Shown here in pieces: positions 1 to 64,000 of a stretch of DNA of 64,000 bases (the stretch's first letter is position 1; every line of letters begins with the position of its first letter). A model generated the notes under the pieces. That model was given only the letters and a program-made list of their open reading frames with translations. It did not search any database and was not told the DNA's origin. A program made the position numbers and the translations under genes. Origin of the DNA: a virus (lineage: Duplodnaviria > Caudoviricetes); the IMG/VR virus record IMGVR_UViG_3300042888_002988, positions 32,001 through 96,000 of that record; one strand, 5' to 3'.

Positions 1-13
1 TAACGATAGGAAC

Positions 14-373
14 GTGGTCAACGCCATGACCCAGTATGGAGGTGGATTTGTCAAAGCTCTCGCTGAGGCGGCGCGCAAAGCGGATCCTACCAACCTGGAA
101 GCAATCAAGAACGCGTGGCCGGACTACTGGGTGAAATACTCAGGTATGGTCGACACGCCGCCACCGTCACCGCGCGTGTTCAACGTGCCGGTGGCGTTCA
201 CGTTCAGCGGGGTGTTCCACATCCGCGCCAACGACGAAGAAGGAGCGGTCGAAGCTGCCAATGAGCATGTCGGCCTGGTCCTTGGAGGAAACATTCACAG
301 CACCCTGCCGGACGAGGATGTCAACTGGGAGTTCCCAGCGCACCCGGATCGCGCAGTGGGAACTCCATACTGA
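14..373 (+). CDS. Hypothetical phage protein, 5'-truncated
   Basis: Frame is open from position 2; YGGGFVKALAEA..AD..N motif recalled from small phage proteins. Confidence 0.7.
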   Translation: MVNAMTQYGGGFVKALAEAARKADPTNLEAIKNAWPDYWVKYSGMVDTPPPSPRVFNVPVAFTFSGVFHIRANDEEGAVEAANEHVGLVLGGNIHSTLPDEDVNWEFPAHPDRAVGTPY

Positions 374-374
374 C

Positions 375-629
375 ATGAGCCGACAACCCAATGGAATGCT
401 GCAGCCCACCATCCTGGTCACCAAGATGGTCGACAGGGCGCACAAGCACCTCCACGTCGGATACGACACCTACCGTGAACTGCGGAAGGATCTGAAGCGA
501 CAGCTGGAAGAGAGCGTGGACGACACGATCAGCGTGGCGCGCTCCAAGCGTGGCCAAGGATTCGAGTGGTTCGAGATCTGGGAACTGTCCGGCGGCAAGC
601 CGCGACTGGTCCGGGAGGGATGGCAATGA
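375..629 (+). CDS. Hypothetical protein
   Basis: ATG 375 follows the upstream TGA; co-directional array. Confidence 0.65.
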   Translation: MSRQPNGMLQPTILVTKMVDRAHKHLHVGYDTYRELRKDLKRQLEESVDDTISVARSKRGQGFEWFEIWELSGGKPRLVREGWQ

Positions 630-645
630 ATCAAACAGCAACAGT

Positions 646-1521
646 ATGAAAACCAAACCGTATAAACCAACATCCAAGCAAGAGTTCGCCGCCAACGCGG
701 CGAGGAATTACCTCCGTCAGCGCGGGGGAGTCGAAGAAGACGCGATCAATGAGGAGAAGCAGTGCATCGAGATCGGCACCTCATACCGCGAGAGTGCCGG
801 TGACGACGAGCCGTCGGAGCAACTCCGCAAGGAAGTGGCTGCGCATGTCAAAGCGTTGCGTGAGCTGTCGCCGCTGGTCTACGTCTCCACCGAGGAGATC
901 GACGAGTGGATCCACCTGACGGCACGCGTGAAGGACAAGCCGCGCAAGGACAAGCCCGAGCTGATGAAGGATCTGGCGAAGGTGGTCCTCGATCGCCTGC
1001 CGGAATCGGTGAGCAAACACCCGAAGTCCCGGTTCATCGGCCAGGAGTATTCCCGCAACTACTGCGGCACGATTGCTGTGCTGACGGAGGTGACTTACAC
1101 CTACGGCAAGCGGAGTGTTCGCCTTGGCTGGCAGCTGGACGGTGACACGACCAACGGCTGGAAGCTGCGCGTGGAGTGGGGCGACCATAGAATCGTCCGG
1201 CCCGCCAAGTTCAAGAAGCTGACGCCGGCCACCGTGCTGGACCAGTTCGACAAGCTGCTGGCACGCCTGGAGGATCCGCTGGGCGCCATGGGATGGACGA
1301 TCAACGTCCTGATCAACGGCGATTACATCAAGAACCTGAGCGGGCGCGTGCGGGAGAGCTTCGATCTCTACACAGTCACCGACAAGGCACGCACGGTCGT
1401 CGTGTCGTGCCGCCAGGGGACTCACGTGGAGTTCACCAACAACTACAGCGGCAAGACCATCAAGGTCGCTGTCGGCGAGCCGCTACCGGCCGAAGTCCTG
1501 CCAGTCAACATCGAAGAGTAA
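646..1521 (+). CDS. Hypothetical protein
   Basis: AC-rich leader then ATG 646; 291 aa ORF. Confidence 0.7.
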   Translation: MKTKPYKPTSKQEFAANAARNYLRQRGGVEEDAINEEKQCIEIGTSYRESAGDDEPSEQLRKEVAAHVKALRELSPLVYVSTEEIDEWIHLTARVKDKPRKDKPELMKDLAKVVLDRLPESVSKHPKSRFIGQEYSRNYCGTIAVLTEVTYTYGKRSVRLGWQLDGDTTNGWKLRVEWGDHRIVRPAKFKKLTPATVLDQFDKLLARLEDPLGAMGWTINVLINGDYIKNLSGRVRESFDLYTVTDKARTVVVSCRQGTHVEFTNNYSGKTIKVAVGEPLPAEVLPVNIEE

Positions 1522-1527
1522 ACGATC

Positions 1528-2100
1528 ATGATCAGAACCAAGTATTACAAACCCCAGGAGAAAAGCAGGCGAGCCAACGCTAGAGCCGAAGCAGACGCGA
1601 ACCAGCTCATGCTGGATTTCAACGCGGTCCGCGACGCTTTCGCCAAGCCAGCGGATGCCGTAGCCGCGGCGGACGTGGCATTGCAGGCTGCACGTGACGT
1701 TGTCATCGCGGCCTTGGATGAGTTCGGAAGAGTCGCGCGCAACATGGCAGCCGGCAGGGCCAGCAACCATGTTGTGGTACGCAACGATAAGTCACCGACG
1801 CCGTCCAAGCCACCACTCGACATCAAGGACGCCGAAGTCTACGAGACCCGGAAAGCTGTGCGCAGTATTGTGGGTAACCTCCGCATCCTGTGCTGTGTTG
1901 ACTGGTCGGAGATGTGGACGTTGGTTTACGACGAACACTACGCGCGCAGCCCTAATCGCTACCACCCGATAGCAGCCAGCCGGGGGCGCAAGTCGCACCT
2001 GGCAAAGGTCGTCAAGGACGGAGAGCTGTTCAACCTCTACGACACCGTAATCGCGATGTTGAAGGATGACCGCTTTCGCCGCCCGCAACGAGTCCCATAA
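1528..2100 (+). CDS. Hypothetical protein
   Basis: ORF tightly packed in the array. Confidence 0.65.
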   Translation: MIRTKYYKPQEKSRRANARAEADANQLMLDFNAVRDAFAKPADAVAAADVALQAARDVVIAALDEFGRVARNMAAGRASNHVVVRNDKSPTPSKPPLDIKDAEVYETRKAVRSIVGNLRILCCVDWSEMWTLVYDEHYARSPNRYHPIAASRGRKSHLAKVVKDGELFNLYDTVIAMLKDDRFRRPQRVP

Positions 2101-2111
2101 CCACCACCGAT

Positions 2112-2342
2112 ATGAAAAAAATCGTGAAAGCAACTATCGGCCCAATGCCGAGACCCATGCCGCAGGGCATGTTCGACCCGATGCCCACCGTCAAAGTTGA
2201 TTATGACGACGGCACCGAGGAAACGCTGTTCGAGTTCTATCCGGACGAGATCAGCTTTGGGGAGTCGCAGTTCGTGGGCCTGACCCGCGACGAGGCTCTG
2301 GAAGTCCGGCATAAGAAAGACGTCGCCTACATCAGGTCATGA
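2112..2342 (+). CDS. Small conserved phage protein
   Basis: FYPDEISF..FVGLT..EA...KD.AY motif recalled from phage hypotheticals. Confidence 0.7.
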   Translation: MKKIVKATIGPMPRPMPQGMFDPMPTVKVDYDDGTEETLFEFYPDEISFGESQFVGLTRDEALEVRHKKDVAYIRS

Positions 2343-3082
2343 GCCGCAGCCACTGGGACGACGTGCCGGGGCATCCGGTCGAGGACTGGCAGTATGAGGT
2401 GCGCAATGGCGATACGCGCCAAAGCTACACCGAGTGGGTCGCCGGTCGGGTCGATGCAGATCCAGACGAATACTGCCGCACCTGTTCCGAGCCCTACGAT
2501 GGGCACGGCGACGGTTACGACGGCGAGTGTCCTTCGTGCGCCGACAAGACCGAGGCCAAACGGCTGGAGGAAGAGGGAGGCTGCGGTGATGATGACGATG
2601 GCTGTCCGCCCAGAGAGCCATCTGAGACGCTGCAGATTCCGATTCCTCCGCCGGCCCCCAGGTTCACGCAGGAAGGTGTCAGCTACACGCTGTCTATGAC
2701 GTCCGCGCAAGCTGGCGTCGTGATGCTGGCCTGCGAGCTGTTCATGCGTATGCGAATGGGTCAGGTGCACAACTGCCTGAGCGAGCATCTACCGTGGTCC
2801 GGCAACTTCGTGAGTCAGCGCCACGAGGCACTGCGGGCTACCTGCAGATCACTCGGGCGATACCTGCGCGACAACATCAACGGCTACTCGTCGTCGTATG
2901 GTGTCACGTCGGAGAACCTCGATCCGCACGCCAAGGTGGCAGCCGACTTGCACGACGTGATCCGCTATCGACTAGCGTGGGACAGCGTGAAGGACAGCCG
3001 TGAACCCGGTCCGTTCGTTCAATACGACAAGCCGATGCACTGGGGAAGAGAACCGTTAGCAACTATCACCAAACAAGAATGA
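2339..3082 (+). CDS. Hypothetical composite protein with CxxC...CxxC Zn ribbon
   Basis: ATGA overlap; CRTC...CPSC. Confidence 0.7.
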   Translation: MSRSHWDDVPGHPVEDWQYEVRNGDTRQSYTEWVAGRVDADPDEYCRTCSEPYDGHGDGYDGECPSCADKTEAKRLEEEGGCGDDDDGCPPREPSETLQIPIPPPAPRFTQEGVSYTLSMTSAQAGVVMLACELFMRMRMGQVHNCLSEHLPWSGNFVSQRHEALRATCRSLGRYLRDNINGYSSSYGVTSENLDPHAKVAADLHDVIRYRLAWDSVKDSREPGPFVQYDKPMHWGREPLATITKQE

Positions 3083-3885
3083 AAATCAGAGTTCACGAAA
3101 TTGAATGTTACGTCGGCTACGCCAAGCCGATCTTCCGCGGTATCTACCTGCCGAAGATCGAAGCGGAGATCGCCGACGTGTGCCGCAAGGACTGGTCCGG
3201 CAGGGACTGGGATGGATACTGGGAGACCAAGGAGAAGGGCCTCACGGCGAAGCAGAAAGATGAACTGGAGGAGTCCGAAGGCTACGGTGAGGTGCCACCC
3301 ATCCCGTCAATGGACGCCGAAGTCATCGCCACCTACTTCTACGATAGCAATGAAGATTCTATTGCAGACGACGATGACGAGAGCGCCTACTGGATCTTCC
3401 GGAACTACTACGACTTGGACCTGAGTCCCGAGCCGGACGTTCCGATCGACCTGACCGTGGACACCAACCCGTTTACGGTCACAAGGGATGAGGCGGCGCG
3501 CAGCAAGGGCCGAGCCAAGAAGCGGCTGATCGAAGCTGGAGCGCACACCACTGGCACTCTCATGGAGGAGTCTGGCTTAGTGGGGGACGCCCTGGAAAGC
3601 TTCGTCATGCAGCTGACCGCCGCTGGGTTCCCGGTGCACCTGCCGGAGTTCAAGAATTGCTTGCGGGACTGCTGCGTGCGCATCGCGGACGAGATGGATA
3701 AGCCTACGGAAAGTATGGAGCTGGCGTTGTCCAACGCCGGCCTGCTGATCGGGCGCGATCTCGCCTACGAATCGTGGGTGGTTAATCGCATCGAAGGAGA
3801 ATCATGCGTGCTGGTGAAAGGCCAGCCCACATGCGGATTCAAGACCCGCAACGAAGCGGTGGCGTTTGCTTTCGAGCTGACCTGA
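3079..3885 (+). CDS. Hypothetical acidic protein
   Basis: ATGA overlap; 268 aa. Confidence 0.7.
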   Translation: MKIRVHEIECYVGYAKPIFRGIYLPKIEAEIADVCRKDWSGRDWDGYWETKEKGLTAKQKDELEESEGYGEVPPIPSMDAEVIATYFYDSNEDSIADDDDESAYWIFRNYYDLDLSPEPDVPIDLTVDTNPFTVTRDEAARSKGRAKKRLIEAGAHTTGTLMEESGLVGDALESFVMQLTAAGFPVHLPEFKNCLRDCCVRIADEMDKPTESMELALSNAGLLIGRDLAYESWVVNRIEGESCVLVKGQPTCGFKTRNEAVAFAFELT

Positions 3886-3947
3886 CCACCACGACAACAA
3901 AGCCAGATTGAGGAGTATTAAACGCAAATTATTTACAACCATAGAAC

Positions 3948-5765
3948 ATGTCCAAAGTTACCACTGAGCGGCGCACCATGCGCGCCCACAACAACCTCGT
4001 CCTGCAAGTGATCAAGTCGCAAGCAGGCACCTTGTCCAAAGCCATCCTGGAGGGCGTCATGAACTCCATCGACCAGGAGGCTCCCAACATCATCGTGACC
4101 ATCGGTGCGGATCGGGTCCGCATCGAGGACGACGGCAAAGGCTTCGCCGGCCAGGTCGTCAAAGACGTGTTCGAAGAGTTCGGCAACCCCCATCCGATGG
4201 ATGACGAGGGCTTTGCCAAGGACACGAAGTTCGGCAAGTTCCGGATCGGACGCGGGCAGATGTTCGCGTTCGGCAAGAACGTCTGGCGCTCGGCTGAGTT
4301 CCAGATGACCACCGACATCGACAACATGGGACTCGAATACGATTACGAGGAGGGTCACACCTTCCAGCCGGGTTGTATCGTCGAGATCTCACTCTACGAG
4401 GCGCTGTCGCTCCGGGAGATCCAGAACACCATCGACCAGATCACCCGGTTCTGCCGCTACACGGAGAGCAACCTGGTGGTGAACGGCGAGAGCATCGCGG
4501 TGGATCCCGCCAAGCTCAAGTGGGACGTGGTCACCCCCGAAGCCTACATCAAGAAGAAGGTGGTCGAGCACCGCTGGCGTGGGGGCACAGGACTGGACGT
4601 CTACCAGCAGGGTGTCTTTGTCGAGACTCTGCCGACGTCCGAGTTCGGGCTCGAGGGGACGATCGTCATCCGCCAGGAGGTCAGCGTCAACTTCGCCCGC
4701 AACCAGGTCCTTCGCCGGTGCAAGCGCTGGAAGAAGATCGCGGCTCTGCTCAAGGAGGAGGGCATCAAGGACATCGCGAAGAAGTCCAAGCTGACCCGTC
4801 AAGAGGCCCGCAACTTTGTTGAGGAGTTCTCCGGCGGCGAGGGAGGCGTTTCCTACAACACGTTCTTCTCGACGGCGTGCATGCCTGACATCACCGGCAA
4901 GATGTGGTCGGCGGAGCAGCTGCTCAAGCTGATCAACTCGAACGCCAAGGTGCCGAAGATCCTGCGTGACGAAGACGGCCGCCTTCGCCTGGGCTTCGCT
5001 CCCAAGGGCGACCGTGAGGCCGAGAAGGTGATGCAGATGCGCCGGGCTGTGGTGCTGGACGAAGTGGTGCTGGAGCAGTTGCGGGTGGATCACATCGCGG
5101 ATCTCGCCGAGCAAGGACTGGCGGCCGTGCGTGCCATCTCCGGCCTCGACATGACCGGCGCTGCGCCGCCCAACCACTACGACCGTTTCCGCGGCAACCT
5201 GGTATGGCGTGACTACCGCGCGCTGCTGGAAGACGTGGACGACCGGGACTACCACCGCTTCAGCGCTGACGAGTTCACACCGCGCGAGGATGACTTCCTG
5301 CGTTGCGTGGACCAAATCATGCGCAGCTTGGACAGCCACATGCATGGGTGGCAGGATCGTGAGAACCGGTCCGCCGGTATTGGCGCCTCGGCCCTCAGCG
5401 ATGCCTGGACTGACGGCGCAACCTACATCACCTTCGACCGTGAGTTCGTCTCCAAGCTCGACCTGGGCATGGAACGCGACTGGTTCAAGGTGGGTCTGCA
5501 GATTGCCAAGCTCTACGCCTACCGTGAGGACAGCACCAAGAGCGGCGACATCGAGGACGGTATCGAGTATCTGCAGTGCTATGCTGATCTCACGAAGATG
5601 CTGCCGGACGCCTGCCGTCACGCCTACCAGATCTGCGTGACACTGATGTCCCGGCGTGCCGGTAAGCTGCCCAAGTCGATGCAGAACAACATCAACAAGG
5701 AAGCGGAAACGCACGCCACGCTGATGGTCGCGTATCAGGACCCCGCCACCTTCCTCGCCAACTGA
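3948..5765 (+). CDS. GHKL (Hsp90/MORC-like) ATPase
   Basis: EGVMNSID (N box), IEDDGKGF (G1 box), GKFRIGRG (G2 box). Confidence 0.8.
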   Translation: MSKVTTERRTMRAHNNLVLQVIKSQAGTLSKAILEGVMNSIDQEAPNIIVTIGADRVRIEDDGKGFAGQVVKDVFEEFGNPHPMDDEGFAKDTKFGKFRIGRGQMFAFGKNVWRSAEFQMTTDIDNMGLEYDYEEGHTFQPGCIVEISLYEALSLREIQNTIDQITRFCRYTESNLVVNGESIAVDPAKLKWDVVTPEAYIKKKVVEHRWRGGTGLDVYQQGVFVETLPTSEFGLEGTIVIRQEVSVNFARNQVLRRCKRWKKIAALLKEEGIKDIAKKSKLTRQEARNFVEEFSGGEGGVSYNTFFSTACMPDITGKMWSAEQLLKLINSNAKVPKILRDEDGRLRLGFAPKGDREAEKVMQMRRAVVLDEVVLEQLRVDHIADLAEQGLAAVRAISGLDMTGAAPPNHYDRFRGNLVWRDYRALLEDVDDRDYHRFSADEFTPREDDFLRCVDQIMRSLDSHMHGWQDRENRSAGIGASALSDAWTDGATYITFDREFVSKLDLGMERDWFKVGLQIAKLYAYREDSTKSGDIEDGIEYLQCYADLTKMLPDACRHAYQICVTLMSRRAGKLPKSMQNNINKEAETHATLMVAYQDPATFLAN

Positions 5766-5965
5766 TGAAGTATCAAGTGGTCGTAGGCAATATCGGCACC
5801 GTCTATGACGGTAACTCGTATCTACTGGCGATCCGCACCTACGGTGAATACGTCGATCAGTCGAAGACCAACTATGGGAGGGCTGCCGGGGAACCGGTGG
5901 CCCTCTTTGAGGACGGAGAAATTATCAAGGAGCTGGAAAAGCATGAACCTGAACCACCTGATTGA
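5765..5965 (+). CDS. Small hypothetical protein
   Basis: TGATG overlap; YQVVVGNIGTVY motif. Confidence 0.65.
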   Translation: MKYQVVVGNIGTVYDGNSYLLAIRTYGEYVDQSKTNYGRAAGEPVALFEDGEIIKELEKHEPEPPD

Positions 5966-6233
5966 TCTGGCTCGCCTTTTGCGGACCTTGAAGTTGTCCC
6001 CGCTGCGTGCCGCCTGCTTGGTCCTCATCCAGAAGAACGAGCAGCGCGGCATTCCTTTGAGACACCTGGCTACCATGCTGGGTGTCTCATTGGCCGGCGC
6101 CAAGATGACCATGCGCCGGCTGGAGGAGGAAGGCTACCTGAAGCTGCTGCCGAAACGCGGCACCAAGAGGGTAAAACTCTACGAGGTCACCGAAGCGGGC
6201 GTAGGCGCCCTCATCCAACTTGAGCAAGTATGA
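5943..6233 (+). CDS. MarR-like winged-helix protein
   Basis: LRHLATMLGVSLAGAKMTMRRLEEEGYL...YEVTEAG wHTH pattern. Confidence 0.75.
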   Translation: MNLNHLIDLARLLRTLKLSPLRAACLVLIQKNEQRGIPLRHLATMLGVSLAGAKMTMRRLEEEGYLKLLPKRGTKRVKLYEVTEAGVGALIQLEQV

Positions 6234-6763
6234 AAAAGAATAGACGAACCACCCTGATGCCGGGAGGCATGCCAAAGTATATCCGCTGCTACGACAATGG
6301 TGGCGGGTTCAAAAGATTCTGTAGGTGCTGCCTGCACTTCACTGACGCCGAGGTCTGCGACTCCCTAGTACCGAACCCTAAGCACCCGGAACGCAAGTCA
6401 TGCGGCCACAAAACGATACCTGCCGGTAAAGGGACGTTCGACCGCTACACCGTGGTGTTTACCGGCAACTTCAAGGGCCGCAACCATCGCACGTTCTACG
6501 TGGGGATGAGTCGCGACCCTTTCCACCCGCAGGGCTTCGGCCAGCACGGGGATACTGAGGAGCCATTCGACTCGCCAGGTTGCAGCCGGCCCGCGGCCGT
6601 CGGTAACAAGGCCAAGTGGGGTAATGGCGACAGCCGCCGCATCACGTTCCAACGCCTGACTCCTGAGGGTCAGCGGTTGGTGATACGCGACTACATGGCG
6701 ATCTGGGGAATCAACAAATACATCCAAACCGAATTCAATCTGTGCCAAACACCAACTGCCTAG
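6230..6763 (+). CDS. Hypothetical protein
   Basis: ATGA overlap; DRYTVVF..MS..PFHPQGFGQH motif. Confidence 0.7.
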   Translation: MKKNRRTTLMPGGMPKYIRCYDNGGGFKRFCRCCLHFTDAEVCDSLVPNPKHPERKSCGHKTIPAGKGTFDRYTVVFTGNFKGRNHRTFYVGMSRDPFHPQGFGQHGDTEEPFDSPGCSRPAAVGNKAKWGNGDSRRITFQRLTPEGQRLVIRDYMAIWGINKYIQTEFNLCQTPTA

Positions 6764-7419
6764 AGCACCGTCAATGTCCGCAATGCCAGCAGACCGATAG
6801 ATTCGACATCACCGCTACAGCCACCTTCCGTCTCCTCGACGACGGCACGGAATACCATGGCGACGTGGAGTATGATGAAGACAACGCAGCCGCCTGCCCC
6901 GATTGTGGGTGGAGCGGTAAGTGGGGAGAGACGCAGATGAAGCTCTGCATGCACTGCCAGGAGCCCGTGCTGATCCGTGTGAGTGACCAGCTGCTCGTGC
7001 ATGCGGACGAGGACGAAGACCCGTCGGTGGAAGACTACGGCTGGGTGCAATGCTCCGGCGGCGAGACGAATGCCGATCTGGCGCCCCCGCCACCGGCCAC
7101 CAAGCAACGCTTCTGGGCGTCGTGGCTGCAGCCGACCGAGGACTATCGTGCCGTCACCTTCCCACCCAACGAGGCCATCATCGGCTACTGGTGCAGTGGG
7201 TATGCGAGCGGGGCGAACGACGAGGCGGTCCCGATCCTGTGCGCCGTGGTCGACGCGGCGGACGAAGAAGCTGCCGCTGAAGCCGTAAAGAAGGACTGGC
7301 CCGAGTGGCCGGAGTGGCGGTTCATCGAGCCACGCCACCCGGACTTCAAACCCGGCGACCGGTTCCCAATCGAGTCGGAGTGGATGCAGAAAAGATTCAA
7401 CCATAAACCAACCACATGA
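6742..7419 (+). CDS. Composite protein with N-terminal Zn ribbon
   Basis: MPNTNCL...CPQC...CPDC; apparently several fused small domains. Confidence 0.7.
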   Translation: MPNTNCLEHRQCPQCQQTDRFDITATATFRLLDDGTEYHGDVEYDEDNAAACPDCGWSGKWGETQMKLCMHCQEPVLIRVSDQLLVHADEDEDPSVEDYGWVQCSGGETNADLAPPPPATKQRFWASWLQPTEDYRAVTFPPNEAIIGYWCSGYASGANDEAVPILCAVVDAADEEAAAEAVKKDWPEWPEWRFIEPRHPDFKPGDRFPIESEWMQKRFNHKPTT

Positions 7420-7934
7420 TTCAGATCAGAACCACAATGCCGACACCGGACGGCGAAATCACTCCGGAGTTCCGCCGCGACATGGCTGCCGCCTTTGCGC
7501 GGTTCATGCCGGACTACCACATGCACAAGGGCTCGGTGCCCTACCCCGTGCAGCATGAGGACGGGCCCTACGTCATCGACGGCAACAACAACTGGTGGTG
7601 CCGCGTCGACGAGGATGACGGCCAGCTCATCACCCTCGAATACCGCGACGAATCCCGCAACCCAGGGCGCGAGTTCGCGTTTGCCAACTGGGTGCTGCGC
7701 TGCCGTCAGGGCTGGGAGCGCGTGCCGGCCGCTCACGCTGGTAACGGCGTCTCTCTGCGCGTCAGCGTGGACATGGATGTGAAGCTGCCACGCAAGTTCG
7801 ATGCCGAAGAGCTGGTCACCATCAGCTTCGAGATCCCAATCGATGCTGTCGGCGTGTTCATCGACTCCCAGCTCATTCTTGGGGCCAAGGTGACTGGCTA
7901 CACCACGCAAGCGGATGTGGAGGTGACGTCGTGA
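7416..7934 (+). CDS. Hypothetical protein
   Basis: ATGA overlap, AC-rich leader. Confidence 0.65.
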   Translation: MIQIRTTMPTPDGEITPEFRRDMAAAFARFMPDYHMHKGSVPYPVQHEDGPYVIDGNNNWWCRVDEDDGQLITLEYRDESRNPGREFAFANWVLRCRQGWERVPAAHAGNGVSLRVSVDMDVKLPRKFDAEELVTISFEIPIDAVGVFIDSQLILGAKVTGYTTQADVEVTS

Positions 7935-8392
7935 GCGGTGAACTCTACGACCTGCCGGGGCTTGAGGTTGGTGACCCGCTCATGGCGGAGGCGATGACCT
8001 CGCACACCCTGGTGGGCTACCGTGACGGCCCCTACCCGATGGCGAGCGGCAACTGCTTCTCGGTGCGCGTCGACCCCGGCGAGGAATACAGGATCGTCAA
8101 CTTTGGCTACGAGAACCTCAGGGAGGCCATCCGCCGCGGAATAACGTGGCCGATCCAGATCCTGCCGATCGCCCTGAAGCTGGCCGTCATCCACGACACC
8201 CGGATCCCGGACTCTTGGTATTCGAAACAGTGGTGTGAGACATGCTGCCCCACGCGGTTCCTGCCGCCGCCGCAGAGACTCGCGCACCTGCGTGACATCG
8301 AGAGGGGACACCGTATAGAGACGGGCACCACGGTGCAGTATCCGCTGCCTCGCAATCACCCAGTGCTCGCCGAGCCGGAGGTGAAGTCGTGA
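7931..8392 (+). CDS. Hypothetical protein
   Basis: GGAGGT-N6-GTGA coupled start. Confidence 0.65.
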   Translation: MSGELYDLPGLEVGDPLMAEAMTSHTLVGYRDGPYPMASGNCFSVRVDPGEEYRIVNFGYENLREAIRRGITWPIQILPIALKLAVIHDTRIPDSWYSKQWCETCCPTRFLPPPQRLAHLRDIERGHRIETGTTVQYPLPRNHPVLAEPEVKS

Positions 8393-8766
8393 GCGTGAAG
8401 AATCACCGGCGCAGGTTCATTGACGCCAACGCACGCCTGAGGCGCGGGCGGAGGCTCTACGTGTTCCTGTGTCGGCACGCGGTGCATGCATCGACGGACG
8501 ACAGCGTGCTCATCCACATGTCGAACCGCATGATGAAGGCCGGGCTCTACGCTGCGCACGTCCACCTGCGGGACGACCGGGCGCGCGCCGCCCAGAGCCG
8601 GGACTACCGGTATCGGATCGCGCGGTGGATGTTCAACATCGAGCGCGGTTCGTATGGCCAGGCAAGGCCGCGAGAGTGGACCGACTGGTTGCGCGCCAAT
8701 GGGTTCAGCTGGAACTTCCACAAGCTCTGCGCCCGAGGACAGATGAAGGACAAAATCGCCGGATGA
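8389..8766 (+). CDS. Hypothetical basic protein
   Basis: GGAGGT-N6-GTGA coupled start. Confidence 0.65.
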   Translation: MSVKNHRRRFIDANARLRRGRRLYVFLCRHAVHASTDDSVLIHMSNRMMKAGLYAAHVHLRDDRARAAQSRDYRYRIARWMFNIERGSYGQARPREWTDWLRANGFSWNFHKLCARGQMKDKIAG

Positions 8767-8786
8767 ACCGGTCACGTATTCCACCT

Positions 8787-9122
8787 ATGAAAAAGAAAAT
8801 CACCAAGGATCAGGCGATCCAACTGCTGGACATGGCGAAGGCCGTTGTCGTCGATGAGGAGGGCGTCTGTGGCGTCTGCTTTCACAATACCTACGAGGAG
8901 GCGGCGGACGTCGGCGACATGTGGCTTGAGGCACGCTTCGAGGACAGCGACGGACGCGAGTTCGAGTTCGAGGTCACCGAGGCTGAAGGCATCACTTGGG
9001 ACGGGACTACCCTGACTGTGGTCCACGAGGACGAGGAGCTGACATTCCTCCCGCTCGTGTCCGCCAGGATGATTCCAGACTTCGTGAAGCGGAGCAACGA
9101 ACTGCTGGCACCACGCGAATAG
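8787..9122 (+). CDS. Hypothetical acidic protein
   Basis: ATG 8787 after CCACCT leader. Confidence 0.65.
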   Translation: MKKKITKDQAIQLLDMAKAVVVDEEGVCGVCFHNTYEEAADVGDMWLEARFEDSDGREFEFEVTEAEGITWDGTTLTVVHEDEELTFLPLVSARMIPDFVKRSNELLAPRE

Positions 9123-9132
9123 AACAACACCT

Positions 9133-9402
9133 ATGGCTAAGACCACCACCGAAGTAATGCGGGCCGTGGCGCAGGTTATTGACAAGGAAATCAATGACGT
9201 GCGCCAGGAGGAACGCCTGCAGGCCATCACGGACGTCAGTGGCGTCCTGACGTGGCTGCATACGGAACCGCCCCCGACGATCGAACAGCTCAGGGAATGG
9301 ACTCTTCTGGAGTTCGCCCGAGCATCAGCCCGCTGCGATGCCGGCAGCGGGATCCGCAAACAGATATTCCACTATCGAAACCTACCCAAACCACCACCGT
9401 GA
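9133..9402 (+). CDS. Hypothetical protein
   Basis: AC-rich leader; 89 aa. Confidence 0.6.
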   Translation: MAKTTTEVMRAVAQVIDKEINDVRQEERLQAITDVSGVLTWLHTEPPPTIEQLREWTLLEFARASARCDAGSGIRKQIFHYRNLPKPPP

Positions 9403-11708
9403 ACAACCTACTCGAAACCAACCGCAGTATCACCGAGCGCACGCTCATCGAGGCCAACGAGGCCTACCACAACGGCACGCCCATCATGAGCGACGCCGAA
9501 TACGACATCCTATGGAGAGGTCACCAGGCATCCCGCAAGGAGAGCCCCAACGATTCGTTCTGGAAGGACACCATCCTCGACAAGGTCGGTGCATCACCAC
9601 GCCCGGCATCCGGGTTCGCCAAGGTGGTGCACGCCGTCAAGATGGAGTCGCTGGACAATGCGTTCGCCGGCCCCAATGGTGAAGTGGACTCCGTCACGCA
9701 ATGGCTGGCGAGGTTGGACCTCGGCAATATGGCCGACCAGTGCCGCATCGTCCTCGAGCCCAAGATTGACGGAGCGAGCCTGCGCCTGACCTACATCAAC
9801 AACAAGTTCGTCCGCGCGGTGACCCGCGGCAACGGTGAGATCGGCGACGACGTGACAGCCAACGTGCTGGCCGCCGAGCTGGTGCCGCTGACCCTGGGTG
9901 ACATGAACGAAGCTGAGTTCATGGATCCTGCCGAGCTGCTCATCAATGGTGAGGTGTTCATGACGTATGGTTCCTTCGCGCATCTCAACGTGATGCAGAG
10001 GAAGGCGGGCGAGGAGGAGTATTCCAACCCTCGCAACGCGGCGGCCGGCATCCTGCGCCGCAAGAACCCCGCCGAAGTGCGCGACCAGGGGCTGTCGTTC
10101 CTGGCTCACGGCATCGCAGCCGGCCAGCTCGGGGATTCATATTCCGCGGAAGTGCTGCGCCTGGAGCGGCTAGGTTTCCGGTTCCCTGAGTCGAAGGTCA
10201 TACTAGCCGACGGTCAAACACCTGACGGACGCCTTGGCATTGCGTGGCTCCAGGCGCTGGCCCATCAGTATTACCCGACTGACGGTGTCGTGCTGAAGGT
10301 GGACCAGTTCAAACTCCGCGCAGCACTCGGCAGCACGTCCCGTGCGCCCAAGTGGGCTATTGCGTTCAAGTTCGCCCAGGAGGAGGTCGAGACGACGCTG
10401 AGGGCAATCACCGTCCAGGTGGGCCGCAGCGGCATCCTGGCCCCCGTGGCGGAGCTGGAGCCGGTCGAAGTGGACGGTAGCGTGATCAGTCGCGCCACTC
10501 TGCATAACGAGGATCAGATCAACCGCCTGTATCTGAAGGTGGGCGACCGCGTTGCCATCCGCAAGGCTGCCGGTGTCATCCCGGAGATCGTTCGTTCGAT
10601 TGAGGGCGAGAAAGCCATCGCGGAGACTGTGGCAACCCTGCGCAGCGTCGAAGGACGCGGTGAGACGATGTCCGACGAAGAAGTGCGCCAAGCGCTGGTG
10701 GAGACGGGGCGCTTCTTCCGCCTGCTGGATCACATCGGCGGCAAGTGCCCGAGCTGCGGCAGCACGGAGATCGAGAAGCAGGAGATCCTGCCGGCCGGCC
10801 GTGCCGTCGGCAAATCCACCAGCCTTCCCAAGCTGCAGGTGGCGTGGCGCTGCGCCAACACCGCCGGGTGCAAGGCGCAGCTGGCTGGTCGCATCGAGCA
10901 CATGGCCAGCCGCGACTGTCTGAACCTGTCCCAGATGGGATCGGAACTGTGCGCGGAGATCGCCTTCAGGGCTGGATTAGAACTCGACAACTTCGAACAC
11001 CCGTTCGATCTGTTCGACGTGCCGACCTCGTGGTTTGCGAACCTGTCTTGGACGACTGAGTCCGGCGGTAAGATGACCTTCGGGGAGTCCCGCGCCACGA
11101 CGCTGAAGCTGGCGATGGAGGCCGCCAAGACGCTGCCGCTGCGGCACTGGATCGCAGCGTTGGGTATTCACACCATCGGTAAGAACACATCGAAGGAGAT
11201 CACACGCCTGGTGGCTTCACGTGGCGCGCTGCTGCAGTCCTGCACTCCGGAGTATGGATTGTTCGTGCGCATGCTGCGCACCTTCCGTGAAACGCCCAAC
11301 GCGGGCGAATACGCGGAGCTCAAGCAGCAGTATGCGGTCAGCCATCACCTCGGCCCCGTATCGCTTCAGCACCTAGTCGAGTTCGTCAACAGCTCAGCAG
11401 GTGCTTACGCCCTATCACGCATCCCGGACGCGGCTAGGTCGGACAATCACAATCCCGAGCCGTCAGGTGCGCCGCAGGGCGGTCCATTGGCTGGTAAGAC
11501 CTTCGTGGTCACCGGGACACTGAGCGAGCCGCGGAACAGCATCCACGCTGCGATCGAGGCGGCTGGCGGCATCGTCGCCAGCACCATCTCTGCGAAGACG
11601 AACGTCCTAGTGGCGGGCGACAAGGCTGGCAGCAAGATGGCCAAGGCAGCCAAGCTGGGCGTGGAGGTGTGGAACGAGGAACGCTTCCGGAAGGAGGTGG
11701 CGTCGTGA
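9399..11708 (+). CDS. ligA: NAD-dependent DNA ligase
   Basis: AY...SDAEYD (domain Ia), H..KMESLDNAF, EPKIDG (adenylated Lys), TRGNG..GDDVT, OB fold (QVGRSG..PVA.LEPV), C4 Zn finger, HhH, C-terminal BRCT (GKTFVVTGTL). Confidence 0.97.
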   Translation: MNNLLETNRSITERTLIEANEAYHNGTPIMSDAEYDILWRGHQASRKESPNDSFWKDTILDKVGASPRPASGFAKVVHAVKMESLDNAFAGPNGEVDSVTQWLARLDLGNMADQCRIVLEPKIDGASLRLTYINNKFVRAVTRGNGEIGDDVTANVLAAELVPLTLGDMNEAEFMDPAELLINGEVFMTYGSFAHLNVMQRKAGEEEYSNPRNAAAGILRRKNPAEVRDQGLSFLAHGIAAGQLGDSYSAEVLRLERLGFRFPESKVILADGQTPDGRLGIAWLQALAHQYYPTDGVVLKVDQFKLRAALGSTSRAPKWAIAFKFAQEEVETTLRAITVQVGRSGILAPVAELEPVEVDGSVISRATLHNEDQINRLYLKVGDRVAIRKAAGVIPEIVRSIEGEKAIAETVATLRSVEGRGETMSDEEVRQALVETGRFFRLLDHIGGKCPSCGSTEIEKQEILPAGRAVGKSTSLPKLQVAWRCANTAGCKAQLAGRIEHMASRDCLNLSQMGSELCAEIAFRAGLELDNFEHPFDLFDVPTSWFANLSWTTESGGKMTFGESRATTLKLAMEAAKTLPLRHWIAALGIHTIGKNTSKEITRLVASRGALLQSCTPEYGLFVRMLRTFRETPNAGEYAELKQQYAVSHHLGPVSLQHLVEFVNSSAGAYALSRIPDAARSDNHNPEPSGAPQGGPLAGKTFVVTGTLSEPRNSIHAAIEAAGGIVASTISAKTNVLVAGDKAGSKMAKAAKLGVEVWNEERFRKEVAS

Positions 11709-11962
11709 ACCTGTCCGACCTGACCCCGGAACAACTGAAGCAGGCGCTCTATCACTTCCGCGGCGCAGTGCTTGCTCGCACGCAGCAGTGGGACCACGAG
11801 CGCAAGATCGAGCTATTGCTGGGCGAGCGCGAGATCGAACTGAACATCGAGGACATCGCTGGATGCGTTGATGGTGACTCGTTCGACATGACCCCCGATG
11901 ATCTGGCGGGCATCATCGACCTCGACGAGCTGGTCGCCGCGATACCCGAGGAGACCGAATAA
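11705..11962 (+). CDS. Hypothetical protein
   Basis: GGAGGT-N6-GTGA coupled start. Confidence 0.6.
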   Translation: MNLSDLTPEQLKQALYHFRGAVLARTQQWDHERKIELLLGEREIELNIEDIAGCVDGDSFDMTPDDLAGIIDLDELVAAIPEETE

Positions 11963-11969
11963 ACACACT

Positions 11970-12005
11970 GGCCGGTCCCGGCAACGGGGCCGGCCTTCCC
12001 TTTCC
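11970..12005 (+). terminator. Intrinsic terminator-like hairpin
   Basis: GGCCGGTCCCG-GCAA-CGGGGCCGGCC followed by a pyrimidine tract. Confidence 0.55.
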
Positions 12006-12008
12006 AAT

Positions 12009-12323
12009 ATGAACTGCACCTACTGTAACCAGCCGGTCGTGCTCAGCCCATCAGCGGCGGAGCGAGCTAAAAAATGTCGGAGTGGCTACACCGCCGCCGA
12101 CTACATCGCGCTGTTCCCGACGCACGCTGAGTGCGCGCTGGCACAGCGTAACAAGCCGATCCCCTGGAAGCCCATCAGTGAGCTGCCGGTGATCTTCCAG
12201 AACGAGGCCCTGTTGATGCTGCGCCAGCGCGTGCTCAAGACCTGGGGCATCCACGCCGGCACCCAGCAGGCCGCCGACTTTGTGAACTCCCGAAACGAGG
12301 CGGCGCTGCTGGCATTGCTGTGA
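12009..12323 (+). CDS. Hypothetical protein with Cys motifs
   Basis: MNCTYC...HAEC. Confidence 0.6.
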   Translation: MNCTYCNQPVVLSPSAAERAKKCRSGYTAADYIALFPTHAECALAQRNKPIPWKPISELPVIFQNEALLMLRQRVLKTWGIHAGTQQAADFVNSRNEAALLALL

Positions 12324-12688
12324 GCAAGCCGTGGAGATGGCGTGAGCGCAAACTGCGCCACCACAGCCACCTGTCGCTCATGGCCGGCAGCCGGGAGATA
12401 CTGCGCCTGGAGAACAGCGACATGTCGGAGGTCACACCTACGATGCGCATGCTCACCCGGGTGCCGGTGCTGGCTCACCTACTGAAGCAGATGCCCGCGG
12501 TGAACGCCCGCCGGCCGCTTGATGACGACGCGCCTGATGGCTACCTTGAAAGTGACCGGGACTGGATACGCAACAACGAAGCCGCGATCATTTGGTTACT
12601 GGAGCATGCGGAGGTTCTTCGCTCGAGTTTGACGCCTTGCTCCCGACAGCCAGCCAAGCTTCCAGCGATTCAAAACCCAAGTGTGTGA
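12320..12688 (+). CDS. Hypothetical protein
   Basis: GTGA overlap; 3' end overlaps the convergent GT gene. Confidence 0.5.
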   Translation: MSKPWRWRERKLRHHSHLSLMAGSREILRLENSDMSEVTPTMRMLTRVPVLAHLLKQMPAVNARRPLDDDAPDGYLESDRDWIRNNEAAIIWLLEHAEVLRSSLTPCSRQPAKLPAIQNPSV

Positions 12689-14453
12689 TTACGGCCGGCA
12701 GCTGATCGAACGGTTGTGCAAGTTCCTGCTTCAGCCGTTGCAGATGCTGGTCCGGCCAGAATTGCAAGGCGTGCCCCACGCCGTCCATGTGCGGACCGTG
12801 CCCCACGGGTCTGTCCGGGACCTCCAGCGGCGCTTTCGGCGCGCTCAGCCACGGCGTTAGCGCCTCCTCCAATAGGCCCGGCTCTTGCAGCAGGCGCTCG
12901 TAAACTAGGATCGGCATGCGCGGATACATCATCGCTTGGCGCAGGTGGTCGATCCAGTAACGCAAGGGGTCGTAGAAGTATCCGGTGAGGTCGCCGAGAT
13001 CGTCACGCCGCCGACCTCTAGGGTCATTCTCATCGTGGGCCATCCATCCGAACAGCTGGCCGCCTTTTCCGTCCAGAAACTGCTCAAAGGTCAGGTCACT
13101 CAGTAGTCGCTGGATGCGCTTGTTGAATGAGCCTTTGGGCGGCTCTGCCGTCCACCAGCGCCAAGTCTTGTATATGCAGTCAATGGGATTGCGCACAGTG
13201 TGGATCCACTCGATTCCGTCTGGGAGCGCGCGGGCGTCGAGCGCGTGGCTCTTGGCCCACGCGCAGCCCCAACCCTGCTCGATCATGGCGCCGGTAAAAT
13301 GAGTGCCGGAGCGTCGATGACTGTGTATACCGACGCGTGTCAAGGCGGTCTTGATACCGCACGTCTCCACCTTCACGCCCGCTGCGCACGAAAACTTCAG
13401 TGCAGTTGCTTTACGCTCTTCGTTAGGATGCCAAGTCACCCGTGGCAGCTCGTTCAGCGCCGCGTCCATCAATGACGCTACGCGAGTCGGTGCGCAATGT
13501 TGCCTCACCACCGGTGCGTGCACCTGCGCTATTATGCGGTGCTGTTCGTAGTTGGCGTAGCATGCGCGAAGCTTTTCAGCGCCCGCTGCGACGTCAGGGA
13601 CATCCCACATGCGAGAGTTGTTGAATGGGTCGGCGTAGCGCGGAAGAACGAACTCGCGTTGCTCAGCGATAGAAATCAGCGAGCTGCTGTGCAGGTAGTC
13701 CAAGGGACCTCCGGTAGCGGAAGCGATAACCGGCATGCCATAAGCTGCCGCTTCAGCCAGATGCAACTCGAACGCCCCGGCTAGGTGGGCAGACAACAAT
13801 ACGTGCCCCATATCGTAGATGTCCTGCATGTTGGGAACATCCCGAGCGATCACTGTGATGCGCGGATCTTCGTTGATCATTTGCGCAAACACCGGGGGCA
13901 GTCGCGAGTCTGGCACGCGTGTTTTGACTATCCATCGCACGTCCGGAAACTCCTCAGCTGGGAAAGCTTTTTGAAACATCTGGTAAGCGAACTCCTGACC
14001 CTTCCGAATCTCGACCAGATGTCCACAGGTCAACACGGTAAACGGCGTGTCGGCTGTGCAGCTGTGCAATGATTGAAATGGCCACAGCACGTGAGGTATG
14101 ATTTTAACTGGCTGTTTTACGCCCGAGGCGGTCAGTGCATCGGCAGATGCTCGACTGGGTGTCCAGAGTTGAGCAAGCTGATCCACGCGCTCATCGATGG
14201 ACCTACGCGTTCGGTCTCCTTCGATCACGCAGTAACCGACGGTTGGGATACCCTGCCGCGTGGCCGCTGGCCAACGCATGTGCGGCGGCCCGCCCACAAA
14301 GGCGATCGCAGCGCGATGTTGAACGATAGCGTTGACGCCTGTCTGCAGACTGTTGACGACTTCATGGCGGGCGAGCAACGCCTGCGCATTGTCGCGGCCA
14401 GCGCGCCCGATACCTGACTTTTCATGCGGGGACGACAAATAGAGGACTTTCAT
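12588..14453 (-). CDS. GT4-like glycosyltransferase fused to a sulfotransferase domain
   Basis: N-term: LWTPS, RKG, AGAFELHLAEAAAYGMPVIAS (GT-B Ex7E motif). C-term: SHRRSGTHF (5'-PSB loop) and HTVRNPIDCI (3'-PB motif). Confidence 0.8.
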   Translation of the reverse strand: MKVLYLSSPHEKSGIGRAGRDNAQALLARHEVVNSLQTGVNAIVQHRAAIAFVGGPPHMRWPAATRQGIPTVGYCVIEGDRTRRSIDERVDQLAQLWTPSRASADALTASGVKQPVKIIPHVLWPFQSLHSCTADTPFTVLTCGHLVEIRKGQEFAYQMFQKAFPAEEFPDVRWIVKTRVPDSRLPPVFAQMINEDPRITVIARDVPNMQDIYDMGHVLLSAHLAGAFELHLAEAAAYGMPVIASATGGPLDYLHSSSLISIAEQREFVLPRYADPFNNSRMWDVPDVAAGAEKLRACYANYEQHRIIAQVHAPVVRQHCAPTRVASLMDAALNELPRVTWHPNEERKATALKFSCAAGVKVETCGIKTALTRVGIHSHRRSGTHFTGAMIEQGWGCAWAKSHALDARALPDGIEWIHTVRNPIDCIYKTWRWWTAEPPKGSFNKRIQRLLSDLTFEQFLDGKGGQLFGWMAHDENDPRGRRRDDLGDLTGYFYDPLRYWIDHLRQAMMYPRMPILVYERLLQEPGLLEEALTPWLSAPKAPLEVPDRPVGHGPHMDGVGHALQFWPDQHLQRLKQELAQPFDQLPAVITHLGFESLEAWLAVGSKASNSSEEPPHAPVTK

Positions 14454-14456
14454 GCG

Positions 14457-14490
14457 CCGCTTATTTAAGCGGTAAAATTTAGGCAGTCAA
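14457..14490 (-). promoter_or_regulatory. Sigma70-like promoter for the GT-sulfotransferase gene, overlapped by a palindrome
   Basis: Minus strand TTGACT-16/17-(T)TAAAT about 9 nt before ATG; CCGCTT-ATTT-AAGCGG at 14457-14472. Confidence 0.6.
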
Positions 14491-14529
14491 CCAGTTCCAC
14501 CAGTGCCACCAGTTACACCAGATCTTACC

Positions 14530-15363
14530 ATGACCACAACAACCGTAACCTCACCGCCGGTGGCCCAAGAGACCATCGAATCGTTCGTCAAGCGCCACGG
14601 CGCCGCGGCGGATTTCGAAGCGCTTCGCGACACAGCGAACCGCGCCTCCAAGCTGGGATTCGACTCGGTGGCCAACGGCCGCCTGGTCGAGTTCTGGCAG
14701 GACTTCCAGCCCGATCCGCGCCTCAAGGCCCACTATGAGGAAGCCTACCCCAGCTCGTTCTTCCTGCCGTGGAAGGCGCTGCACCGCACGCTGGACACCC
14801 TCAAACTGTGGCTCGAGCCGGCCGAGAACTACACCGGAGCCATTCCCGGCGAGCAGCTGCCGTGGTTGGAGATTTTCGAACTCCAGTCGGGTGACGAGAT
14901 TCTCCCCACCGACGCAAAGGGCCTGACCGGTCGATATGACCGGCTCGGCGACGTGCTGACTGGCGCGGCCATCATGTATCGGCTGGGGACCATGGCGACA
15001 GCTACCTCCGCCGTGCTCAATTACGAGCGTCAGATCGGTGAGGACTGGCATTACGCCACGGCCGGCTCACGCGTGACGGAGATGCTGCAGCACCCAGGCA
15101 ACCGGGGCATGCGGGACAGGCTGATCGATGCATGGGGCGAGGCCACCCGCAAGTTCTTCGTCGTGGCACCGCCGGAAGCGTTTAAGACCGACATGGATTG
15201 GCTGGAACGACTGGCGCGCATGGTGGACGCCCAGAACGTCGCGAAAGTGGCACCGGATGATCCTCTGGTGATCCGGTTCTGTCGTGGCGGGGCGCTGGTC
15301 GTGGCCGCCTGGGGCGACGAAGCATCCGAACTCAACGCGGTAGCAAGGGAGCTCAACGTATGA
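14530..15363 (+). CDS. Conserved phage hypothetical protein
   Basis: C-terminal DDPLV...GGALVVAAWGDEAS motif recalled from phage proteins. Confidence 0.7.
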   Translation: MTTTTVTSPPVAQETIESFVKRHGAAADFEALRDTANRASKLGFDSVANGRLVEFWQDFQPDPRLKAHYEEAYPSSFFLPWKALHRTLDTLKLWLEPAENYTGAIPGEQLPWLEIFELQSGDEILPTDAKGLTGRYDRLGDVLTGAAIMYRLGTMATATSAVLNYERQIGEDWHYATAGSRVTEMLQHPGNRGMRDRLIDAWGEATRKFFVVAPPEAFKTDMDWLERLARMVDAQNVAKVAPDDPLVIRFCRGGALVVAAWGDEASELNAVARELNV

Positions 15364-15986
15364 TCGTCACACGTGAGCATTTCGACGCGGTTTTGCGGGA
15401 CCTACGCAGGGATGGCCTGCTACCCACCGAAGAGTCACTGCGCCTTTTGCAGCGGCTCGTGGCGTCGGTCATCAGCGACCCGAGCTTCTACGACTGGCCG
15501 GCATCCAGGACCGGCAAGCACCATTTCTTCCGCGGCGGGCTGGCAACCCACACCTACGAGGTGCTGGTGCTCGCACTGGCGTCCGCCAAGAGACACCACG
15601 AGATGGGCGACGTGATCGACTTCTCCGCGCTGGTGATGGCTGCCATCTGGCACGACGTGGGTAAGATCCAGGAATACCGTATACTCCCCGGAGGAATGCC
15701 AGCGGCGGGTAGGGAGTTCGCCAAGGACTACGTCACGAAAAAGGATACCTGTCCGGCCCACCACATCACCCGGGCGGCCTTCCAGCTCGGTAACATGTGC
15801 GCGACCATGGGCTTCACGGACTCGGAGTTCATCGAGCTGGTGCTTCACCTTGTCGAGGCGCATCACGGCCGGCGCGAGTGGGGATCCCCGAACGTCCCTG
15901 GCACGCTTGAAGCGATGATACTTCACCACGCCGACATGCAATCCGTAATGCGGGCTTGCGGTCAAAACCCAGCGGCTCGACCATGA
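15360..15986 (+). CDS. HD-domain phosphohydrolase (YhaM/Cbf-like)
   Basis: HH...GGLATHT, WHDVGK, AHHG..EWGSP, LHHAD. Confidence 0.88.
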   Translation: MIVTREHFDAVLRDLRRDGLLPTEESLRLLQRLVASVISDPSFYDWPASRTGKHHFFRGGLATHTYEVLVLALASAKRHHEMGDVIDFSALVMAAIWHDVGKIQEYRILPGGMPAAGREFAKDYVTKKDTCPAHHITRAAFQLGNMCATMGFTDSEFIELVLHLVEAHHGRREWGSPNVPGTLEAMILHHADMQSVMRACGQNPAARP

Positions 15987-16309
15987 CTGGCATGCGACCC
16001 ATATTGATCATGCCCTCCTCGCTGGCCGTCGGTGCCGCCATCACGGCCAACATGATGGAGCAGGCCAGATCGGAGGCCGAGAAGCGAGGCGTCACGCTGG
16101 TCATCTCACCCGTCGGCACGGATCCATACGTGCCGACGGTATTGCCGGTAATGCCGCCGCCGGACCTGCACGCATTGCGTGTGTCTTGCAAATCGTATAA
16201 CGAACTGCCGTTCATGCACAAGCAGTCAGCCTGGGAGAGATCCCATCCGAACCAACCGTGGTATGCCCAGTTCCAGAAGAAACGAAAACGCAAGAAAAAC
16301 CTCCGATAA
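15983..16309 (+). CDS. Hypothetical protein
   Basis: ATGA overlap; basic C-terminus. Confidence 0.55.
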   Translation: MTGMRPILIMPSSLAVGAAITANMMEQARSEAEKRGVTLVISPVGTDPYVPTVLPVMPPPDLHALRVSCKSYNELPFMHKQSAWERSHPNQPWYAQFQKKRKRKKNLR

Positions 16310-16320
16310 CCTACATACAC

Positions 16321-16539
16321 ATGACACGCGTAAGCTGCACCATTGAACTCGTCGACCTACCAGGCGACCACGGTAAAGAAATCCCCAGCATTGAACTCAC
16401 CTGCGACCGATGCGGACACACAGTCGAGAGCTTCGGCCAGCGCGGCCGATCTCTACGACGATGCCTGGCCGTCATGGCCGAGGAGTGTCCACGAGGAGAA
16501 AACAACTTCTACACAACCAAGGAAAAACTAGATGACTGA
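16321..16539 (+). CDS. Small Cys-rich protein
   Basis: CDRCGH...RRCL...ECP. Confidence 0.65.
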   Translation: MTRVSCTIELVDLPGDHGKEIPSIELTCDRCGHTVESFGQRGRSLRRCLAVMAEECPRGENNFYTTKEKLDD

Positions 16540-17389
16540 TTCACTCATTCCCAAACAAGCAACGTGCACGCCTCTGGCTGCATGGCTGGAGTCCAGCAAG
16601 AACGTCGAGCTGAGCATGGACGATAAGCACGCATTACGCGTGCAGACACGCTGGGTCGACCAGAGCCTGCGCCACATGGTGTTCCGGGCGCTGGTGTCAC
16701 GCACCGATCCGCGGATGGTCGACCCGGACGAGTTCCTGACCGTGGACGGATCCTACTACGTCGGCGAGCTGGAGCTGCCGATCTACCGATTCGACATGAA
16801 CGGCGTGACCATCAAGCTGCGCCACGACGCGCGTGACTGGTGTGTCCGTATTTGGGGCACCGCACCGCTCCTCATATCCAGCTACCTGGTTGAGGCGCTG
16901 ATGGACGGAGACTACAGCGTGATGGGCGATACCGAAGTGGCGCCTTCAGGCGAGTTCTGCGCCGGTTGCCCAGAGCACGTCTACGCTGTGCTATGGGACG
17001 CCCTCACGGCGCACCGCGAGGCTGTTGAGGCCGGGCACGCCGGCACCCTGGAGGAGATGGCTGAAGAAGTCCGCACGGAGGGGAGCGCCAAGTCGGAGGA
17101 GGAGCGCACCGAGCTGGAACAGTCGTTCCACCAGCGTCTGCACGACAACAACGACAACCACTACATCGTCACCGGGCGCTTCGAGTGTAGCGACGATAAC
17201 ACCCGCTACGTGCTGGCACCCACCGCCATGGAGGCTGAGGATAAGTTCCGGAAGTGGATGGTGGCCGAGGATCCCGATCAGGAAGACGGGGCCGAGGCTG
17301 TTATCGTCGCCTTGGTCGTTCAGATCCCGGGACCGCCGATCGCCATCTATGCCGATGACGTTGAAGAAAACCCTCAACCCCTAAAGTGA
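16532..17389 (+). CDS. Hypothetical composite protein
   Basis: 285 aa ORF in array. Confidence 0.65.
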   Translation: MTDSLIPKQATCTPLAAWLESSKNVELSMDDKHALRVQTRWVDQSLRHMVFRALVSRTDPRMVDPDEFLTVDGSYYVGELELPIYRFDMNGVTIKLRHDARDWCVRIWGTAPLLISSYLVEALMDGDYSVMGDTEVAPSGEFCAGCPEHVYAVLWDALTAHREAVEAGHAGTLEEMAEEVRTEGSAKSEEERTELEQSFHQRLHDNNDNHYIVTGRFECSDDNTRYVLAPTAMEAEDKFRKWMVAEDPDQEDGAEAVIVALVVQIPGPPIAIYADDVEENPQPLK

Positions 17390-17943
17390 TGACTGACGCC
17401 GAACGCACCATGCGGGAGGAGCAGTGGATGCTCACTCAGGAGTTCCTGGATCCCAACTACCCGACACCACCGATCGTGGGCGCTTTCAAGCTGCTCTACG
17501 AGGCGCAGTGGGAATTGTTCCTGCGCGACATTGACAACAACCACGCCCTGAAGTTCTTCAACCAAGAGCTGAATGACTTCAGCTGCGCCTCCAGCTGGGA
17601 GTCGCTGGCCGCCGCCAATGGTGTCGAGCCCTACGACAAGTGGTGGAGCATCGACCCGCAGCTACCGTCTGACATCAGGGACTTCTGCCGGGAGTTCCGG
17701 GCTGTGGTGCGTAGCTTTGACAGTGGTAACACTGGTGGCAATGCCGCTTTCGGCGCACCAAGCCCCAGCTTCCCGCCGCAGCTTGCTCTGATCGTGCAGC
17801 ACGACGGCGGATGCCTTGCGCCATACTTCAATCCGAGCTACGAGCGGCCGGCTGAATACCGCCTCGTGGATCAGATGCTGCGCTCACGCCGTCTGTGGCG
17901 CGAGATGCAGGACGGCGGAACCACCTACATCTACCGAACGTGA
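17386..17943 (+). CDS. Hypothetical protein
   Basis: Overlapping start; HDGG.LAPYFN motif. Confidence 0.65.
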   Translation: MMTDAERTMREEQWMLTQEFLDPNYPTPPIVGAFKLLYEAQWELFLRDIDNNHALKFFNQELNDFSCASSWESLAAANGVEPYDKWWSIDPQLPSDIRDFCREFRAVVRSFDSGNTGGNAAFGAPSPSFPPQLALIVQHDGGCLAPYFNPSYERPAEYRLVDQMLRSRRLWREMQDGGTTYIYRT

Positions 17944-18179
17944 ACGACACCTCCCTTCAAGCGTGGACACTGGTGGCACTCGTGCTACTCGGTGCCCACC
18001 TGCTACTGACGCTCATCCAGATCTGTGATCTGTGGTGGGCCTGGCGTCAGCCCAACCGACGGTCTCCCCGGTATTTCCGGCGGGCCCGTTGGCGGCTGGC
18101 GTTGATTCTGTTTACCATCATCACGGCTGCTGCAGCCATCACCACCATCTACCTACTCCAACAAAACTATGTCCCGTAA
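17940..18179 (+). CDS. Small membrane protein (2 TM)
   Basis: Two hydrophobic stretches separated by an Arg-rich loop. Confidence 0.55.
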   Translation: MNDTSLQAWTLVALVLLGAHLLLTLIQICDLWWAWRQPNRRSPRYFRRARWRLALILFTIITAAAAITTIYLLQQNYVP

Positions 18180-19029
18180 CATTGATATCGAAATCGTCGC
18201 CGACAGCATCAACCCAGCCGGCAAGCGCATCACCTCAGCCCTGTGGACCTATCCACGGTTCATCCACGCCGAGATCATGACCCACCGCATGTTCAGCCGT
18301 AACGCTGCCAGCAGCCGCGCGATCCCCATCAAGAAGATGATGCAGGCCGTGCGCGAAGATCCTGCCATGCCCGAATGGTGGGGATCCAACAAGCCCGGCA
18401 TGCAAGCTGGAGAGCAGTTGGACGGCGAGGCCAAGGCCGACGCGCTGACAAACTGGCTGGCAGCCAAGACGGCTGCCCTGAGCTTCGCGGAGGAACTGGA
18501 GTCTGTCGGCCTGCACAAGCAGATCGCTAACCGTGTCCTCGAGCCGTGGATGAGAATCACCGTGCTGGTGACCGCCACGGAATGGGACAACTTCTTCGCC
18601 CTGCGTGCGCACCCAGCTGCTCAGCCGGAGTTCCAGATCCTAGCCTACCGGATGCTCAACGCCATGGTGAACCTGAGCCAGCCGAAATACCTGAACTGGG
18701 GAGAGTGGCACGTCCCGTTTGACCCAGGCACGGACAAGTCACTGCATGACCGACTCGTGACATCGGTAGCCAAGGCGGCGCGCACCTCCTACGTGGCCTT
18801 CGACTCAAACAAGACCCTGGAAGAACAGGAGACCTTGTTCAAGAGCATGCGGGACAACGGGCACTGGTCGCCATTCGAGCACCAGGCGCAGGCCGTATCC
18901 GGCATCATGCACAGCGGAAACTTCACCGGTAACTGGCGGCAATACCGCCAGGAGTTCGGCGGACAGAACCGCGAGCACGTGGACCTCGCCGCCCTGCTGG
19001 CAGCCAAACCCGCCTGGATCGAACTCTAA
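18169..19029 (+). CDS. thyX: Flavin-dependent thymidylate synthase
   Basis: YPRFIHAEIMTHRMFSRNAASSRAIP signature; HWSPFEHQA. Confidence 0.93.
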   Translation: MSRNIDIEIVADSINPAGKRITSALWTYPRFIHAEIMTHRMFSRNAASSRAIPIKKMMQAVREDPAMPEWWGSNKPGMQAGEQLDGEAKADALTNWLAAKTAALSFAEELESVGLHKQIANRVLEPWMRITVLVTATEWDNFFALRAHPAAQPEFQILAYRMLNAMVNLSQPKYLNWGEWHVPFDPGTDKSLHDRLVTSVAKAARTSYVAFDSNKTLEEQETLFKSMRDNGHWSPFEHQAQAVSGIMHSGNFTGNWRQYRQEFGGQNREHVDLAALLAAKPAWIEL

Positions 19030-19040
19030 ACAACACCATC

Positions 19041-19352
19041 ATGGCACCCAAACGCAGATCATTCCAAAACAATCAACCATCCACCACCACAATCCGCGCG
19101 GATGAGTTCACACAGGCCATGGTCGACTTCCTCGCTGGCGGCGAGAAGCGTTCATTCAACGACATCTTCATGGGCGTGCAGGACACCGCCAAGCGACTGT
19201 ATCCTTCCAAGGGTAACGAGCTGATGCGCCTGCAGGCCTATGAGCTGCTCTCAACAGCCTGCGCCCGCGGACGCGTCAGCCGTGAGGGCCGGGAATACTT
19301 CCGGACTGACATCCCGGCGGCGCACGTCGTCGAGGAAGGGGGTGAAGCATGA
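19041..19352 (+). CDS. Winged-helix-like protein
   Basis: SFNDIF...LMRLQAYELL...GRVSREGREY pattern. Confidence 0.6.
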   Translation: MAPKRRSFQNNQPSTTTIRADEFTQAMVDFLAGGEKRSFNDIFMGVQDTAKRLYPSKGNELMRLQAYELLSTACARGRVSREGREYFRTDIPAAHVVEEGGEA

Positions 19353-19933
19353 TCATCGGCTCATTCTCCGGCGCACTGCAGCTCCTCCACGAGGGCAAGA
19401 TGGTGCGCCGCCTCAGCTGGGGCCACGCGATCCTGTTCATGACGCCGCCGGTCAGCATACCGCTGGAGGACATGACGGGAGCGCTGCGGGCGATCATCAG
19501 GCAGGGCGGGAAGGAAGCACTGGAGGACCAGGGCAACCTGCGCAAGGTCGACCTGGACGACGACAACAAGTGCGTCAACGGGTGGCTACCATCCTTCGAG
19601 GACCTCACCGCTGAGGATTGGGAATACGTCGAGATCAGCACCAAGCTGCCGCCTCGCATGAGTGAGCGGAAGTTCCATCGCACCCTGTTCACTGTCGAGG
19701 TGCTGTCGGAGGAGCCGATCCCCGAGATGGAGCTGAAGGACGTGCTGCACCGCATGGACGTCGACGACTTCGTGGGCAGCTGGAACCGGGAGGCGGCGAT
19801 GGAGCTGAACGCCAACCAGGTCGCCCTGTATCTCTACCAATACGGCTCGGAACCTGGGTTTTTCCAGCTCACGTCCGTAGGGGAGGAACTGCACACCAAA
19901 GAAGACGAGGAGGACCGCAGCCTTGAGCGCTAA
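19349..19933 (+). CDS. DUF2829 (Tad2-like) domain fused to a second small domain
   Basis: FSGALQLLHEGKMVRRLSW...GWLPSFEDLTAEDW. Confidence 0.75.
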   Translation: MIIGSFSGALQLLHEGKMVRRLSWGHAILFMTPPVSIPLEDMTGALRAIIRQGGKEALEDQGNLRKVDLDDDNKCVNGWLPSFEDLTAEDWEYVEISTKLPPRMSERKFHRTLFTVEVLSEEPIPEMELKDVLHRMDVDDFVGSWNREAAMELNANQVALYLYQYGSEPGFFQLTSVGEELHTKEDEEDRSLER

Positions 19934-20375
19934 AGATAAAAAGCAGTGGCCAGCCACGGCGACGATCCGCATGGATCTATGCCCGCGCTGCGGCCGTAGC
20001 CACGAGCGCATCGAGTTTCGTCGGTTCGAGCTGGGAGACTCACAGTTCACCCACTGGGCCTACTGCGAGGCCACCGGCGAACCGCTGCTGCTCAACATGG
20101 CGACGCCGCGGAACAAGCCGAGCAAGTTCCACGTTCGGTTCGTGGGCACCGGGAAGAAGGCGCAGTGCGCCCCCAACCCTAACTACCCGGACGGTATCGA
20201 TCTGCCGTCGCCGTTGCCGAACGAACCCAAGTGCAAAGTGACGCTGCCATACCCGGCAGCGGAAATCGGCGCATGGAAGGTGGAGTGCTCCGAGTGCGGA
20301 GCTCGGGTTGCCTGCACGGCTGCCGGCCGCCCCGATGACCCCAGATCCATTGAACTACCATGCAAGAAACCATGA
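19923..20375 (+). CDS. Cys-rich composite protein
   Basis: CPRCG...C; AQCAPNPNYPDG...CSEC...GRPDDPRS; TTG start uncertain. Confidence 0.65.
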   Translation: MSAKDKKQWPATATIRMDLCPRCGRSHERIEFRRFELGDSQFTHWAYCEATGEPLLLNMATPRNKPSKFHVRFVGTGKKAQCAPNPNYPDGIDLPSPLPNEPKCKVTLPYPAAEIGAWKVECSECGARVACTAAGRPDDPRSIELPCKKP

Positions 20376-20674
20376 CGCGACCTGAAGCATCCAACGAGTT
20401 CGGACAGCACGACTGGTCCGGTGACCGAGGTTCCATAGGTCACTGTCCCAACATGTGCCTAACGTGCGAGGCCCTGTTCTGGGGCCACAAGAGCAGAATG
20501 ATCTGCAGGAAGTGCGACGACGACCTCAGGGCGTGCAACATGCACCCTGGCGACATCAGCCCGCCGGTCTACGCCGGTGCCAAGCTGCGGCGGTTGTTGG
20601 TGTGGATGCTTCCAGCCGGTATCGCAGCGTGGGGAATCATCTATGCGATCGTGCGCGCCTGGTTTCTCAGGTAG
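20372..20674 (+). CDS. Zn-ribbon membrane protein
   Basis: CLTC...CRKC and a C-terminal TM segment. Confidence 0.6.
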   Translation: MTRPEASNEFGQHDWSGDRGSIGHCPNMCLTCEALFWGHKSRMICRKCDDDLRACNMHPGDISPPVYAGAKLRRLLVWMLPAGIAAWGIIYAIVRAWFLR

Positions 20675-20696
20675 CGGCGATTCAACCAGCAAACCT

Positions 20697-21242
20697 ATGA
20701 AACAACTACACATTGCCTTCGCCGCCTTCACCCCCGCCTACTACCGGTGGGAGGTGCAACGCATGATCCCCGTCATCTACCCCGGTGACGAAATCCAGTA
20801 TATGGAACCTGACGTTGGTCAGATCGAAGATGCCCTGCTACCGGAGGACGCCGTCGTGGGTGATCCCGTGTGGGCAGTCTACGGCCGGCGCACGGACGGC
20901 ATCGCGGAGCACATCTCCGACTTCGACGAGCTTGAGGCTGCGCTGAACCTGGTGCGATCACTGGGCTGCAGTAGCTTGTTTGTGCCGCCGGGTCCTACGT
21001 CCGAATGCCACGGGCGCCAAGTGTTGTTCGGCAATGACGACTGCGCAGAGTGGAGACCCAACGACTGGGTATACAATGCTCATCAGCTCGCGGTGAACGC
21101 TGGGCGCCACTTTGGTGAAGTAATCAACACGCAGGCCGAGGTATGGGAAGCGGTGCTGGAGTCACCTGACCAGAAGCGCAGCTCCTACAAGGCGCAGCAT
21201 TTGCTGGAGGAAATCGTAACCCTCATGGCCCACGCAATATGA
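20697..21242 (+). CDS. Hypothetical protein
   Basis: AC-rich leader then ATG. Confidence 0.6.
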   Translation: MKQLHIAFAAFTPAYYRWEVQRMIPVIYPGDEIQYMEPDVGQIEDALLPEDAVVGDPVWAVYGRRTDGIAEHISDFDELEAALNLVRSLGCSSLFVPPGPTSECHGRQVLFGNDDCAEWRPNDWVYNAHQLAVNAGRHFGEVINTQAEVWEAVLESPDQKRSSYKAQHLLEEIVTLMAHAI

Positions 21243-21433
21243 GATGGATCTACTCCGAACTCGGCGCTCCCATGTGGGAGTGGCCGGGACTACAGGCGGT
21301 GATGTTCTACGCCCCCGATCCTCCGTTCAGTCCTGGTGGGCCTCCGCCAATGACCGACCGTGAGTGGGAGGTGTTCGAGCAAGCCAGGGTGGAGCGCTAC
21401 AAGCGCGAGATGCGGAAGTGGCAGGCTGCCTGA
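21239..21433 (+). CDS. Small hypothetical protein
   Basis: ATGA overlap. Confidence 0.5.
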   Translation: MRWIYSELGAPMWEWPGLQAVMFYAPDPPFSPGGPPPMTDREWEVFEQARVERYKREMRKWQAA

Positions 21434-21456
21434 GGAAACTTTTACCCACCTACCTC

Positions 21457-21828
21457 ATGTATCTCAACCAACTACGACTCGGCCAAAGTGCATTCCGCAG
21501 CGACGCGCTCCACAAGATCTACAGCTGGGCGCCCTCCAAGGCCCGCAGCTACACCATCGAGAGAATCGAGCGCTACGAATACGGCGTGTTCAAGATCCGT
21601 CGCCGCTACTTCACCGTGACCGTGACCTATTACTCACGGGCCGACGAGGGAAGCTACCGCTTCGGTGACTGGAGCTGGAAGCGCTACTGCCTCGGCCATG
21701 AGCGTTTCCCAGTGCTGCGCGTCGTGAAGCGATCAGTCCCAGAGCCGTCCGTCGCCCGACGTATCGTCATGGGCGAGTCCACGTCGCACCCGGACAAGTT
21801 CCGGCGCGGCGAGCGCGTCGAAGTGTAA
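21457..21828 (+). CDS. Hypothetical basic protein
   Basis: ATG after CCTACCTC leader. Confidence 0.6.
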   Translation: MYLNQLRLGQSAFRSDALHKIYSWAPSKARSYTIERIERYEYGVFKIRRRYFTVTVTYYSRADEGSYRFGDWSWKRYCLGHERFPVLRVVKRSVPEPSVARRIVMGESTSHPDKFRRGERVEV

Positions 21829-21897
21829 AAAAAGGTGGGGGCGCGGCAGGCAAACCCAAAACCGCCACGCCCCCGTGCTCAGGTTACTCGCCTGAAC
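21827..21897 (-). ncRNA. Putative small antisense RNA of about 71 nt
   Basis: Minus strand TTGATT-17-AATACT promoter; predicted +1 at the first G of a 7-bp hairpin (GTTCAGG/CCTGAGC); then a GC hairpin and T7. Confidence 0.45.
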
Positions 21898-21931
21898 GCC
21901 CGCAGTATTATCGCCAAACCAAGTAAAATCA

Positions 21932-22159
21932 ATGCCAATCGCCCCGCTCCAACCACGCCTCGTAGGCGGGTTTCCACGCTTCGTTTTCAGTCGTGACGGC
22001 TCCCTGAAGGGGGAAGTCACGTCCACCACCCGCCGCTGCCAGCTGGAAGGCTGCAACGGCAAACGCTTGGGCGTCAAATGGCCCGACGGTCGCACCACGT
22101 ATCCATGCACCAAGGGGCTCGAGGGCACCGACGTTGAGGACACCTGGAAAATCGGATAA
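21932..22159 (+). CDS. Small Cys-containing protein
   Basis: RRCQLEGC.G.RL.V.WPDG..TYPCTKG. Confidence 0.65.
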   Translation: MPIAPLQPRLVGGFPRFVFSRDGSLKGEVTSTTRRCQLEGCNGKRLGVKWPDGRTTYPCTKGLEGTDVEDTWKIG

Positions 22160-22169
22160 CAACAACAAC

Positions 22170-22282
22170 ACCGGGGAGCCCGCAGGAAGCGGGATAGAAT
22201 CCGAGAAAGTGGGGCCCCCTCGAAAGGACAACGGTCGTAACCAGCCACCCACCTGCAGGTTCGAGTCCTGCCCCCGGTTCCA
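22170..22282 (+). ncRNA. tRNA-like RNA (113 nt) with acceptor stem, T arm and encoded CCA but no anticodon arm
   Basis: ACCGGGG/CCCCGGT-T-CCA; GCAGG-TTCGAGT-CCTGC; D-like hairpin CCCGC-AGGAA-GCGGG; entirely intergenic. Confidence 0.7.
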
Positions 22283-22298
22283 CTCTACACCAACAAAT

Positions 22299-22940
22299 AT
22301 GAAGACCATCGATCAAATCGCATACACCGGCCTCCACTCCAAGGAGGGCAACGCACGCATGACACCCATGAGCAGATCGGAAACCGATCTGTTCCTGAAG
22401 TTGACCATGGGGGAAATGAGCAAGGGCAGCGGTCCGCCCGAAAAAGGCAGCCCTGAGGACAAGCTGCGGGACGAGCTGCTGAAAGAGACGATCACGAAGA
22501 TCATTACGTCACGCATTACAGGTTCGACCGGTCTGCCGTGGGAGGAAGTTGTCAGCTTCTCCGCCCTGGCGTTCATCGGATGCCTCGATGTCATAGAGAA
22601 CCCAGCGCAGTGCGTGCTGTGGGCTTACACACTGGTTTACATGCGGGCCGCCGAAGGTGAGGTCATCGACATGAACCTGCTGGCCCAGTGGTTCCCTGTG
22701 GGCTTCCCGCCGGCGGACTACTACCGTGACGTGTGGGACAAGCAGAAGGGGTATATGCTGCAGGTCGAGAACTGCGACAACTTCCTCGATCGCGGGGAGT
22801 GGTGGCAGGAACTGGCGGCTATCATCAACAAGTCCACGGAGAGGCCCACCATGGGACCGGCCCGTCCGCCAGTCGACACCAGCGACATCGTCGAGGTAGA
22901 TAGCGAAGATGAGATTCACGCGCCGACCCATGAAGCTTGA
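22299..22940 (+). CDS. Hypothetical protein
   Basis: ATG 22299 after AC-rich leader. Confidence 0.65.
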   Translation: MKTIDQIAYTGLHSKEGNARMTPMSRSETDLFLKLTMGEMSKGSGPPEKGSPEDKLRDELLKETITKIITSRITGSTGLPWEEVVSFSALAFIGCLDVIENPAQCVLWAYTLVYMRAAEGEVIDMNLLAQWFPVGFPPADYYRDVWDKQKGYMLQVENCDNFLDRGEWWQELAAIINKSTERPTMGPARPPVDTSDIVEVDSEDEIHAPTHEA

Positions 22941-23493
22941 TCCGAACGAACGCAACGTAACGAATCGGCACTGGCTGCTGGCAGATCTTCACCTGGGGCA
23001 CCACAACGTCCTACGCCACGATAGTAGGCCGTGGGATGACATTATTGCTCACGATGCGGCGATGACCATTGCCTGCGCGGCGCCTGGCCAGAAAAACCGC
23101 ACGCTGTGGCTGCTGGGAGACATCGCCTCACGTAAGGCGGGGCTGGAGGAGTTCATGAAAGTCCAGCGTGGCCGTTGGGGGAAGATAATCCTGATCCGAG
23201 GCAACCACGACGACAAGATCGCGTGGCGGCACCGGGACTTGTTCGACGAGGCACACGAGGCGATCTACGTGCGCCTGACTCGCGATGTCAGGATGTATTT
23301 GAGCCACTACGCGCACCGCACCTGGCGCGGCTCGCACCGTGGAACGTATCACCTGCACGGCCACAGCCACGGCGCGCTACCTCGCCACGGCCGGTCGATG
23401 GACGTCGGCGCGCCGTGCGTTGGCTATAAGCCGATCTGCCTGACGGAATGCATCGAGATACTGGAAGCTGCACTACCAACCAATCATCACTGA
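22930..23493 (+). CDS. Calcineurin-like metallophosphoesterase
   Basis: ADLHLGH, LGDI, RGNHD, SHY, HGHSH. Confidence 0.9.
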   Translation: MKLDPNERNVTNRHWLLADLHLGHHNVLRHDSRPWDDIIAHDAAMTIACAAPGQKNRTLWLLGDIASRKAGLEEFMKVQRGRWGKIILIRGNHDDKIAWRHRDLFDEAHEAIYVRLTRDVRMYLSHYAHRTWRGSHRGTYHLHGHSHGALPRHGRSMDVGAPCVGYKPICLTECIEILEAALPTNHH

Positions 23494-23826
23494 ATGGCCA
23501 GCCCTGACAACCAAGAAAGCCTGACTGAGATCCAAAAGCTCCGGAATGAGTTAAAAGCCGAGCGCTGTAAGAACACACGCGCCGCCAATGAAATCAAAAG
23601 GCTCCAGCGTCTCCTGCACCCACCAAGCGTAGGAGAAGCAGTCGCAATGCGGTGCGGCTGGAAACTTTGGATACTGGACCCCGAACCTCGCGTGGTGCGG
23701 GGCAGCCCGCAATACATAGAATACGACGGGGACGAGCCTCCGATGCCGCTGATATACGACATCGACGGTCCGCACTACGACGACGAATACACTCATCACC
23801 GACTAAGACCAATCACTGACCCATAA
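23494..23826 (+). CDS. Hypothetical protein
   Basis: Abuts the upstream stop; N-terminal coiled coil. Confidence 0.5.
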   Translation: MASPDNQESLTEIQKLRNELKAERCKNTRAANEIKRLQRLLHPPSVGEAVAMRCGWKLWILDPEPRVVRGSPQYIEYDGDEPPMPLIYDIDGPHYDDEYTHHRLRPITDP

Positions 23827-25863
23827 ATGAACACTACCCTAACCCCACCAACTGACCCGGATACATTCTGGGCATCCGTAGACGCTCGCTTCCTCGAGAA
23901 AGTCGATCGCGTCTTTGACGCCTCGCCGAAAACCGTGTGGATCGAGCTGCTGCAGAACGCACGCCGCGCCGGCGCCGACAAGGTTTCCGTCAGCTTCACC
24001 AAAGTGGACGAGCACCACGTCGGCGTGCTGTTCGAGGACAACGGCTCCGGCTGTGACAGTCCTGAGATCCTGCTGCGCCTGGCCGCCCGCGGCTGGAGCC
24101 AGAACGTCGAGCACGAGGAGGATCCCGCCGGCATGGGGTTCTTCTGCCTGTCCAACTTCCCGACCGTGGAGGTCGCCTCACGCCTGTGGAGCACCACACT
24201 GACGCCGACCATCTTCCGCGGGGCCGAGCCTGCCCGCCGTCAGATCAACACTGACTTCGCGCAGGGGATGGTGGTGAACTGGGTGTGGGAGGGCGTAGAC
24301 GTCAGCACGCTGGACATCAAGCTGCGTGAGGCCGCCGAGTTCTGCGGACTGAAGGAGGTGGACATCTACGCCGAGGGTGTGAAGCAGATCGCCATAGTTC
24401 CCGGTGACTTCATGGCCGGCTGCACCATGTTCCGGGACATTCCCGAGCTGGGCGTCAGGATCGGCGCACGGGAGCCAGACGCCAGGGAGCGTTACCTCTA
24501 CGACTTCGGCCACCCCAGGATCAAGCTGAACTTCCGCGGCGTGGTATTGGAATGGGTGAGCAATGCGATGGGTGATTACTTGCCGAACATCGCCAGGAGC
24601 CACGTGCAGCTCCACGTCGAAGTGGCGCACACACGGGAGCTGCAGCTGGTGTTGCCGGCCCGCAATGCTGTGAAGCACAACGCTGCTAGGGCGGCCCTGC
24701 TGGAGGCGTGCGAGAAGCTGGTCTACGAGTGGATCAACGACCACGCGACACCCACCAAAGGCCGCGGAACGGTAGGTCACAAGCTGCCGTTCAGTATCTA
24801 CCGGAGGGCACTGGACAAGTTCGGGGTGGACCTGGGCGAGGCTGAGTTCGATCTAAGCCAGGTGTCGTATCACAGCAGCTCCACGACAGGTCTGAAGCTG
24901 CTGGCGCACCCGGATGCGCAGCGGTGGCAGGACTTCGAGACGGTGCTCGGACTCTACAACCGCGAGCATGTCGGCAAGGAGTCGTTCCTGATCCCCTTCA
25001 CGCCCAACAACGACATGCAGGGTTACTCGTGGTATGACGAGCTGCCGAAGCTGACCGACATCATCCTGCGCGTGGACGGGCGTGAGATGCGACTTGAGGA
25101 GCTTGCGGAGTGCCAGTTCGACAAGCACGAGGACAAGCAGTTCCACGAGTTCGTGGAGGACATCGAAGTGGAGTTCGCGGTGGACAACGGAGAATCCTAC
25201 AAGTTCAAACCGGCCGCTGTCGTCGCCGGTGAGAGCACGGTGAACTACTTCGACGCGCTGGACCGGGATGTTCACATCTTCCTGTCCCGCACCATCCTGA
25301 CGGATCCGAAGGTGATGTATGCGACCATGGACCGGCTGAGCGGGTGCTTATTTGAGCCCAGCGGCGATTCGGAAGACAGCTCTGAGGCGCAGTCGGAAGA
25401 GTTCGATAAAGACCTGGCGGCTTGGATCCTGAGGTTGTGTGACCGCCGGAAAGAGGCGCTGCTTCACATCCTGGAGCAGGAGGCGCGCAACATCGGCTAC
25501 GACGTGCGCGATGCCTCACTGAGCTGGACCATCCGCTACGATGGCAGGTTCCACGAGGAAGAGGACTTCCCGGGTATGCAGGTCATCAGTTTCCAATACA
25601 GCAAGGAGGAGGCTGACAACCACAAGTTCCTGTGCGCCGAGCCCCGCGGCACGGACAGCTGGATCGAGGAGGTCGTGTCGGAGACTGAGATCACCCACGC
25701 GCGCATCGAAGCCTACCTGCGCATTCAGCGCGAGTTCGATGACGATGACGGGTGGATCCTTGATAGCCCGCGCAAGCCCGTCGACTTGGACAAGTGGGAG
25801 AAGGAGAACCAGGAGAAACTTGCTGCTTACGAGAGTGAGCGCGAGGACGACGCCGACGTGTAA
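23827..25863 (+). CDS. GHKL (HATPase_c-like) ATPase with long C-terminal region
   Basis: ELLQNARRAGA, FEDNGSGC, DPAGMGFF. Confidence 0.82.
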   Translation: MNTTLTPPTDPDTFWASVDARFLEKVDRVFDASPKTVWIELLQNARRAGADKVSVSFTKVDEHHVGVLFEDNGSGCDSPEILLRLAARGWSQNVEHEEDPAGMGFFCLSNFPTVEVASRLWSTTLTPTIFRGAEPARRQINTDFAQGMVVNWVWEGVDVSTLDIKLREAAEFCGLKEVDIYAEGVKQIAIVPGDFMAGCTMFRDIPELGVRIGAREPDARERYLYDFGHPRIKLNFRGVVLEWVSNAMGDYLPNIARSHVQLHVEVAHTRELQLVLPARNAVKHNAARAALLEACEKLVYEWINDHATPTKGRGTVGHKLPFSIYRRALDKFGVDLGEAEFDLSQVSYHSSSTTGLKLLAHPDAQRWQDFETVLGLYNREHVGKESFLIPFTPNNDMQGYSWYDELPKLTDIILRVDGREMRLEELAECQFDKHEDKQFHEFVEDIEVEFAVDNGESYKFKPAAVVAGESTVNYFDALDRDVHIFLSRTILTDPKVMYATMDRLSGCLFEPSGDSEDSSEAQSEEFDKDLAAWILRLCDRRKEALLHILEQEARNIGYDVRDASLSWTIRYDGRFHEEEDFPGMQVISFQYSKEEADNHKFLCAEPRGTDSWIEEVVSETEITHARIEAYLRIQREFDDDDGWILDSPRKPVDLDKWEKENQEKLAAYESEREDDADV

Positions 25864-25878
25864 AGAAACGTGCCGAAT

Positions 25879-25907
25879 TTGAACAGATCGAGGACCACGT
25901 GTATAAA
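25879..25907 (+). promoter_or_regulatory. Sigma70-like promoter
   Basis: TTGAAC-17-TATAAA in an AT-rich intergenic gap. Confidence 0.65.
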
Positions 25908-25927
25908 AAAGCTAAAAAATTGAACAT

Positions 25928-26752
25928 ATGTCATCAGCCACCCATCACCACCCAGATCCCAACCTACCCAACGAAATCAAATTCGACATCGGGGGCAAAA
26001 CTGTCCTGCTCCTGACTGTCGAGGGCATGACCTACAACGGTCAGTTCATCCAGGACGCCGGCGAAGCTCACAAGGCTATGGTGAACGTCCTCGCGGCAGC
26101 CGGAGACGCGCAGGCCCAGTATCGCGACACACAGGTCCAGCGCCTCATACAGGAGGTGCGCGAATTCGCCAAATGGAGCGAGGGCATCTTCCATGAGTAT
26201 GCCAACCTCAAGCCTGACGATTGCGACGCGCCTGAAGTGCAGGCAGAGACGGCGGCCAGCATCGATGAAGACCGTCAATACCTGCAGCGTTTCATGGCCG
26301 CGCTTAATTTGACACCGGAGGGTGAAGAAGAGGACGAGGACGAGGCCTGGATCTACACCGCGGAGTATCTCAACGAGATCATCACCTACGGTATGGTGGA
26401 AGGCGGCTACATGCCCGACTCGAACATCCTCCTCACACCGCCGGGACCGAGCCGGGAGGAGATGCTGGAGTCCGTGCGGAAGGCGATCCGCTGCCACACC
26501 GACGACATCGACCCGAACATGCCGCCTTGGGTCATCAAAGCCCTGCGGGAAATGCTCGAGGACGAAGTGTTGCTTCTCACGCTGTATCACGAGGTCTGCG
26601 CCACCGGGTGGATGGAGGGGAGACGGCTGTTCGAAGGCTGCGCGCTGCAGAGCTGGACGCCGGAACCTGATGCCCCGGACGCCCTGCAACGCATACGCGT
26701 GTTCAGGGACCGGTGCGTGCCGCCAACCAAGCCCGAGGAGGTGGAGGCGTGA
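25928..26752 (+). CDS. Hypothetical composite protein
   Basis: 274 aa ORF downstream of the promoter. Confidence 0.65.
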   Translation: MSSATHHHPDPNLPNEIKFDIGGKTVLLLTVEGMTYNGQFIQDAGEAHKAMVNVLAAAGDAQAQYRDTQVQRLIQEVREFAKWSEGIFHEYANLKPDDCDAPEVQAETAASIDEDRQYLQRFMAALNLTPEGEEEDEDEAWIYTAEYLNEIITYGMVEGGYMPDSNILLTPPGPSREEMLESVRKAIRCHTDDIDPNMPPWVIKALREMLEDEVLLLTLYHEVCATGWMEGRRLFEGCALQSWTPEPDAPDALQRIRVFRDRCVPPTKPEEVEA

Positions 26753-27012
26753 CACCGCACGAGGCGTTCTCCCGCAAGAGGCTGCTGGCGCTCATCAAGG
26801 AGGTCACGCAGGCCATGGGTGAGCAGTATACGGACGACGCGCTGGATGCGTTGGTGCACGACTGCTTCGCGGAGCAGTCGGCAGAGGTCAACAACAGCGG
26901 CAAGCCAGCGCAGATTGAGTGCTTGCTCAAGCACGGCTGGACGCCCGAGGACATCCTCGGCCGCCTGCGCATACAGAAGGAAGACGCTGCAGAAGAGGAG
27001 GACGAGTCATGA
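26749..27012 (+). CDS. Hypothetical protein
   Basis: GGAGGT-N6-GTGA coupled start. Confidence 0.6.
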   Translation: MTPHEAFSRKRLLALIKEVTQAMGEQYTDDALDALVHDCFAEQSAEVNNSGKPAQIECLLKHGWTPEDILGRLRIQKEDAAEEEDES

Positions 27013-27548
27013 TCTACACCGTTGGATACGAGGTAGGATACGATGAGCAGCTCGCCGGCCCCAACGCGCACAAGTTCGACAAGGTCGGGCGCAACGGCAG
27101 CTACCCCGGTGGCTTCGCGGTGCGCACGCCCTTGGAGGCTGCCAGGCTGATCCAAGAGTGGGGCAAGAAAGGCGAGTGGGCCACCTACGAGGTGGATGCT
27201 GACTGGGAGATGGACACCAAGCCGTCCCTGCAAGGCTGGTGGCATGCTTTGCAGCGGAACGCCCGGATCCTCCGCAAGGTGGAAACGCCCGAGCTGCTGC
27301 CGCCGCACCCGGAGCACTGGCACATGGAGTATCAGTCGGTTGTCAATGTCCGCATCATCGCGCCTATGGAGGAGCAGGACGTTGTCCTCAACTGGTTCTA
27401 TGACCGGGGAGGTAGGACGCTCCGGAGTGGTCCGTTGATAGTGGCCTTCCCGCACGTGGATTCATCGCAGCTGGATATCAGCGGATGGATCCCGCTGACG
27501 GGATCTGCCTTGCAGCCGGAGCCATATTCCGATAAGGAGGAGCTATGA
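27009..27548 (+). CDS. Hypothetical protein
   Basis: GGAGGA-N6-ATGA coupled start. Confidence 0.65.
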   Translation: MIYTVGYEVGYDEQLAGPNAHKFDKVGRNGSYPGGFAVRTPLEAARLIQEWGKKGEWATYEVDADWEMDTKPSLQGWWHALQRNARILRKVETPELLPPHPEHWHMEYQSVVNVRIIAPMEEQDVVLNWFYDRGGRTLRSGPLIVAFPHVDSSQLDISGWIPLTGSALQPEPYSDKEEL

Positions 27549-27658
27549 AAGATCCGGAGTTCCCAGCTATTGTGGTGTTCGTCTGCGGCACACTGCTGCT
27601 TATCCTAGCGATCGGCTCCAAAATACTCCTATGGCTGAAGCCAGACCTATTCAGATGA
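27545..27658 (+). CDS. 37-aa single-TM peptide
   Basis: MKDPEFPAIVVFVCGTLLLILAIGSKILLWLKPDLFR; SD plus ATGA overlap; below the ORF-track cutoff. Confidence 0.5.
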   Translation: MKDPEFPAIVVFVCGTLLLILAIGSKILLWLKPDLFR

Positions 27659-27667
27659 TCTACATCC

Positions 27668-28228
27668 TCACGAGTCGTATAGTGCTTTCAATATGGTTTT
27701 ACCGGCTGTCGCTGACCAGTTTGCGGCGCTCTCCTGTGAGTTCGTCAACCTCGCGTCGAAATGGGGGAAAGTAGGCCATTCGACTTCGCTGCCGTGCGCG
27801 ACATTGATCTGCTCCGGTAGGTCGTCCCGCTGAAGCAGCACCATCTTGGCACCCGCCGCGCGCAGAGCTTCGTATTCGTTAATGAATCGGCAGTCGTCGA
27901 TCACGACTCTGTGTCCGTGTTGTGTGAGCGATACCGCGCGCCGGATGGCTGCGTTCACCCAGATGCCGTTGCCGATGGAGTTGCGGCCCCACTCGGTACC
28001 CAGCGTCTGCAGGGTGTGACGCAGGGTGCGACCTTCGAGTGCATCCATCGGCTCGTTCTTGGGCAGCTGGCGAACCTTGTGGATCGGCAGTCGCAGCAAT
28101 GCGGCTACCATATCGTAAAGCGGGTCAGCGAACGCCACGCGCGTGAAGTTGAAGCGATCAACCAAGGATTGCGCCGCAGTGGTCTTACCGACCTGTTGCG
28201 GCCCGCAGAGTGCGATGATGTCGGGCAT
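27668..28228 (-). CDS. Deoxynucleoside monophosphate kinase
   Basis: IIALCGPQQVGKTT P-loop, AFADPL, R..LQTLGTEWGR, VVIDDCRF.NE. Confidence 0.92.
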   Translation of the reverse strand: MPDIIALCGPQQVGKTTAAQSLVDRFNFTRVAFADPLYDMVAALLRLPIHKVRQLPKNEPMDALEGRTLRHTLQTLGTEWGRNSIGNGIWVNAAIRRAVSLTQHGHRVVIDDCRFINEYEALRAAGAKMVLLQRDDLPEQINVAHGSEVEWPTFPHFDARLTNSQESAANWSATAGKTILKALYDS

Positions 28229-28234
28229 GCCGCT

Positions 28235-28263
28235 ACTTCGGCGCAGCCCACCATCAACGTCAA
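28235..28263 (-). promoter_or_regulatory. Putative leaderless promoter for the dNMP kinase
   Basis: Minus strand TTGACG-17-CGAAGT-6-ATG. Confidence 0.45.
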
Positions 28264-28289
28264 GAGGAGATTCAATAAATTGAACGATC

Positions 28290-28907
28290 ATGTATAAACA
28301 AATCATCCCATGCCCCGTCTGCGAGGGGTTCGTTACGGTCACCACCGACTTCGTCTGCGACAAGTGCGGGCCAGCTACCAAGGTGCCCTACTGGAACCTG
28401 AAGGAGTCACGTAAAAAAGATCGCGAGATCATGCTCCGGGCCATGCAGAGGCTCTGCGAGAAGTTCGGCGTGCCCTACGAGCTCGACCGGGAGTTCCTCG
28501 GCAACACCCGGGCGGTCGCCATCGGCATCCGCGGTCCCACCGGTCTGGCGCTGACGATCGACTTCGACGGCAACTCCTGTCAGTCAGACGTGTTCGTCCT
28601 GCCTTGGCACATGATGACCGACAGTCGGTTCGACAACAACGTCATCAGGAGCGACTTCGCGCAGAGCCGCAACGAGTATCACAAGCGCAAGGCCACCGAC
28701 GTATTCAGGGGCTTTGAGCGGCTGATCCGCGTCATGAGCGTCCGCCTGCAGCGCATTGCTGACGGCACCGCCACCGAGATCGGCGAGCCAACCAAGCCGA
28801 TCCCATGGGCAACCTTGCCTCCCGGGTTCAATGCTGAAGCCTTGGGGCACGACCGCGCTACACAAATCATCGAGGAACTTCAGAGCGAAGCCTCACAACC
28901 ACTCTGA
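28290..28907 (+). CDS. Hypothetical protein
   Basis: N-terminal CPVC...CDKC. Confidence 0.65.
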   Translation: MYKQIIPCPVCEGFVTVTTDFVCDKCGPATKVPYWNLKESRKKDREIMLRAMQRLCEKFGVPYELDREFLGNTRAVAIGIRGPTGLALTIDFDGNSCQSDVFVLPWHMMTDSRFDNNVIRSDFAQSRNEYHKRKATDVFRGFERLIRVMSVRLQRIADGTATEIGEPTKPIPWATLPPGFNAEALGHDRATQIIEELQSEASQPL

Positions 28908-28936
28908 GCCGGCAGAAATATCCGGCACCAAACAAA

Positions 28937-30964
28937 ATGAGCACTACTGCACCAACACCAACCGTCCCAGTCGATAGCGTCTTTCACAAGGCGAAGACGC
29001 TGGTCGAAACCCGATACAAGCAAATGATTGAAAGCGGACGCCTGCTCCTGCAGGTGGAAGTGGACAAGGACGAACTCTGGAAGGCCTACCACGACGGCTT
29101 CACCGATCCCGAGATCAAGCTCGAGCACCAGTGCTCCGCCTGCCGTAACTTCATCAAGGCGATCGGAGGGCTCGTGACCTTCAATGCCGAGCTGGAGATG
29201 ACGACGCTGTGGGACTTCCGCGGCCAGTCGGATATCCCGGAAGTCTACCTGGCTTCGTTCGATGCCCTCGACCGCTACGTCCGCAGCCGCCCGATCGAGG
29301 GACTGTTCAGCCACGTCGAGCCCAGTGCCGGCGTGAACCAGAACCTCGACAAAGACCGCAGCGTCATCTGGCAGCACTACTTCGCCAAGCTCCCCGCGAT
29401 CGCCTTCAACAAGGACAACGTGGTCGGCCGCAAGTCTGCGGAGCTGCGTGACAGCAAGAACGTCCTGGTGCGTTCGATCACCGAGATCAGCGAGGATGCG
29501 GTGCAGACCGTGCGCGAGCTGATTGCTCAGGACTCTCTGCCGCGGGGCCGGGAATACTCGGCGATCATCGAGCAGCTGTGGGCGTCGCAGATCGCCTACA
29601 AGGATGTCCGCGAGGAGGATCGGGACGCCTGGGCCTGGCTCAAGGCGCACGACGTCGGTCCCGCGCTGGCCCGTGCGCGCAACACGGCCGTCGGTGCGCT
29701 CTTGCAGGATCTCACTGCCGGACGTGACCTCGAAGGCGCAGTGGCCGCCTACGACCGCATCATGGCCCCCACCAGCTTCAAACGGCCGACCGCCTTGGTC
29801 ACGCCGCGTATGCTGGAAACCGCCAAGGCCCGCCTGCAGGAGCTGGACCTCATGTCCGCACTTGATCGCCGTCGCCTGGACACCCGGGACCTGACGGTGG
29901 CCAATGCGCTCTACGTGTATCGCCCTACCACATCCGGCAAGGACGTGTTCGCCCAGATCGCGGACGAGACGCCGGTGCAGGCGAAGACGCTTGAGAAGGT
30001 GGAGCGCATCGGTATCGATGACTTCGTTGCCAATGTCCTGCCTACCGCCAAGCGCATCCGTGTGCTGGTGGAGCGCGAACACATGGGGCACTTCGTGACG
30101 CTCACCGGCGCGGTGGATCCCGAGGCGAAGAACATGATGAAGCACGACAACAGCTTCAGCTTCAGCTACGCCGGCGGTGTGGCTGACGCGATCAAGGAGC
30201 GTGTGAAGCGTGAGGGCGGCAATGTGAACGGCTGGATGCGTGCGTCCCTCGCCTGGCACAACTATGACGACCTCGACCTGCACTTCCAGGGCGGTGGCGA
30301 GCACGTTTACTTCAGCAACAAGCGCGGCCGGCTCGCCTGGCTCGATGTTGATATGAATGCTGGCGGGGGCTCCACTCGTGAGCCTGTGGAGAACATCACC
30401 TGCGACAAGCAGCTGCCAGCCGGTAGCTATGAAGTCTGGGTGAATCAATACAACCGCCGGGAAGAGCGCGATTCGGGATTCGAGCTGGAGATCGAGGCCA
30501 ATGGCTCGACCTTCAACTTCGGGTCCCCTACGTCGCCCCGCGTCGACTCGGAGCGCATCAAGTTCACGGTCGACAAGGACGGCAACGTCAACATCGGCGA
30601 GACCGCGATGTCGAAGTCGCACAGCGGCATGGTGAAGTGGGGCGTCAAGACCGGCACGTTCGTGCAGGTCAAGGCGATCACACTCAGCCCGAACCACTGG
30701 ACCAAGCCCGTGGGCCTCAAGCACTGGTTCTTCCTGCTGGATGGTTGCGTCAGCGACGAGCAGACCCGGCCGTTCTTCAATGAGCACCTCTGCGCCGAGC
30801 TGGCAAAGGACCGCAAGGTCACCGAGGTGCTGGCCAGCAAGATCCAGGTCGCGCCTGCTGAAGGGGCTGAGCTCTCCGGGCTCGGCTTCAGTGAGTCCAA
30901 CCGCAACCACATCTACGTGGAAGTGGAAGGGCAATTCAAGCGGACACTGAAGGTGCTATTCTGA
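28937..30964 (+). CDS. Large conserved jumbo-phage protein with C-terminal YfaP/DUF2135-like domain
   Basis: CSACRNFIK.IG; C-terminal ASLAWHNYDDLDLH...LDVDMNAGG..REPVENI. Confidence 0.7.
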   Translation: MSTTAPTPTVPVDSVFHKAKTLVETRYKQMIESGRLLLQVEVDKDELWKAYHDGFTDPEIKLEHQCSACRNFIKAIGGLVTFNAELEMTTLWDFRGQSDIPEVYLASFDALDRYVRSRPIEGLFSHVEPSAGVNQNLDKDRSVIWQHYFAKLPAIAFNKDNVVGRKSAELRDSKNVLVRSITEISEDAVQTVRELIAQDSLPRGREYSAIIEQLWASQIAYKDVREEDRDAWAWLKAHDVGPALARARNTAVGALLQDLTAGRDLEGAVAAYDRIMAPTSFKRPTALVTPRMLETAKARLQELDLMSALDRRRLDTRDLTVANALYVYRPTTSGKDVFAQIADETPVQAKTLEKVERIGIDDFVANVLPTAKRIRVLVEREHMGHFVTLTGAVDPEAKNMMKHDNSFSFSYAGGVADAIKERVKREGGNVNGWMRASLAWHNYDDLDLHFQGGGEHVYFSNKRGRLAWLDVDMNAGGGSTREPVENITCDKQLPAGSYEVWVNQYNRREERDSGFELEIEANGSTFNFGSPTSPRVDSERIKFTVDKDGNVNIGETAMSKSHSGMVKWGVKTGTFVQVKAITLSPNHWTKPVGLKHWFFLLDGCVSDEQTRPFFNEHLCAELAKDRKVTEVLASKIQVAPAEGAELSGLGFSESNRNHIYVEVEGQFKRTLKVLF

Positions 30965-31503
30965 TGCTGATCAACAAGCTCAAAACCGACATCGCTTCCA
31001 ACGACATCGCTTGGGCTATCCAAAGCCGCATCGCCAACTCGCGCTTCACCGCTGAGGTGGAGCCGAGAAGGCGTGCGGTCAAGATACTCCAGGTGCGCCT
31101 GCGGAAGAAGAAGATGTATTGCGGTAACCACCCGAAGGCCTGCGAAGCAATCGGTGGCGCGCCCCACTGTCGAAGAGACTACCTGGAAGGCGCGGATTGG
31201 GTCGAATTCAACGACCTGGTCAACGACGTCCTGGATAGGCTCAACGTCGAGTGCAGCGTGAAGACTTCGCAATGCATCCTGCGGAAGGGCCGGCTGCGTC
31301 GCGCTGAGTATGATGCCAACGAACAGTTCTTTAACGGCACCTGGAAGTGGGACATGGACGGTCCTGACTCCCATTACGTGGACAACTGCGGGAACGAAGA
31401 GGCCGACAAGGTCCTGAGCAAGTTCCCGTTCGGAACACCCGGGATTGACGAGCGGCAGGAATACTTCTGCGTAGGAGCGCACGACCACGATCATGCCCAC
31501 TGA
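30964..31503 (+). CDS. Hypothetical protein
   Basis: TGATG overlap; YCGNHP..C motif. Confidence 0.65.
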   Translation: MLINKLKTDIASNDIAWAIQSRIANSRFTAEVEPRRRAVKILQVRLRKKKMYCGNHPKACEAIGGAPHCRRDYLEGADWVEFNDLVNDVLDRLNVECSVKTSQCILRKGRLRRAEYDANEQFFNGTWKWDMDGPDSHYVDNCGNEEADKVLSKFPFGTPGIDERQEYFCVGAHDHDHAH

Positions 31504-31723
31504 GTTCAACCTGAGAAACGTCTTGGTCGCGGGTAGCGTCATCGTCGTGGGAGCCCACATCGTGACAGGTGGGTTGATGTGGCTGGTGGGCGCTGCATCC
31601 AACGAGCAGACCATTGGTTTCATGGTCGGCGCGGCCGGCGGAACAGCGTGCGTCTGGATCGCCTACGTCTTCGGCTTGTTCTGCCGGTGGCTACGCCGCA
31701 AGCAAGTGGAGGGCGATCAGTGA
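31493..31723 (+). CDS. Small membrane protein (2 TM)
   Basis: Two hydrophobic helices. Confidence 0.6.
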   Translation: MPTEFNLRNVLVAGSVIVVGAHIVTGGLMWLVGAASNEQTIGFMVGAAGGTACVWIAYVFGLFCRWLRRKQVEGDQ

Positions 31724-32271
31724 ATCGCCCCGACGAGTGTCCCCACTGTGGGGACGAAAACATCAACCGTGACGGCGCGAGGTGGCGCTGTGAGCGGTGC
31801 TGGAATTGGTTCGGGGATTCACGTCCCCGAGCCGCTGTAACCACCTCACCAACCAAACCAAATACCAACACCATGATTGAAATGCATCCATTCGTCGCAG
31901 CTACCAAGACCAAGCTGCGTTTCGCTGCCGCCGGCCACATCTCCGCGGAGGACCTCTGGGACCTCCCGTTGAACAAGCTGGACGAGATGGCGATCGAAAT
32001 CGACGGCGAGCTCTCCGGCTCGCGCAAGTCGTTCCTTGCCAACCCTGACCGCCGGGTGACCATCGCCCAGCAGCAGGACGCCCTGCGCCTTGAGGTGCTC
32101 AAGCTGGTCATCGAGACCAAGCAGGCCGAGAACGCTGCGAAGCGTGAGGCTGCCGACAAGCGCGCACGGAAGGAATTCCTGGAGCGCCTGCTCGAGAAGA
32201 AGAAGATCGACCAGCTCGAGTCGCTGTCCGCCGAGGACATCGAGAAGGAGCTTGCTTCGATCGAGGCCTAA
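31720..32271 (+). CDS. Zn ribbon fused to a conserved phage coiled-coil protein (internal ATG at 31873 likely)
   Basis: CPHC...CERC then ATK.KLRF..G.ISAEDLWDLPL..LD motif. Confidence 0.7.
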   Translation: MNRPDECPHCGDENINRDGARWRCERCWNWFGDSRPRAAVTTSPTKPNTNTMIEMHPFVAATKTKLRFAAAGHISAEDLWDLPLNKLDEMAIEIDGELSGSRKSFLANPDRRVTIAQQQDALRLEVLKLVIETKQAENAAKREAADKRARKEFLERLLEKKKIDQLESLSAEDIEKELASIEA

Positions 32272-32368
32272 TCAGCCACGCACGCACAGCACGAGGACAC
32301 ATCGCCCTGATCGGGGGCTAGAGTTTCACTGCCGGGCGCCGATCGAGCCCGGCATTCTACAACCACAC

Positions 32369-32767
32369 ATGTTACGCAAAATCGAAATCAACGCCGTCCT
32401 GAACGGCTTCATCGTCCAAGTCGGCTGCACCGCTGTCGTCTTCGAGTCTGTGCCCAAGATGCTCGAAGAGCTGGGCAAGTATCTCGCTGATCCTGCTGCC
32501 ACCGAGAAGGCCTACCAGACCGACAGCATCAATGCTGACAAGCTGGGGCTGGCGAGGCCTGTCGATGAACGGCCCGTCGAGCGCGCCGCGCGCATCCTGC
32601 GTGACAGGAATGTCGGCGAATCTCTCGGTGGTATCGCCGCAGGAGCAGGCGCTATGCTGGGGCAAGCCATCGCCGAAGGCCGCCTCGCCGATCTGCGCAC
32701 GGCTCAGGCGATGGCCGAAGATCCAGGTGACGCTTGCGTCGGCCAGGGTCCCGTAGGCGACCGCTGA
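32369..32767 (+). CDS. Hypothetical protein
   Basis: AC-rich leader; I.AVLNGFIVQVGC motif. Confidence 0.65.
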   Translation: MLRKIEINAVLNGFIVQVGCTAVVFESVPKMLEELGKYLADPAATEKAYQTDSINADKLGLARPVDERPVERAARILRDRNVGESLGGIAAGAGAMLGQAIAEGRLADLRTAQAMAEDPGDACVGQGPVGDR

Positions 32768-32863
32768 CCTGACCGTCAGCACTGACAAACCCGGGGCGTC
32801 TCGCTGGCGTCTCGGTATTGAGGAAAAATTGGAAAAATCAGAACTATCACATCAAACATCATT

Positions 32864-33298
32864 ATGTCCGACGAAGACACCACCACCCCAGTCGCGCCCG
32901 CCATCAAAGGTCAATTCGCCAAGGCGCTCACCGCGTCCAATGCGAAGATCAAACTGTCGCGCGCCCTCCAGCTCACCGAGACCACCCGCACGACCTATCG
33001 TCGCCGCGTGGAGGACTTGGCGAACGACATCCGCATGAAGACCCTGGAAGCCCAAGGCCAACTCGACCTGCGCGGTGACAGCGCGTTGTCGCTGAACCCG
33101 GCCGCCAAGGACTTCTCCGCGGTTGACTGGGTCCAAGCGAATATCGAGGCTCGCATGGACATCCGCAACCTCCGCATTAAGCTCGCCGTCACCTACTACG
33201 GTTACTGCGATCTCTTCGGAGAAGACCAGACGCTGATCCAGGGCATCGACATCTCCGGTGTTGATGGCTCCAACATCATCATTCCCCTGCTCGACTAA
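32864..33298 (+). CDS. Conserved helical phage protein, typically near vWA/PurA-like genes
   Basis: YRRRVEDL...LDL...SL..A.DF...V...IRNLRIKL...Y..LFG. Confidence 0.65.
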   Translation: MSDEDTTTPVAPAIKGQFAKALTASNAKIKLSRALQLTETTRTTYRRRVEDLANDIRMKTLEAQGQLDLRGDSALSLNPAAKDFSAVDWVQANIEARMDIRNLRIKLAVTYYGYCDLFGEDQTLIQGIDISGVDGSNIIIPLLD

Positions 33299-33335
33299 CA
33301 CCAACCACAACCACCAACAATTAGAGACTACCATT

Positions 33336-33524
33336 ATGGGAGCACCACAAACATACGACGCCAAGCCCACCACCCCAGCGCCAGCTGAGGTCACCGAAAC
33401 CCCAGCAGCACCGGCCGTCGAGGCCTCGCCAGCTGAGACCACCGAGCCGGAGGTCGGATACCCGGGCGACCCAGTCGGCGAACCCGGCGAAGAAGGTCCT
33501 GCAGGCGAACCAGCCGCTGAGTAA
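33336..33524 (+). CDS. Small acidic Pro/Ala/Glu-rich disordered protein
   Basis: AC-rich leader; low complexity. Confidence 0.5.
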   Translation: MGAPQTYDAKPTTPAPAEVTETPAAPAVEASPAETTEPEVGYPGDPVGEPGEEGPAGEPAAE

Positions 33525-33555
33525 GCTCAACCTCTAACCCACGACACGTAAAAAT

Positions 33556-34512
33556 ATGGGAAATTCAGGTTACAGCTTCTCGGCCCGCGCCACTCGCAGC
33601 GCCACCCTCGGCTATGCCGCGGCCTCTGCGGGCGACGCGCGGGTATTCCGACAAAACGCACTGAAGCGCGTCAACGAGGGGATGGACCCTTCGCAAATCA
33701 TCCGGCGTGAAGCCCGTGATAGCGAAGCCCACCCCCTGTCCGTCCCGATCGTCCTCAAGCTGGATGTCACCGGGTCCATGGGTCGCATCCCGGCCGAACT
33801 GATCAAGGGTGATCTGCCTCATCTGATGGGGCACCTGGTGGAAGGCGAACGCGAATGTCCTGACGCAGCCCTGCTGTTCATGGCAGTGGGTGACCTGTTC
33901 TCGGACAGTGGTCCGCTGCAGGTCGGCCAGTTCGAGTCCGGCGACGCCGAGCTTGACCACTGGCTCACCACCACGTGGATCGAGGGTAACGGCGGCAACA
34001 ACGATGGCGAGAGCTACTCGTTGGGCTGGTTGTTCGCTCTCAACATGATCGAGACGGACGCCTGGGACAAGCGCAAGGAGCGCGGGCTGTTCATCAGCGT
34101 CGGAGACGAGCCGCTGCATCGCGAGATGCCAGTGTCGAAACTCCGCCAGCTGTTCGGGAACAACTTCGACAAGGTCGTGGAAGGTCTGGAGTTCAGTGGC
34201 AACACCATCCAGTCCGCCGACGTCTTGGCCAAGTTGAAGAAGCGTTGGAACGTCCACCACATCCAAGTGGGGGAAGGTGCCGACGGCTTCCACACGAACA
34301 GCTGGAAGATGCTGGGCGAAGGCTACCACACGATCTGCCGTGACTGTTCCGTCGCGGACAAGACCAGGGAGATCATCAAGGCCCACATGGCCAGCGGCCG
34401 TCGCAGTGCCGCAGCCGTCACGGAACCGGCCCCCGTCGAGGCTGCTGCAGGTGAGCCTGCGCAACCGGGAACCCCGACGCCTCCCAAGGCGTCGATTCCT
34501 GAACCGCTCTGA
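33556..34512 (+). CDS. von Willebrand factor A domain protein
   Basis: LDVTGSMG MIDAS-like motif, QVGQFES, GDEP. Confidence 0.85.
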   Translation: MGNSGYSFSARATRSATLGYAAASAGDARVFRQNALKRVNEGMDPSQIIRREARDSEAHPLSVPIVLKLDVTGSMGRIPAELIKGDLPHLMGHLVEGERECPDAALLFMAVGDLFSDSGPLQVGQFESGDAELDHWLTTTWIEGNGGNNDGESYSLGWLFALNMIETDAWDKRKERGLFISVGDEPLHREMPVSKLRQLFGNNFDKVVEGLEFSGNTIQSADVLAKLKKRWNVHHIQVGEGADGFHTNSWKMLGEGYHTICRDCSVADKTREIIKAHMASGRRSAAAVTEPAPVEAAAGEPAQPGTPTPPKASIPEPL

Positions 34513-34526
34513 ACTGAGCACTACTG

Positions 34527-34560
34527 GGCGCCGGTGGCTTCGTGCTGCCGGCGCCTTTTC
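34527..34560 (+). terminator. Intrinsic terminator
   Basis: GGCGCCGGTGGC-TTCG-TGCTGCCGGCGCC followed by TTTT. Confidence 0.7.
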
Positions 34561-34571
34561 CTTTCCAAAGC

Positions 34572-34769
34572 ATGAGCCGCACACCTTCACAACTGTCCAT
34601 CGATCTGATCGAGGCCATGGTCAACGACCCCAAACTACCCAAGAAGCTGCGCGAATTTCAACGTGGGCAGCTGGCCGACCTGAAGAGCAGGCGGGCTGCA
34701 GCACTTGTCGAAAAGCGTCCCAATCCGTTCTCCAGATTTGTAGATCACCTCGAAAAAGAATCACCATGA
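34572..34769 (+). CDS. Small hypothetical protein
   Basis: Couples to the next gene by ATGA. Confidence 0.55.
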   Translation: MSRTPSQLSIDLIEAMVNDPKLPKKLREFQRGQLADLKSRRAAALVEKRPNPFSRFVDHLEKESP

Positions 34770-36118
34770 AACACGCACACATCATCACAGACCTCGGCTT
34801 TGGCGACTCCGGAAAAGGAGCCGTCACTGACCGCCTCGCATCCTACTGCAAGAGCGACAACGTGGTTGTCGTCCGCTACACCGGCGGCAGCCAGGCCGGC
34901 CACACCGTCGACCTCAATGATCCCGGCGGCACCGATCCGCTGCTGCGCCACATCCACTCCTCGTTCGCATCGGGGGCGCTGGGAGGCGTCCCGAGCCACA
35001 TGTCGCAATACTGCCCGATCTACCCGCAGAATCTGGTGCGCGAGGCGGCCGTCCTGCGCGACAAGAATCCGGAATACAACGCCAGGCAGAACAACACCGC
35101 GGATCCACTCGCACCGTTGATCACGGTATACGACGTGGCCTGGAACCGCATCACGCAGACCAACACCAACACGGTGGGCATCGGCATCGGCGCCACCATG
35201 GAGCGCATGCTGCATTCCGAGAACCGCACGTTCATGATCGACGTGACGCACCGTCACGTGCTGACGCACAAGCTGGCACGCGTGCAGGACTACTACCTGA
35301 GCAAGATCGCTGCGATGTGCCCCGATAAGCTCCACGACTTCATGGCGGTGACCGAGCACGAGGACCTGTCCCCCGAGGATGCGTGGGACTACATCGAGTT
35401 CCGCCCCACACCTTGGGTGTTGGCCAAATACGACAACGTGATCTTCGAGGGTGCCCAGGGCATCATGCTCGACCAGGACCACGGGTTCATGCCGCACGTG
35501 ACCTGGGGCCGCACCACGAGCCGCAACGCCGTCGAGATCATCAACGCCTACGGCCGGTGCCAAGAAGTGACCACGCACCATGTGACCCGGGCCTACCAGA
35601 CTCGCCATGGCGACGGTCCAATGACCATGCCTCGCACGCACTCGATTGCGCCCAATGACCTGACCAACGTGACCAATCCGTTTCAAGGTGAGCTGCGCGT
35701 GAGCGGGCTGGACGTGAATCTGCTGACCTTCGCCGCCGCCGTGGACGACACCTACCTTCAGCAGCTGAAGTGTCATCGCAACCCCATGCAGCTGCATGTC
35801 ACTTGCTGCGACCACCTGGATCCGGACGCCTTGCTTCAGGTGAAGCGACAGCTGATGCAGCAGATCAAGCTCAAAGGCCCCATCACCTGCTGGTATGGTC
35901 CAACACGCCGCGCCATTCATTCTGACCTCGCATTCCTGCCGGCAGTGAGCATGGCAGAAGCCTATGAGGCCGTCCTTGGCGGGGTCATGGCGATAGCACC
36001 GGATTTTTATAGCTTGGCACTCGAACAGATGGCGCAGCTAATGGGCCGCACCAACGATGACGCCTTCCGCGCCGAGGTAGCGGAGCATGGCCGATCATTG
36101 CCGAGCGACATGGATTGA
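34766..36118 (+). CDS. Adenylosuccinate synthetase-like protein
   Basis: DLGFGDSGKG, RYTGGSQAGHT, FEGAQGIMLD...PHVT, TRAYQTRHG.GP. Confidence 0.88.
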   Translation: MKHAHIITDLGFGDSGKGAVTDRLASYCKSDNVVVVRYTGGSQAGHTVDLNDPGGTDPLLRHIHSSFASGALGGVPSHMSQYCPIYPQNLVREAAVLRDKNPEYNARQNNTADPLAPLITVYDVAWNRITQTNTNTVGIGIGATMERMLHSENRTFMIDVTHRHVLTHKLARVQDYYLSKIAAMCPDKLHDFMAVTEHEDLSPEDAWDYIEFRPTPWVLAKYDNVIFEGAQGIMLDQDHGFMPHVTWGRTTSRNAVEIINAYGRCQEVTTHHVTRAYQTRHGDGPMTMPRTHSIAPNDLTNVTNPFQGELRVSGLDVNLLTFAAAVDDTYLQQLKCHRNPMQLHVTCCDHLDPDALLQVKRQLMQQIKLKGPITCWYGPTRRAIHSDLAFLPAVSMAEAYEAVLGGVMAIAPDFYSLALEQMAQLMGRTNDDAFRAEVAEHGRSLPSDMD

Positions 36119-36158
36119 CGACCTGCGCATTATAAAATGCGTATACGAGGAAAATCGC

Positions 36159-36187
36159 TTGACGTTATGCGCCGGCGGTCATTAGTC
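36159..36187 (+). promoter_or_regulatory. Sigma70-like promoter
   Basis: TTGACG -35 with a weak -10 (ATTAGT at 16 nt); upstream palindrome CGCATT-ATAA-AATGCG at 36126-36141. Confidence 0.45.
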
Positions 36188-36236
36188 ATTGGTCGAAGAC
36201 CATGAGGTCGTTCTAACACTAGCAAACCACATACAC

Positions 36237-36455
36237 ATGAAACTGAAAGCAAACCAGATCGCTGACCTTGAGAAAATCGCCGCTGCCGAGAAGCCAGGCC
36301 TTCCCGAAAAGCAAGTCCACTTCCGTGTGCGCGCGGTACTCACCAGTGCCGGCCTGATCAAGGCTACCGATAAGAAGGGTGTCGTCACCCTTACCATCAC
36401 CGCCGAAGGCCGCAAGGCTCTGAAGGCTGCAGCCAAGGCTCTGGCACCAGCCTAA
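36237..36455 (+). CDS. Small basic wHTH-like protein
   Basis: K/A-rich; L..AGLI...TITAEGRKAL; own promoter and terminator. Confidence 0.65.
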   Translation: MKLKANQIADLEKIAAAEKPGLPEKQVHFRVRAVLTSAGLIKATDKKGVVTLTITAEGRKALKAAAKALAPA

Positions 36456-36472
36456 TCGGTAACCATCGACTC

Positions 36473-36505
36473 AGGGCCCCACGTGTCATGCGTGGGGCCC
36501 TTTTT
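36473..36505 (+). terminator. Intrinsic terminator
   Basis: AGGGCCCCACG-TGTCATG-CGTGGGGCCCT followed by TTTT. Confidence 0.75.
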
Positions 36506-36511
36506 ATTGCC

Positions 36512-37177
36512 ATGATCACAATCACGATTTCAAACGCAGCGTGGGGCTACCTCACCGACCTGCCGGACTATACCGGCGGAAAGATTTTCAAGAAGGGCAA
36601 GCTGCCGCTCGACGGCCGGCACTCATTCAAGCCGGGGCTCGGCGACACGATCATCCCGGGCGTAACGGACAAGTCGCTTCTGGGCAACATGCCTGGCGGC
36701 TATGGCTTCGTCCGCCCATGGGACACCGAGGGCCGGGTCGCCGAGCTGGCGCTCAACGTCGACTGGCAGAAGGCCCGCGTGCCACGCCTAGATTACTACG
36801 TGGCCATGATCAACGGCTCGCCGTGCCCGGATGCCGTGCGGCTTTACTACCCTGAGCGGGTGTTTGTCACCGGCGAGGGCAACGACGGCGAGGATCTCGA
36901 TCGAGTGGATATCCTCAAGCATCTGCGGGCAGTCGACATCCGAGCGACCTCGCACTTCTGGCTGCCGTGCCAGATCTTCCACGGCCTGAAGCAGGGCGGG
37001 ATTCCCAACATCAGTGCCGGCCTGCGGTCTGACACGGACATGGGCGCCTCGTGGTATGAGGTGTGCAACCGTCTGGCCGCCAAGCTGCCGGCGGGCTACG
37101 AGTGGTATTTCAGTGGCGGCCGATACGGTGAGCTGTTCATCACCGAGGACCGAGCCAAATACCCCGAAGCACAATGA
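36512..37177 (+). CDS. Hypothetical protein
   Basis: 221 aa ORF. Confidence 0.65.
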   Translation: MITITISNAAWGYLTDLPDYTGGKIFKKGKLPLDGRHSFKPGLGDTIIPGVTDKSLLGNMPGGYGFVRPWDTEGRVAELALNVDWQKARVPRLDYYVAMINGSPCPDAVRLYYPERVFVTGEGNDGEDLDRVDILKHLRAVDIRATSHFWLPCQIFHGLKQGGIPNISAGLRSDTDMGASWYEVCNRLAAKLPAGYEWYFSGGRYGELFITEDRAKYPEAQ

Positions 37178-37509
37178 AATGGAAAGCCGGCCGACAAGGA
37201 TCGGGCTACTTCAAGCTCACGCTATTCAGTAGCCAGTGGTTGAAATGTGATTGTCACATCATACGCCTGCCGAAAGGCGCGCGAGTACCGCCACACCGGG
37301 ATCCATGCCCGGCCGGATGGGAGCACCACCGCATCAACCTGACTCTGTGCGCTGCCCAGCTGGGCGGCGTCACGTTCTGTGAGCACCCGCCGCACCCACG
37401 CGGTCGCATCTACCGCTTCCGCCCCGACCAGGTCTACCATTGGGTGACCATGGTCCGGGAAGGATCGCTGTGGCTGCTGAGCGTGGGCTGGCTCACCCGC
37501 ATCAAATAA
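37174..37509 (+). CDS. 2OG-Fe(II) oxygenase-like (DSBH) protein
   Basis: PPHRDP (HxD) ... FRPD..YHWV (distal His). Confidence 0.7.
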   Translation: MKWKAGRQGSGYFKLTLFSSQWLKCDCHIIRLPKGARVPPHRDPCPAGWEHHRINLTLCAAQLGGVTFCEHPPHPRGRIYRFRPDQVYHWVTMVREGSLWLLSVGWLTRIK

Positions 37510-37524
37510 ACACATCTACAAATC

Positions 37525-38310
37525 ATGATACAAGAATCCAAACGCAAATCAGACCTACTCGCACTACTGCTCACCCTCACCGGCAACAAGGGAATCACGC
37601 CTGACTCCGCCTTGCGCGGCGACCTCGACTTCGACTCGATGGACTTCGTCGAGCTGCTGAGCGAGATGGAGGAGCACTTCGACATCGACATTCCGGACTC
37701 GGCTGAGTTCGCCACCAATGAGAGCGCCACCGTCATGGACATCCTGCGCTTCCTCGACGACCACCTCGGACCTGAATACCCGGACGAGCACGGGCTGCTC
37801 AACCTGACCGACGAACAGTTCATCAACCGCTACATCCCGGAGACCGAAGAAGGCGGTGGATACTTCCGCCAGCGTGAGTGGAGCGACAGCCGGGAGGATC
37901 TGGTTGCCGCCGTCGAGAAGAAATGCTGCTGGACCGCTGCGAGCGATGACAACGGCGACTTCTGCATCGTGTGGGGTAACCGCACAGTGAACCGCCTCTA
38001 CAACATCATCACGAGCCATCCCATCGAGGACGAGGCGTGGGAGGTGCAGGTGCCGGAGGAGGTCGGCCCGCGTATCCTGTGTGACGTCGACTGGGACACT
38101 ACGGAAGGCAACGAGGACGGTGAGCGCCCGGAGGATCCGGATCTGCCGAAACAGGTCGTGGTGCGCCTCTACAACTTGGGCATGGGGGAGATGACGGACG
38201 ACGTCGCCGACACCATCGCCATCACCGACTACCTGTCCAACGAGTATGGGTTCTGCGTAAACTCATTCACCTGGCGGGCGCTGGCCGAGGGAGAGGAGGT
38301 AGAGTCGTGA
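37525..38310 (+). CDS. Acyl carrier protein-like domain fused to acidic phage domains
   Basis: ITPDSALRGDLDFDSMDFVELLSEMEEHFDIDIPD...TVMDI. Confidence 0.78.
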   Translation: MIQESKRKSDLLALLLTLTGNKGITPDSALRGDLDFDSMDFVELLSEMEEHFDIDIPDSAEFATNESATVMDILRFLDDHLGPEYPDEHGLLNLTDEQFINRYIPETEEGGGYFRQREWSDSREDLVAAVEKKCCWTAASDDNGDFCIVWGNRTVNRLYNIITSHPIEDEAWEVQVPEEVGPRILCDVDWDTTEGNEDGERPEDPDLPKQVVVRLYNLGMGEMTDDVADTIAITDYLSNEYGFCVNSFTWRALAEGEEVES

Positions 38311-38825
38311 GAGATGACGCACACGAACTGCTCAAGAGCGACCTGATGCGCATGGCGGAGCTGTTGGAGCGGCTGAGCGTGAATACGCTGCCGCCAGCAT
38401 CAAAAATCGCTGAATCATTCGCTACGTCGACGACGCGCGGAAACAAATCGCTGCTCGCGCTGTCCGCTGATAACATCCAGGTGACGCTGCAGATCGCGCA
38501 CGACATCCACGAGCACATTCGGATCGCCACCGATCCGCGCACGGAGATGGCCAGGTGCATCGGCATCTTCCGGGATGACGGTGGCACGGCCCTCGCCTAC
38601 GCGGTGGTGCTCTGCACCGGCGACGAGCTGAACCAGGGCCATCATTACGACATGGTGCGTGAATGGGCTGAAGATCATGCCGGCTACGACGTGGCAATAG
38701 GTGACCCTGTGGTGGACGATAATGACGGTGAGTTTAGCAGCTTCTCGACTTTCGAGTGGTCATCTATCTCCCCTCGTGATTGGCTTGTTTCGGCTCAGAT
38801 AAGGGCCACATTCCTACTCGAATGA
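38307..38825 (+). CDS. Hypothetical protein
   Basis: GGAGGT-N6-GTGA coupled start. Confidence 0.6.
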   Translation: MRDDAHELLKSDLMRMAELLERLSVNTLPPASKIAESFATSTTRGNKSLLALSADNIQVTLQIAHDIHEHIRIATDPRTEMARCIGIFRDDGGTALAYAVVLCTGDELNQGHHYDMVREWAEDHAGYDVAIGDPVVDDNDGEFSSFSTFEWSSISPRDWLVSAQIRATFLLE

Positions 38826-39307
38826 AAACTCCCCGCGAACCCGACCAACCAACCTCCGAGCCCTGCACCGCCGGGGATAACCTGACATTCATGATTGCCC
38901 GCTCGAAGCGCGGTGAGCCGATCTGGCAAACCAACCGCAAGGGCCGGCCGTTCATCATCGAGTCCAACGGCATCACCAAACGGAACCTGGGAGCGTTCTG
39001 GTGGTGGCCCTGGTGGCCGTCCACGATGCGTCGCTTGCCCAAGCCACACCTGACCTACAGCCAGGTGGCGGTGGCCAACGAGAAGTCCAAGCTGATCCTG
39101 CGTGCTCTCCGCAACGGTCCCATCTACTTAGAGAAGGGATTCCTGAAGGGGCGCGACAACAAGATCATCACCACGAAATCCATCTCCCGGATTGTCCTGC
39201 ACTGGCTGGAAGGCTGCGGCGTCGTGCTCAAGCGCACGCCAATGCGCGGCGGTCGGGTCATGCTGGACATCGACGTGGAGGAAACCAACAAGAACAATGT
39301 CCGATAA
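38822..39307 (+). CDS. Hypothetical basic protein
   Basis: ATGA overlap. Confidence 0.55.
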   Translation: MKTPREPDQPTSEPCTAGDNLTFMIARSKRGEPIWQTNRKGRPFIIESNGITKRNLGAFWWWPWWPSTMRRLPKPHLTYSQVAVANEKSKLILRALRNGPIYLEKGFLKGRDNKIITTKSISRIVLHWLEGCGVVLKRTPMRGGRVMLDIDVEETNKNNVR

Positions 39308-39319
39308 ACCACCAACATC

Positions 39320-39505
39320 ATGATCAACAGAGAAGTCGTAGCCGAAGCCTTGTATACCGCCTATTGCGCCGCAGTCGGCGGAGTCGCCTTCAACGGTGAC
39401 CCGCTACCTGACTGGGCCACCTTCGCCGCCGATCCGACGAAGGAGAAACAATCGAACGCGTGGTTGGCAGCCGCTGATCGCGCCATGGAACTCCTGATGC
39501 CGTGA
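39320..39505 (+). CDS. Small conserved phage protein
   Basis: A..LY.AYC..VGG.AFNGDPLP.W..F motif. Confidence 0.7.
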   Translation: MINREVVAEALYTAYCAAVGGVAFNGDPLPDWATFAADPTKEKQSNAWLAAADRAMELLMP

Positions 39506-39960
39506 ACGACCACCCACCGGTTCTGTTCCTGGATGTTGACGGCGTGCTCAACCGGTGCGGCGCTTCGAACCAGGGGCTCGAGACGGACAAGTGTGACCGC
39601 CTGGCGAACCTGTGCCGGCTCACCGGCTGCAGGGTCGTGGTGAGTTCGACATGGCGCAAGAAGGAGCACCAGATGGATCGCCTCCTGGGACTGTTCCGAA
39701 GCCGTGGAATCGTTTGCATCGGGCAGACGCCAGAGCTGGTGGCAGAGCGCAAGCTGCTGGACGGCTTTATGCTCTACACCGCGAAGCCACGCCGGGACGA
39801 GATTCGGGCATGGCTCGACGCACACCCCCGCGTGGCCCGCTACGCCATACTGGACGATGACCCAGGCGCAGATGACAACACCGGTCGCTTTGTGCGGACC
39901 AATTCGGATGATGGGCTGCAGGACAGCCACGTCGCTAAGCTACAACAACTTTTAAGGTGA
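39502..39960 (+). CDS. HAD-domain protein (Swiss Army Knife RNA-repair-like)
   Basis: LFLDVDGVLN, VVVSSTWR, R.DEI.AWL, YAILDDD. Confidence 0.88.
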   Translation: MNDHPPVLFLDVDGVLNRCGASNQGLETDKCDRLANLCRLTGCRVVVSSTWRKKEHQMDRLLGLFRSRGIVCIGQTPELVAERKLLDGFMLYTAKPRRDEIRAWLDAHPRVARYAILDDDPGADDNTGRFVRTNSDDGLQDSHVAKLQQLLR

Positions 39961-40041
39961 GCCTGTGGCCCGCCTATAGGTGATAGATAATAGAGTAATA
40001 AATAAAACAACCAACGCTATTAAATAGGAAATACCACAACA

Positions 40042-40515
40042 ATGGAAGAGAACAGCAAACCCGAACCAACCGACAGCAAACCACATAAGAAGACCAAATC
40101 CTACAGGACCCTGGTTGCCGATGAGAAGACCTTGGTGATAGCGTGGATGAGAGACCACGCAGAGGAGCTTCACGACAAAACCGCGAAGCAACTCATGACT
40201 TTGGTATCGGACGGCGTTGGATTCCCTGTGTCGGACAGCACCATGCCTTTCCTCTGCGACAACGCCGGCGTCAGGCTCAAGGTCAGGCCGAAGCGGGTTA
40301 AGAAGCCAGAGCCAGAGCCGGAACCCGAGCCACCGACGCTTGAAAATCTCGCCGAGCGCCTCGACCGCCTTGAAACGGCCATCACCGCCTACAGATCAGA
40401 GACGGTGCAGGCCACCTCTCGACTGGTCGCTGAGAACCAGCGGCTGAACACTGAGAACCAGCAGCTGAAAGCACCGTTGCTGCCGTTCGACGAGCCAGGG
40501 AAGGCCGCCAGCTGA
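40042..40515 (+). CDS. Hypothetical HTH/coiled-coil protein
   Basis: AT-rich upstream gap; (EP)n linker; C-terminal coiled coil. Confidence 0.6.
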   Translation: MEENSKPEPTDSKPHKKTKSYRTLVADEKTLVIAWMRDHAEELHDKTAKQLMTLVSDGVGFPVSDSTMPFLCDNAGVRLKVRPKRVKKPEPEPEPEPPTLENLAERLDRLETAITAYRSETVQATSRLVAENQRLNTENQQLKAPLLPFDEPGKAAS

Positions 40516-40521
40516 TACGAC

Positions 40522-40550
40522 TCGCCAACGGCCGGCGTCGGGTGTAGATT
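40522..40550 (+). promoter_or_regulatory. Putative leaderless sigma70-like promoter for the RNAP fragment
   Basis: TCGCCA-17-TAGATT-6-ATG. Confidence 0.5.
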
Positions 40551-40556
40551 CGCCGC

Positions 40557-41708
40557 ATGACGACAATCCCGACGACCGGCCCGGAAGCCATCCTGGCCTA
40601 CCTGCAGTCCATGGACATCGACGCCTTGGAGCAAGAGCAGCGCGCCGCAATCGCTTCCGGCAGCAAGACCAAGCGCAGCCGGGCGGTGCGCCTGCTCAAC
40701 GCCGTCCAGGGCCTGCGGGTCAACGAGCTGACGCCGGCCGACCTGATGCTCAATTCGGTACCGGTGATTCCGCCGAAGTTCCGACCGTTCTCCGTCACTG
40801 GCAACACGTTCCTCCCGGGCGACTCGAACGAGGTGTATCGCGACCTGCTGGAGTATCGCCGCCTCTATCAGGACACCGAGAAGTCGATGGGCAAGGACGG
40901 CGCGTCCGAGGCCTACATGGACCTGGCGCGCGCAACCAGGGCTGCCTACGGCTACGGCGACAGCCCGAACCCCAAGACGCGGGCGCGGCAAGTGAAGGGG
41001 TTCTTCAAAATGGTTACCGGCACCAATCCCAAGACGTCCTTCTACCAGCAGAAGATGCTGTCCAAGCCGGTGGACAGCGTCGGCCGCGGCGTCATCGTGC
41101 CTGACGCCGACCTGGGCATGGATGACGTCGGGCTGCCCGAGGAAATGGCGTGGAAGCTGTTCGGCAACTACGTCCAGCGCAGCCTGGTTCGCTCCGGCAT
41201 GCCGGCCGCCGCTGCGCTGAAGCACCTGACAGAGCGCACGCCAATGGCCCGCAAGGCTCTGGACTACGAGATGTCCACCGAACTCGACAAGAACGGGCGC
41301 ATGGTCCCGCGCCGGCCCGTGGTGATCACCCGGTCGCCCGCATGGCACCGCACCAACACGATCGGCCAGCGTGCCCGCATTGTCGACGGCGACGCGATCC
41401 GCGTGAACACCTTCATCACTGAGGGTGCCAACGCGGACTTCGACGGCGACACGATGTCGGTTCACGTCCCGACCACCGACGAGGCGGTCAAGGATGTCAG
41501 GGAAAAAATGATGGCTTCCAGAATGCTGTGGTCGATCAAGGACCGCAGCAAGACGATGGCCAACCCCAAGCACGAGCAGATCTTGGGCCTCAGCATGGGC
41601 CAGCTGCCGGGAGGCAAGCGGCACAAGTTCGGGAACGACGACGACGCCATGGCCGCCATCGAGCGCGGCGAAGTGGACCTGAATGACGATATCGAAATCA
41701 CCAAATGA
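40557..41708 (+). CDS. rpoC: RNA polymerase beta-prime, catalytic middle fragment
   Basis: GPEAI..YL..MD, MLNSVPVIPPKFRP, K.VD.VGRGVIVPD..L..D.VGLP, TRSPAWHR, NADFDGDTMSVHVP. Confidence 0.93.
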   Translation: MTTIPTTGPEAILAYLQSMDIDALEQEQRAAIASGSKTKRSRAVRLLNAVQGLRVNELTPADLMLNSVPVIPPKFRPFSVTGNTFLPGDSNEVYRDLLEYRRLYQDTEKSMGKDGASEAYMDLARATRAAYGYGDSPNPKTRARQVKGFFKMVTGTNPKTSFYQQKMLSKPVDSVGRGVIVPDADLGMDDVGLPEEMAWKLFGNYVQRSLVRSGMPAAAALKHLTERTPMARKALDYEMSTELDKNGRMVPRRPVVITRSPAWHRTNTIGQRARIVDGDAIRVNTFITEGANADFDGDTMSVHVPTTDEAVKDVREKMMASRMLWSIKDRSKTMANPKHEQILGLSMGQLPGGKRHKFGNDDDAMAAIERGEVDLNDDIEITK

Positions 41709-42445
41709 GCCGATTACCTAATAAAAAAATCACCACCACCATCCCAGGCGTGAAATTCTGGCACAAGATGCCGCTCAACGACGGAACTTTCACGGACGGT
41801 GATAAAGACGTATTAGATTCATGCCAAGACCATTTGTGGTCGAGCTTGAATCTAAAGGGCAGCACTGTGTTGGACGCAGGCTGCTGGGACGGAGGGTTCT
41901 CGTTCTTGGCGGAGAAAGCCGGCGCAACACGGGTGGTGTCTATGGACAGGGCCGATACCAGAGGTGGAATTCCTGGGACGTCTGGTTATCACTTCCTGCA
42001 CGCCCATTACGCCAGCAAGTGCGAATACCTTGATCACAACATTTACACTTGCCACGAGGTGTTGCGCGAGCGGGAGTTCGATGTGGTCTTGGGGTATGGC
42101 ATTCTCTACCATATGAGCGATCCGCTACTATCGTTGCGCAACCTGTTTCGAGTGTGCGATAAACAGATCGTGTTCGAGGGAGTTTGGTATCGAAGCCAGA
42201 CACCACTGCTACACTTCAAGCTGTCAAAAAATATCCGCGGTGCTAAATCGGACAAATCGTTCGTGTATGCGCCGTCGATCGGATTCATGAAGGATGTGGC
42301 GGCGATCTACGGCTTCAAGCTTGCAGGCACACATTATGGTGCGCGGCGACAATCAGATAATAAATACATCCGCGGGTCATTGCTGTTCGAACGCTTCAGC
42401 TCTGCCGAGCAGGTGACGATACCCGACCGAGTGTTCCCCGTTTAA
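41705..42445 (+). CDS. Class I SAM-dependent methyltransferase (CmoB/DUF1698-like)
   Basis: TVLDAGCWDGGFSF.AEKAGA.RV, FDVVL..GILYHM.DP. Confidence 0.85.
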   Translation: MSRLPNKKITTTIPGVKFWHKMPLNDGTFTDGDKDVLDSCQDHLWSSLNLKGSTVLDAGCWDGGFSFLAEKAGATRVVSMDRADTRGGIPGTSGYHFLHAHYASKCEYLDHNIYTCHEVLREREFDVVLGYGILYHMSDPLLSLRNLFRVCDKQIVFEGVWYRSQTPLLHFKLSKNIRGAKSDKSFVYAPSIGFMKDVAAIYGFKLAGTHYGARRQSDNKYIRGSLLFERFSSAEQVTIPDRVFPV

Positions 42446-42741
42446 TGTACTACAGCCCAGCGCGCGAGGAACTACACGAATATGAATCAGCAACCCATAC
42501 CCACATGCCCATCGCAAGACTTTCCACCAAGCCATGGTGGCGCGGTATCGCCCCAGGTGATACCGTCCACTATTCGACCCAGCACGGCAGCCCAGGTAAA
42601 GGCCGGGTCGTCATGAGTCTGCCGACCCACGTCGTGCTCAACATCGGCGGCCGGCATGGCACACCCAAGCTCGTCGACGAGAACAACTACATGAGCCACA
42701 AGTCGATGCCGACGCCTAAGCCCCGAAAGAAGAAGTCATGA
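42445..42741 (+). CDS. Small SH3-like hypothetical protein
   Basis: I.PGDTV...GKGRVVM...HVVLNIGG. Confidence 0.55.
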   Translation: MYYSPAREELHEYESATHTHMPIARLSTKPWWRGIAPGDTVHYSTQHGSPGKGRVVMSLPTHVVLNIGGRHGTPKLVDENNYMSHKSMPTPKPRKKKS

Positions 42742-42935
42742 GACCTACGTCTAACCCTATGAAAACCATCCTGCGAGTCTTACTGAAGCTGATCAAGTGG
42801 CCCGTCAGGTCTGCTTGTGTCATCCGCCGCCGGGCTTATGACTTGCTGGGCATCCGTAACGGCCGTGGCGTGCACATCCTCACGGTCAACGGGCAGCCTC
42901 TTGGATTCACAAGCTCACCCCCGCCGCGCCCATGA
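42738..42935 (+). CDS. Small basic protein
   Basis: ATGA overlap. Confidence 0.5.
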   Translation: MRPTSNPMKTILRVLLKLIKWPVRSACVIRRRAYDLLGIRNGRGVHILTVNGQPLGFTSSPPPRP

Positions 42936-43195
42936 GGCGGAGAGGATTCCTGAAAGGCCTGATCGGCGGCATTGTCGCCGGTCCGGCCGCCTTGCAAGCG
43001 ATCGTTACCCAAGCTGCTCCGGTTGCCGTCGTGGCCCCGATCCCCGTGGAGGCCGCCGTGGTCTCGACCGTCGCCCAGCTGGACATCCGTGCCATCCTGA
43101 CGGCGAACATGCTGCGTGACATCCAATACGAAGAGGACAGACTTTTCCTTGAGCGCGTAGGCGCTATGACCCAACACCACTATGAACCGTCGTAA
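42932..43195 (+). CDS. Small protein with Tat-like signal
   Basis: MRRRGFLKGLIGGIVAGPAALQA. Confidence 0.6.
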   Translation: MRRRGFLKGLIGGIVAGPAALQAIVTQAAPVAVVAPIPVEAAVVSTVAQLDIRAILTANMLRDIQYEEDRLFLERVGAMTQHHYEPS

Positions 43196-43820
43196 TTTCA
43201 TCCAAACCGTCGGCGCGACCATGTCCGCCTCCCTACTCCCTGTCTCTGGTGCCAACCTGCAGGCGCTGAAGCCGAAGCAGCCCAACATCCCCATGGAGAT
43301 GTATCGCCACTGGCACCCCGGGGTGATCCTCAAGCGCGTCGTTGAGCTGGCGCAAGAACATCCCGACGGCTGGCTGTCAGCCCACAGCTACCGGAAGATT
43401 CAGGGCGGCGACGGTTGGTGCGCCATCAGTGGCGGCTCCAGCACAGCCAGCATGCTGCGGGACATAGGGTCCACGATGGAGGACATTGCTGCCGTCGTAG
43501 GGATCCCAGAGTGCCTCCGCGGCGCCGATTTGTCGCAGATCGATCCGGCGGTGCAGCTGCACCACATCACCCGCGGACAGAGCATCCACGAGCACGTCTA
43601 CCCAGGCGAGACGCATATCTACTGGACTGTCGGCGGCCCATTCCTCGTGCTCTGCTACGTCCTACCTGACAAAAGTCGATTCATCTTCAAGGTGGGCGAG
43701 CGCGGAGATGACCAGCACAAGCTGCGACTGGATACCCCGGAGCACCAGCTTGAGTGGGTGGACGCCTACCGGGTCGAACTGCGTGGCACCTTGGCCGAAA
43801 TGGCCCTGAACTACCCGTAA
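43182..43820 (+). CDS. Protein with Tat-like signal
   Basis: MNRRNFIQTVGATMSASLLPVSGA. Confidence 0.6.
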   Translation: MNRRNFIQTVGATMSASLLPVSGANLQALKPKQPNIPMEMYRHWHPGVILKRVVELAQEHPDGWLSAHSYRKIQGGDGWCAISGGSSTASMLRDIGSTMEDIAAVVGIPECLRGADLSQIDPAVQLHHITRGQSIHEHVYPGETHIYWTVGGPFLVLCYVLPDKSRFIFKVGERGDDQHKLRLDTPEHQLEWVDAYRVELRGTLAEMALNYP

Positions 43821-43881
43821 GTGAAGATTGCCAAACCTGGCGACGCGTTCTACCGTGCGGAGCACTCACTGCAAACCGCAC

Positions 43882-44175
43882 ATGAACAGAACATCACGCC
43901 AACTGCTTTCCAAGACCGCTGAGGTCTTGAACCGCCACGTCGCCGAGGGTAGCCCCCTCGGTAAGGAACTCGCTGCCGGCTCGGAAGTCGGACGAACCAC
44001 GGTAGTTGCCATCAACGAGATCCTCCGCGAAGCCGCGGAAGGCGCCACCCTGGTGTGCGCCACGGAAGTCGATGGCACCCTGCTGGGCTTTGTCGCCCGT
44101 GCCGACGTGACGCTTCCCTCGCTGGTCCCGCCTCCCCCGATGCAGGTCCCGCCGAGCCCCGAAGACGTGAAGTGA
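43882..44175 (+). CDS. Hypothetical protein
   Basis: AC-rich leader; ATG 43882. Confidence 0.55.
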   Translation: MNRTSRQLLSKTAEVLNRHVAEGSPLGKELAAGSEVGRTTVVAINEILREAAEGATLVCATEVDGTLLGFVARADVTLPSLVPPPPMQVPPSPEDVK

Positions 44176-44263
44176 AATTTTCCCGCACAGAGTGAGCGGA
44201 AATCCCGATACATTGAGAGGCGCCACAAAACGAGCGTAGAAAGAGGATTATCACACACACTCT

Positions 44264-44295
44264 TCCGGTCCCTTTCACGAGGGGCCGGATTTTTT
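44264..44295 (+). terminator. Intrinsic terminator ending the early array
   Basis: TCCGGTCCCT-TTCACG-AGGGGCCGGA followed by T6. Confidence 0.75.
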
Positions 44296-44379
44296 ACCTC
44301 CAGCGGAGCGGTGTGTTTCTACTCGACTACGGGGCTGTGTGCATTAAGATACGGGCGTCCTTCACGCGGAACCTGACCT

Positions 44380-45429
44380 ATGCCCACCATCACTTTAGAG
44401 CCCGGCGGCGCACGTCCGCCCACACCCGAGGAACAGGGTTTCATTCGCTCCGCCATTGGCGTGTCTACCCTATACCGTAGTCAGGCCGCTGGAGTTCCCA
44501 CGCCACTCGATCCCGTGCCACAGTCCGTGGGGCAGTGGCTGCGGCGCGAGACTGCGGTTGTCGGGGAGTATCAATGGTACCAGTGGAACGGCACTGCGTG
44601 GGTGTTTGTTCGGCTAGACAATGCATCACCGGGTGGCGGGCCCGAGGTATTGACGCGTGCCGCCAACGCCGCGTATTACGCTTTCGCCGGTCACACATCA
44701 CTGACCGTTACAGGGATCGGCGGCGCGGGGACGCTGACCCTGGCGCCGGATGGCGCAGGATGGACTGACGGAGATTTTACGATCGGTTTGGAGCATTACG
44801 GAAGTTCGCGCTACAGATTTAGGCTCGAGAATCTCGCATTGGATGTCGCCGGTTACTCCGTGGAATTGACTAGCGGATCTCCGTCGCCAGTCGGACTGGA
44901 ATTCACGCTGAGCAACGGGACAGGAAGGGTAGTTGTCAGCGGCAACGTAAACGCCAACGTCATTCAAATCTTCCCGCCCGGCAGCGACGTCGGGCAACTG
45001 CTCTACGTTTCCAACGAAGTTGGTCCCGGCTCCTGGTATCAGTGGGACGGCACTACGTGGTATTACGTCCGCACCGATGACGAGGTGCCGACTGTCGGCC
45101 CCTACAAGCAAAAGGTATTGGAGGCCCCATGGAATTCCGCCTCCCCTTGCATCCTCAGTCGCGCGCGAGGTGAGTCGCAAGTCGGCACGACAAGCTCCAA
45201 TGTTTTACTGGGACTTCCAACCGACATGCTGGACGGGCAAACTCTGCTGCTGGACATCATCGCGTCCGCCGCGATAACGCTGAATTTCACCGGCTATCAG
45301 ATGCCTGCCGCGGTGTCCGGTCTCTTGCCGCTGTCCATCGCCTCCAATCGCGCTGTTCGCGTCACCATCCTACGGATTGGTGGACGTTTCTGGGTGCGCG
45401 GCATTGATGGTCCGATCAACCTCACCTAA
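44380..45429 (+). CDS. Tail fibre/virion appendage-like protein
   Basis: Beta-rich, G/T/S-rich; duplicated WYQW[ND]GT.W..VR.D motif; C-terminal LP.D..DGQT..L domain. Confidence 0.55.
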   Translation: MPTITLEPGGARPPTPEEQGFIRSAIGVSTLYRSQAAGVPTPLDPVPQSVGQWLRRETAVVGEYQWYQWNGTAWVFVRLDNASPGGGPEVLTRAANAAYYAFAGHTSLTVTGIGGAGTLTLAPDGAGWTDGDFTIGLEHYGSSRYRFRLENLALDVAGYSVELTSGSPSPVGLEFTLSNGTGRVVVSGNVNANVIQIFPPGSDVGQLLYVSNEVGPGSWYQWDGTTWYYVRTDDEVPTVGPYKQKVLEAPWNSASPCILSRARGESQVGTTSSNVLLGLPTDMLDGQTLLLDIIASAAITLNFTGYQMPAAVSGLLPLSIASNRAVRVTILRIGGRFWVRGIDGPINLT

Positions 45430-45470
45430 TCACGACCACCGTGCGACCGTCCGCCGTATACGCCAGGAAC

Positions 45471-48272
45471 ATGCTGATGCTGCACAAGCAGGCAGCCTTT
45501 GAAGGCTGCTCCGAAGAGCAGCTGCGATGCCTCGGCGACGCCTTCGGGCTCGGCCCTTACGCCAAGCCCTACGTGCCGAATTACCGTGAGTGCCCCAAGT
45601 GCCACGAGAAAAAGGCGCGGGTAAAAGAGGTCCACGCCGACACCGGGATGGATGACTTTGAGCTGAAGTGCGACGCCTGCGGTGCGTGGAGCGACATTGA
45701 GCCAGAGAAGTCGGCCTTCCTTGGGGCCGGCAAGCTGATGGGCAACGGCAAGGTTGTAAAAGACTTCATCCGTCATATGCGCGGGATGGATATCCCCATT
45801 AACCGGGTGCGTCCTGCGAATCCCGCAGCTATTCTGGCCAACACCAGCCACCTACCGGTCGGCGCGTCGCAGCACAGCTTCTCCAAGGTGTATCCTGGTT
45901 TGCGTAGGACAACCGACCTACCAATGAACACCAGCAGTTTGGATGTCGGCAAAGGGGTGCCTAGAGTGAATCTACAGATGCGCGATGGTAAATTCTTCCA
46001 GACACCTGGGGTGCAAGGCGGCACTAACCCGTCACCGATCGCGTCGATGTTCCACGAGGGAGGGCACGCCATGCACCAGCGCGAACTGCTGCGCGTCGCC
46101 AAGCAATCGCCCGAGCGCTTTGGCGGTGTGCCGCACTGGAAAACACTGGAGTATGGCAATCATTTCATCCCCGGGCAACCGGGGTTGTCGACCGTGCTGG
46201 ACGAGATCGGCGCCAACAACGCCGCCTTGCAGTTTGGGCAGCAGGCGGGGGCGACACCGGAGGCTATGAACTTCTATCGAGCAGCCAGACAGAACTCGTT
46301 CAATACATACAAGGGTGCGGTTGAAAACACCCCGCTGGCTCAGCAGGTGATGCAGCGCGGCGGCAAGGGCTACACCGATGACCTCAGAACCGTGAATCTC
46401 TACGAAGGGTTCGGTAAGTCAGCGAGCGCTGAGCTCGTCTTGCGAAAGAAGGCCTCAATCGCACCGAAGGACCTACGCTACTGGGACGATGTCAACGATG
46501 CGGTGGCTAAAAAAATCAGCGCCCTGACTCCCGAGGAGCAAGCTCAAGCTGCCGCTGGGCAGGTGTCGGTGATCGGCTCCTGTGGGCACCCGATACGCCA
46601 GGGCAACAACGGCGTGACCGTCGAGATCGGCAAGGAGTGCTTTACCTGCATGCAGGCCAACGCCCCGCTGTTGAAGTCCGGCAGCATACTGGAGCTGTTC
46701 GGAGGCGTCGAGCTCGAGAAATACGCGGTGGTCAAGCAGGATGCTGACACCGGCAAATGGATCCTGTGGGCCCGGGACGGCAAACGCAAGCTGGGCACGC
46801 ATGATACGCCGGATGAGGCCTACAAGCAGGAGTATGCGATCCAGAAAGCACAGGAGCGCAAGAAGTCTGCTTCGGCAGAAGAGACAGCGCAGGATCTCAT
46901 GAAGCGCCCGTGCTGCGGCTCAGGCTGCGATAACTGCCCCTACTACCCGCGCTACCAGAAGGGCAACACCGAGGTGCGCGCCGAATTCAAGAAGTCAGCC
47001 TCGTCGCGATCCGCAGAGATCCAGCAGCTGCTGAACGATTCCGACATTCCGGCTGACGTCTATTTCTACACGGACGGTAAGGGGCGCGCCACCGTATGCC
47101 TCGGCGACTGGCACGAAGATCCTGTGCCCGACATCGCCATACAGTTCGGGCGTGCCAACTGGGATCAGTGGGAAGATCCGGATGACACCGAGATCGGCAA
47201 GCCATCGTGGGCAACCGCTACCCTCAGCAAGCGCCAGGAGAAGGCTGCAGCCATCGCCGCCCACATCCGCCGAGCCCGCAACGTCACCCACACTGACCCC
47301 ACGCCGGCTCAGGCCCACGAGGGTAACTATCGCAAGGGTGAGTTCACCATGCACGGCATGACCATCAAGCTTGAAAATCCCAAGGGCACCACGCGCCGCG
47401 GTTACAAGGACGGGAAGGAGATCTGGGCGCGCGTCATGCAAGCCGACTACGGCTACTTCAAAGGCACTGAAGCGGTGGACGGCGATGCCATTGACTGTTT
47501 CGTCGGCCCGAATCCAGACAGCGAGATGGTGGTGGCGATCGACCAATACCGGGGCGATACCTTCGACGAGACCAAGTTTGTCCTGGGGGTCGACTCCCAG
47601 GACGAGGGCTCCAAACTTTACCTGGCACACTACCCGAAGGGATGGCGGCTCGGCCCCGTCTCGACCACTACCGTGCAGCAGCTCAAGGCGTGGCTGAAGG
47701 CCGGCAAGCACAAGGTGCCGTTCAAGGGGCAGCTGGTGAAAGCGGCTTCGATTAGCGGGCTGCTGCGTTCTGCGCTCTCCGCTCGGTCCTTGAAGCCATT
47801 CGCCACCAACGCGCCCATGTCCCGGCGTGTGTTCTTTGACAAGTCCATCAGGAAGGCTGCGCCGATGATGTTGCCGGACACCCCCATGGTGCAGGCTGGC
47901 TTCAAGGGGCTCGCCGCTGCCACCAACAAGGATGTCGTGAGCAAGGTAGGCGACACGATCGGCGCTGTCGGGAAGATCGGCCAACCGCACACTCCGCAAG
48001 CATTGCCGAAGATGGTTGCTGCGGGCGGTGCAAATCCGTCTCGAAATTTCACGGACGCAGCAGAGCGCATGATACCCGCAGTGCCCAAAGCTCCCGCAGA
48101 GCTGCCAGGCGTGGCGGCGATGGCCATGCTTCCGGGAACCTACTCACGAAGGTCGTTGCTGCAACGGTTTCTGCTCGCCAGCGCGACCGACGCCAACACG
48201 CTTCCCACGCTGGCTCGGTTTGGAGCTGGCGTAACAAGCGGGGCAGGCAATGTGGCCAATATGCTGGCATGA
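45471..48272 (+). CDS. Modular KxA-punctuated protein: Zn ribbon, zincin, Cys cluster, InPase-like domain
   Basis: CPKC..CDAC; FHEGGH...E; CCGSGCDNCPY; GNYRKG...LENPKG..R.G..MQADYGYF.GTE..DGDAID.FVG; start 45471 preferred over GTG 45441. Confidence 0.8.
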   Translation: MLMLHKQAAFEGCSEEQLRCLGDAFGLGPYAKPYVPNYRECPKCHEKKARVKEVHADTGMDDFELKCDACGAWSDIEPEKSAFLGAGKLMGNGKVVKDFIRHMRGMDIPINRVRPANPAAILANTSHLPVGASQHSFSKVYPGLRRTTDLPMNTSSLDVGKGVPRVNLQMRDGKFFQTPGVQGGTNPSPIASMFHEGGHAMHQRELLRVAKQSPERFGGVPHWKTLEYGNHFIPGQPGLSTVLDEIGANNAALQFGQQAGATPEAMNFYRAARQNSFNTYKGAVENTPLAQQVMQRGGKGYTDDLRTVNLYEGFGKSASAELVLRKKASIAPKDLRYWDDVNDAVAKKISALTPEEQAQAAAGQVSVIGSCGHPIRQGNNGVTVEIGKECFTCMQANAPLLKSGSILELFGGVELEKYAVVKQDADTGKWILWARDGKRKLGTHDTPDEAYKQEYAIQKAQERKKSASAEETAQDLMKRPCCGSGCDNCPYYPRYQKGNTEVRAEFKKSASSRSAEIQQLLNDSDIPADVYFYTDGKGRATVCLGDWHEDPVPDIAIQFGRANWDQWEDPDDTEIGKPSWATATLSKRQEKAAAIAAHIRRARNVTHTDPTPAQAHEGNYRKGEFTMHGMTIKLENPKGTTRRGYKDGKEIWARVMQADYGYFKGTEAVDGDAIDCFVGPNPDSEMVVAIDQYRGDTFDETKFVLGVDSQDEGSKLYLAHYPKGWRLGPVSTTTVQQLKAWLKAGKHKVPFKGQLVKAASISGLLRSALSARSLKPFATNAPMSRRVFFDKSIRKAAPMMLPDTPMVQAGFKGLAAATNKDVVSKVGDTIGAVGKIGQPHTPQALPKMVAAGGANPSRNFTDAAERMIPAVPKAPAELPGVAAMAMLPGTYSRRSLLQRFLLASATDANTLPTLARFGAGVTSGAGNVANMLA

Positions 48273-48297
48273 CCTGATCGCCAGGTGCCTGGGTGTA

Positions 48298-48337
48298 TGC
48301 AAGTCCATGACCGCCGGTGTCATAAGGATTTGCTATG
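48298..48337 (+). promoter_or_regulatory. Conserved promoter cassette copy 1
   Basis: TGCAAG-17-CATAAG-GATTTGCT-ATG. Confidence 0.7.
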
Positions 48338-48964
48338 AGTACTACCAAGCCAACACCAACAGTCCGCCCCGCAACGACGGGGAAGGCTCAGCCCGTATCT
48401 GAAACCCCAACCTTCACGAAGGACAGCGAGATGCCTCTCTCCTACAGCGAGAAGTCTCCGTTGCTTGACGCGAAGCCGCTGCCGAAGCAGATGGAAGATC
48501 TGGATGATACCCAGTTCGAAAACCTGCAGGAGCAGCTGGCGCACGAGGCGTTCGTCCGCTCTCCAGAACATCGTGGTGACATGATGTTCCAAGAGCTGAT
48601 GCACGAAAAAGACCTGCTGACCCGCAAGCAGGTCCACAACGCAAAGGACGCGGTCCGCCTGATCTCGGGCGCGATCACGACCTTTGCGGATCACAAAGAC
48701 TCGCGGGCCAAGATCCGTCAAGACGACGGACCAGTCATCAACCATGCGCGTGAGCGTGTGGAGATGACCACCACGGTGAGATCGCTGCGCTTCGTGCGCG
48801 GTCGCTACACCGTCTGGGTATCGATTGCCGAAGACGAGGACGACGCCCGCTGTGGTGTCGTCATCAAGCGCCGCTGGCGTGACCCCATCCACATCACGGC
48901 GGAAGAGTTCCCCACGGTGTTGGAAAAGCTCGCCTGGCACTTCAGCCTGGCGGGGAGGATCTGA
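48335..48964 (+). CDS. Hypothetical protein
   Basis: ATG within the promoter cassette. Confidence 0.65.
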   Translation: MSTTKPTPTVRPATTGKAQPVSETPTFTKDSEMPLSYSEKSPLLDAKPLPKQMEDLDDTQFENLQEQLAHEAFVRSPEHRGDMMFQELMHEKDLLTRKQVHNAKDAVRLISGAITTFADHKDSRAKIRQDDGPVINHARERVEMTTTVRSLRFVRGRYTVWVSIAEDEDDARCGVVIKRRWRDPIHITAEEFPTVLEKLAWHFSLAGRI

Positions 48965-48973
48965 TCGGAATCA

Positions 48974-49014
48974 CACCGGGCCGGCTGACAACCGGCCCGG
49001 TGTTCACCTTTTTT
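48974..49014 (+). terminator. Terminator-like hairpin
   Basis: CACCGGGCCGG-CTGACAA-CCGGCCCGGTG then TTCACCTTTTTT. Confidence 0.6.
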
Positions 49015-49020
49015 ACCATC

Positions 49021-49350
49021 ATGGAAAAAGAATACATCAAGGCCATGTTCGGCCAGCACGCCGTCCACGCGGCGTTCAACTACATCGTGCAGGAGTCCGG
49101 CACCAAAGATGAAGACCGTGGTCTCATCGCCGGGAACACCAGCTTCGTTGAGGCCATGAGCTTCGGCGGAGTGAACCACGGTATCCACACGCTCGTGCTG
49201 TGCGACGTCGTCATCCGCCCCAGGCTGGTGATCGCGTCGAGCCACCTGAAGGGATCGGGAGCCAGCGGGCTGTTCAAGGGCATGGCCCTGGCGACGGTCA
49301 AGCCATGGCTTGATCAAGGCAAGATCATCATCAACAATATGCCCGGATGA
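49021..49350 (+). CDS. Hypothetical protein
   Basis: ORF in the accessory island. Confidence 0.6.
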   Translation: MEKEYIKAMFGQHAVHAAFNYIVQESGTKDEDRGLIAGNTSFVEAMSFGGVNHGIHTLVLCDVVIRPRLVIASSHLKGSGASGLFKGMALATVKPWLDQGKIIINNMPG

Positions 49351-49982
49351 TACCGATGAACCCGAAACTACTGCAAGCGGTCATGCTGGCCGCCATGTTC
49401 GGTGGTGATCCTCCGGTCCGCAAGGATACGCCGGTCGCCGACGAGAACGAGGACTTCCACGCCCACCTGAAGCGCTGCAAGCAGTGCGCCGATCATCCGT
49501 TTGCGCTCTGCGTGACAGGTGAGCGGCTCATCGAGCTCGCCGCGGAAGCCATCAACAACCCGCCAGCCGGCATATACAAAAAGCAAGAGGGCCTGCTGAC
49601 GAAGCTCGAAGCCTTCCAGGACTGGCCTGAGCGTTACGAATACATCATCGGTTTAGGTAGATCGTTGCCGCAAATGCCGGAAGCTCTGAAAACCCCAGAG
49701 CGTTTGATTAGGGGTTGCCAATCGCAAGTGTGGCTCGACGCCGCGCACGAAGACGGGCGTATCCGTTACGCTGCGGATTCAGACTCGGCCATTACCAAGG
49801 GGATGATCGCACTCTTCGTGCAAGTATTGGACGGTGAAACGCCCGCCGCTGTCAGGACAGCGGACATGAGTTTCATTGACCGCACCAGGCTCAGGGAGCA
49901 CCTCACCCCTAGCCGAGCAAACGCCATCAACTTGATGGTGACTCGAATGAAACAACTCGCCGCAGCGCCACCATGTTCGTAA
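49347..49982 (+). CDS. sufE: Phage N-terminal domain fused to SufE/CsdE-like sulfur acceptor
   Basis: FQDWPERYEYIIGLGRSLP...IRGCQSQVWL...ADSDSAITKG...LTPSRAN. Confidence 0.88.
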   Translation: MIPMNPKLLQAVMLAAMFGGDPPVRKDTPVADENEDFHAHLKRCKQCADHPFALCVTGERLIELAAEAINNPPAGIYKKQEGLLTKLEAFQDWPERYEYIIGLGRSLPQMPEALKTPERLIRGCQSQVWLDAAHEDGRIRYAADSDSAITKGMIALFVQVLDGETPAAVRTADMSFIDRTRLREHLTPSRANAINLMVTRMKQLAAAPPCS

Positions 49983-50896
49983 AAGACATCTCCTATCCGC
50001 CGCCAGAAGCAATCCGCAGTCCACAGGCGTGCAAGCAAGTGTTGAACATAGCCGCCGTGGACGCCGGCTCGTATCTGCGGTTCGCCACCGTGCTGCTACA
50101 GGCTCGCTTTGGGTCCCAGCTGTGGGTGACTAAGGATGTCAGCGACGACATGATGGCCGCCGACATCGATCCGGACGAAATCAAGTTCGATGAGGTCGAC
50201 TGGCCAGCGAACCGCATGGAGGTCTACTTCCAGGATCGAGATCTGCCGACGCTACTGGTTGCCCGGTTCTCGAACCGGTCCCAGCGTGTCGAGATCGAGA
50301 AGATGGCACAGGAGTCGCTATTTGCGAAGCCATCGCCTGGTGACGCTCTGGATCCCGACCTGCAGCTGCTGCACGTGCAGGCCGAGGACCACGAGGGCTC
50401 GGTCGTGTCCATGTCGTATACCGCCGAGGACGTCGACCGGTTTGCGGCCGGCGAGGATCTGCATGATGCGTCGAAAGACCATCACGGCATGTCCACCGCC
50501 ATGGACCGGAATGAGGAAGCGGAACTCCGCCGTCTCACCATACTGTTCTACAAGGTGCTGCTGCTCGCCGGCAGCGAGGGTCACTCGATCCGCAGAACCC
50601 GGGACAAGCCCACCAAGAAGGAAGGTGGTAAGGCCGGCTTCAAGAACCGCCCCAACCATGAGCGGCTCATCGTCGAGTACCTGCCCCGACACTTGCAGGA
50701 GCGGCGCAAGGACGCTGAGACTCACACGCGCAAGCATCAGTTCAACGGCCGCCGTGGTCATTGGCGTCGCTTCCGCAGTGAAAAATTCGTCCACAAGCGT
50801 GGTACGCGTAAATTCATCTACCCGATCAACGGGCCCGATGGACAGCCGCCGAAGCGCAAATTCGTAGTCAAGAAACCAACCCCACCAACACCGTGA
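49973..50896 (+). CDS. Conserved phage hypothetical protein
   Basis: C-terminal RRGHWRR motif common in phage proteins. Confidence 0.7.
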   Translation: MFVKDISYPPPEAIRSPQACKQVLNIAAVDAGSYLRFATVLLQARFGSQLWVTKDVSDDMMAADIDPDEIKFDEVDWPANRMEVYFQDRDLPTLLVARFSNRSQRVEIEKMAQESLFAKPSPGDALDPDLQLLHVQAEDHEGSVVSMSYTAEDVDRFAAGEDLHDASKDHHGMSTAMDRNEEAELRRLTILFYKVLLLAGSEGHSIRRTRDKPTKKEGGKAGFKNRPNHERLIVEYLPRHLQERRKDAETHTRKHQFNGRRGHWRRFRSEKFVHKRGTRKFIYPINGPDGQPPKRKFVVKKPTPPTP

Positions 50897-51387
50897 ATAT
50901 CGATCCATCCAAATACATCGCAGCAGAGGAGCCTGCCGTAAGGCCTTACAACCACGCCACCGACAGCGACCTCGTCGAGGATTACATGACCGAAATCCGC
51001 CGGTTGGGCTTCGTCATGGGAGACAGCCCGCGGATGATGGAATTCATCACCGTGGATTACGACATCACCGTCGCGCGCAGCCTGGTCTTCCCGGAGCGCC
51101 CGGAGGTGGCCGTGTTCCACTTGGAAGTGGATACGCCCATCGGCAAGATGCATGTGACATCTATGATGCTGTTCGGTGTGGACGACCAGAACGTCCTGTG
51201 GTTCTCGGAGCACGGCGGCTACGTCACAGCGGCCAACCACATCGCCATGAAGCGCGAGATGAAGAAGGCGCTCACGGAAACATTCGGCGAGGACTTCATG
51301 CAGAATATCATGAAGCGCGCCAAGGAGGGTAACATGCCACCGCCGGACGAGGGCGACTGGTGGAAGAACGGAGGCGACCCTCCGTGA
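50893..51387 (+). CDS. Hypothetical protein
   Basis: GTGA overlap. Confidence 0.6.
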   Translation: MNIDPSKYIAAEEPAVRPYNHATDSDLVEDYMTEIRRLGFVMGDSPRMMEFITVDYDITVARSLVFPERPEVAVFHLEVDTPIGKMHVTSMMLFGVDDQNVLWFSEHGGYVTAANHIAMKREMKKALTETFGEDFMQNIMKRAKEGNMPPPDEGDWWKNGGDPP

Positions 51388-51578
51388 AGACACTGCCGCT
51401 ATGGCCTGGCGCCCACCTGACCGAGGACAACCTCTGCGGCATTGCCGAGGAGATCGTAAAGGATCCAACTTGGAAGATCAGCCCGGCGTTCGGTGCCGGG
51501 TGCTGTCGGCCTCTATTCAATGAGGCTCGGGAGCGTATCCTGCGCGAGCGTGCAATTCTGGCGTCTGGCGGGTCATAA
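51384..51578 (+). CDS. Small hypothetical protein
   Basis: GTGA overlap; 3' end contains the promoter cassette. Confidence 0.5.
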   Translation: MKTLPLWPGAHLTEDNLCGIAEEIVKDPTWKISPAFGAGCCRPLFNEARERILRERAILASGGS

Positions 51579-51590
51579 TGGTTTACTATG
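51551..51590 (+). promoter_or_regulatory. Conserved promoter cassette copy 2
   Basis: TGCAAT-17-CATAAT-GGTTTACT-ATG. Confidence 0.75.
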
Positions 51591-52175
51591 GAAACCAACA
51601 CCAAAGACATCACGCATGCTCTCGACAAAATCGCAGAGTGTGCCCGGAACCTGAAGGCAGTCACGACCACCGTTCACACCACGGACTATCGGCACAACAT
51701 CTTTCAACTGGCCTACAACGCCGGTCGGCTCTCGGAGCTGACTGGTGAGGGCCGGAAGATCTATGACGAGCTGAAACCGGAGATTGCGAGCGGCCTACTC
51801 AGCGGCTGGAACACCATCGAGAACGTCATCGTGCCCCAGTGGCGCGAGAAGTTCCTGAAGGCACAGATGGATCCGGATCGTCAGCTGCACTTCGCCTCCT
51901 ACAGAATAGACAGGCGGGACCGCGAAGACCGCGTAATGATTCTGGAGAAGATCGAAGGCGGCTACTACGCTCGCATCGACGGTGCCTTTTTGAATCACGG
52001 CAATGATCGCAACGGCACTGTCCTGATGGACGGTGTCGTTGCGATCGGTCGGTTCAAGGATGGCGCAGCCGAACTACTGGGCCTCCCTGAGTGCCCTCGG
52101 TTCTTCGACACTCACGAGCAGACTTACGATCTAGTCGCGGAGGAGCTTGAAGAGACGCCGGTAACGCTCCACTAA
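51588..52175 (+). CDS. Hypothetical composite protein
   Basis: ATG within the cassette. Confidence 0.65.
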   Translation: METNTKDITHALDKIAECARNLKAVTTTVHTTDYRHNIFQLAYNAGRLSELTGEGRKIYDELKPEIASGLLSGWNTIENVIVPQWREKFLKAQMDPDRQLHFASYRIDRRDREDRVMILEKIEGGYYARIDGAFLNHGNDRNGTVLMDGVVAIGRFKDGAAELLGLPECPRFFDTHEQTYDLVAEELEETPVTLH

Positions 52176-52180
52176 TCGGT

Positions 52181-52222
52181 TTGCAGCTGCTGGCTCCTAC
52201 GGGGGCCGGCGGCTGCAATTCT
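52181..52222 (+). terminator. Hairpin whose 3' arm contains the next -35
   Basis: TTGCAGCTGCTGGCTCC-TACG-GGGGCCGGCGGCTGCAA then TTCT. Confidence 0.6.
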
Positions 52223-52253
52223 TTACCTGGGTGGGTCATAATGATTTACTATG
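52214..52253 (+). promoter_or_regulatory. Conserved promoter cassette copy 3
   Basis: TGCAAT-17-CATAAT-GATTTACT-ATG. Confidence 0.75.
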
Positions 52254-52520
52254 AACCAAACCATTGAAATTAGTATCACCGAAAAGGCCCTCCTCGACGC
52301 AGTCATTGAAAACGCGACTTTGCGCCTCGAAAGAGCACGAGTCGTGACAACCGTGGACTACATGAAGATGGCGTGCGAGGATGCCATCGCGGAGACCATC
52401 GCGGAGACAAAGAAAGAAGCTGAAGCGCGCTACGAAAAGTTGCTGGAACTGATGACGAGGCCCGCACCGGCACCCGCCAAGAAGGCGCCCGCCAAGAAGG
52501 TAGCCGCCAAGAAGGTCTAG
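52251..52520 (+). CDS. Small helical protein with PAKK (H1-like) tail
   Basis: PAPAPAKKAPAKKVAAKKV. Confidence 0.65.
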   Translation: MNQTIEISITEKALLDAVIENATLRLERARVVTTVDYMKMACEDAIAETIAETKKEAEARYEKLLELMTRPAPAPAKKAPAKKVAAKKV

Positions 52521-52530
52521 TTGACGATAG

Positions 52531-52570
52531 AATTGCACCTCAGCCCCGCGAGGGGTTGTTGTGCAATTCT
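52531..52570 (+). terminator. Hairpin whose 3' arm contains the next -35
   Basis: AATTGCAC..CAGCCCC-GCGA-GGGGTTG..GTGCAATT. Confidence 0.55.
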
Positions 52571-52601
52571 TTACCTGGTTGTGCCATAATGGATTGCTAT
52601 G
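52562..52601 (+). promoter_or_regulatory. Conserved promoter cassette copy 4
   Basis: TGCAAT-17-CATAAT-GGATTGCT-ATG. Confidence 0.75.
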
Positions 52602-52883
52602 AGCGCAACCATTACGCCGACCGCGCAAGCGGAGGCCAAGAAAGTTCCACAAGTGTATGTCGATCTCACCACCATCGGCGAACAGCTGGATGAGGTGGAG
52701 CGGCGTATGCGAGCTACTGTATTCGGCGCGGAAAAACGCCTGGGACTGGAAAACGTCCTCAAGTCTTTCCGCTTGATGGCGACCGCGCAGGAAGCCCTGC
52801 GCGAGCTGTCGGTCACGGTCCACCCGATGCCTCCCATGAAGGAGCCGTCGGTGGAGGAGTTGATGGCCGGAGGCTACATGTGA
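52599..52883 (+). CDS. Small helical hypothetical protein
   Basis: ATG within the cassette. Confidence 0.6.
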   Translation: MSATITPTAQAEAKKVPQVYVDLTTIGEQLDEVERRMRATVFGAEKRLGLENVLKSFRLMATAQEALRELSVTVHPMPPMKEPSVEELMAGGYM

Positions 52884-52935
52884 TCCACAGCACGCACTGC
52901 CCGGGGTGACCTGGGCAGTGTGGTAGCTTTTTTAC

Positions 52936-55845
52936 GTGATTGCCCTGAGCAAAAAGTCAAGGTATGCTCCGCCCGTGCCGAATGATCCCGAATCCTTAGG
53001 AACCGGTATTGGACCGCTGTTGGCGGATCTGATTCCGCTGATGCCGTCTGGGGCGCGCCGAGCCGGTGCCGCCAGGGTGATGGCCGCCCGCGTGGGACGA
53101 GATCCTTCCGTCCTCATCGACCAACCCCGTATCACGCAGCTGCTGGCCTTGGGGCTGGGAGCCGTCGGCGGTGCCTACACGCAGGGGCAGAGCACGCCGG
53201 TGCGGCTGGCCGCCATCGCCGGCCCCCTGACCCTGGTGCAGCTACTGCGCCGCATGGAGCTCGGCAGCATCCAGAAGTCCTACGACACCGACAAGCGCAA
53301 GCGCCTGCGGGAGTTGGACGAGAAGGCGCTGCTCGACAGTCCCGGGTGGTTCGGCACCAACGGCAGCACGAGGCTCGGGGCGGTCAGCGCCTACGAGACG
53401 ATGCGCGACCGCAAATACAAGGGCTACAGCTCGCTGGCCGAAGCTGGCGATGCGCTGCACCTGGCGGCCGGCGGCTTGCATCCCGGATTCGCGCTGCCCA
53501 TGTCGACGCTCGTCAGCATTCTCGACAACAAGGAGGCTCAGGGTATGCGTGACCTGAGCAAGCAGGCTGAGTTCACCGACCAGCGCAACATGCCGGCCAT
53601 CCCGCTCTACCTGGCCGCCGCACTTGCCGGTTCCGCCGGTCTGGTGGGGGCACGCCACGTGGCGATCAACGAAGGGCGGAACACTGCGCCTCTCGGCACT
53701 GAGAACTGGGCGGGAATGATCGGCCGCGTCTCCGGCACCGAGCCGATGATGCTGGCCACCCAGGGTAACGATAACGCATTTTTTTACAAGCCACGCACTC
53801 AGCGTGAAGCGTTGAGCTTCCTCAACAACTACGCGACCGGACTGCAGGATGTCACGTCCTACGCAGGTGGCCCGCGCCGCGGCGATTACGGGCAGCGGAT
53901 GGACCAGGTGAACCGTCTGATGCGCGCAGGGGTAATCGTCGCCGACGACACGGCCGGCGCGCCCACAATCGCCCACGAGGCAGGGCACGCCAAGATCGAG
54001 GAGACCCCGGGCATCCTCCGGGCCCTGCAGCGTCACGTCTACCCTCACCAGAGCTGGATCGCTCCGCTCGCCGGTGCTGGATCCATGGCCGCCGGCCTCG
54101 CCAGTGGCAGCGCGCTGAAGGGTGGACTGCTGGGCACGGGGATCGGCGCACTGGCAGGCCTCGGACACCTTGGACCTGAGGCCGGAGCCAGCTACCACGC
54201 GATGAGAGGCCTCGGCGGCGGCACCCTGACGACCGAGGGCAAGAAGGACCTACTGGCCGCGCTGTCCACTTACCTTGCGTTCAACGTCCTGCCGAGTACG
54301 CTCTCAGGAGTGGCCGGCGGCTGGATCTCCGGGCGACGTAAAAAGAAGCGCGAGGCGGAAGAGGAAGGCGTCGAAAAAGCGGCCGGCGGCGCGTGGCGTA
54401 AGTTGCTGAACATCGGCAAAGTTTTCAAAGCTCAAGGGGGCAACCTTGAACACTTGGGTTCCGGTCAGAATTTGGCGGCACTGAAGCAAACAATGGGGCA
54501 AACCATGCGGGCTCCGGCGACTGACAAAATCGGGCAACGCGTAATGCAGCAAGAGCGCAACGCGATGAACGCAGCTAGGGCACCGTATCGCGGGGACGAC
54601 GACGCTATGAAGGCTTTTGTCGACAGCACCCGGCAGCGTTCCTCCCACGAGCGATTATTCGACCGGTTTGGTCAGGATATGCCGTCATTCAACGAAGGTA
54701 GCCGGGTATTCCGCGGCACGGTCGGAGGTAACCCTTGGGGAGGTGGCGCCTACAACGGCGCATTTCAATACGCCGCTCCCACACCAGCCGGCGCTGCTTT
54801 TTATGGTCGCCAGCCAGCTTCTTTCTTGGCGCCAGAAGCGCGCGGAATACTATCCTCACGCTCGCACTTGGAAACCATTCATCACTACGGGGCGGGGCCA
54901 AATCAGAAAATGTGGCAACCATGGGGACCGGAGGACGCCATCACATCGTCAGCCAAAAACCGCGCGCGGATACTTCGGGACGGGCCTGGCACATTCGGAG
55001 GCAACGCAGAGACTGCGGTGATGCAACAGCATAATCCCTATCTCGGCACAGCGCTGAGAGCTACGAGCCGTGATGGCGCATACGGCGCCGCCAAGTTTTT
55101 CCCCGCCGGTCGCCCCGGACAAGCGGCGCAGAACTACGTCGGGCAAATCTCGCAGGGCGTGAAGATGGCACCGGACGGAACGCTGCAGACAGCGCAGCAG
55201 CAGGTGTCCGGCCTGAACACGACACCGTGGCAGGCATCAGTGGACGCCAGTCCGTCACTCAGTCGCTTGCAGAGTCGCAATCCGGTGGCGTTTCAGGGGG
55301 TGATGAATCGCCGGGCTGATCGCATGCTGGGTCCTAGCGGATTCGAGAAGGCGTCCGCCTGGGACCCCCGAAAAATGTGGGAGGTGCTCAGTCGCATCCA
55401 GTCACACAACATGTCCGGCAACCTGGCCGACGAATACGTCAAGGGCATTTTCGGCGTGCACTACAAGCCGCTGAAGCGTGGCTTCAGTAAACTGCCGCTG
55501 GATGTCCAGCAGGCCGCCAAGCTTCCCCTACCGCCAGCACCCGTCCCCATGCTTCCGCCGGCCGCGCCAGCGCAGGGACTGCTCGACCTGTTCAAGCAAG
55601 GGGCGCATCCGGCCCTACCCATGCTGCTGGAGGCCAAAAGACATTCCGACGCCAAGCGCTACGACATCAAGAATCGCTACATCCGCCAAAACATGCGCCG
55701 CGACCCGGACTCGTGGATCGTGGATTCGGACGACGGTAAAGGTATCGTCGGCGTCACGCACACTCCAACCGGGTTCCGTCTGCACATGCTGAAAAGTGTG
55801 GTGGATCCGGACGTTTTGAAATATCATAATGCCGTCGCACCATGA
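52936..55845 (+). CDS. Modular KxA-punctuated protein: Gly/Ala-rich hydrophobic segments, zincin, possible ART-like domain
   Basis: AHEAGH at 53971; RVFRGT...YAAPTPAGAAFY; linkers KQA, KAA, KAS, KQG; extended -10 TG-G-TAGCTT 6 nt before GTG. Confidence 0.75.
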   Translation: MIALSKKSRYAPPVPNDPESLGTGIGPLLADLIPLMPSGARRAGAARVMAARVGRDPSVLIDQPRITQLLALGLGAVGGAYTQGQSTPVRLAAIAGPLTLVQLLRRMELGSIQKSYDTDKRKRLRELDEKALLDSPGWFGTNGSTRLGAVSAYETMRDRKYKGYSSLAEAGDALHLAAGGLHPGFALPMSTLVSILDNKEAQGMRDLSKQAEFTDQRNMPAIPLYLAAALAGSAGLVGARHVAINEGRNTAPLGTENWAGMIGRVSGTEPMMLATQGNDNAFFYKPRTQREALSFLNNYATGLQDVTSYAGGPRRGDYGQRMDQVNRLMRAGVIVADDTAGAPTIAHEAGHAKIEETPGILRALQRHVYPHQSWIAPLAGAGSMAAGLASGSALKGGLLGTGIGALAGLGHLGPEAGASYHAMRGLGGGTLTTEGKKDLLAALSTYLAFNVLPSTLSGVAGGWISGRRKKKREAEEEGVEKAAGGAWRKLLNIGKVFKAQGGNLEHLGSGQNLAALKQTMGQTMRAPATDKIGQRVMQQERNAMNAARAPYRGDDDAMKAFVDSTRQRSSHERLFDRFGQDMPSFNEGSRVFRGTVGGNPWGGGAYNGAFQYAAPTPAGAAFYGRQPASFLAPEARGILSSRSHLETIHHYGAGPNQKMWQPWGPEDAITSSAKNRARILRDGPGTFGGNAETAVMQQHNPYLGTALRATSRDGAYGAAKFFPAGRPGQAAQNYVGQISQGVKMAPDGTLQTAQQQVSGLNTTPWQASVDASPSLSRLQSRNPVAFQGVMNRRADRMLGPSGFEKASAWDPRKMWEVLSRIQSHNMSGNLADEYVKGIFGVHYKPLKRGFSKLPLDVQQAAKLPLPPAPVPMLPPAAPAQGLLDLFKQGAHPALPMLLEAKRHSDAKRYDIKNRYIRQNMRRDPDSWIVDSDDGKGIVGVTHTPTGFRLHMLKSVVDPDVLKYHNAVAP

Positions 55846-58256
55846 GTAGCCTCGTTTTACCATCCGTCGCCCCACGCCCCGCTGATCCCGCCGGAGACTG
55901 GCGGTGGGGTGTCCCCGCGCTGGCCGCCGGAGCTGCCGGTACAGGCCTGGCCGCCAACAAGGTGTATGCCGACAGTATGGAGATCCAGCGCAAGATGGAC
56001 GCGTGGCTGCAGCAGACTGGTGCCATCGCCGCCTCGGGCCAACGGAACCCAGTGCAGGGCATGCGCGCGGTGGAGAACTACGTCCGCGGCGGGCAGGACG
56101 TCATCCAGTCGCGTATTCTCGGAATGCCCATTCCGCACTGGCTGATGCAGGCCAGCGTCCCGCTGCGAGGCATGGGCGGAGAGAACGGCATGCAGGGACC
56201 TTCTGCTTATGTGAAATCCATGATGGGCAAGTTGCTGGGCGACAAGAACGCGCAACTCCCCCAGGCAAACCGGGTGATGCACGATCACTACTCCCAGTTC
56301 GCGAAAGGTGACCCAGCCGACCTGCGTCGCTACATGCAGACCAAGTTCCTTGATCGCAAAAGTCTCAGTCCGATCGCGCTTGATATCGTCGACGACGGGG
56401 CGCTGTCCGTGACCGAGAAGCTGAGAAAGCTGCGTGCGCACGACCCAGGCGCCCACAAGGCATTCTACGAGCATCTCAGCGACCTACCGGAGATCCTGGG
56501 CGGCAAAGCCTACGGACCCGGCAACATACGTGGCGGACTGACCGATGTGTATCGCACGTCGCTGCTGCCAAAACTGTTCGGCACCATGCGGACGGCCAAA
56601 GCCACAGGGCGCCTCGCTGTGCCGGTGGCCGCGCTGGCCGGCGCCGCAGGGCTGTGGCAGAACAGGGACAAGCTGTCGGAGATGGGCAAGCAGGCCGCGT
56701 CTTCGGATTCTGATTTTGGTCCGCTCCATGCGCTCGCGGCAGGTGGAGCTATGCCGCTCGCCCTATCAGGTATCGGCGATATCCGCCGGCCGCTGGAGGT
56801 CGGGTTGTCGTATGGAACGATGCCGGACATCGGCGACGGGCACAAGACACCCGCGAAATCACTCGAGGCGATGCTCAGCGAACTGCGCATGCGTCAAGGC
56901 ACCCCGAGGTTCAATGTCACGCACGCGGTGCGCGACAACATTGGCTGGGTGAATCCTGAACTCAACAAGAAGCGCTTCGACGCCATGATCGACACCGGTT
57001 GGGGCGCAGTCAATCCGCCAGGCTGGGGACAGGGCGCTTCGCCGTATGCACGCCACGCGCGGGCCGGCGCTCCTGACGTTCCGATCCGCGTGAGCACCGG
57101 CGGACTTATCGGCGTGCAGACCGACCTCGGAGACCTCGGTATGCCGGGTAACGCGGGGCACTTGTCGCGCCACACCGGCACGGGGGTGAAAGATTCCATC
57201 GCCAGGGCCTTGGGCTTTTCTGATCGCTTCGTTTCCTACGATCCCAATCCCGAGAAGCTGCGGGCGTCACAGCCATTGCTATCGAAGATGAAGTTGGAGC
57301 ATATGGGACGCAACGGCTTCCCCACCATGACGCCGTCTGCGCTCAAAACGCTGAAGGATCTGCAGGGCACGTCCCGCGAGCAACTGATCGCTGAGATGCT
57401 GGATGCCCCGGGTGTCGTCAACGGCAAGAACCGTCAGCTGCTCGGAAACTTGGACGGCCGCCAGCTCTACGCCATCACCGGTTCGGGTCGCGGCGACCAG
57501 GTCGCATACAAAGCGTTGCAGATGCAGAAGCACTTCGAGCGGCTCGGACTGGCCGACAAGTATCGAGTGGTGGCCATGCTGGGCAATAGCGCCGAAGACA
57601 ACCCTCTCGCACAGAAGGTCATGGCGCACCCAGACATCGCGGCCTTCGGTCGTATGCCTCAGCGCTACTACATCGGCCTCCCCGGAAAGTCGAACTTCCA
57701 CAACGCTTCCAGCGGCACGTCTGCAATGATGGAAGCGCTCGGCACCGATGCACACCTGATCTTCCACCCGCGTCAAGCAGAGGTGAAGCAGCGTGAGTTG
57801 CGTGCGCTGGGTAGGTCCAAGTTCAACGATCCGGGTAAAAACGACTGGGGACTTCGCGACGTCAAACCGCACAGCGGCTACAAGAACCCCGAAAAGATCG
57901 AGGAGTTGATGCATCGCATTCAGCGCGTGGATCTGGATACTTGGAACAAGGGCAACAAGGAATACGCGTTCCGTATGCCAGGCGTGTCCGCTGCCAACCA
58001 TCCCAACGAGATCATGGACATCCTGCGCAACCCGGCGTTGATGGGCGATGAGGCGAACGGCGTTCGTGCGGCGAGGGCCAAGTTCCTGACCGACGCCACC
58101 GAGCAGTCGCGTGGGGCAACCAAAGACTTCCTCCACAACTTCCTCCGTGAGCGTCGCACCTTCGCAAACCTGAAGGGCGCAGGCAAGCTGACTGGTGCCG
58201 CCGGCCTGCTGAGCCTGGCTGGTCTGCCGTTCATGACCAAGAGAACGGAAGAGTGA
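55842..58256 (+). CDS. KxA-punctuated protein with GT28/UgtP-like glycosyltransferase after KQAAS
   Basis: SYG...GDGHKTPAKSLEAML; YAITGSGRG; ASSGTSAMMEALG...IFHP. Confidence 0.7.
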   Translation: MSSLVLPSVAPRPADPAGDWRWGVPALAAGAAGTGLAANKVYADSMEIQRKMDAWLQQTGAIAASGQRNPVQGMRAVENYVRGGQDVIQSRILGMPIPHWLMQASVPLRGMGGENGMQGPSAYVKSMMGKLLGDKNAQLPQANRVMHDHYSQFAKGDPADLRRYMQTKFLDRKSLSPIALDIVDDGALSVTEKLRKLRAHDPGAHKAFYEHLSDLPEILGGKAYGPGNIRGGLTDVYRTSLLPKLFGTMRTAKATGRLAVPVAALAGAAGLWQNRDKLSEMGKQAASSDSDFGPLHALAAGGAMPLALSGIGDIRRPLEVGLSYGTMPDIGDGHKTPAKSLEAMLSELRMRQGTPRFNVTHAVRDNIGWVNPELNKKRFDAMIDTGWGAVNPPGWGQGASPYARHARAGAPDVPIRVSTGGLIGVQTDLGDLGMPGNAGHLSRHTGTGVKDSIARALGFSDRFVSYDPNPEKLRASQPLLSKMKLEHMGRNGFPTMTPSALKTLKDLQGTSREQLIAEMLDAPGVVNGKNRQLLGNLDGRQLYAITGSGRGDQVAYKALQMQKHFERLGLADKYRVVAMLGNSAEDNPLAQKVMAHPDIAAFGRMPQRYYIGLPGKSNFHNASSGTSAMMEALGTDAHLIFHPRQAEVKQRELRALGRSKFNDPGKNDWGLRDVKPHSGYKNPEKIEELMHRIQRVDLDTWNKGNKEYAFRMPGVSAANHPNEIMDILRNPALMGDEANGVRAARAKFLTDATEQSRGATKDFLHNFLRERRTFANLKGAGKLTGAAGLLSLAGLPFMTKRTEE

Positions 58257-58296
58257 TGCAATTTCGGTAGGGTCGGTGTCATAAAGAATTGCTATG
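58257..58296 (+). promoter_or_regulatory. Conserved promoter cassette copy 5
   Basis: TGCAAT-17-CATAAA-GAATTGCT-ATG. Confidence 0.7.
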
Positions 58297-58644
58297 GACT
58301 TGGGTATAATACCTTCAGTTCTAACCAACACTAACATCAACAACACCATGAAATCGTTTATCACCAGCATCATCGGAAACACAGTCGGAGCAGTCGGATC
58401 ATTCACCGGAGGCATCATGATGGCGACCGGCATAAATCCCGGTTACGTCGGCGACCAACTGCACCGCGCGGGAAATGAATTCGCCGACGGCATGCACAAG
58501 CAGTCGCAAGCACTCGCAGAGCAGGAGGCCGTCGAGGCCGCCGATCGCGAGGCCAAGCGCCACGAAGAACGCTGCTTGGAGATCGCAATGGCCGCGGCGG
58601 CCGAACAGGCTCGCCACGACAAGGCGACGGGCGTCGCAGCCTGA
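58294..58644 (+). CDS. Small protein with N-terminal hydrophobic segment (alternative start 58348)
   Basis: Gly-rich hydrophobic helix followed by a charged helix. Confidence 0.6.
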   Translation: MDLGIIPSVLTNTNINNTMKSFITSIIGNTVGAVGSFTGGIMMATGINPGYVGDQLHRAGNEFADGMHKQSQALAEQEAVEAADREAKRHEERCLEIAMAAAAEQARHDKATGVAA

Positions 58645-58649
58645 GCAAC

Positions 58650-58699
58650 TCGGACCCTGGGCGTGGAGGCAACTCCGCGCCCAGGTGCTCCGATTTTTT
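58650..58699 (+). terminator. Intrinsic terminator
   Basis: TCGGA..CCTGGGCGTGGAG-GCAA-CTCCGCGCCCAGG..TCCGA followed by T6. Confidence 0.75.
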
Positions 58700-58701
58700 A
58701 C

Positions 58702-58730
58702 TTGGCGCGCCCATGAAACGATTCGACAGT
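58702..58730 (+). promoter_or_regulatory. Putative leaderless promoter
   Basis: TTGGCG-17-GACAGT-8-ATG. Confidence 0.45.
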
Positions 58731-58738
58731 CCCACTCC

Positions 58739-59098
58739 ATGGAGGACAGCCACGCGGTAGATATCCTGCTTGAGGTGCTTACCGTATCCGGCGGCCGTCG
58801 CTGCGTGAACTTTCGGCGCGACAATACTTCGACGCTCGATCCGTCAACGAGGCCTCCCGAATGGGGCGACGAAATCACGCAGCACTGGAAGCAGCAGCTC
58901 ACACCCCAGCAGCTCGCTATCTATCACACGGAGCTGCTGCGGCGCGCGGAAGAGTTTCTGAAATTCATGGACGCCAACGTCGGACCCACGGAGGAGTTCC
59001 CCTTGGTGATACAGGCAGAGACGGCAGAGACGATGGAAGTATTTCGCAGTTACCTGCATCGATTGCGGACGCCGGTGAATTTTTTACTCGAAATATGA
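58739..59098 (+). CDS. Hypothetical protein
   Basis: ATG 58739 downstream of the promoter. Confidence 0.55.
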   Translation: MEDSHAVDILLEVLTVSGGRRCVNFRRDNTSTLDPSTRPPEWGDEITQHWKQQLTPQQLAIYHTELLRRAEEFLKFMDANVGPTEEFPLVIQAETAETMEVFRSYLHRLRTPVNFLLEI

Positions 59099-59102
59099 CG
59101 AC

Positions 59103-59131
59103 TTGCCTCCCGGGTCTAATTCTGGCACAGT
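59103..59131 (+). promoter_or_regulatory. Putative leaderless promoter
   Basis: TTGCCT-17-CACAGT-6-ATG. Confidence 0.45.
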
Positions 59132-59137
59132 CTCCCC

Positions 59138-59695
59138 ATGGCCGACTCACTCACCACCCTGAAAACCCGTCTCGCTAACCTGCGCCAGGAGCGGAACGAA
59201 ATTGCCTTGATTCAGAAGGAAGCCTTCATGGCTGCCCCTCCGATGCCAGGTGGTGGCGGAATGCCGCCGCAAGGAATGCCCCCAGGCATGGATCCCAGCA
59301 TGATGGGCGGAATGCCTCCGCAGGGTATGCCGCCGGGCATGGATCCCAGCATGATGGGCGGAATGCCTCCGCAGGGTATGCCGCCGGGCATGGACCCCAG
59401 CATGATGGGCGGAATGCCCCCGCAGGGAATGCCTGTGGATCCGGCTACCGGCATGCCGATGGATCCCAACGCAATGGGCGGACAGCCGCAGCCGCCGGCC
59501 TCCCCGCTCACACCGGAAATGCTCGAGGAGCTGATCGGTGTCGTTGAGCAACTCGCGGCTGGTCAGGAGAAATCCGAGCAGGCTTTGCAGCAGATGGCTC
59601 AGCAGCAGGAGGAGATCATGGGGCAATTCGAGCAGATGCAGCAGCAGCTCGCTCAAATGTTCTCAGGTCCGCAGCCGGGCGCAGGAGGTATGTGA
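59138..59695 (+). CDS. Pro/Gly/Met-repeat protein with KEAF motif and C-terminal coiled coil
   Basis: GGMPPQGMPPGMDPSMM repeats; Q-rich helix. Confidence 0.75.
   Translation: MADSLTTLKTRLANLRQERNEIALIQKEAFMAAPPMPGGGGMPPQGMPPGMDPSMMGGMPPQGMPPGMDPSMMGGMPPQGMPPGMDPSMMGGMPPQGMPVDPATGMPMDPNAMGGQPQPPASPLTPEMLEELIGVVEQLAAGQEKSEQALQQMAQQQEEIMGQFEQMQQQLAQMFSGPQPGAGGM
59255..59431 (+). repeat. In-frame 51-bp tandem repeat, about 3.5 copies
   Basis: ggcggaatgcc.ccgca.gg.atgcc.cc.ggcatgga.cccagcatgatg unit. Confidence 0.9.
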
Positions 59696-59937
59696 TGCCA
59701 GTCCGACTTCGACAACTCGACGGGACGGTGAAAGTCGTCGACAAACTTGAGTCGATCGAGGTGACCGACTCCGAAGGCTTGCTGGCGGTGGTCGTCTTCA
59801 CCAATCGCCGCGACGTCATCCAGGCACTGATCCCGGGTGACCCTATCTTCACAGCTTACTGCCGCGCTCACGGCCTCGGCGCGGCTCGGGTGCATCGCCA
59901 CGAACAGACGCCAGTCAAAACCAATCTCTCCGACTGA
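59692..59937 (+). CDS. Small hypothetical protein
   Basis: GTGA overlap. Confidence 0.65.
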   Translation: MMPVRLRQLDGTVKVVDKLESIEVTDSEGLLAVVVFTNRRDVIQALIPGDPIFTAYCRAHGLGAARVHRHEQTPVKTNLSD

Positions 59938-59941
59938 AGCC

Positions 59942-60292
59942 ATGGACGACGAACCTGCAGTCACCAAGCCTACCACCGTGAAGCAACACGTGGACCACTG
60001 GAAGTGGTTGGTCGGCGTGCTCGGTGGTCTGCTGCTCCTCATGGAGGGATTCGGCTGGGTAGAAGGCCGCATCGAGAAACGGGTCGAAGAGCGGGTGCTG
60101 ACCGCCACATCGATCTCCCGCTTGGACAACTACGGTAAGGAATCCAAAACCTGGATGGATGGGCGTATCAACACCCTGACTGCCGAAGTGGACGCACTGC
60201 GTCGGGAACTTGGTATCCTGCGCTTAGACGTGCGAACGAACGCCACGACAATCCGCAGCGCCCCCGAGTCGGCCCCCGCGTCGCCTAAGTGA
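59942..60292 (+). CDS. Single-TM coiled-coil protein (lysis-associated)
   Basis: WKWLVGVLGGLLLLMEGFGW then coiled coil. Confidence 0.6.
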   Translation: MDDEPAVTKPTTVKQHVDHWKWLVGVLGGLLLLMEGFGWVEGRIEKRVEERVLTATSISRLDNYGKESKTWMDGRINTLTAEVDALRRELGILRLDVRTNATTIRSAPESAPASPK

Positions 60293-60333
60293 CCACACTT
60301 GACTGGACCTCCAAAAAATGGCAGGTTAAGGGC

Positions 60334-61035
60334 GTGAGAAGCAAACTCCTAATCATCGGGCTATGCCTAGTCATACCCTGGAGCACCGGGTGCCACACGC
60401 CTCCGCGTGCTGTGCCTGTTGTGCCGGTCGTGACTGCTGCACCGCGGCAGGTCTCCGCCAAGTCACCGCTGAGTGAGGCTCGGGCTGCCACCGTCGAGTC
60501 GAATCGTCGTGTCGATGCCGCCCGCAACAAGGTCGATGTCTCGGTCGGTAATGTCGAACGCTACCGCGACGCCGAGTATGCCGAGCTGCACGCCCTGGTT
60601 ACCCGGGTCAAGGCGAAGGGCTCCATCACGACTGCGGAGCTGGAGGAACTCATCACGCGGGTGCTGGCACAGAAAGGTCAGCTCGACACGCTGCTCGCCC
60701 GCCTCAAGCAGGTGCAGGACGAACTCTACGTGTCGTGGGAGCTGCGCCAGCAGATCGATTCTAAGCTCACCGAGGCCCTAGCCAGGGTCGCCGCAAAGGA
60801 CAGCGAGGCGGACATGCTTCGACAGCAGCTGGCTGACCAGCAGCAGACATCGAAGGCGCTGGAGCAGAATGCCCAGACCAATTTGGAGTCGGCTGTGAAA
60901 TCGCAGTCCGCCGCCGCACACATGAAGGGTCAGCGCGACCTCGTCCTCAAAGTTCTCATCGGGGTATCCATACTCGCCATGCTGTCGCTGATAGGCAACT
61001 ATCTCCAGTTCCGCAGGGGTCTACTACCGTTCTGA
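60334..61035 (+). CDS. Lipoprotein with C-terminal TM, unimolecular spanin-like (alternative start 60289)
   Basis: MRSKLLIIGLCLVIPWSTG-C; long coiled coil; C-terminal VLIGVSILAMLSLIGNYL. Confidence 0.6.
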   Translation: MRSKLLIIGLCLVIPWSTGCHTPPRAVPVVPVVTAAPRQVSAKSPLSEARAATVESNRRVDAARNKVDVSVGNVERYRDAEYAELHALVTRVKAKGSITTAELEELITRVLAQKGQLDTLLARLKQVQDELYVSWELRQQIDSKLTEALARVAAKDSEADMLRQQLADQQQTSKALEQNAQTNLESAVKSQSAAAHMKGQRDLVLKVLIGVSILAMLSLIGNYLQFRRGLLPF

Positions 61036-61070
61036 TCAAAGCAAACCGCCTACATCAACACACCAATACC

Positions 61071-61421
61071 ATGCAGATAATCAAGACCATCAAAACCAAC
61101 TGGCGCGACGTCGTCATCGGGATCGCCCTCACTCTCGGCTTGGCCCTCGGGGCCGACATCCTGGAGCGCATGGCCACCACCGACGACGGTAAGGTCTGGC
61201 TCACCAACGTCGTCACGTCCCTCCGCGGACTTGCGGCCTTCGCTGGTGCCAACCTTGCGGCTTTCTTTATGATCGCCGTGGCCTGGCCGACGCTGAATCA
61301 ATACAGTAACGATAGCTTCAGCTTCGGCTGGAACTCCCTGAGCAACTCTCAGCGATTCCTAGCCTTCCTCGCTGTTGCCATCGGCTACCTCATTGCCGCC
61401 TCCCTGTGCTTCGCCCCATAA
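61071..61421 (+). CDS. Holin-like 3-TM protein
   Basis: Three hydrophobic helices; directly upstream of the endolysin. Confidence 0.6.
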   Translation: MQIIKTIKTNWRDVVIGIALTLGLALGADILERMATTDDGKVWLTNVVTSLRGLAAFAGANLAAFFMIAVAWPTLNQYSNDSFSFGWNSLSNSQRFLAFLAVAIGYLIAASLCFAP

Positions 61422-61439
61422 CCCGCAAGTATCATCGTC

Positions 61440-62129
61440 ATGAAGTTCCTTGCGCTGATCGTGGCTATGGCATCGTTTCCCACATCGGGAGGCGCTGACG
61501 CGGTGTATATGCGGGCCGAGCCGCTGGCCATCTCCAAGGAAGGCTACAACCTGATCCTGAAGCATGAGGTCGGCGGCGGCGCTTACTACTACTCGCGCTT
61601 CCTGGCTCGGCCCTGCTGGCCGGGAGGCGCGTCTGGCGTTACGATCGGCGTGGGATACGACCTGGGATACAATACCCGCAGCCAGATCGCCGCGGACTGG
61701 AAATCACTGTCCCCGGACATCATCGCTAGGCTGCAGTCCGTGGCTGGCGTGAAGGGCGCGTCAGCGAGTCGTTTGGCTCCCACGCTGCGCTCCATTTCGA
61801 TCCCGTGGGACATCGCAGAGAAAGTCTATCGTGAGCGCACCATTCCCAGGTTCGCTCGTCTCACTGAGGGCGCTTACCGTGGTACCGCCACCATGCACCC
61901 GCACGCCCAGAGTGCCATGCTCTCCTGGGTGTTTAACCGCGGCGAGGGTATCTCCTCGTCGTCGCGTGATACTGAAAAACGCGCCATGCGGTCGGACATC
62001 CCGACACGTGTGAAGCTGTTGCCAGGCCACTTCCGAGCGTCCAAGCGCATCTGGGTGGGTCGCGGGCTTGACGGCTTGCTGCGACGTCGTGAAGATGAGG
62101 CGCGCCTCATCGAATCCATCTGGAACTAA
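61440..62129 (+). CDS. Lysozyme-like endolysin (GH24/pesticin-like) with N-terminal signal peptide
   Basis: LILKHEVG...PGGASGVTIGVGYDLG; A..SWVFNRG; GLLRRREDEA. Confidence 0.85.
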   Translation: MKFLALIVAMASFPTSGGADAVYMRAEPLAISKEGYNLILKHEVGGGAYYYSRFLARPCWPGGASGVTIGVGYDLGYNTRSQIAADWKSLSPDIIARLQSVAGVKGASASRLAPTLRSISIPWDIAEKVYRERTIPRFARLTEGAYRGTATMHPHAQSAMLSWVFNRGEGISSSSRDTEKRAMRSDIPTRVKLLPGHFRASKRIWVGRGLDGLLRRREDEARLIESIWN

Positions 62130-62131
62130 TC

Positions 62132-62160
62132 TTGATCGCATGGTCAGCATCGTCTACCGT
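62132..62160 (+). promoter_or_regulatory. Sigma70-like promoter
   Basis: TTGATC-17-TACCGT. Confidence 0.45.
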
Positions 62161-62206
62161 CATGGCAACCCCACGTAACACTTCCAAAGCCAAGAAACCG
62201 CACGCA

Positions 62207-62860
62207 ATGTCCTCTGAACAAGTCTCGGAAAGTAACACCCATCACGAGCGTAGGTTTGCGCAAATTGACCGTGATATTTTCAGCGTCAAAACGGACGTCG
62301 GCGTGCTGCAGGCGGACGTTAAAACCCTGGCGTCGGGCCAGGTCGCCCTGCAGGAATCGCAAGACCGGGGGTTCCGCGACGTCAAGGATACGCTAGTTGC
62401 CAAGAGCCAAGAACAACCAAAAGTCAGCGTGGCAATGCTGATATCCATCCTCGGTGTCATGGTGACCGTTGTGGTGGTCGGGGTGGGTGCATTCTGGTCC
62501 GTCGTAGTGCTGCTGGCGGACCCGATCCGCAACGAAGTGCGCGAGCACAAGTTGTCGACGCTCAACAATAACAAGGAGATCGCATTACTGGATGAGCGCG
62601 CCAGACAGATGCAATCGAACCTCGAGATCCGCCTCCGGCAAGTGGAAGACCATGAGCTAACTCGGTACGAACAGCAGGCGGCGCGCATGAGTGAGCTGGC
62701 TGCGACATTGAAGGAGTTTCAAACGCACGCGGTCGAGAATGCGCGGCTGGAGGGACGGCTGACAGCCCTGGAAGAGGTGCGTCGCCTCAACGATCAGCGC
62801 ACATGTGACCGTATCGGAAATCTCGAGAAGCTCCACCAGACACCCGGCGCAACTCCATGA
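62207..62860 (+). CDS. Coiled-coil membrane protein (alternative start 62162)
   Basis: Coiled coil, long TM segment, coiled coil. Confidence 0.7.
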   Translation: MSSEQVSESNTHHERRFAQIDRDIFSVKTDVGVLQADVKTLASGQVALQESQDRGFRDVKDTLVAKSQEQPKVSVAMLISILGVMVTVVVVGVGAFWSVVVLLADPIRNEVREHKLSTLNNNKEIALLDERARQMQSNLEIRLRQVEDHELTRYEQQAARMSELAATLKEFQTHAVENARLEGRLTALEEVRRLNDQRTCDRIGNLEKLHQTPGATP

Positions 62861-62889
62861 TTGATCATCGGACTCTTTTCCCTTAGAAT
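62861..62889 (+). promoter_or_regulatory. Leaderless sigma70-like promoter
   Basis: TTGATC-17-TAGAAT-6-ATG. Confidence 0.7.
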
Positions 62890-62895
62890 ACCCTC

Positions 62896-63177
62896 ATGCA
62901 ATACAACGGCACCGCACAAACGATACAGCTCACTGGCTTGGACCAGGGGCACGAGGTTACGGTCATCATCACCGGGGCCACTGCTATCGTCAACTTGGAG
63001 TTCAAGCACGGCACCGAAGACATCTGGCGTCCGCACCCGAATTTCACCGCCGTGGCAGCTGCCACCGTCAACCTTATGACGTTCCGTATTCTGTCCGGCG
63101 TCATGCGCATCCGTTTCAACACGGTGCCCAGCACCTACGAATTGACGACCGTCTTCAGCGCGGAAGCCTCTTTCTAA
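62896..63177 (+). CDS. Small beta-rich putative virion protein
   Basis: 93 aa with alternating hydrophobic beta pattern. Confidence 0.6.
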   Translation: MQYNGTAQTIQLTGLDQGHEVTVIITGATAIVNLEFKHGTEDIWRPHPNFTAVAAATVNLMTFRILSGVMRIRFNTVPSTYELTTVFSAEASF

Positions 63178-63515
63178 GAAAGCGTCCCAGCAGCTCGGAT
63201 CGCATCCTCGGCAGCAACAAGCGCACGCAATGTGCGCCACATGTCCGAGGCCGTCTCGTGCCCCTTCTCGGTTAGGTAGACCTTCGTGACGCGCTTGTCC
63301 CGCTCCGGGAAGTGCTCAACGAGCAGGCCCTGGCTGGCGAGTTTCTGCTTGGCCATCGTCACCGCAGAGGGCTGCGCGCCAGTGGCCTTCGTGATGTCGG
63401 CAACGTGCCAGCCGGCGAGTTGCTTGTTGGCCATCAGCAACAGCATGAGCTGCGGCAGCTTGATGAGCGCGGAGTCGACGATTTCGCTGAGCGTGTCGGT
63501 GTGACGTGTTTCCAT
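63174..63515 (-). CDS. MarR family transcriptional regulator
   Basis: HVADITKATGAQPSAVTMAKQKLASQGLL...DKRVTKVYLTEKG. Confidence 0.85.
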   Translation of the reverse strand: METRHTDTLSEIVDSALIKLPQLMLLLMANKQLAGWHVADITKATGAQPSAVTMAKQKLASQGLLVEHFPERDKRVTKVYLTEKGHETASDMWRTLRALVAAEDAIRAAGTLS

Positions 63516-63529
63516 GGGAGTGCGCCCAT

Positions 63530-63589
63530 ACTTGCGCGCACAATCCGCACGTAGTCAAGCTTGCTGTGGCGTAACGGATGCACTATGGT
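63530..63589. promoter_or_regulatory. Back-to-back divergent promoters (MarR / RNAP fragment)
   Basis: Plus: TTGCTG(63561)-17-TATGGT-7-ATG(63597). Minus: TTGACT(63558)-17-GCAAGT. Confidence 0.55.
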
Positions 63590-63596
63590 GACGCTC

Positions 63597-64000
63597 ATGC
63601 GAGCCGTTGACTTTGCTGTCTCACGAATTTTACCCAGCGACATGCGCCAGGAGACCTATGACCTTGGCAAGAACGGCATGGCGAAGATCATGTCGGACGT
63701 CGCCCTGCGTTACCCGGATCAGTTTCCCCAGATCGTGAAGCAGCTCGGTGACCTGGGCCGCCGCGCCAGCTGGTTGCAGGGTTACACCACCGGCCCCGAC
63801 GACACCAAGGGAGTCGTGGACACGGCCAGCTACTACGCCAAGATGGACGCGGAGCTGGACCGCCTGCGCAAGGACAAGGTCTCTCCGGATGAATTCGAGG
63901 AACGTCGTGCTGAAATCCTGACTCGCTACTCGGACCTGATCGAGCGCGATACTATGACGGCGGCGATGAAGAATCGTAACGCCTTTGCGCTTGCTGTCAG
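63597..64000 (+). CDS. rpoC: RNA polymerase beta-prime, downstream fragment (RpoC2-like start), 3'-truncated
   Basis: LGKNGMAKIM...LGDLG..A...GYTTGPDD (cf. LGKKAISKML...GASVGIDD); ends at NAFALAV where an SGARG motif would be expected next; absent from the ORF track because it runs off the window. Confidence 0.75.
   Translation, partial: MRAVDFAVSRILPSDMRQETYDLGKNGMAKIMSDVALRYPDQFPQIVKQLGDLGRRASWLQGYTTGPDDTKGVVDTASYYAKMDAELDRLRKDKVSPDEFEERRAEILTRYSDLIERDTMTAAMKNRNAFALAV

Follow-up and report, generated by a model that had tools for sequence, protein, structure and literature searches.

Polymerase genes in the window and elsewhere in the genome

The window analysed here is a stretch of 64,000 nucleotides, positions 32,001 to 96,000 of IMG/VR record IMGVR_UViG_3300042888_002988, a circular 200,158-bp metagenomic assembly of a lake phage. 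On the plus strand, the open reading frame 40557-41708 (383 aa; P0001, hereafter β'N2) begins with MTTIPTTGPEAILAYLQSMD, carries the NADFDGD motif and terminates in AIERGEVDLNDDIEITK. It encodes the clamp core and, with NADFDGD, the catalytic double-psi barrel of the β' subunit of RNA polymerase (RNAP), corresponding approximately to residues 178-553 of Salmonella or E. coli RpoC. The initial annotation had read this gene as the middle part of β', and the searches agree: Pfam RNA_pol_Rpb1_2 matches residues 170-319 (E 7.7e-24), next to a weak Rpb1_1 match, and phmmer aligns residues 7-345 to Salmonella RpoC 180-510. Bacterial β' chains in the PDB match the protein with E about 1e-40. Its homologues fall in 138 metagenomic clusters at E <= 1e-10 and are mostly standalone proteins of about 365-400 aa, with 83-41% identity. 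Both ends of the gene are bridged by contigs from lake or freshwater metagenomes of other studies (X3 records 1 and 2, 0 differences), and an X5 record that runs from 40500 to 44424 also spans it, so that the standalone gene is not an artefact of one assembly. A relative with 73% identity presents the same isolated β'N2 neighbourhood.

The second polymerase gene (P0004, β'C) crosses the edge of the window. Its frame is open from 63561, with ATG codons at 63585 and 63597, and extends on the plus strand to genome position 97450 (window-equivalent 65450), for a product of about 617-621 aa; in relative L111, the first residue of the homologue aligns with the start at 63597. The product begins at the equivalent of RpoC ~568-572 (TTVGRAIL motif) and carries DLGKNGMAKIM...GYTTGPDD in frame, as had been proposed for a C-terminal part of β' near 63597. 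The presence of SGARG and of Rpb1_4/5 similarity past the window edge had been named beforehand as decisive for this proposal, and all were found when the gene was read in the whole genome: SGARG, bridge-helix-like and trigger-loop-like stretches, a C...C..C zinc site, Pfam matches to Rpb1_5 (E 1.1e-10) and Rpb1_4 (E 0.014), and alignments to RpoC 706-943 and 1152-1270.

A phmmer search with Salmonella RpoB and RpoC against all ORFs of the genome recovered five non-overlapping RNAP pieces, two of them in the window. The three others are βN1 (genome 195161-196654, 497 aa), βN2 (genome 196651-197313, 220 aa) and βC::β'N1 (P0003; genome 10294-12207, 637 aa), the latter combining the C-terminal half of β with the first ~115 residues of β'. 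All are encoded on one strand in N-to-C order and span ~102 kb, half of the genome. Two cuts fall inside β, one at β' ~172/178 and one past the catalytic barrel. The three-part division of β' first proposed is thus retained, but β is itself cut in three and the core therefore consists of five polypeptides. Start and stop codons are clean in all pieces, and GC3 is of coding type (0.75-0.88). Each piece is kept as a separate gene of the same length, at 41-99% identity, in more than 100 metagenomic protein clusters, and core residues of β'N2 and βC::β'N1 are invariant.

Pfam scans of the whole record match exactly one Rpb1_2 and one Rpb2_6 catalytic barrel, in line with the earlier view that the pieces belong to one polymerase. 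One sigma-like gene is present, and no match to alpha (RNA_pol_A_bac) or omega (Rpb6) was obtained in the genome with Pfam profiles, whose controls matched 14 of 14 genomes. Bacterial RpoC is on the contrary one polypeptide, accompanied by alpha2 and omega, whereas here its three parts are on three genes. Judged from sequence, the window genes are very probably the second and third β' parts of the single bacterial-type RNAP of this phage, with a five-polypeptide core. We found no description of such a five-gene layout in the literature. The mReC phages, which are large tailed metagenomic phages, encode a bacterial-like β and β' in separate genes of about 900-1,400 aa (PMC7481178). Their proteins reach at least 800 aa, whereas the largest piece here has 637 aa, and the filter used to define them (matches of at least 800 aa; PMC7481178) excluded fragmented forms.

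The β-to-β' junction and the history of the cuts

The βC part of P0003 holds the β barrel with a KxxxRxGxKG-type stretch, and its tail aligns with the β' N-terminus (GGLFD..., W-G-R-V-K-L-P..NP). In an alignment of residues ~520-637 with Arash gp206 and 17 IMG/VR proteins, β runs straight into a ribbon-less β' N-terminus. The Cys4 zinc ribbon (E. coli C70, C72, C85, C88) is deleted in all family members aligned, and the spacer between GGLFD and W-G-R-V-K-L comprises in P0003 6 residues and no Cys. Searched against the PDB, a profile of the tail gave 27 matches, all of them to β' N-termini, over residues ~10-55 (E 0.19-0.55, weak taken alone), and a second, sub-threshold stretch skips the ribbon. 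When residues 500-637 were co-folded with β'N2, ipSAE was 0.77 versus 0.00 for the best control, passing a mark that 58 of 80 solved complexes attain, against 2 of 110 mismatched pairs; the runs had at least 64% of contacts in common, with a partner pLDDT of at least 70. The tail is predicted to dock on β'N2, a pass that may reflect likeness to known structures because bacterial RNAP structures have been solved. Homologues of βC::β'N1 occur in 251 metagenomic clusters. Helicobacter and Wolbachia harbor natural rpoB-rpoC fusions, in which the β C-terminus is likewise covalently joined to the β' N-terminus; these are full-length subunits with zinc ribbon, alpha and omega, whereas here only a β' stub of ~115 residues is attached to a β half.

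The five segments are colinear in 80 IMG/VR relatives, as one ORF of ~2,000-2,140 aa or as an ORF of ~1,500 aa plus a β'C gene, and the five pieces tile these fused or two-gene proteins end to end without loss; on the 1494-aa β plus β'N ORF of relative L008, the pieces map to residues 35-236, 291-485, 498-1118 and 1123-1491. In uncultured phages of about 150-210 kb (loci L021-L087), the homologous segments, with the same ribbon deletion, form one polypeptide of ~2,000-2,140 aa instead of five genes, and these phages make up a separate clade (SH-aLRT 95). No description of fused single-ORF β/β' phage polymerases was found in the literature.

The two-gene form is found in Salmonella phage Arash (gp206, 1525 aa; gp216, 606 aa) and Vibrio phage D69, which belong with Vibrio D148 and D181 to the same family as the present enzyme. 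As here, β of Arash continues straight into a zinc-ribbon-less β' N-terminus, and the polymerase genes lie beside head genes. An alignment of the β'N2/β'C junction with gp216 and IMG/VR two-gene relatives further places the post-barrel cut of Arash at the same position (...I-x-I-x* then M..T.G..L...LP). Sigma-factor genes are annotated in Arash, compared to one sigma-like gene here. At about 30% identity, the two Arash genes are 4.8 kb apart, whereas the five genes of this phage are spread over ~102 kb. Among relatives at 47-62% identity, βC::β'N1 and β'N2 are separated by just 1.3-1.8 kb.

The second break had also been likened to the cyanobacterial and plastid rpoC1/rpoC2 boundary, a comparison supported by alignment of cyanobacterial gamma 189-557 (of 626 residues) to P0001 8-380 and of rpoC2 12-348 to P0004 26-338. 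Both cuts fall within one and the same stretch between domains, shortly past the catalytic barrel. According to the alignments, the phage cut lies some 10-25 aligned residues upstream of the cyanobacterial one, the two sites being near and probably not identical; cyanobacterial gamma keeps the TTVGR motif, whereas the phage cut falls before it. Moreover, the cyanobacterial genes are adjacent and the zinc ribbon is kept, whereas the phage genes are dispersed and ribbon-less.

In a tree built from about 370 columns by a quick search with one bacterial outgroup, the family forms a clade of 76 rows (SH-aLRT 99) that contains this phage and stands apart both from bacteria and from phages that encode β' separately, including RHph_Y65 and Va2, whose full-length β' falls outside the fused/split clade. 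This phage belongs to the standalone β'N2 clade (SH-aLRT 100), whose sister group consists of two-gene forms (99) and which lies beside the fused clade (95). P0221 and P0225, both unsplit at the β'N1/β'N2 site, nest inside the split clade, suggesting that this site was cut more than once or re-joined. The base of the tree is a trichotomy, with Arash/D69 (two-gene form), the fused clade and all remaining rows as its branches.

We infer that the ancestral enzyme was fused, and that stepwise fission and relocation of genes then produced the present layout. The opposite history, with an ancestral multi-gene state and single 2,100-aa ORFs produced by gene fusion, seems unlikely. Two-gene forms with the same cut site do occupy two of the three basal branches, the limits of the tree and its basal trichotomy leave room for a two-gene ancestor with later re-fusion, and, for phiKZ-type split RNAPs, Iyer et al. 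argue against an origin by the splitting of cellular homologues (PMC7824862). On the contrary, the β-to-β' junction with its ribbon deletion is common to all members, this phage included, so that at least the β/β' fusion predates the β'N1/β'N2 cut. Furthermore, the five-piece and standalone-β'N2 forms together make up a nested clade (SH-aLRT 100), the intermediates that are less dispersed are found at greater sequence distance, and the extra cuts appear to fall in variable loops. Since relatives carry the same enzyme fused, the clade represents a natural series of where such an enzyme can be cut.

Other readings of the fragments

The N-terminal part of β' had been expected outside the window, where it lies, and as a third gene with the zinc-binding clamp, whereas it is the ribbon-less tail of the β C-terminal gene. 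That β' would comprise three independent genes, with a separate zinc-binding N-terminal clamp gene elsewhere in the genome, is very improbable. Pfam Rpb1_1 and phmmer identified no significant N-terminal β' segment genome-wide, so that a very divergent separate gene could be overlooked. However, the N-terminal motifs end the β C-terminal ORF, colinear with fused relatives, the ribbon is deleted family-wide, the tail is predicted to dock on β'N2, and nothing is left untiled on L008 between residue 631 of P0003 and residue 7 of P0001 (1118 to 1123).

We give little credence to the idea that the polymerase gene is decaying and non-functional, or that the contig is a mis-assembled chimera. The record is indeed a metagenomic assembly known from sequence alone, but the catalytic motifs are intact, start and stop codons are clean and GC3 is of coding type. 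In addition, genes of the same length at 41-99% identity recur in more than 100 clusters, contigs of other studies reproduce the gene boundaries, and the 73%-identical relative has the same neighbourhood.

It is similarly hard to believe that a mature enzyme with fewer chains is restored once the pieces are expressed, whether through trans-splicing by split inteins or by joining at the RNA level. In relatives, the βC::β'N1 genes do harbor LAGLIDADG-containing inteins at three sites, always inside the βC gene, indicating that mobile splicing elements often visit these genes. However, the termini at the breaks (...ALADVMQK* then MTTIPTTGPEA for β'N1/β'N2; ...DDIEITK* then M(VTLM)RAVDF for β'N2/β'C) present no intein-sized extension, +1 Cys/Ser/Thr or terminal His-Asn, and piece lengths equal those of the homologous segments of fused proteins. 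Split-intein gene pairs were rejected, as no intein halves were found at the broken ends.

The phiKZ/AR9-type RNAPs have four or five core polypeptides without alpha or omega, and the β' of their virion enzyme is in three parts (PMC7598289); the three-piece β', presented at first as a different architecture, is thus not new in itself. These enzymes also have a cut past the β' catalytic barrel, near the cyanobacterial site. They differ by their two sets, strong divergence, lack of a sigma homologue and, as described in a review, of a β-C/β'-N chimera (PMC7598289), whereas this phage has one set, sequences near bacteria (the E 1e-40 matches) and a sigma-like gene, where phiKZ/AR9-type enzymes recognize promoters through gp68- or gp226-like subunits. 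A phiKZ-like enzyme was rejected, given the far closer relation to bacterial RNAP, the sigma-like gene and a family with fused β/β' members. It is extremely improbable that the pieces stem from two polymerases, virion and non-virion with two-part splits as in phiKZ or AR9, an objection already raised with the initial annotation: such jumbo phages encode two split sets (PMC7598289), but the 200-kb record has one Rpb1_2 and one Rpb2_6 match, hence one barrel of each kind, the five pieces cover distinct stretches of RpoB/RpoC, no phiKZ/AR9 chain is among the PDB matches listed (60, of 112 and 88 under the E-value limit), and a sigma-like gene is present.

Promoter-like motifs, proposed working and intervening genes

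A -10-like GTAGATT (40544..40550, plus strand) precedes the ATG of β'N2 by 6 nt, with no Shine-Dalgarno-like sequence, and is a candidate promoter, from which an mRNA with little or no leader would start. GTAGATT-like elements also precede β'N2 in relatives L108, L109 and L112, and a 16-nt pattern derived post hoc, GTA-N7-CCNC-RTG, ends on the start codons of β'N2, βN1, the GNAT/βC operon and the sigma-like gene. Upstream of β'C, a weak -35/-10-like pair, TTGCTG-N17-TATGGT (63561..63589, plus strand), ends 7 nt before the ATG at 63597, in the 69-nt gap that follows an opposite-strand gene (63174-63515, called by GC3). This pair is below the scanner threshold and not conserved in L111, and its role as a promoter is conjectural. 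The leaderless sigma70-like promoters initially assigned to the pieces are therefore only partly upheld: -10-like hexamers 6-7 nt before starts recur in relatives, but a consensus sigma70 scan detected no site upstream of 40557. The sigma-like gene (genome 141112-141840, 242 aa) matches Sigma70_r3 (E 1.1e-7, above the Pfam cut-off) and phrog_351 (E 2e-10), and is conserved in relatives G003 and G004.

The five pieces, whose cuts presumably each lie in a variable loop, would assemble non-covalently into one enzyme; the retained covalent link from β to β' may help assembly without alpha, and the phage sigma-like protein would direct initiation. In purified particles of Arash, gp206 and gp216 rank among the proteins detected most by mass spectrometry (PMC10585845), and by analogy with this ~30% identical enzyme the polymerase is probably packaged in the virion. 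As a tentative and rather doubtful proposal, βC::β'N1 could be the hub around which an alpha-less, sigma-dependent RNAP of five chains assembles; this RNAP would be packaged in the capsid and ejected with the DNA, its cutting being adaptive. If so, replacing one chain of 240 kDa by pieces of 25-70 kDa would serve packaging, ejection or staged expression rather than being neutral. Adaptive cutting would also explain why the cuts are conserved across the whole freshwater clade and why, of the six transcription units related to the polymerase, at least four have a promoter-like motif in common.

Between β'N2 and β'C, a 21.9-kb block (41705..63584) holds ~30 non-polymerase genes, compared to a gap of 0.6-8.5 kb in two-gene relatives. 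It includes a methyltransferase-like gene (41705-42445) that overlaps the β'N2 stop, a 943-aa protein (45441-48272) with an InPase domain typical of packaged polyvalent proteins, and two large ORFs (969 and 804 aa) with no family match in Pfam or PHROGs. For a 185-aa gene with no assigned function (59138..59695, plus strand), tblastn finds a homologue in G003, a distant relative with the two-gene form (38% identity, E 3e-9, G003rc 95926-96324). This homologue is also situated between the genes for the β' N- and C-terminal parts (92904 and 96802). A genome scan with PF07068, the Gp23-type major capsid protein that characterizes mReC phages, matched nothing, and its controls matched nowhere either. 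A 327-aa gene at genome 112034-113017 matches phrog_2522, a major head protein (E 2.5e-7).

A bacterial-type RNA polymerase encoded by five genes

The phage carries a bacterial-type RNA polymerase encoded by five genes, an arrangement that is real and conserved. A phmmer comparison of all genome ORFs with Salmonella RpoB and RpoC, taken from a public record, retrieved five pieces without overlap. These are two N-terminal β pieces, bN1 (genome 195161-196654; 497 aa; RpoB 68-242) and bN2 (genome 196651-197313; 220 aa; RpoB 412-575), the C-terminal half of β, bC (genome 10294-12207; 637 aa; residues 19-499 matching RpoB 650-1296), and two β′ pieces, b'N2 (window 40557-41708; 383 aa; RpoC 180-510) and b'C (from window 63585 or 63597; about 620 aa; RpoC 706-1270). 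The bN1 and bN2 genes overlap by ATGA. Genome-wide Pfam scans detected a single Rpb1_2 barrel and a single Rpb2_6 barrel, and the genome holds one polymerase, not two. The same scans found no match for alpha or omega in this genome and were positive in 14 of 14 control genomes. The 200,158-bp record (CheckV completeness 100%; window at bases 32001-96000) has a GC content of about 0.60 and about 194 genes in a GC3-based call, 172 of them on the + strand. Its first and last 181 bases (genome 1-181 and 199978-200158) are identical at 180 positions, so that it closes on itself and is probably a circular assembly or has a short terminal redundancy; IMG/VR, however, lists the record as linear and reports no terminal repeats.

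The initial annotation had read 40557-41708 as a β′ piece with NADFDGD and the ORF at 63597 as a later part of the same subunit, and both assignments are borne out. P0001, the b'N2 protein, starts with ...TGPEAILAYLQSMD, holds NADFDGD and ends with ...ERGEVDLNDDIEITK; it matches Pfam RNA_pol_Rpb1_2 (E 7.7e-24) and, from residue 7 to 345, can be aligned to positions 180-510 of Salmonella RpoC, and bacterial β′ chains in the PDB match it at E ~1e-40. The b'C reading frame opens at 63561, offers ATG codons at 63585 and 63597, contains DLGKNGMAKIM...GYTTGPDD and extends beyond the window edge to genome 97450. SGARG is present downstream of that edge, and the frame also encodes a bridge-helix-like YGARTAVVSTKKATAKGGDL, a trigger-loop-like IGEPIVQGALNVKHNAG and a C...C..C site; the protein matches Pfam Rpb1_5 (E 1.1e-10) and was aligned to RpoC 706-943 and 1152-1270.

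The b'N2 stop codon is overlapped (ATGA) by the start of a SAM-methyltransferase-like gene (41705-42445; Pfam E 7e-5 to 7e-3, all below cut-offs), and the two are probably translationally coupled. At 45441-48272, a 943-aa protein harbors an InPase domain (PF18823, E 1.7e-39) similar to those of packaged polyvalent, DarB-like and minor-head proteins. PF18823 is also found in P0058, a 532-aa b'N2 homologue from elsewhere, apparently within its C-terminal extension of about 167 aa.

The β′ N-terminus and the cut sites

The last 115 or so residues of the bC protein, P0003 (...RLAPFTDKDLD...LTPVQGGLFDSRLLNGERWGRVKLPRPVINPAMEE...LGITKAELEEVLAG), were aligned with the Salmonella RpoB C-terminus, the RpoC N-terminus and 17 relatives. 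This tail is the N-terminus of β′ by alignment, with GGLFD corresponding to DGLFCARIFG (RpoC 54-63) and WGRVKLPRP to MGHIELASP at RpoC 102, and every family member has a few residues instead of the Cys4 zinc ribbon (C70, C72, C85, C88). Missed by Pfam Rpb1_1 and phmmer, the β′ N-terminus came to light when fused relatives were aligned and a family profile was run: built from 25 tails, the profile gave β′ N-termini in 27 of 27 PDB matches (E 0.19-0.55, residues ~10-55), and a second, sub-threshold stretch picks up again past the ribbon. Residues G580, L581, F582, L597 and P604 of this stub, b'N1, are invariant. When P0003 500-637 and P0001 were co-folded, each supplied as a family alignment, the ipSAE was 0.77 (best control 0.00), a mark that 58 of 80 solved complexes attained, as did 2 of 110 mismatched pairs. 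Contact agreement between runs was at least 64% and partner pLDDT at least 70, and in the model the tail strand 592-603 would pair with P0001 63-70. Because structures of bacterial RNA polymerases have been solved, this pass may reflect likeness to them rather than independent evidence. Together, alignment, profile and co-fold lead us to a β′ in three parts, b'N1, b'N2 and b'C, the first being fused to β. The initial annotation had rightly counted three parts; the one it expected as a separate gene for a zinc-binding N-terminal clamp is actually this stub, which lacks the zinc-binding site and makes bC a chimera (bC::b'N1).

Longer b'N2 homologues (499-601 aa) were considered as carriers of a re-attached β′ N-terminus; none has one, and their extensions are mutually unrelated. 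The b'N2 homologue P0078 (539 aa; locus L112, 10001-11620) bears a 160-aa N-terminal extension with CPEC...CPDC just before the TGPEAI start, a ribbon-like Cys4 motif that might be a secondary replacement of the lost zinc ribbon.

The b'N1/b'N2 cut falls between RpoC ~172 and ~178, in a family-wide loop of variable length that has a 30-residue insert in Salmonella phage Arash. The b'N2/b'C cut lies past the equivalent of RVKVRI (RpoC 547-552) and ahead of TTVGRAIL (RpoC 572), and in Arash, Vibrio phage D69 and the two-gene forms from IMG/VR the alignment puts it at exactly this position. Cyanobacterial gamma continues past the P0001 end for about 69 residues, and residue 12 of rpoC2 corresponds to residue 26 of the b'C protein, P0004; from these alignment ranges, the cyanobacterial rpoC1/rpoC2 cut is near the phage cut but probably 10-25 residues further on. 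According to a review, the β′ of both the virion and the non-virion polymerase of phiKZ-type phages is cut after the barrel, at the cyanobacterial position, and the virion core is made of at least five polypeptides, with β′ in three parts (PMC7598289). This region is therefore a recurrent breakpoint and a three-part β′ has precedent. The initial annotation, which compared the layout with phiKZ-like phages and their two-part β′, misjudged both this precedent and the closest relatives, which are the Arash-like family.

A graded series from fused to split genes

Searches of GenBank phages by tblastn retrieved Arash and the Vibrio phages D69, D148 and D181 at about 30% identity. Arash encodes β and β′ up to the barrel in gp206 (1525 aa) and the remainder in gp216 (606 aa), and D69 shows the same construction. 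In the majority of 80 IMG/VR relatives, the five segments are colinear in a single ORF of about 2,000-2,140 aa, and the closest relatives from IMG/VR present an ORF of about 1,500 aa for β and the N-terminal part of β′, b'C being a gene of its own 1.3-8.5 kb downstream. Placed on one relative's locus, L008, the five pieces occupy 35-236, 291-485, 498-1118, 1123-1491 and the b'C gene, with no loss. The sole excess is the last ~230 residues of bN1, an extra domain at the first β break that has no counterpart in fused relatives or RpoB. Additional breaks in the relative L014 (adjacent, overlapping frames) were left out, as they may be sequencing frameshifts.

Among 5.8 billion proteins searched, b'N2 formed 138 clusters at E <= 1e-10, mostly of 365-400 aa, with 83-41% identity and on contigs reaching 217 kb, and bC::b'N1 formed 251 clusters, mainly of 635-650 aa. 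At both of its ends, the b'N2 gene is spanned by contigs from other studies of lakes, and the split is real and old. In loci L110 and L109 (b'N2 identity 62% and 54%), bC::b'N1 is followed by four small ORFs and b'N2, the gap being 1.3-1.6 kb; in L111 (47%), the order is bC::b'N1, two ORFs, b'N2, 9 kb and b'C; L108 (73%) has an isolated b'N2 with flanking genes as in the present phage. Genes that L110 has downstream of b'N2 are located in the present phage between bC and b'N2, so the 60-kb separation involved rearrangement and not insertion alone. Synteny by tblastn with two whole relatives (G003 and G004) yielded 12-18 shared genes only, insufficient for gene-order reconstruction.

A tree of the b'N2 region, with Salmonella as root, groups the fused forms into a single clade (SH-aLRT 95). 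Two-gene IMG/VR forms and standalone b'N2 are joined (SH-aLRT 99; standalone b'N2 by themselves 100), and Arash with D69 is the third branch of an unresolved trichotomy. RHph_Y65 and Va2, with a full-length separate β′, fall outside the fused/split clade. Two proteins unsplit at the b'N1/b'N2 site are nested inside the split clade, so that this cut was repeated or reversed. From these sequence comparisons, we infer that the five-gene polymerase would have descended from a fused β/β′ gene.

Inteins with LAGLIDADG domains occur in relatives' bC genes at three different sites. Insertions of 315-410 aa follow approximately residues 133, 353 and 443-456 of P0003 in the homologues P0131, P0148, P0152, P0154, P0172, P0240 and others, several of the insertions having LAGLIDADG and intein-splicing domains by Pfam; one such insertion is present in the bC gene of the 73%-identical relative. 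The bC gene of the present phage has no intein, and no intein remnants were found at the broken piece ends. The fused β/β′ ORF of L083 (6700-12600), on an IMG/VR contig of 37% GC, contains 10 in-frame TGA and no other stops, which suggests a TGA-recoded phage.

Multisubunit RNA polymerases rank among biology's most conserved machines, and few natural cuts of the large subunits are known to us, from cyanobacteria and plastids, archaea and phiKZ-type phages. Within one family, this clade provides a graded natural series, from a single chain through two and three to five genes. The cut sites are mapped, one chain is a β/β′ chimera, the zinc ribbon has been lost, neither alpha nor omega is present, and a sigma-like factor remains. 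The series reveals break-tolerant loops and the minimal needs of bacterial-type core assembly, and is of use for RNA polymerase engineering, split-enzyme design and the debate on ancient versus derived phage polymerases. The only literature found on this polymerase family, in fused or split form, is the Arash genome paper, which names gp206 and gp216 as β and β′ subunits and does not describe a fusion (PMC10585845); we found no description of the five-gene layout, and jumbo-phage RNA polymerase reviews of 2020, 2021 and 2026 do not mention the fused or Arash-like family. The mReC study retained β and β′ matches of at least 800 aa and tabulated separate genes of about 900-1,400 aa (PMC7481178), thus excluding fragmented forms by design. 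Since filters for long β and β′ miss such phages, RNA polymerase-encoding phages are undercounted.

Virion context, sigma-like gene and promoter-like elements

The head protease (genome 108255) and major head protein (genome 112034) genes come after b'C, and the Arash polymerase genes are likewise found among portal and other structural genes, gp206 and gp216 being among the most-detected proteins of purified virions (PMC10585845). By analogy, the polymerase of the present phage may be packaged in the virion. A PF07068 capsid scan had no match in the genome, nor in any control.

A 242-aa gene (genome 141112-141840) scores above the Pfam cut-off for Sigma70_r3 (E 1.1e-7), has a C-terminal HTH and matches phrog_351 'RNA polymerase sigma factor' (E 2e-10). 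It is kept in distant relatives of the polymerase family, and its product is likely the initiation factor of the phage polymerase. Genome scans gave no match for Sigma70_r4 and E 0.035 for Sigma70_r2; they served to point to this gene, which whole-protein scans confirmed. A 248-aa protein (60289-61035) matches Sigma70 region 1.1 at E 0.0036, below the Pfam cut-off, and this may be chance.

The motif GTA-N7-CCNC precedes the start codons of b'N2, bN1, the GNAT/bC operon and the sigma-like gene. GTA-N7-CCNC-RTG occurs four times against 0.1 expected, a circular count and not an independent test because the pattern was derived from the same four sites. The b'N2 starts of relatives read GGTAGAGT-N6-ATG (L108), CTAGGAT-N6-GTG (L109) and GTAGAAG-N6-ATG (L112), and the GNAT gene of the present phage, L110 and L109 is preceded by TTTACC-N17-TAAGAT, TAAGCT or TACGCT, then N6-ATG. 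Upstream of b'C, and preceded by an opposite-strand gene, TTGCTG-N17-TATGGT ends 7 nt ahead of the ATG at 63597; the pair is not kept in L111, where b'C begins at the residue aligned with 63597. A consensus sigma70 scan was negative upstream of 40557, and around 63,000-64,000 it gave weak, unrelated sites only. The proposal of a leaderless promoter before each piece is thus partly sustained, by the comparable elements before b'N2 in relatives, and partly not, given the sigma70 scan at 40557 and the absence of the b'C pair in L111; leaderless promoters at the polymerase pieces are plausible. An element of about 40 nt, TGCAA(T/A/G)-N17-CATAATG(A/G)(T/A)TT(G/A)CT-ATG, ends on the ATG of seven + strand genes (window 48335, 51588, 52251 and 52599; genome 7091, 158468 and 187972). 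It is strongly conserved, with five matches against 0.03 expected when the TGCAA part is required, and resembles a class of phage promoters that would yield leaderless or near-leaderless mRNAs, distinct from the polymerase-gene motif.
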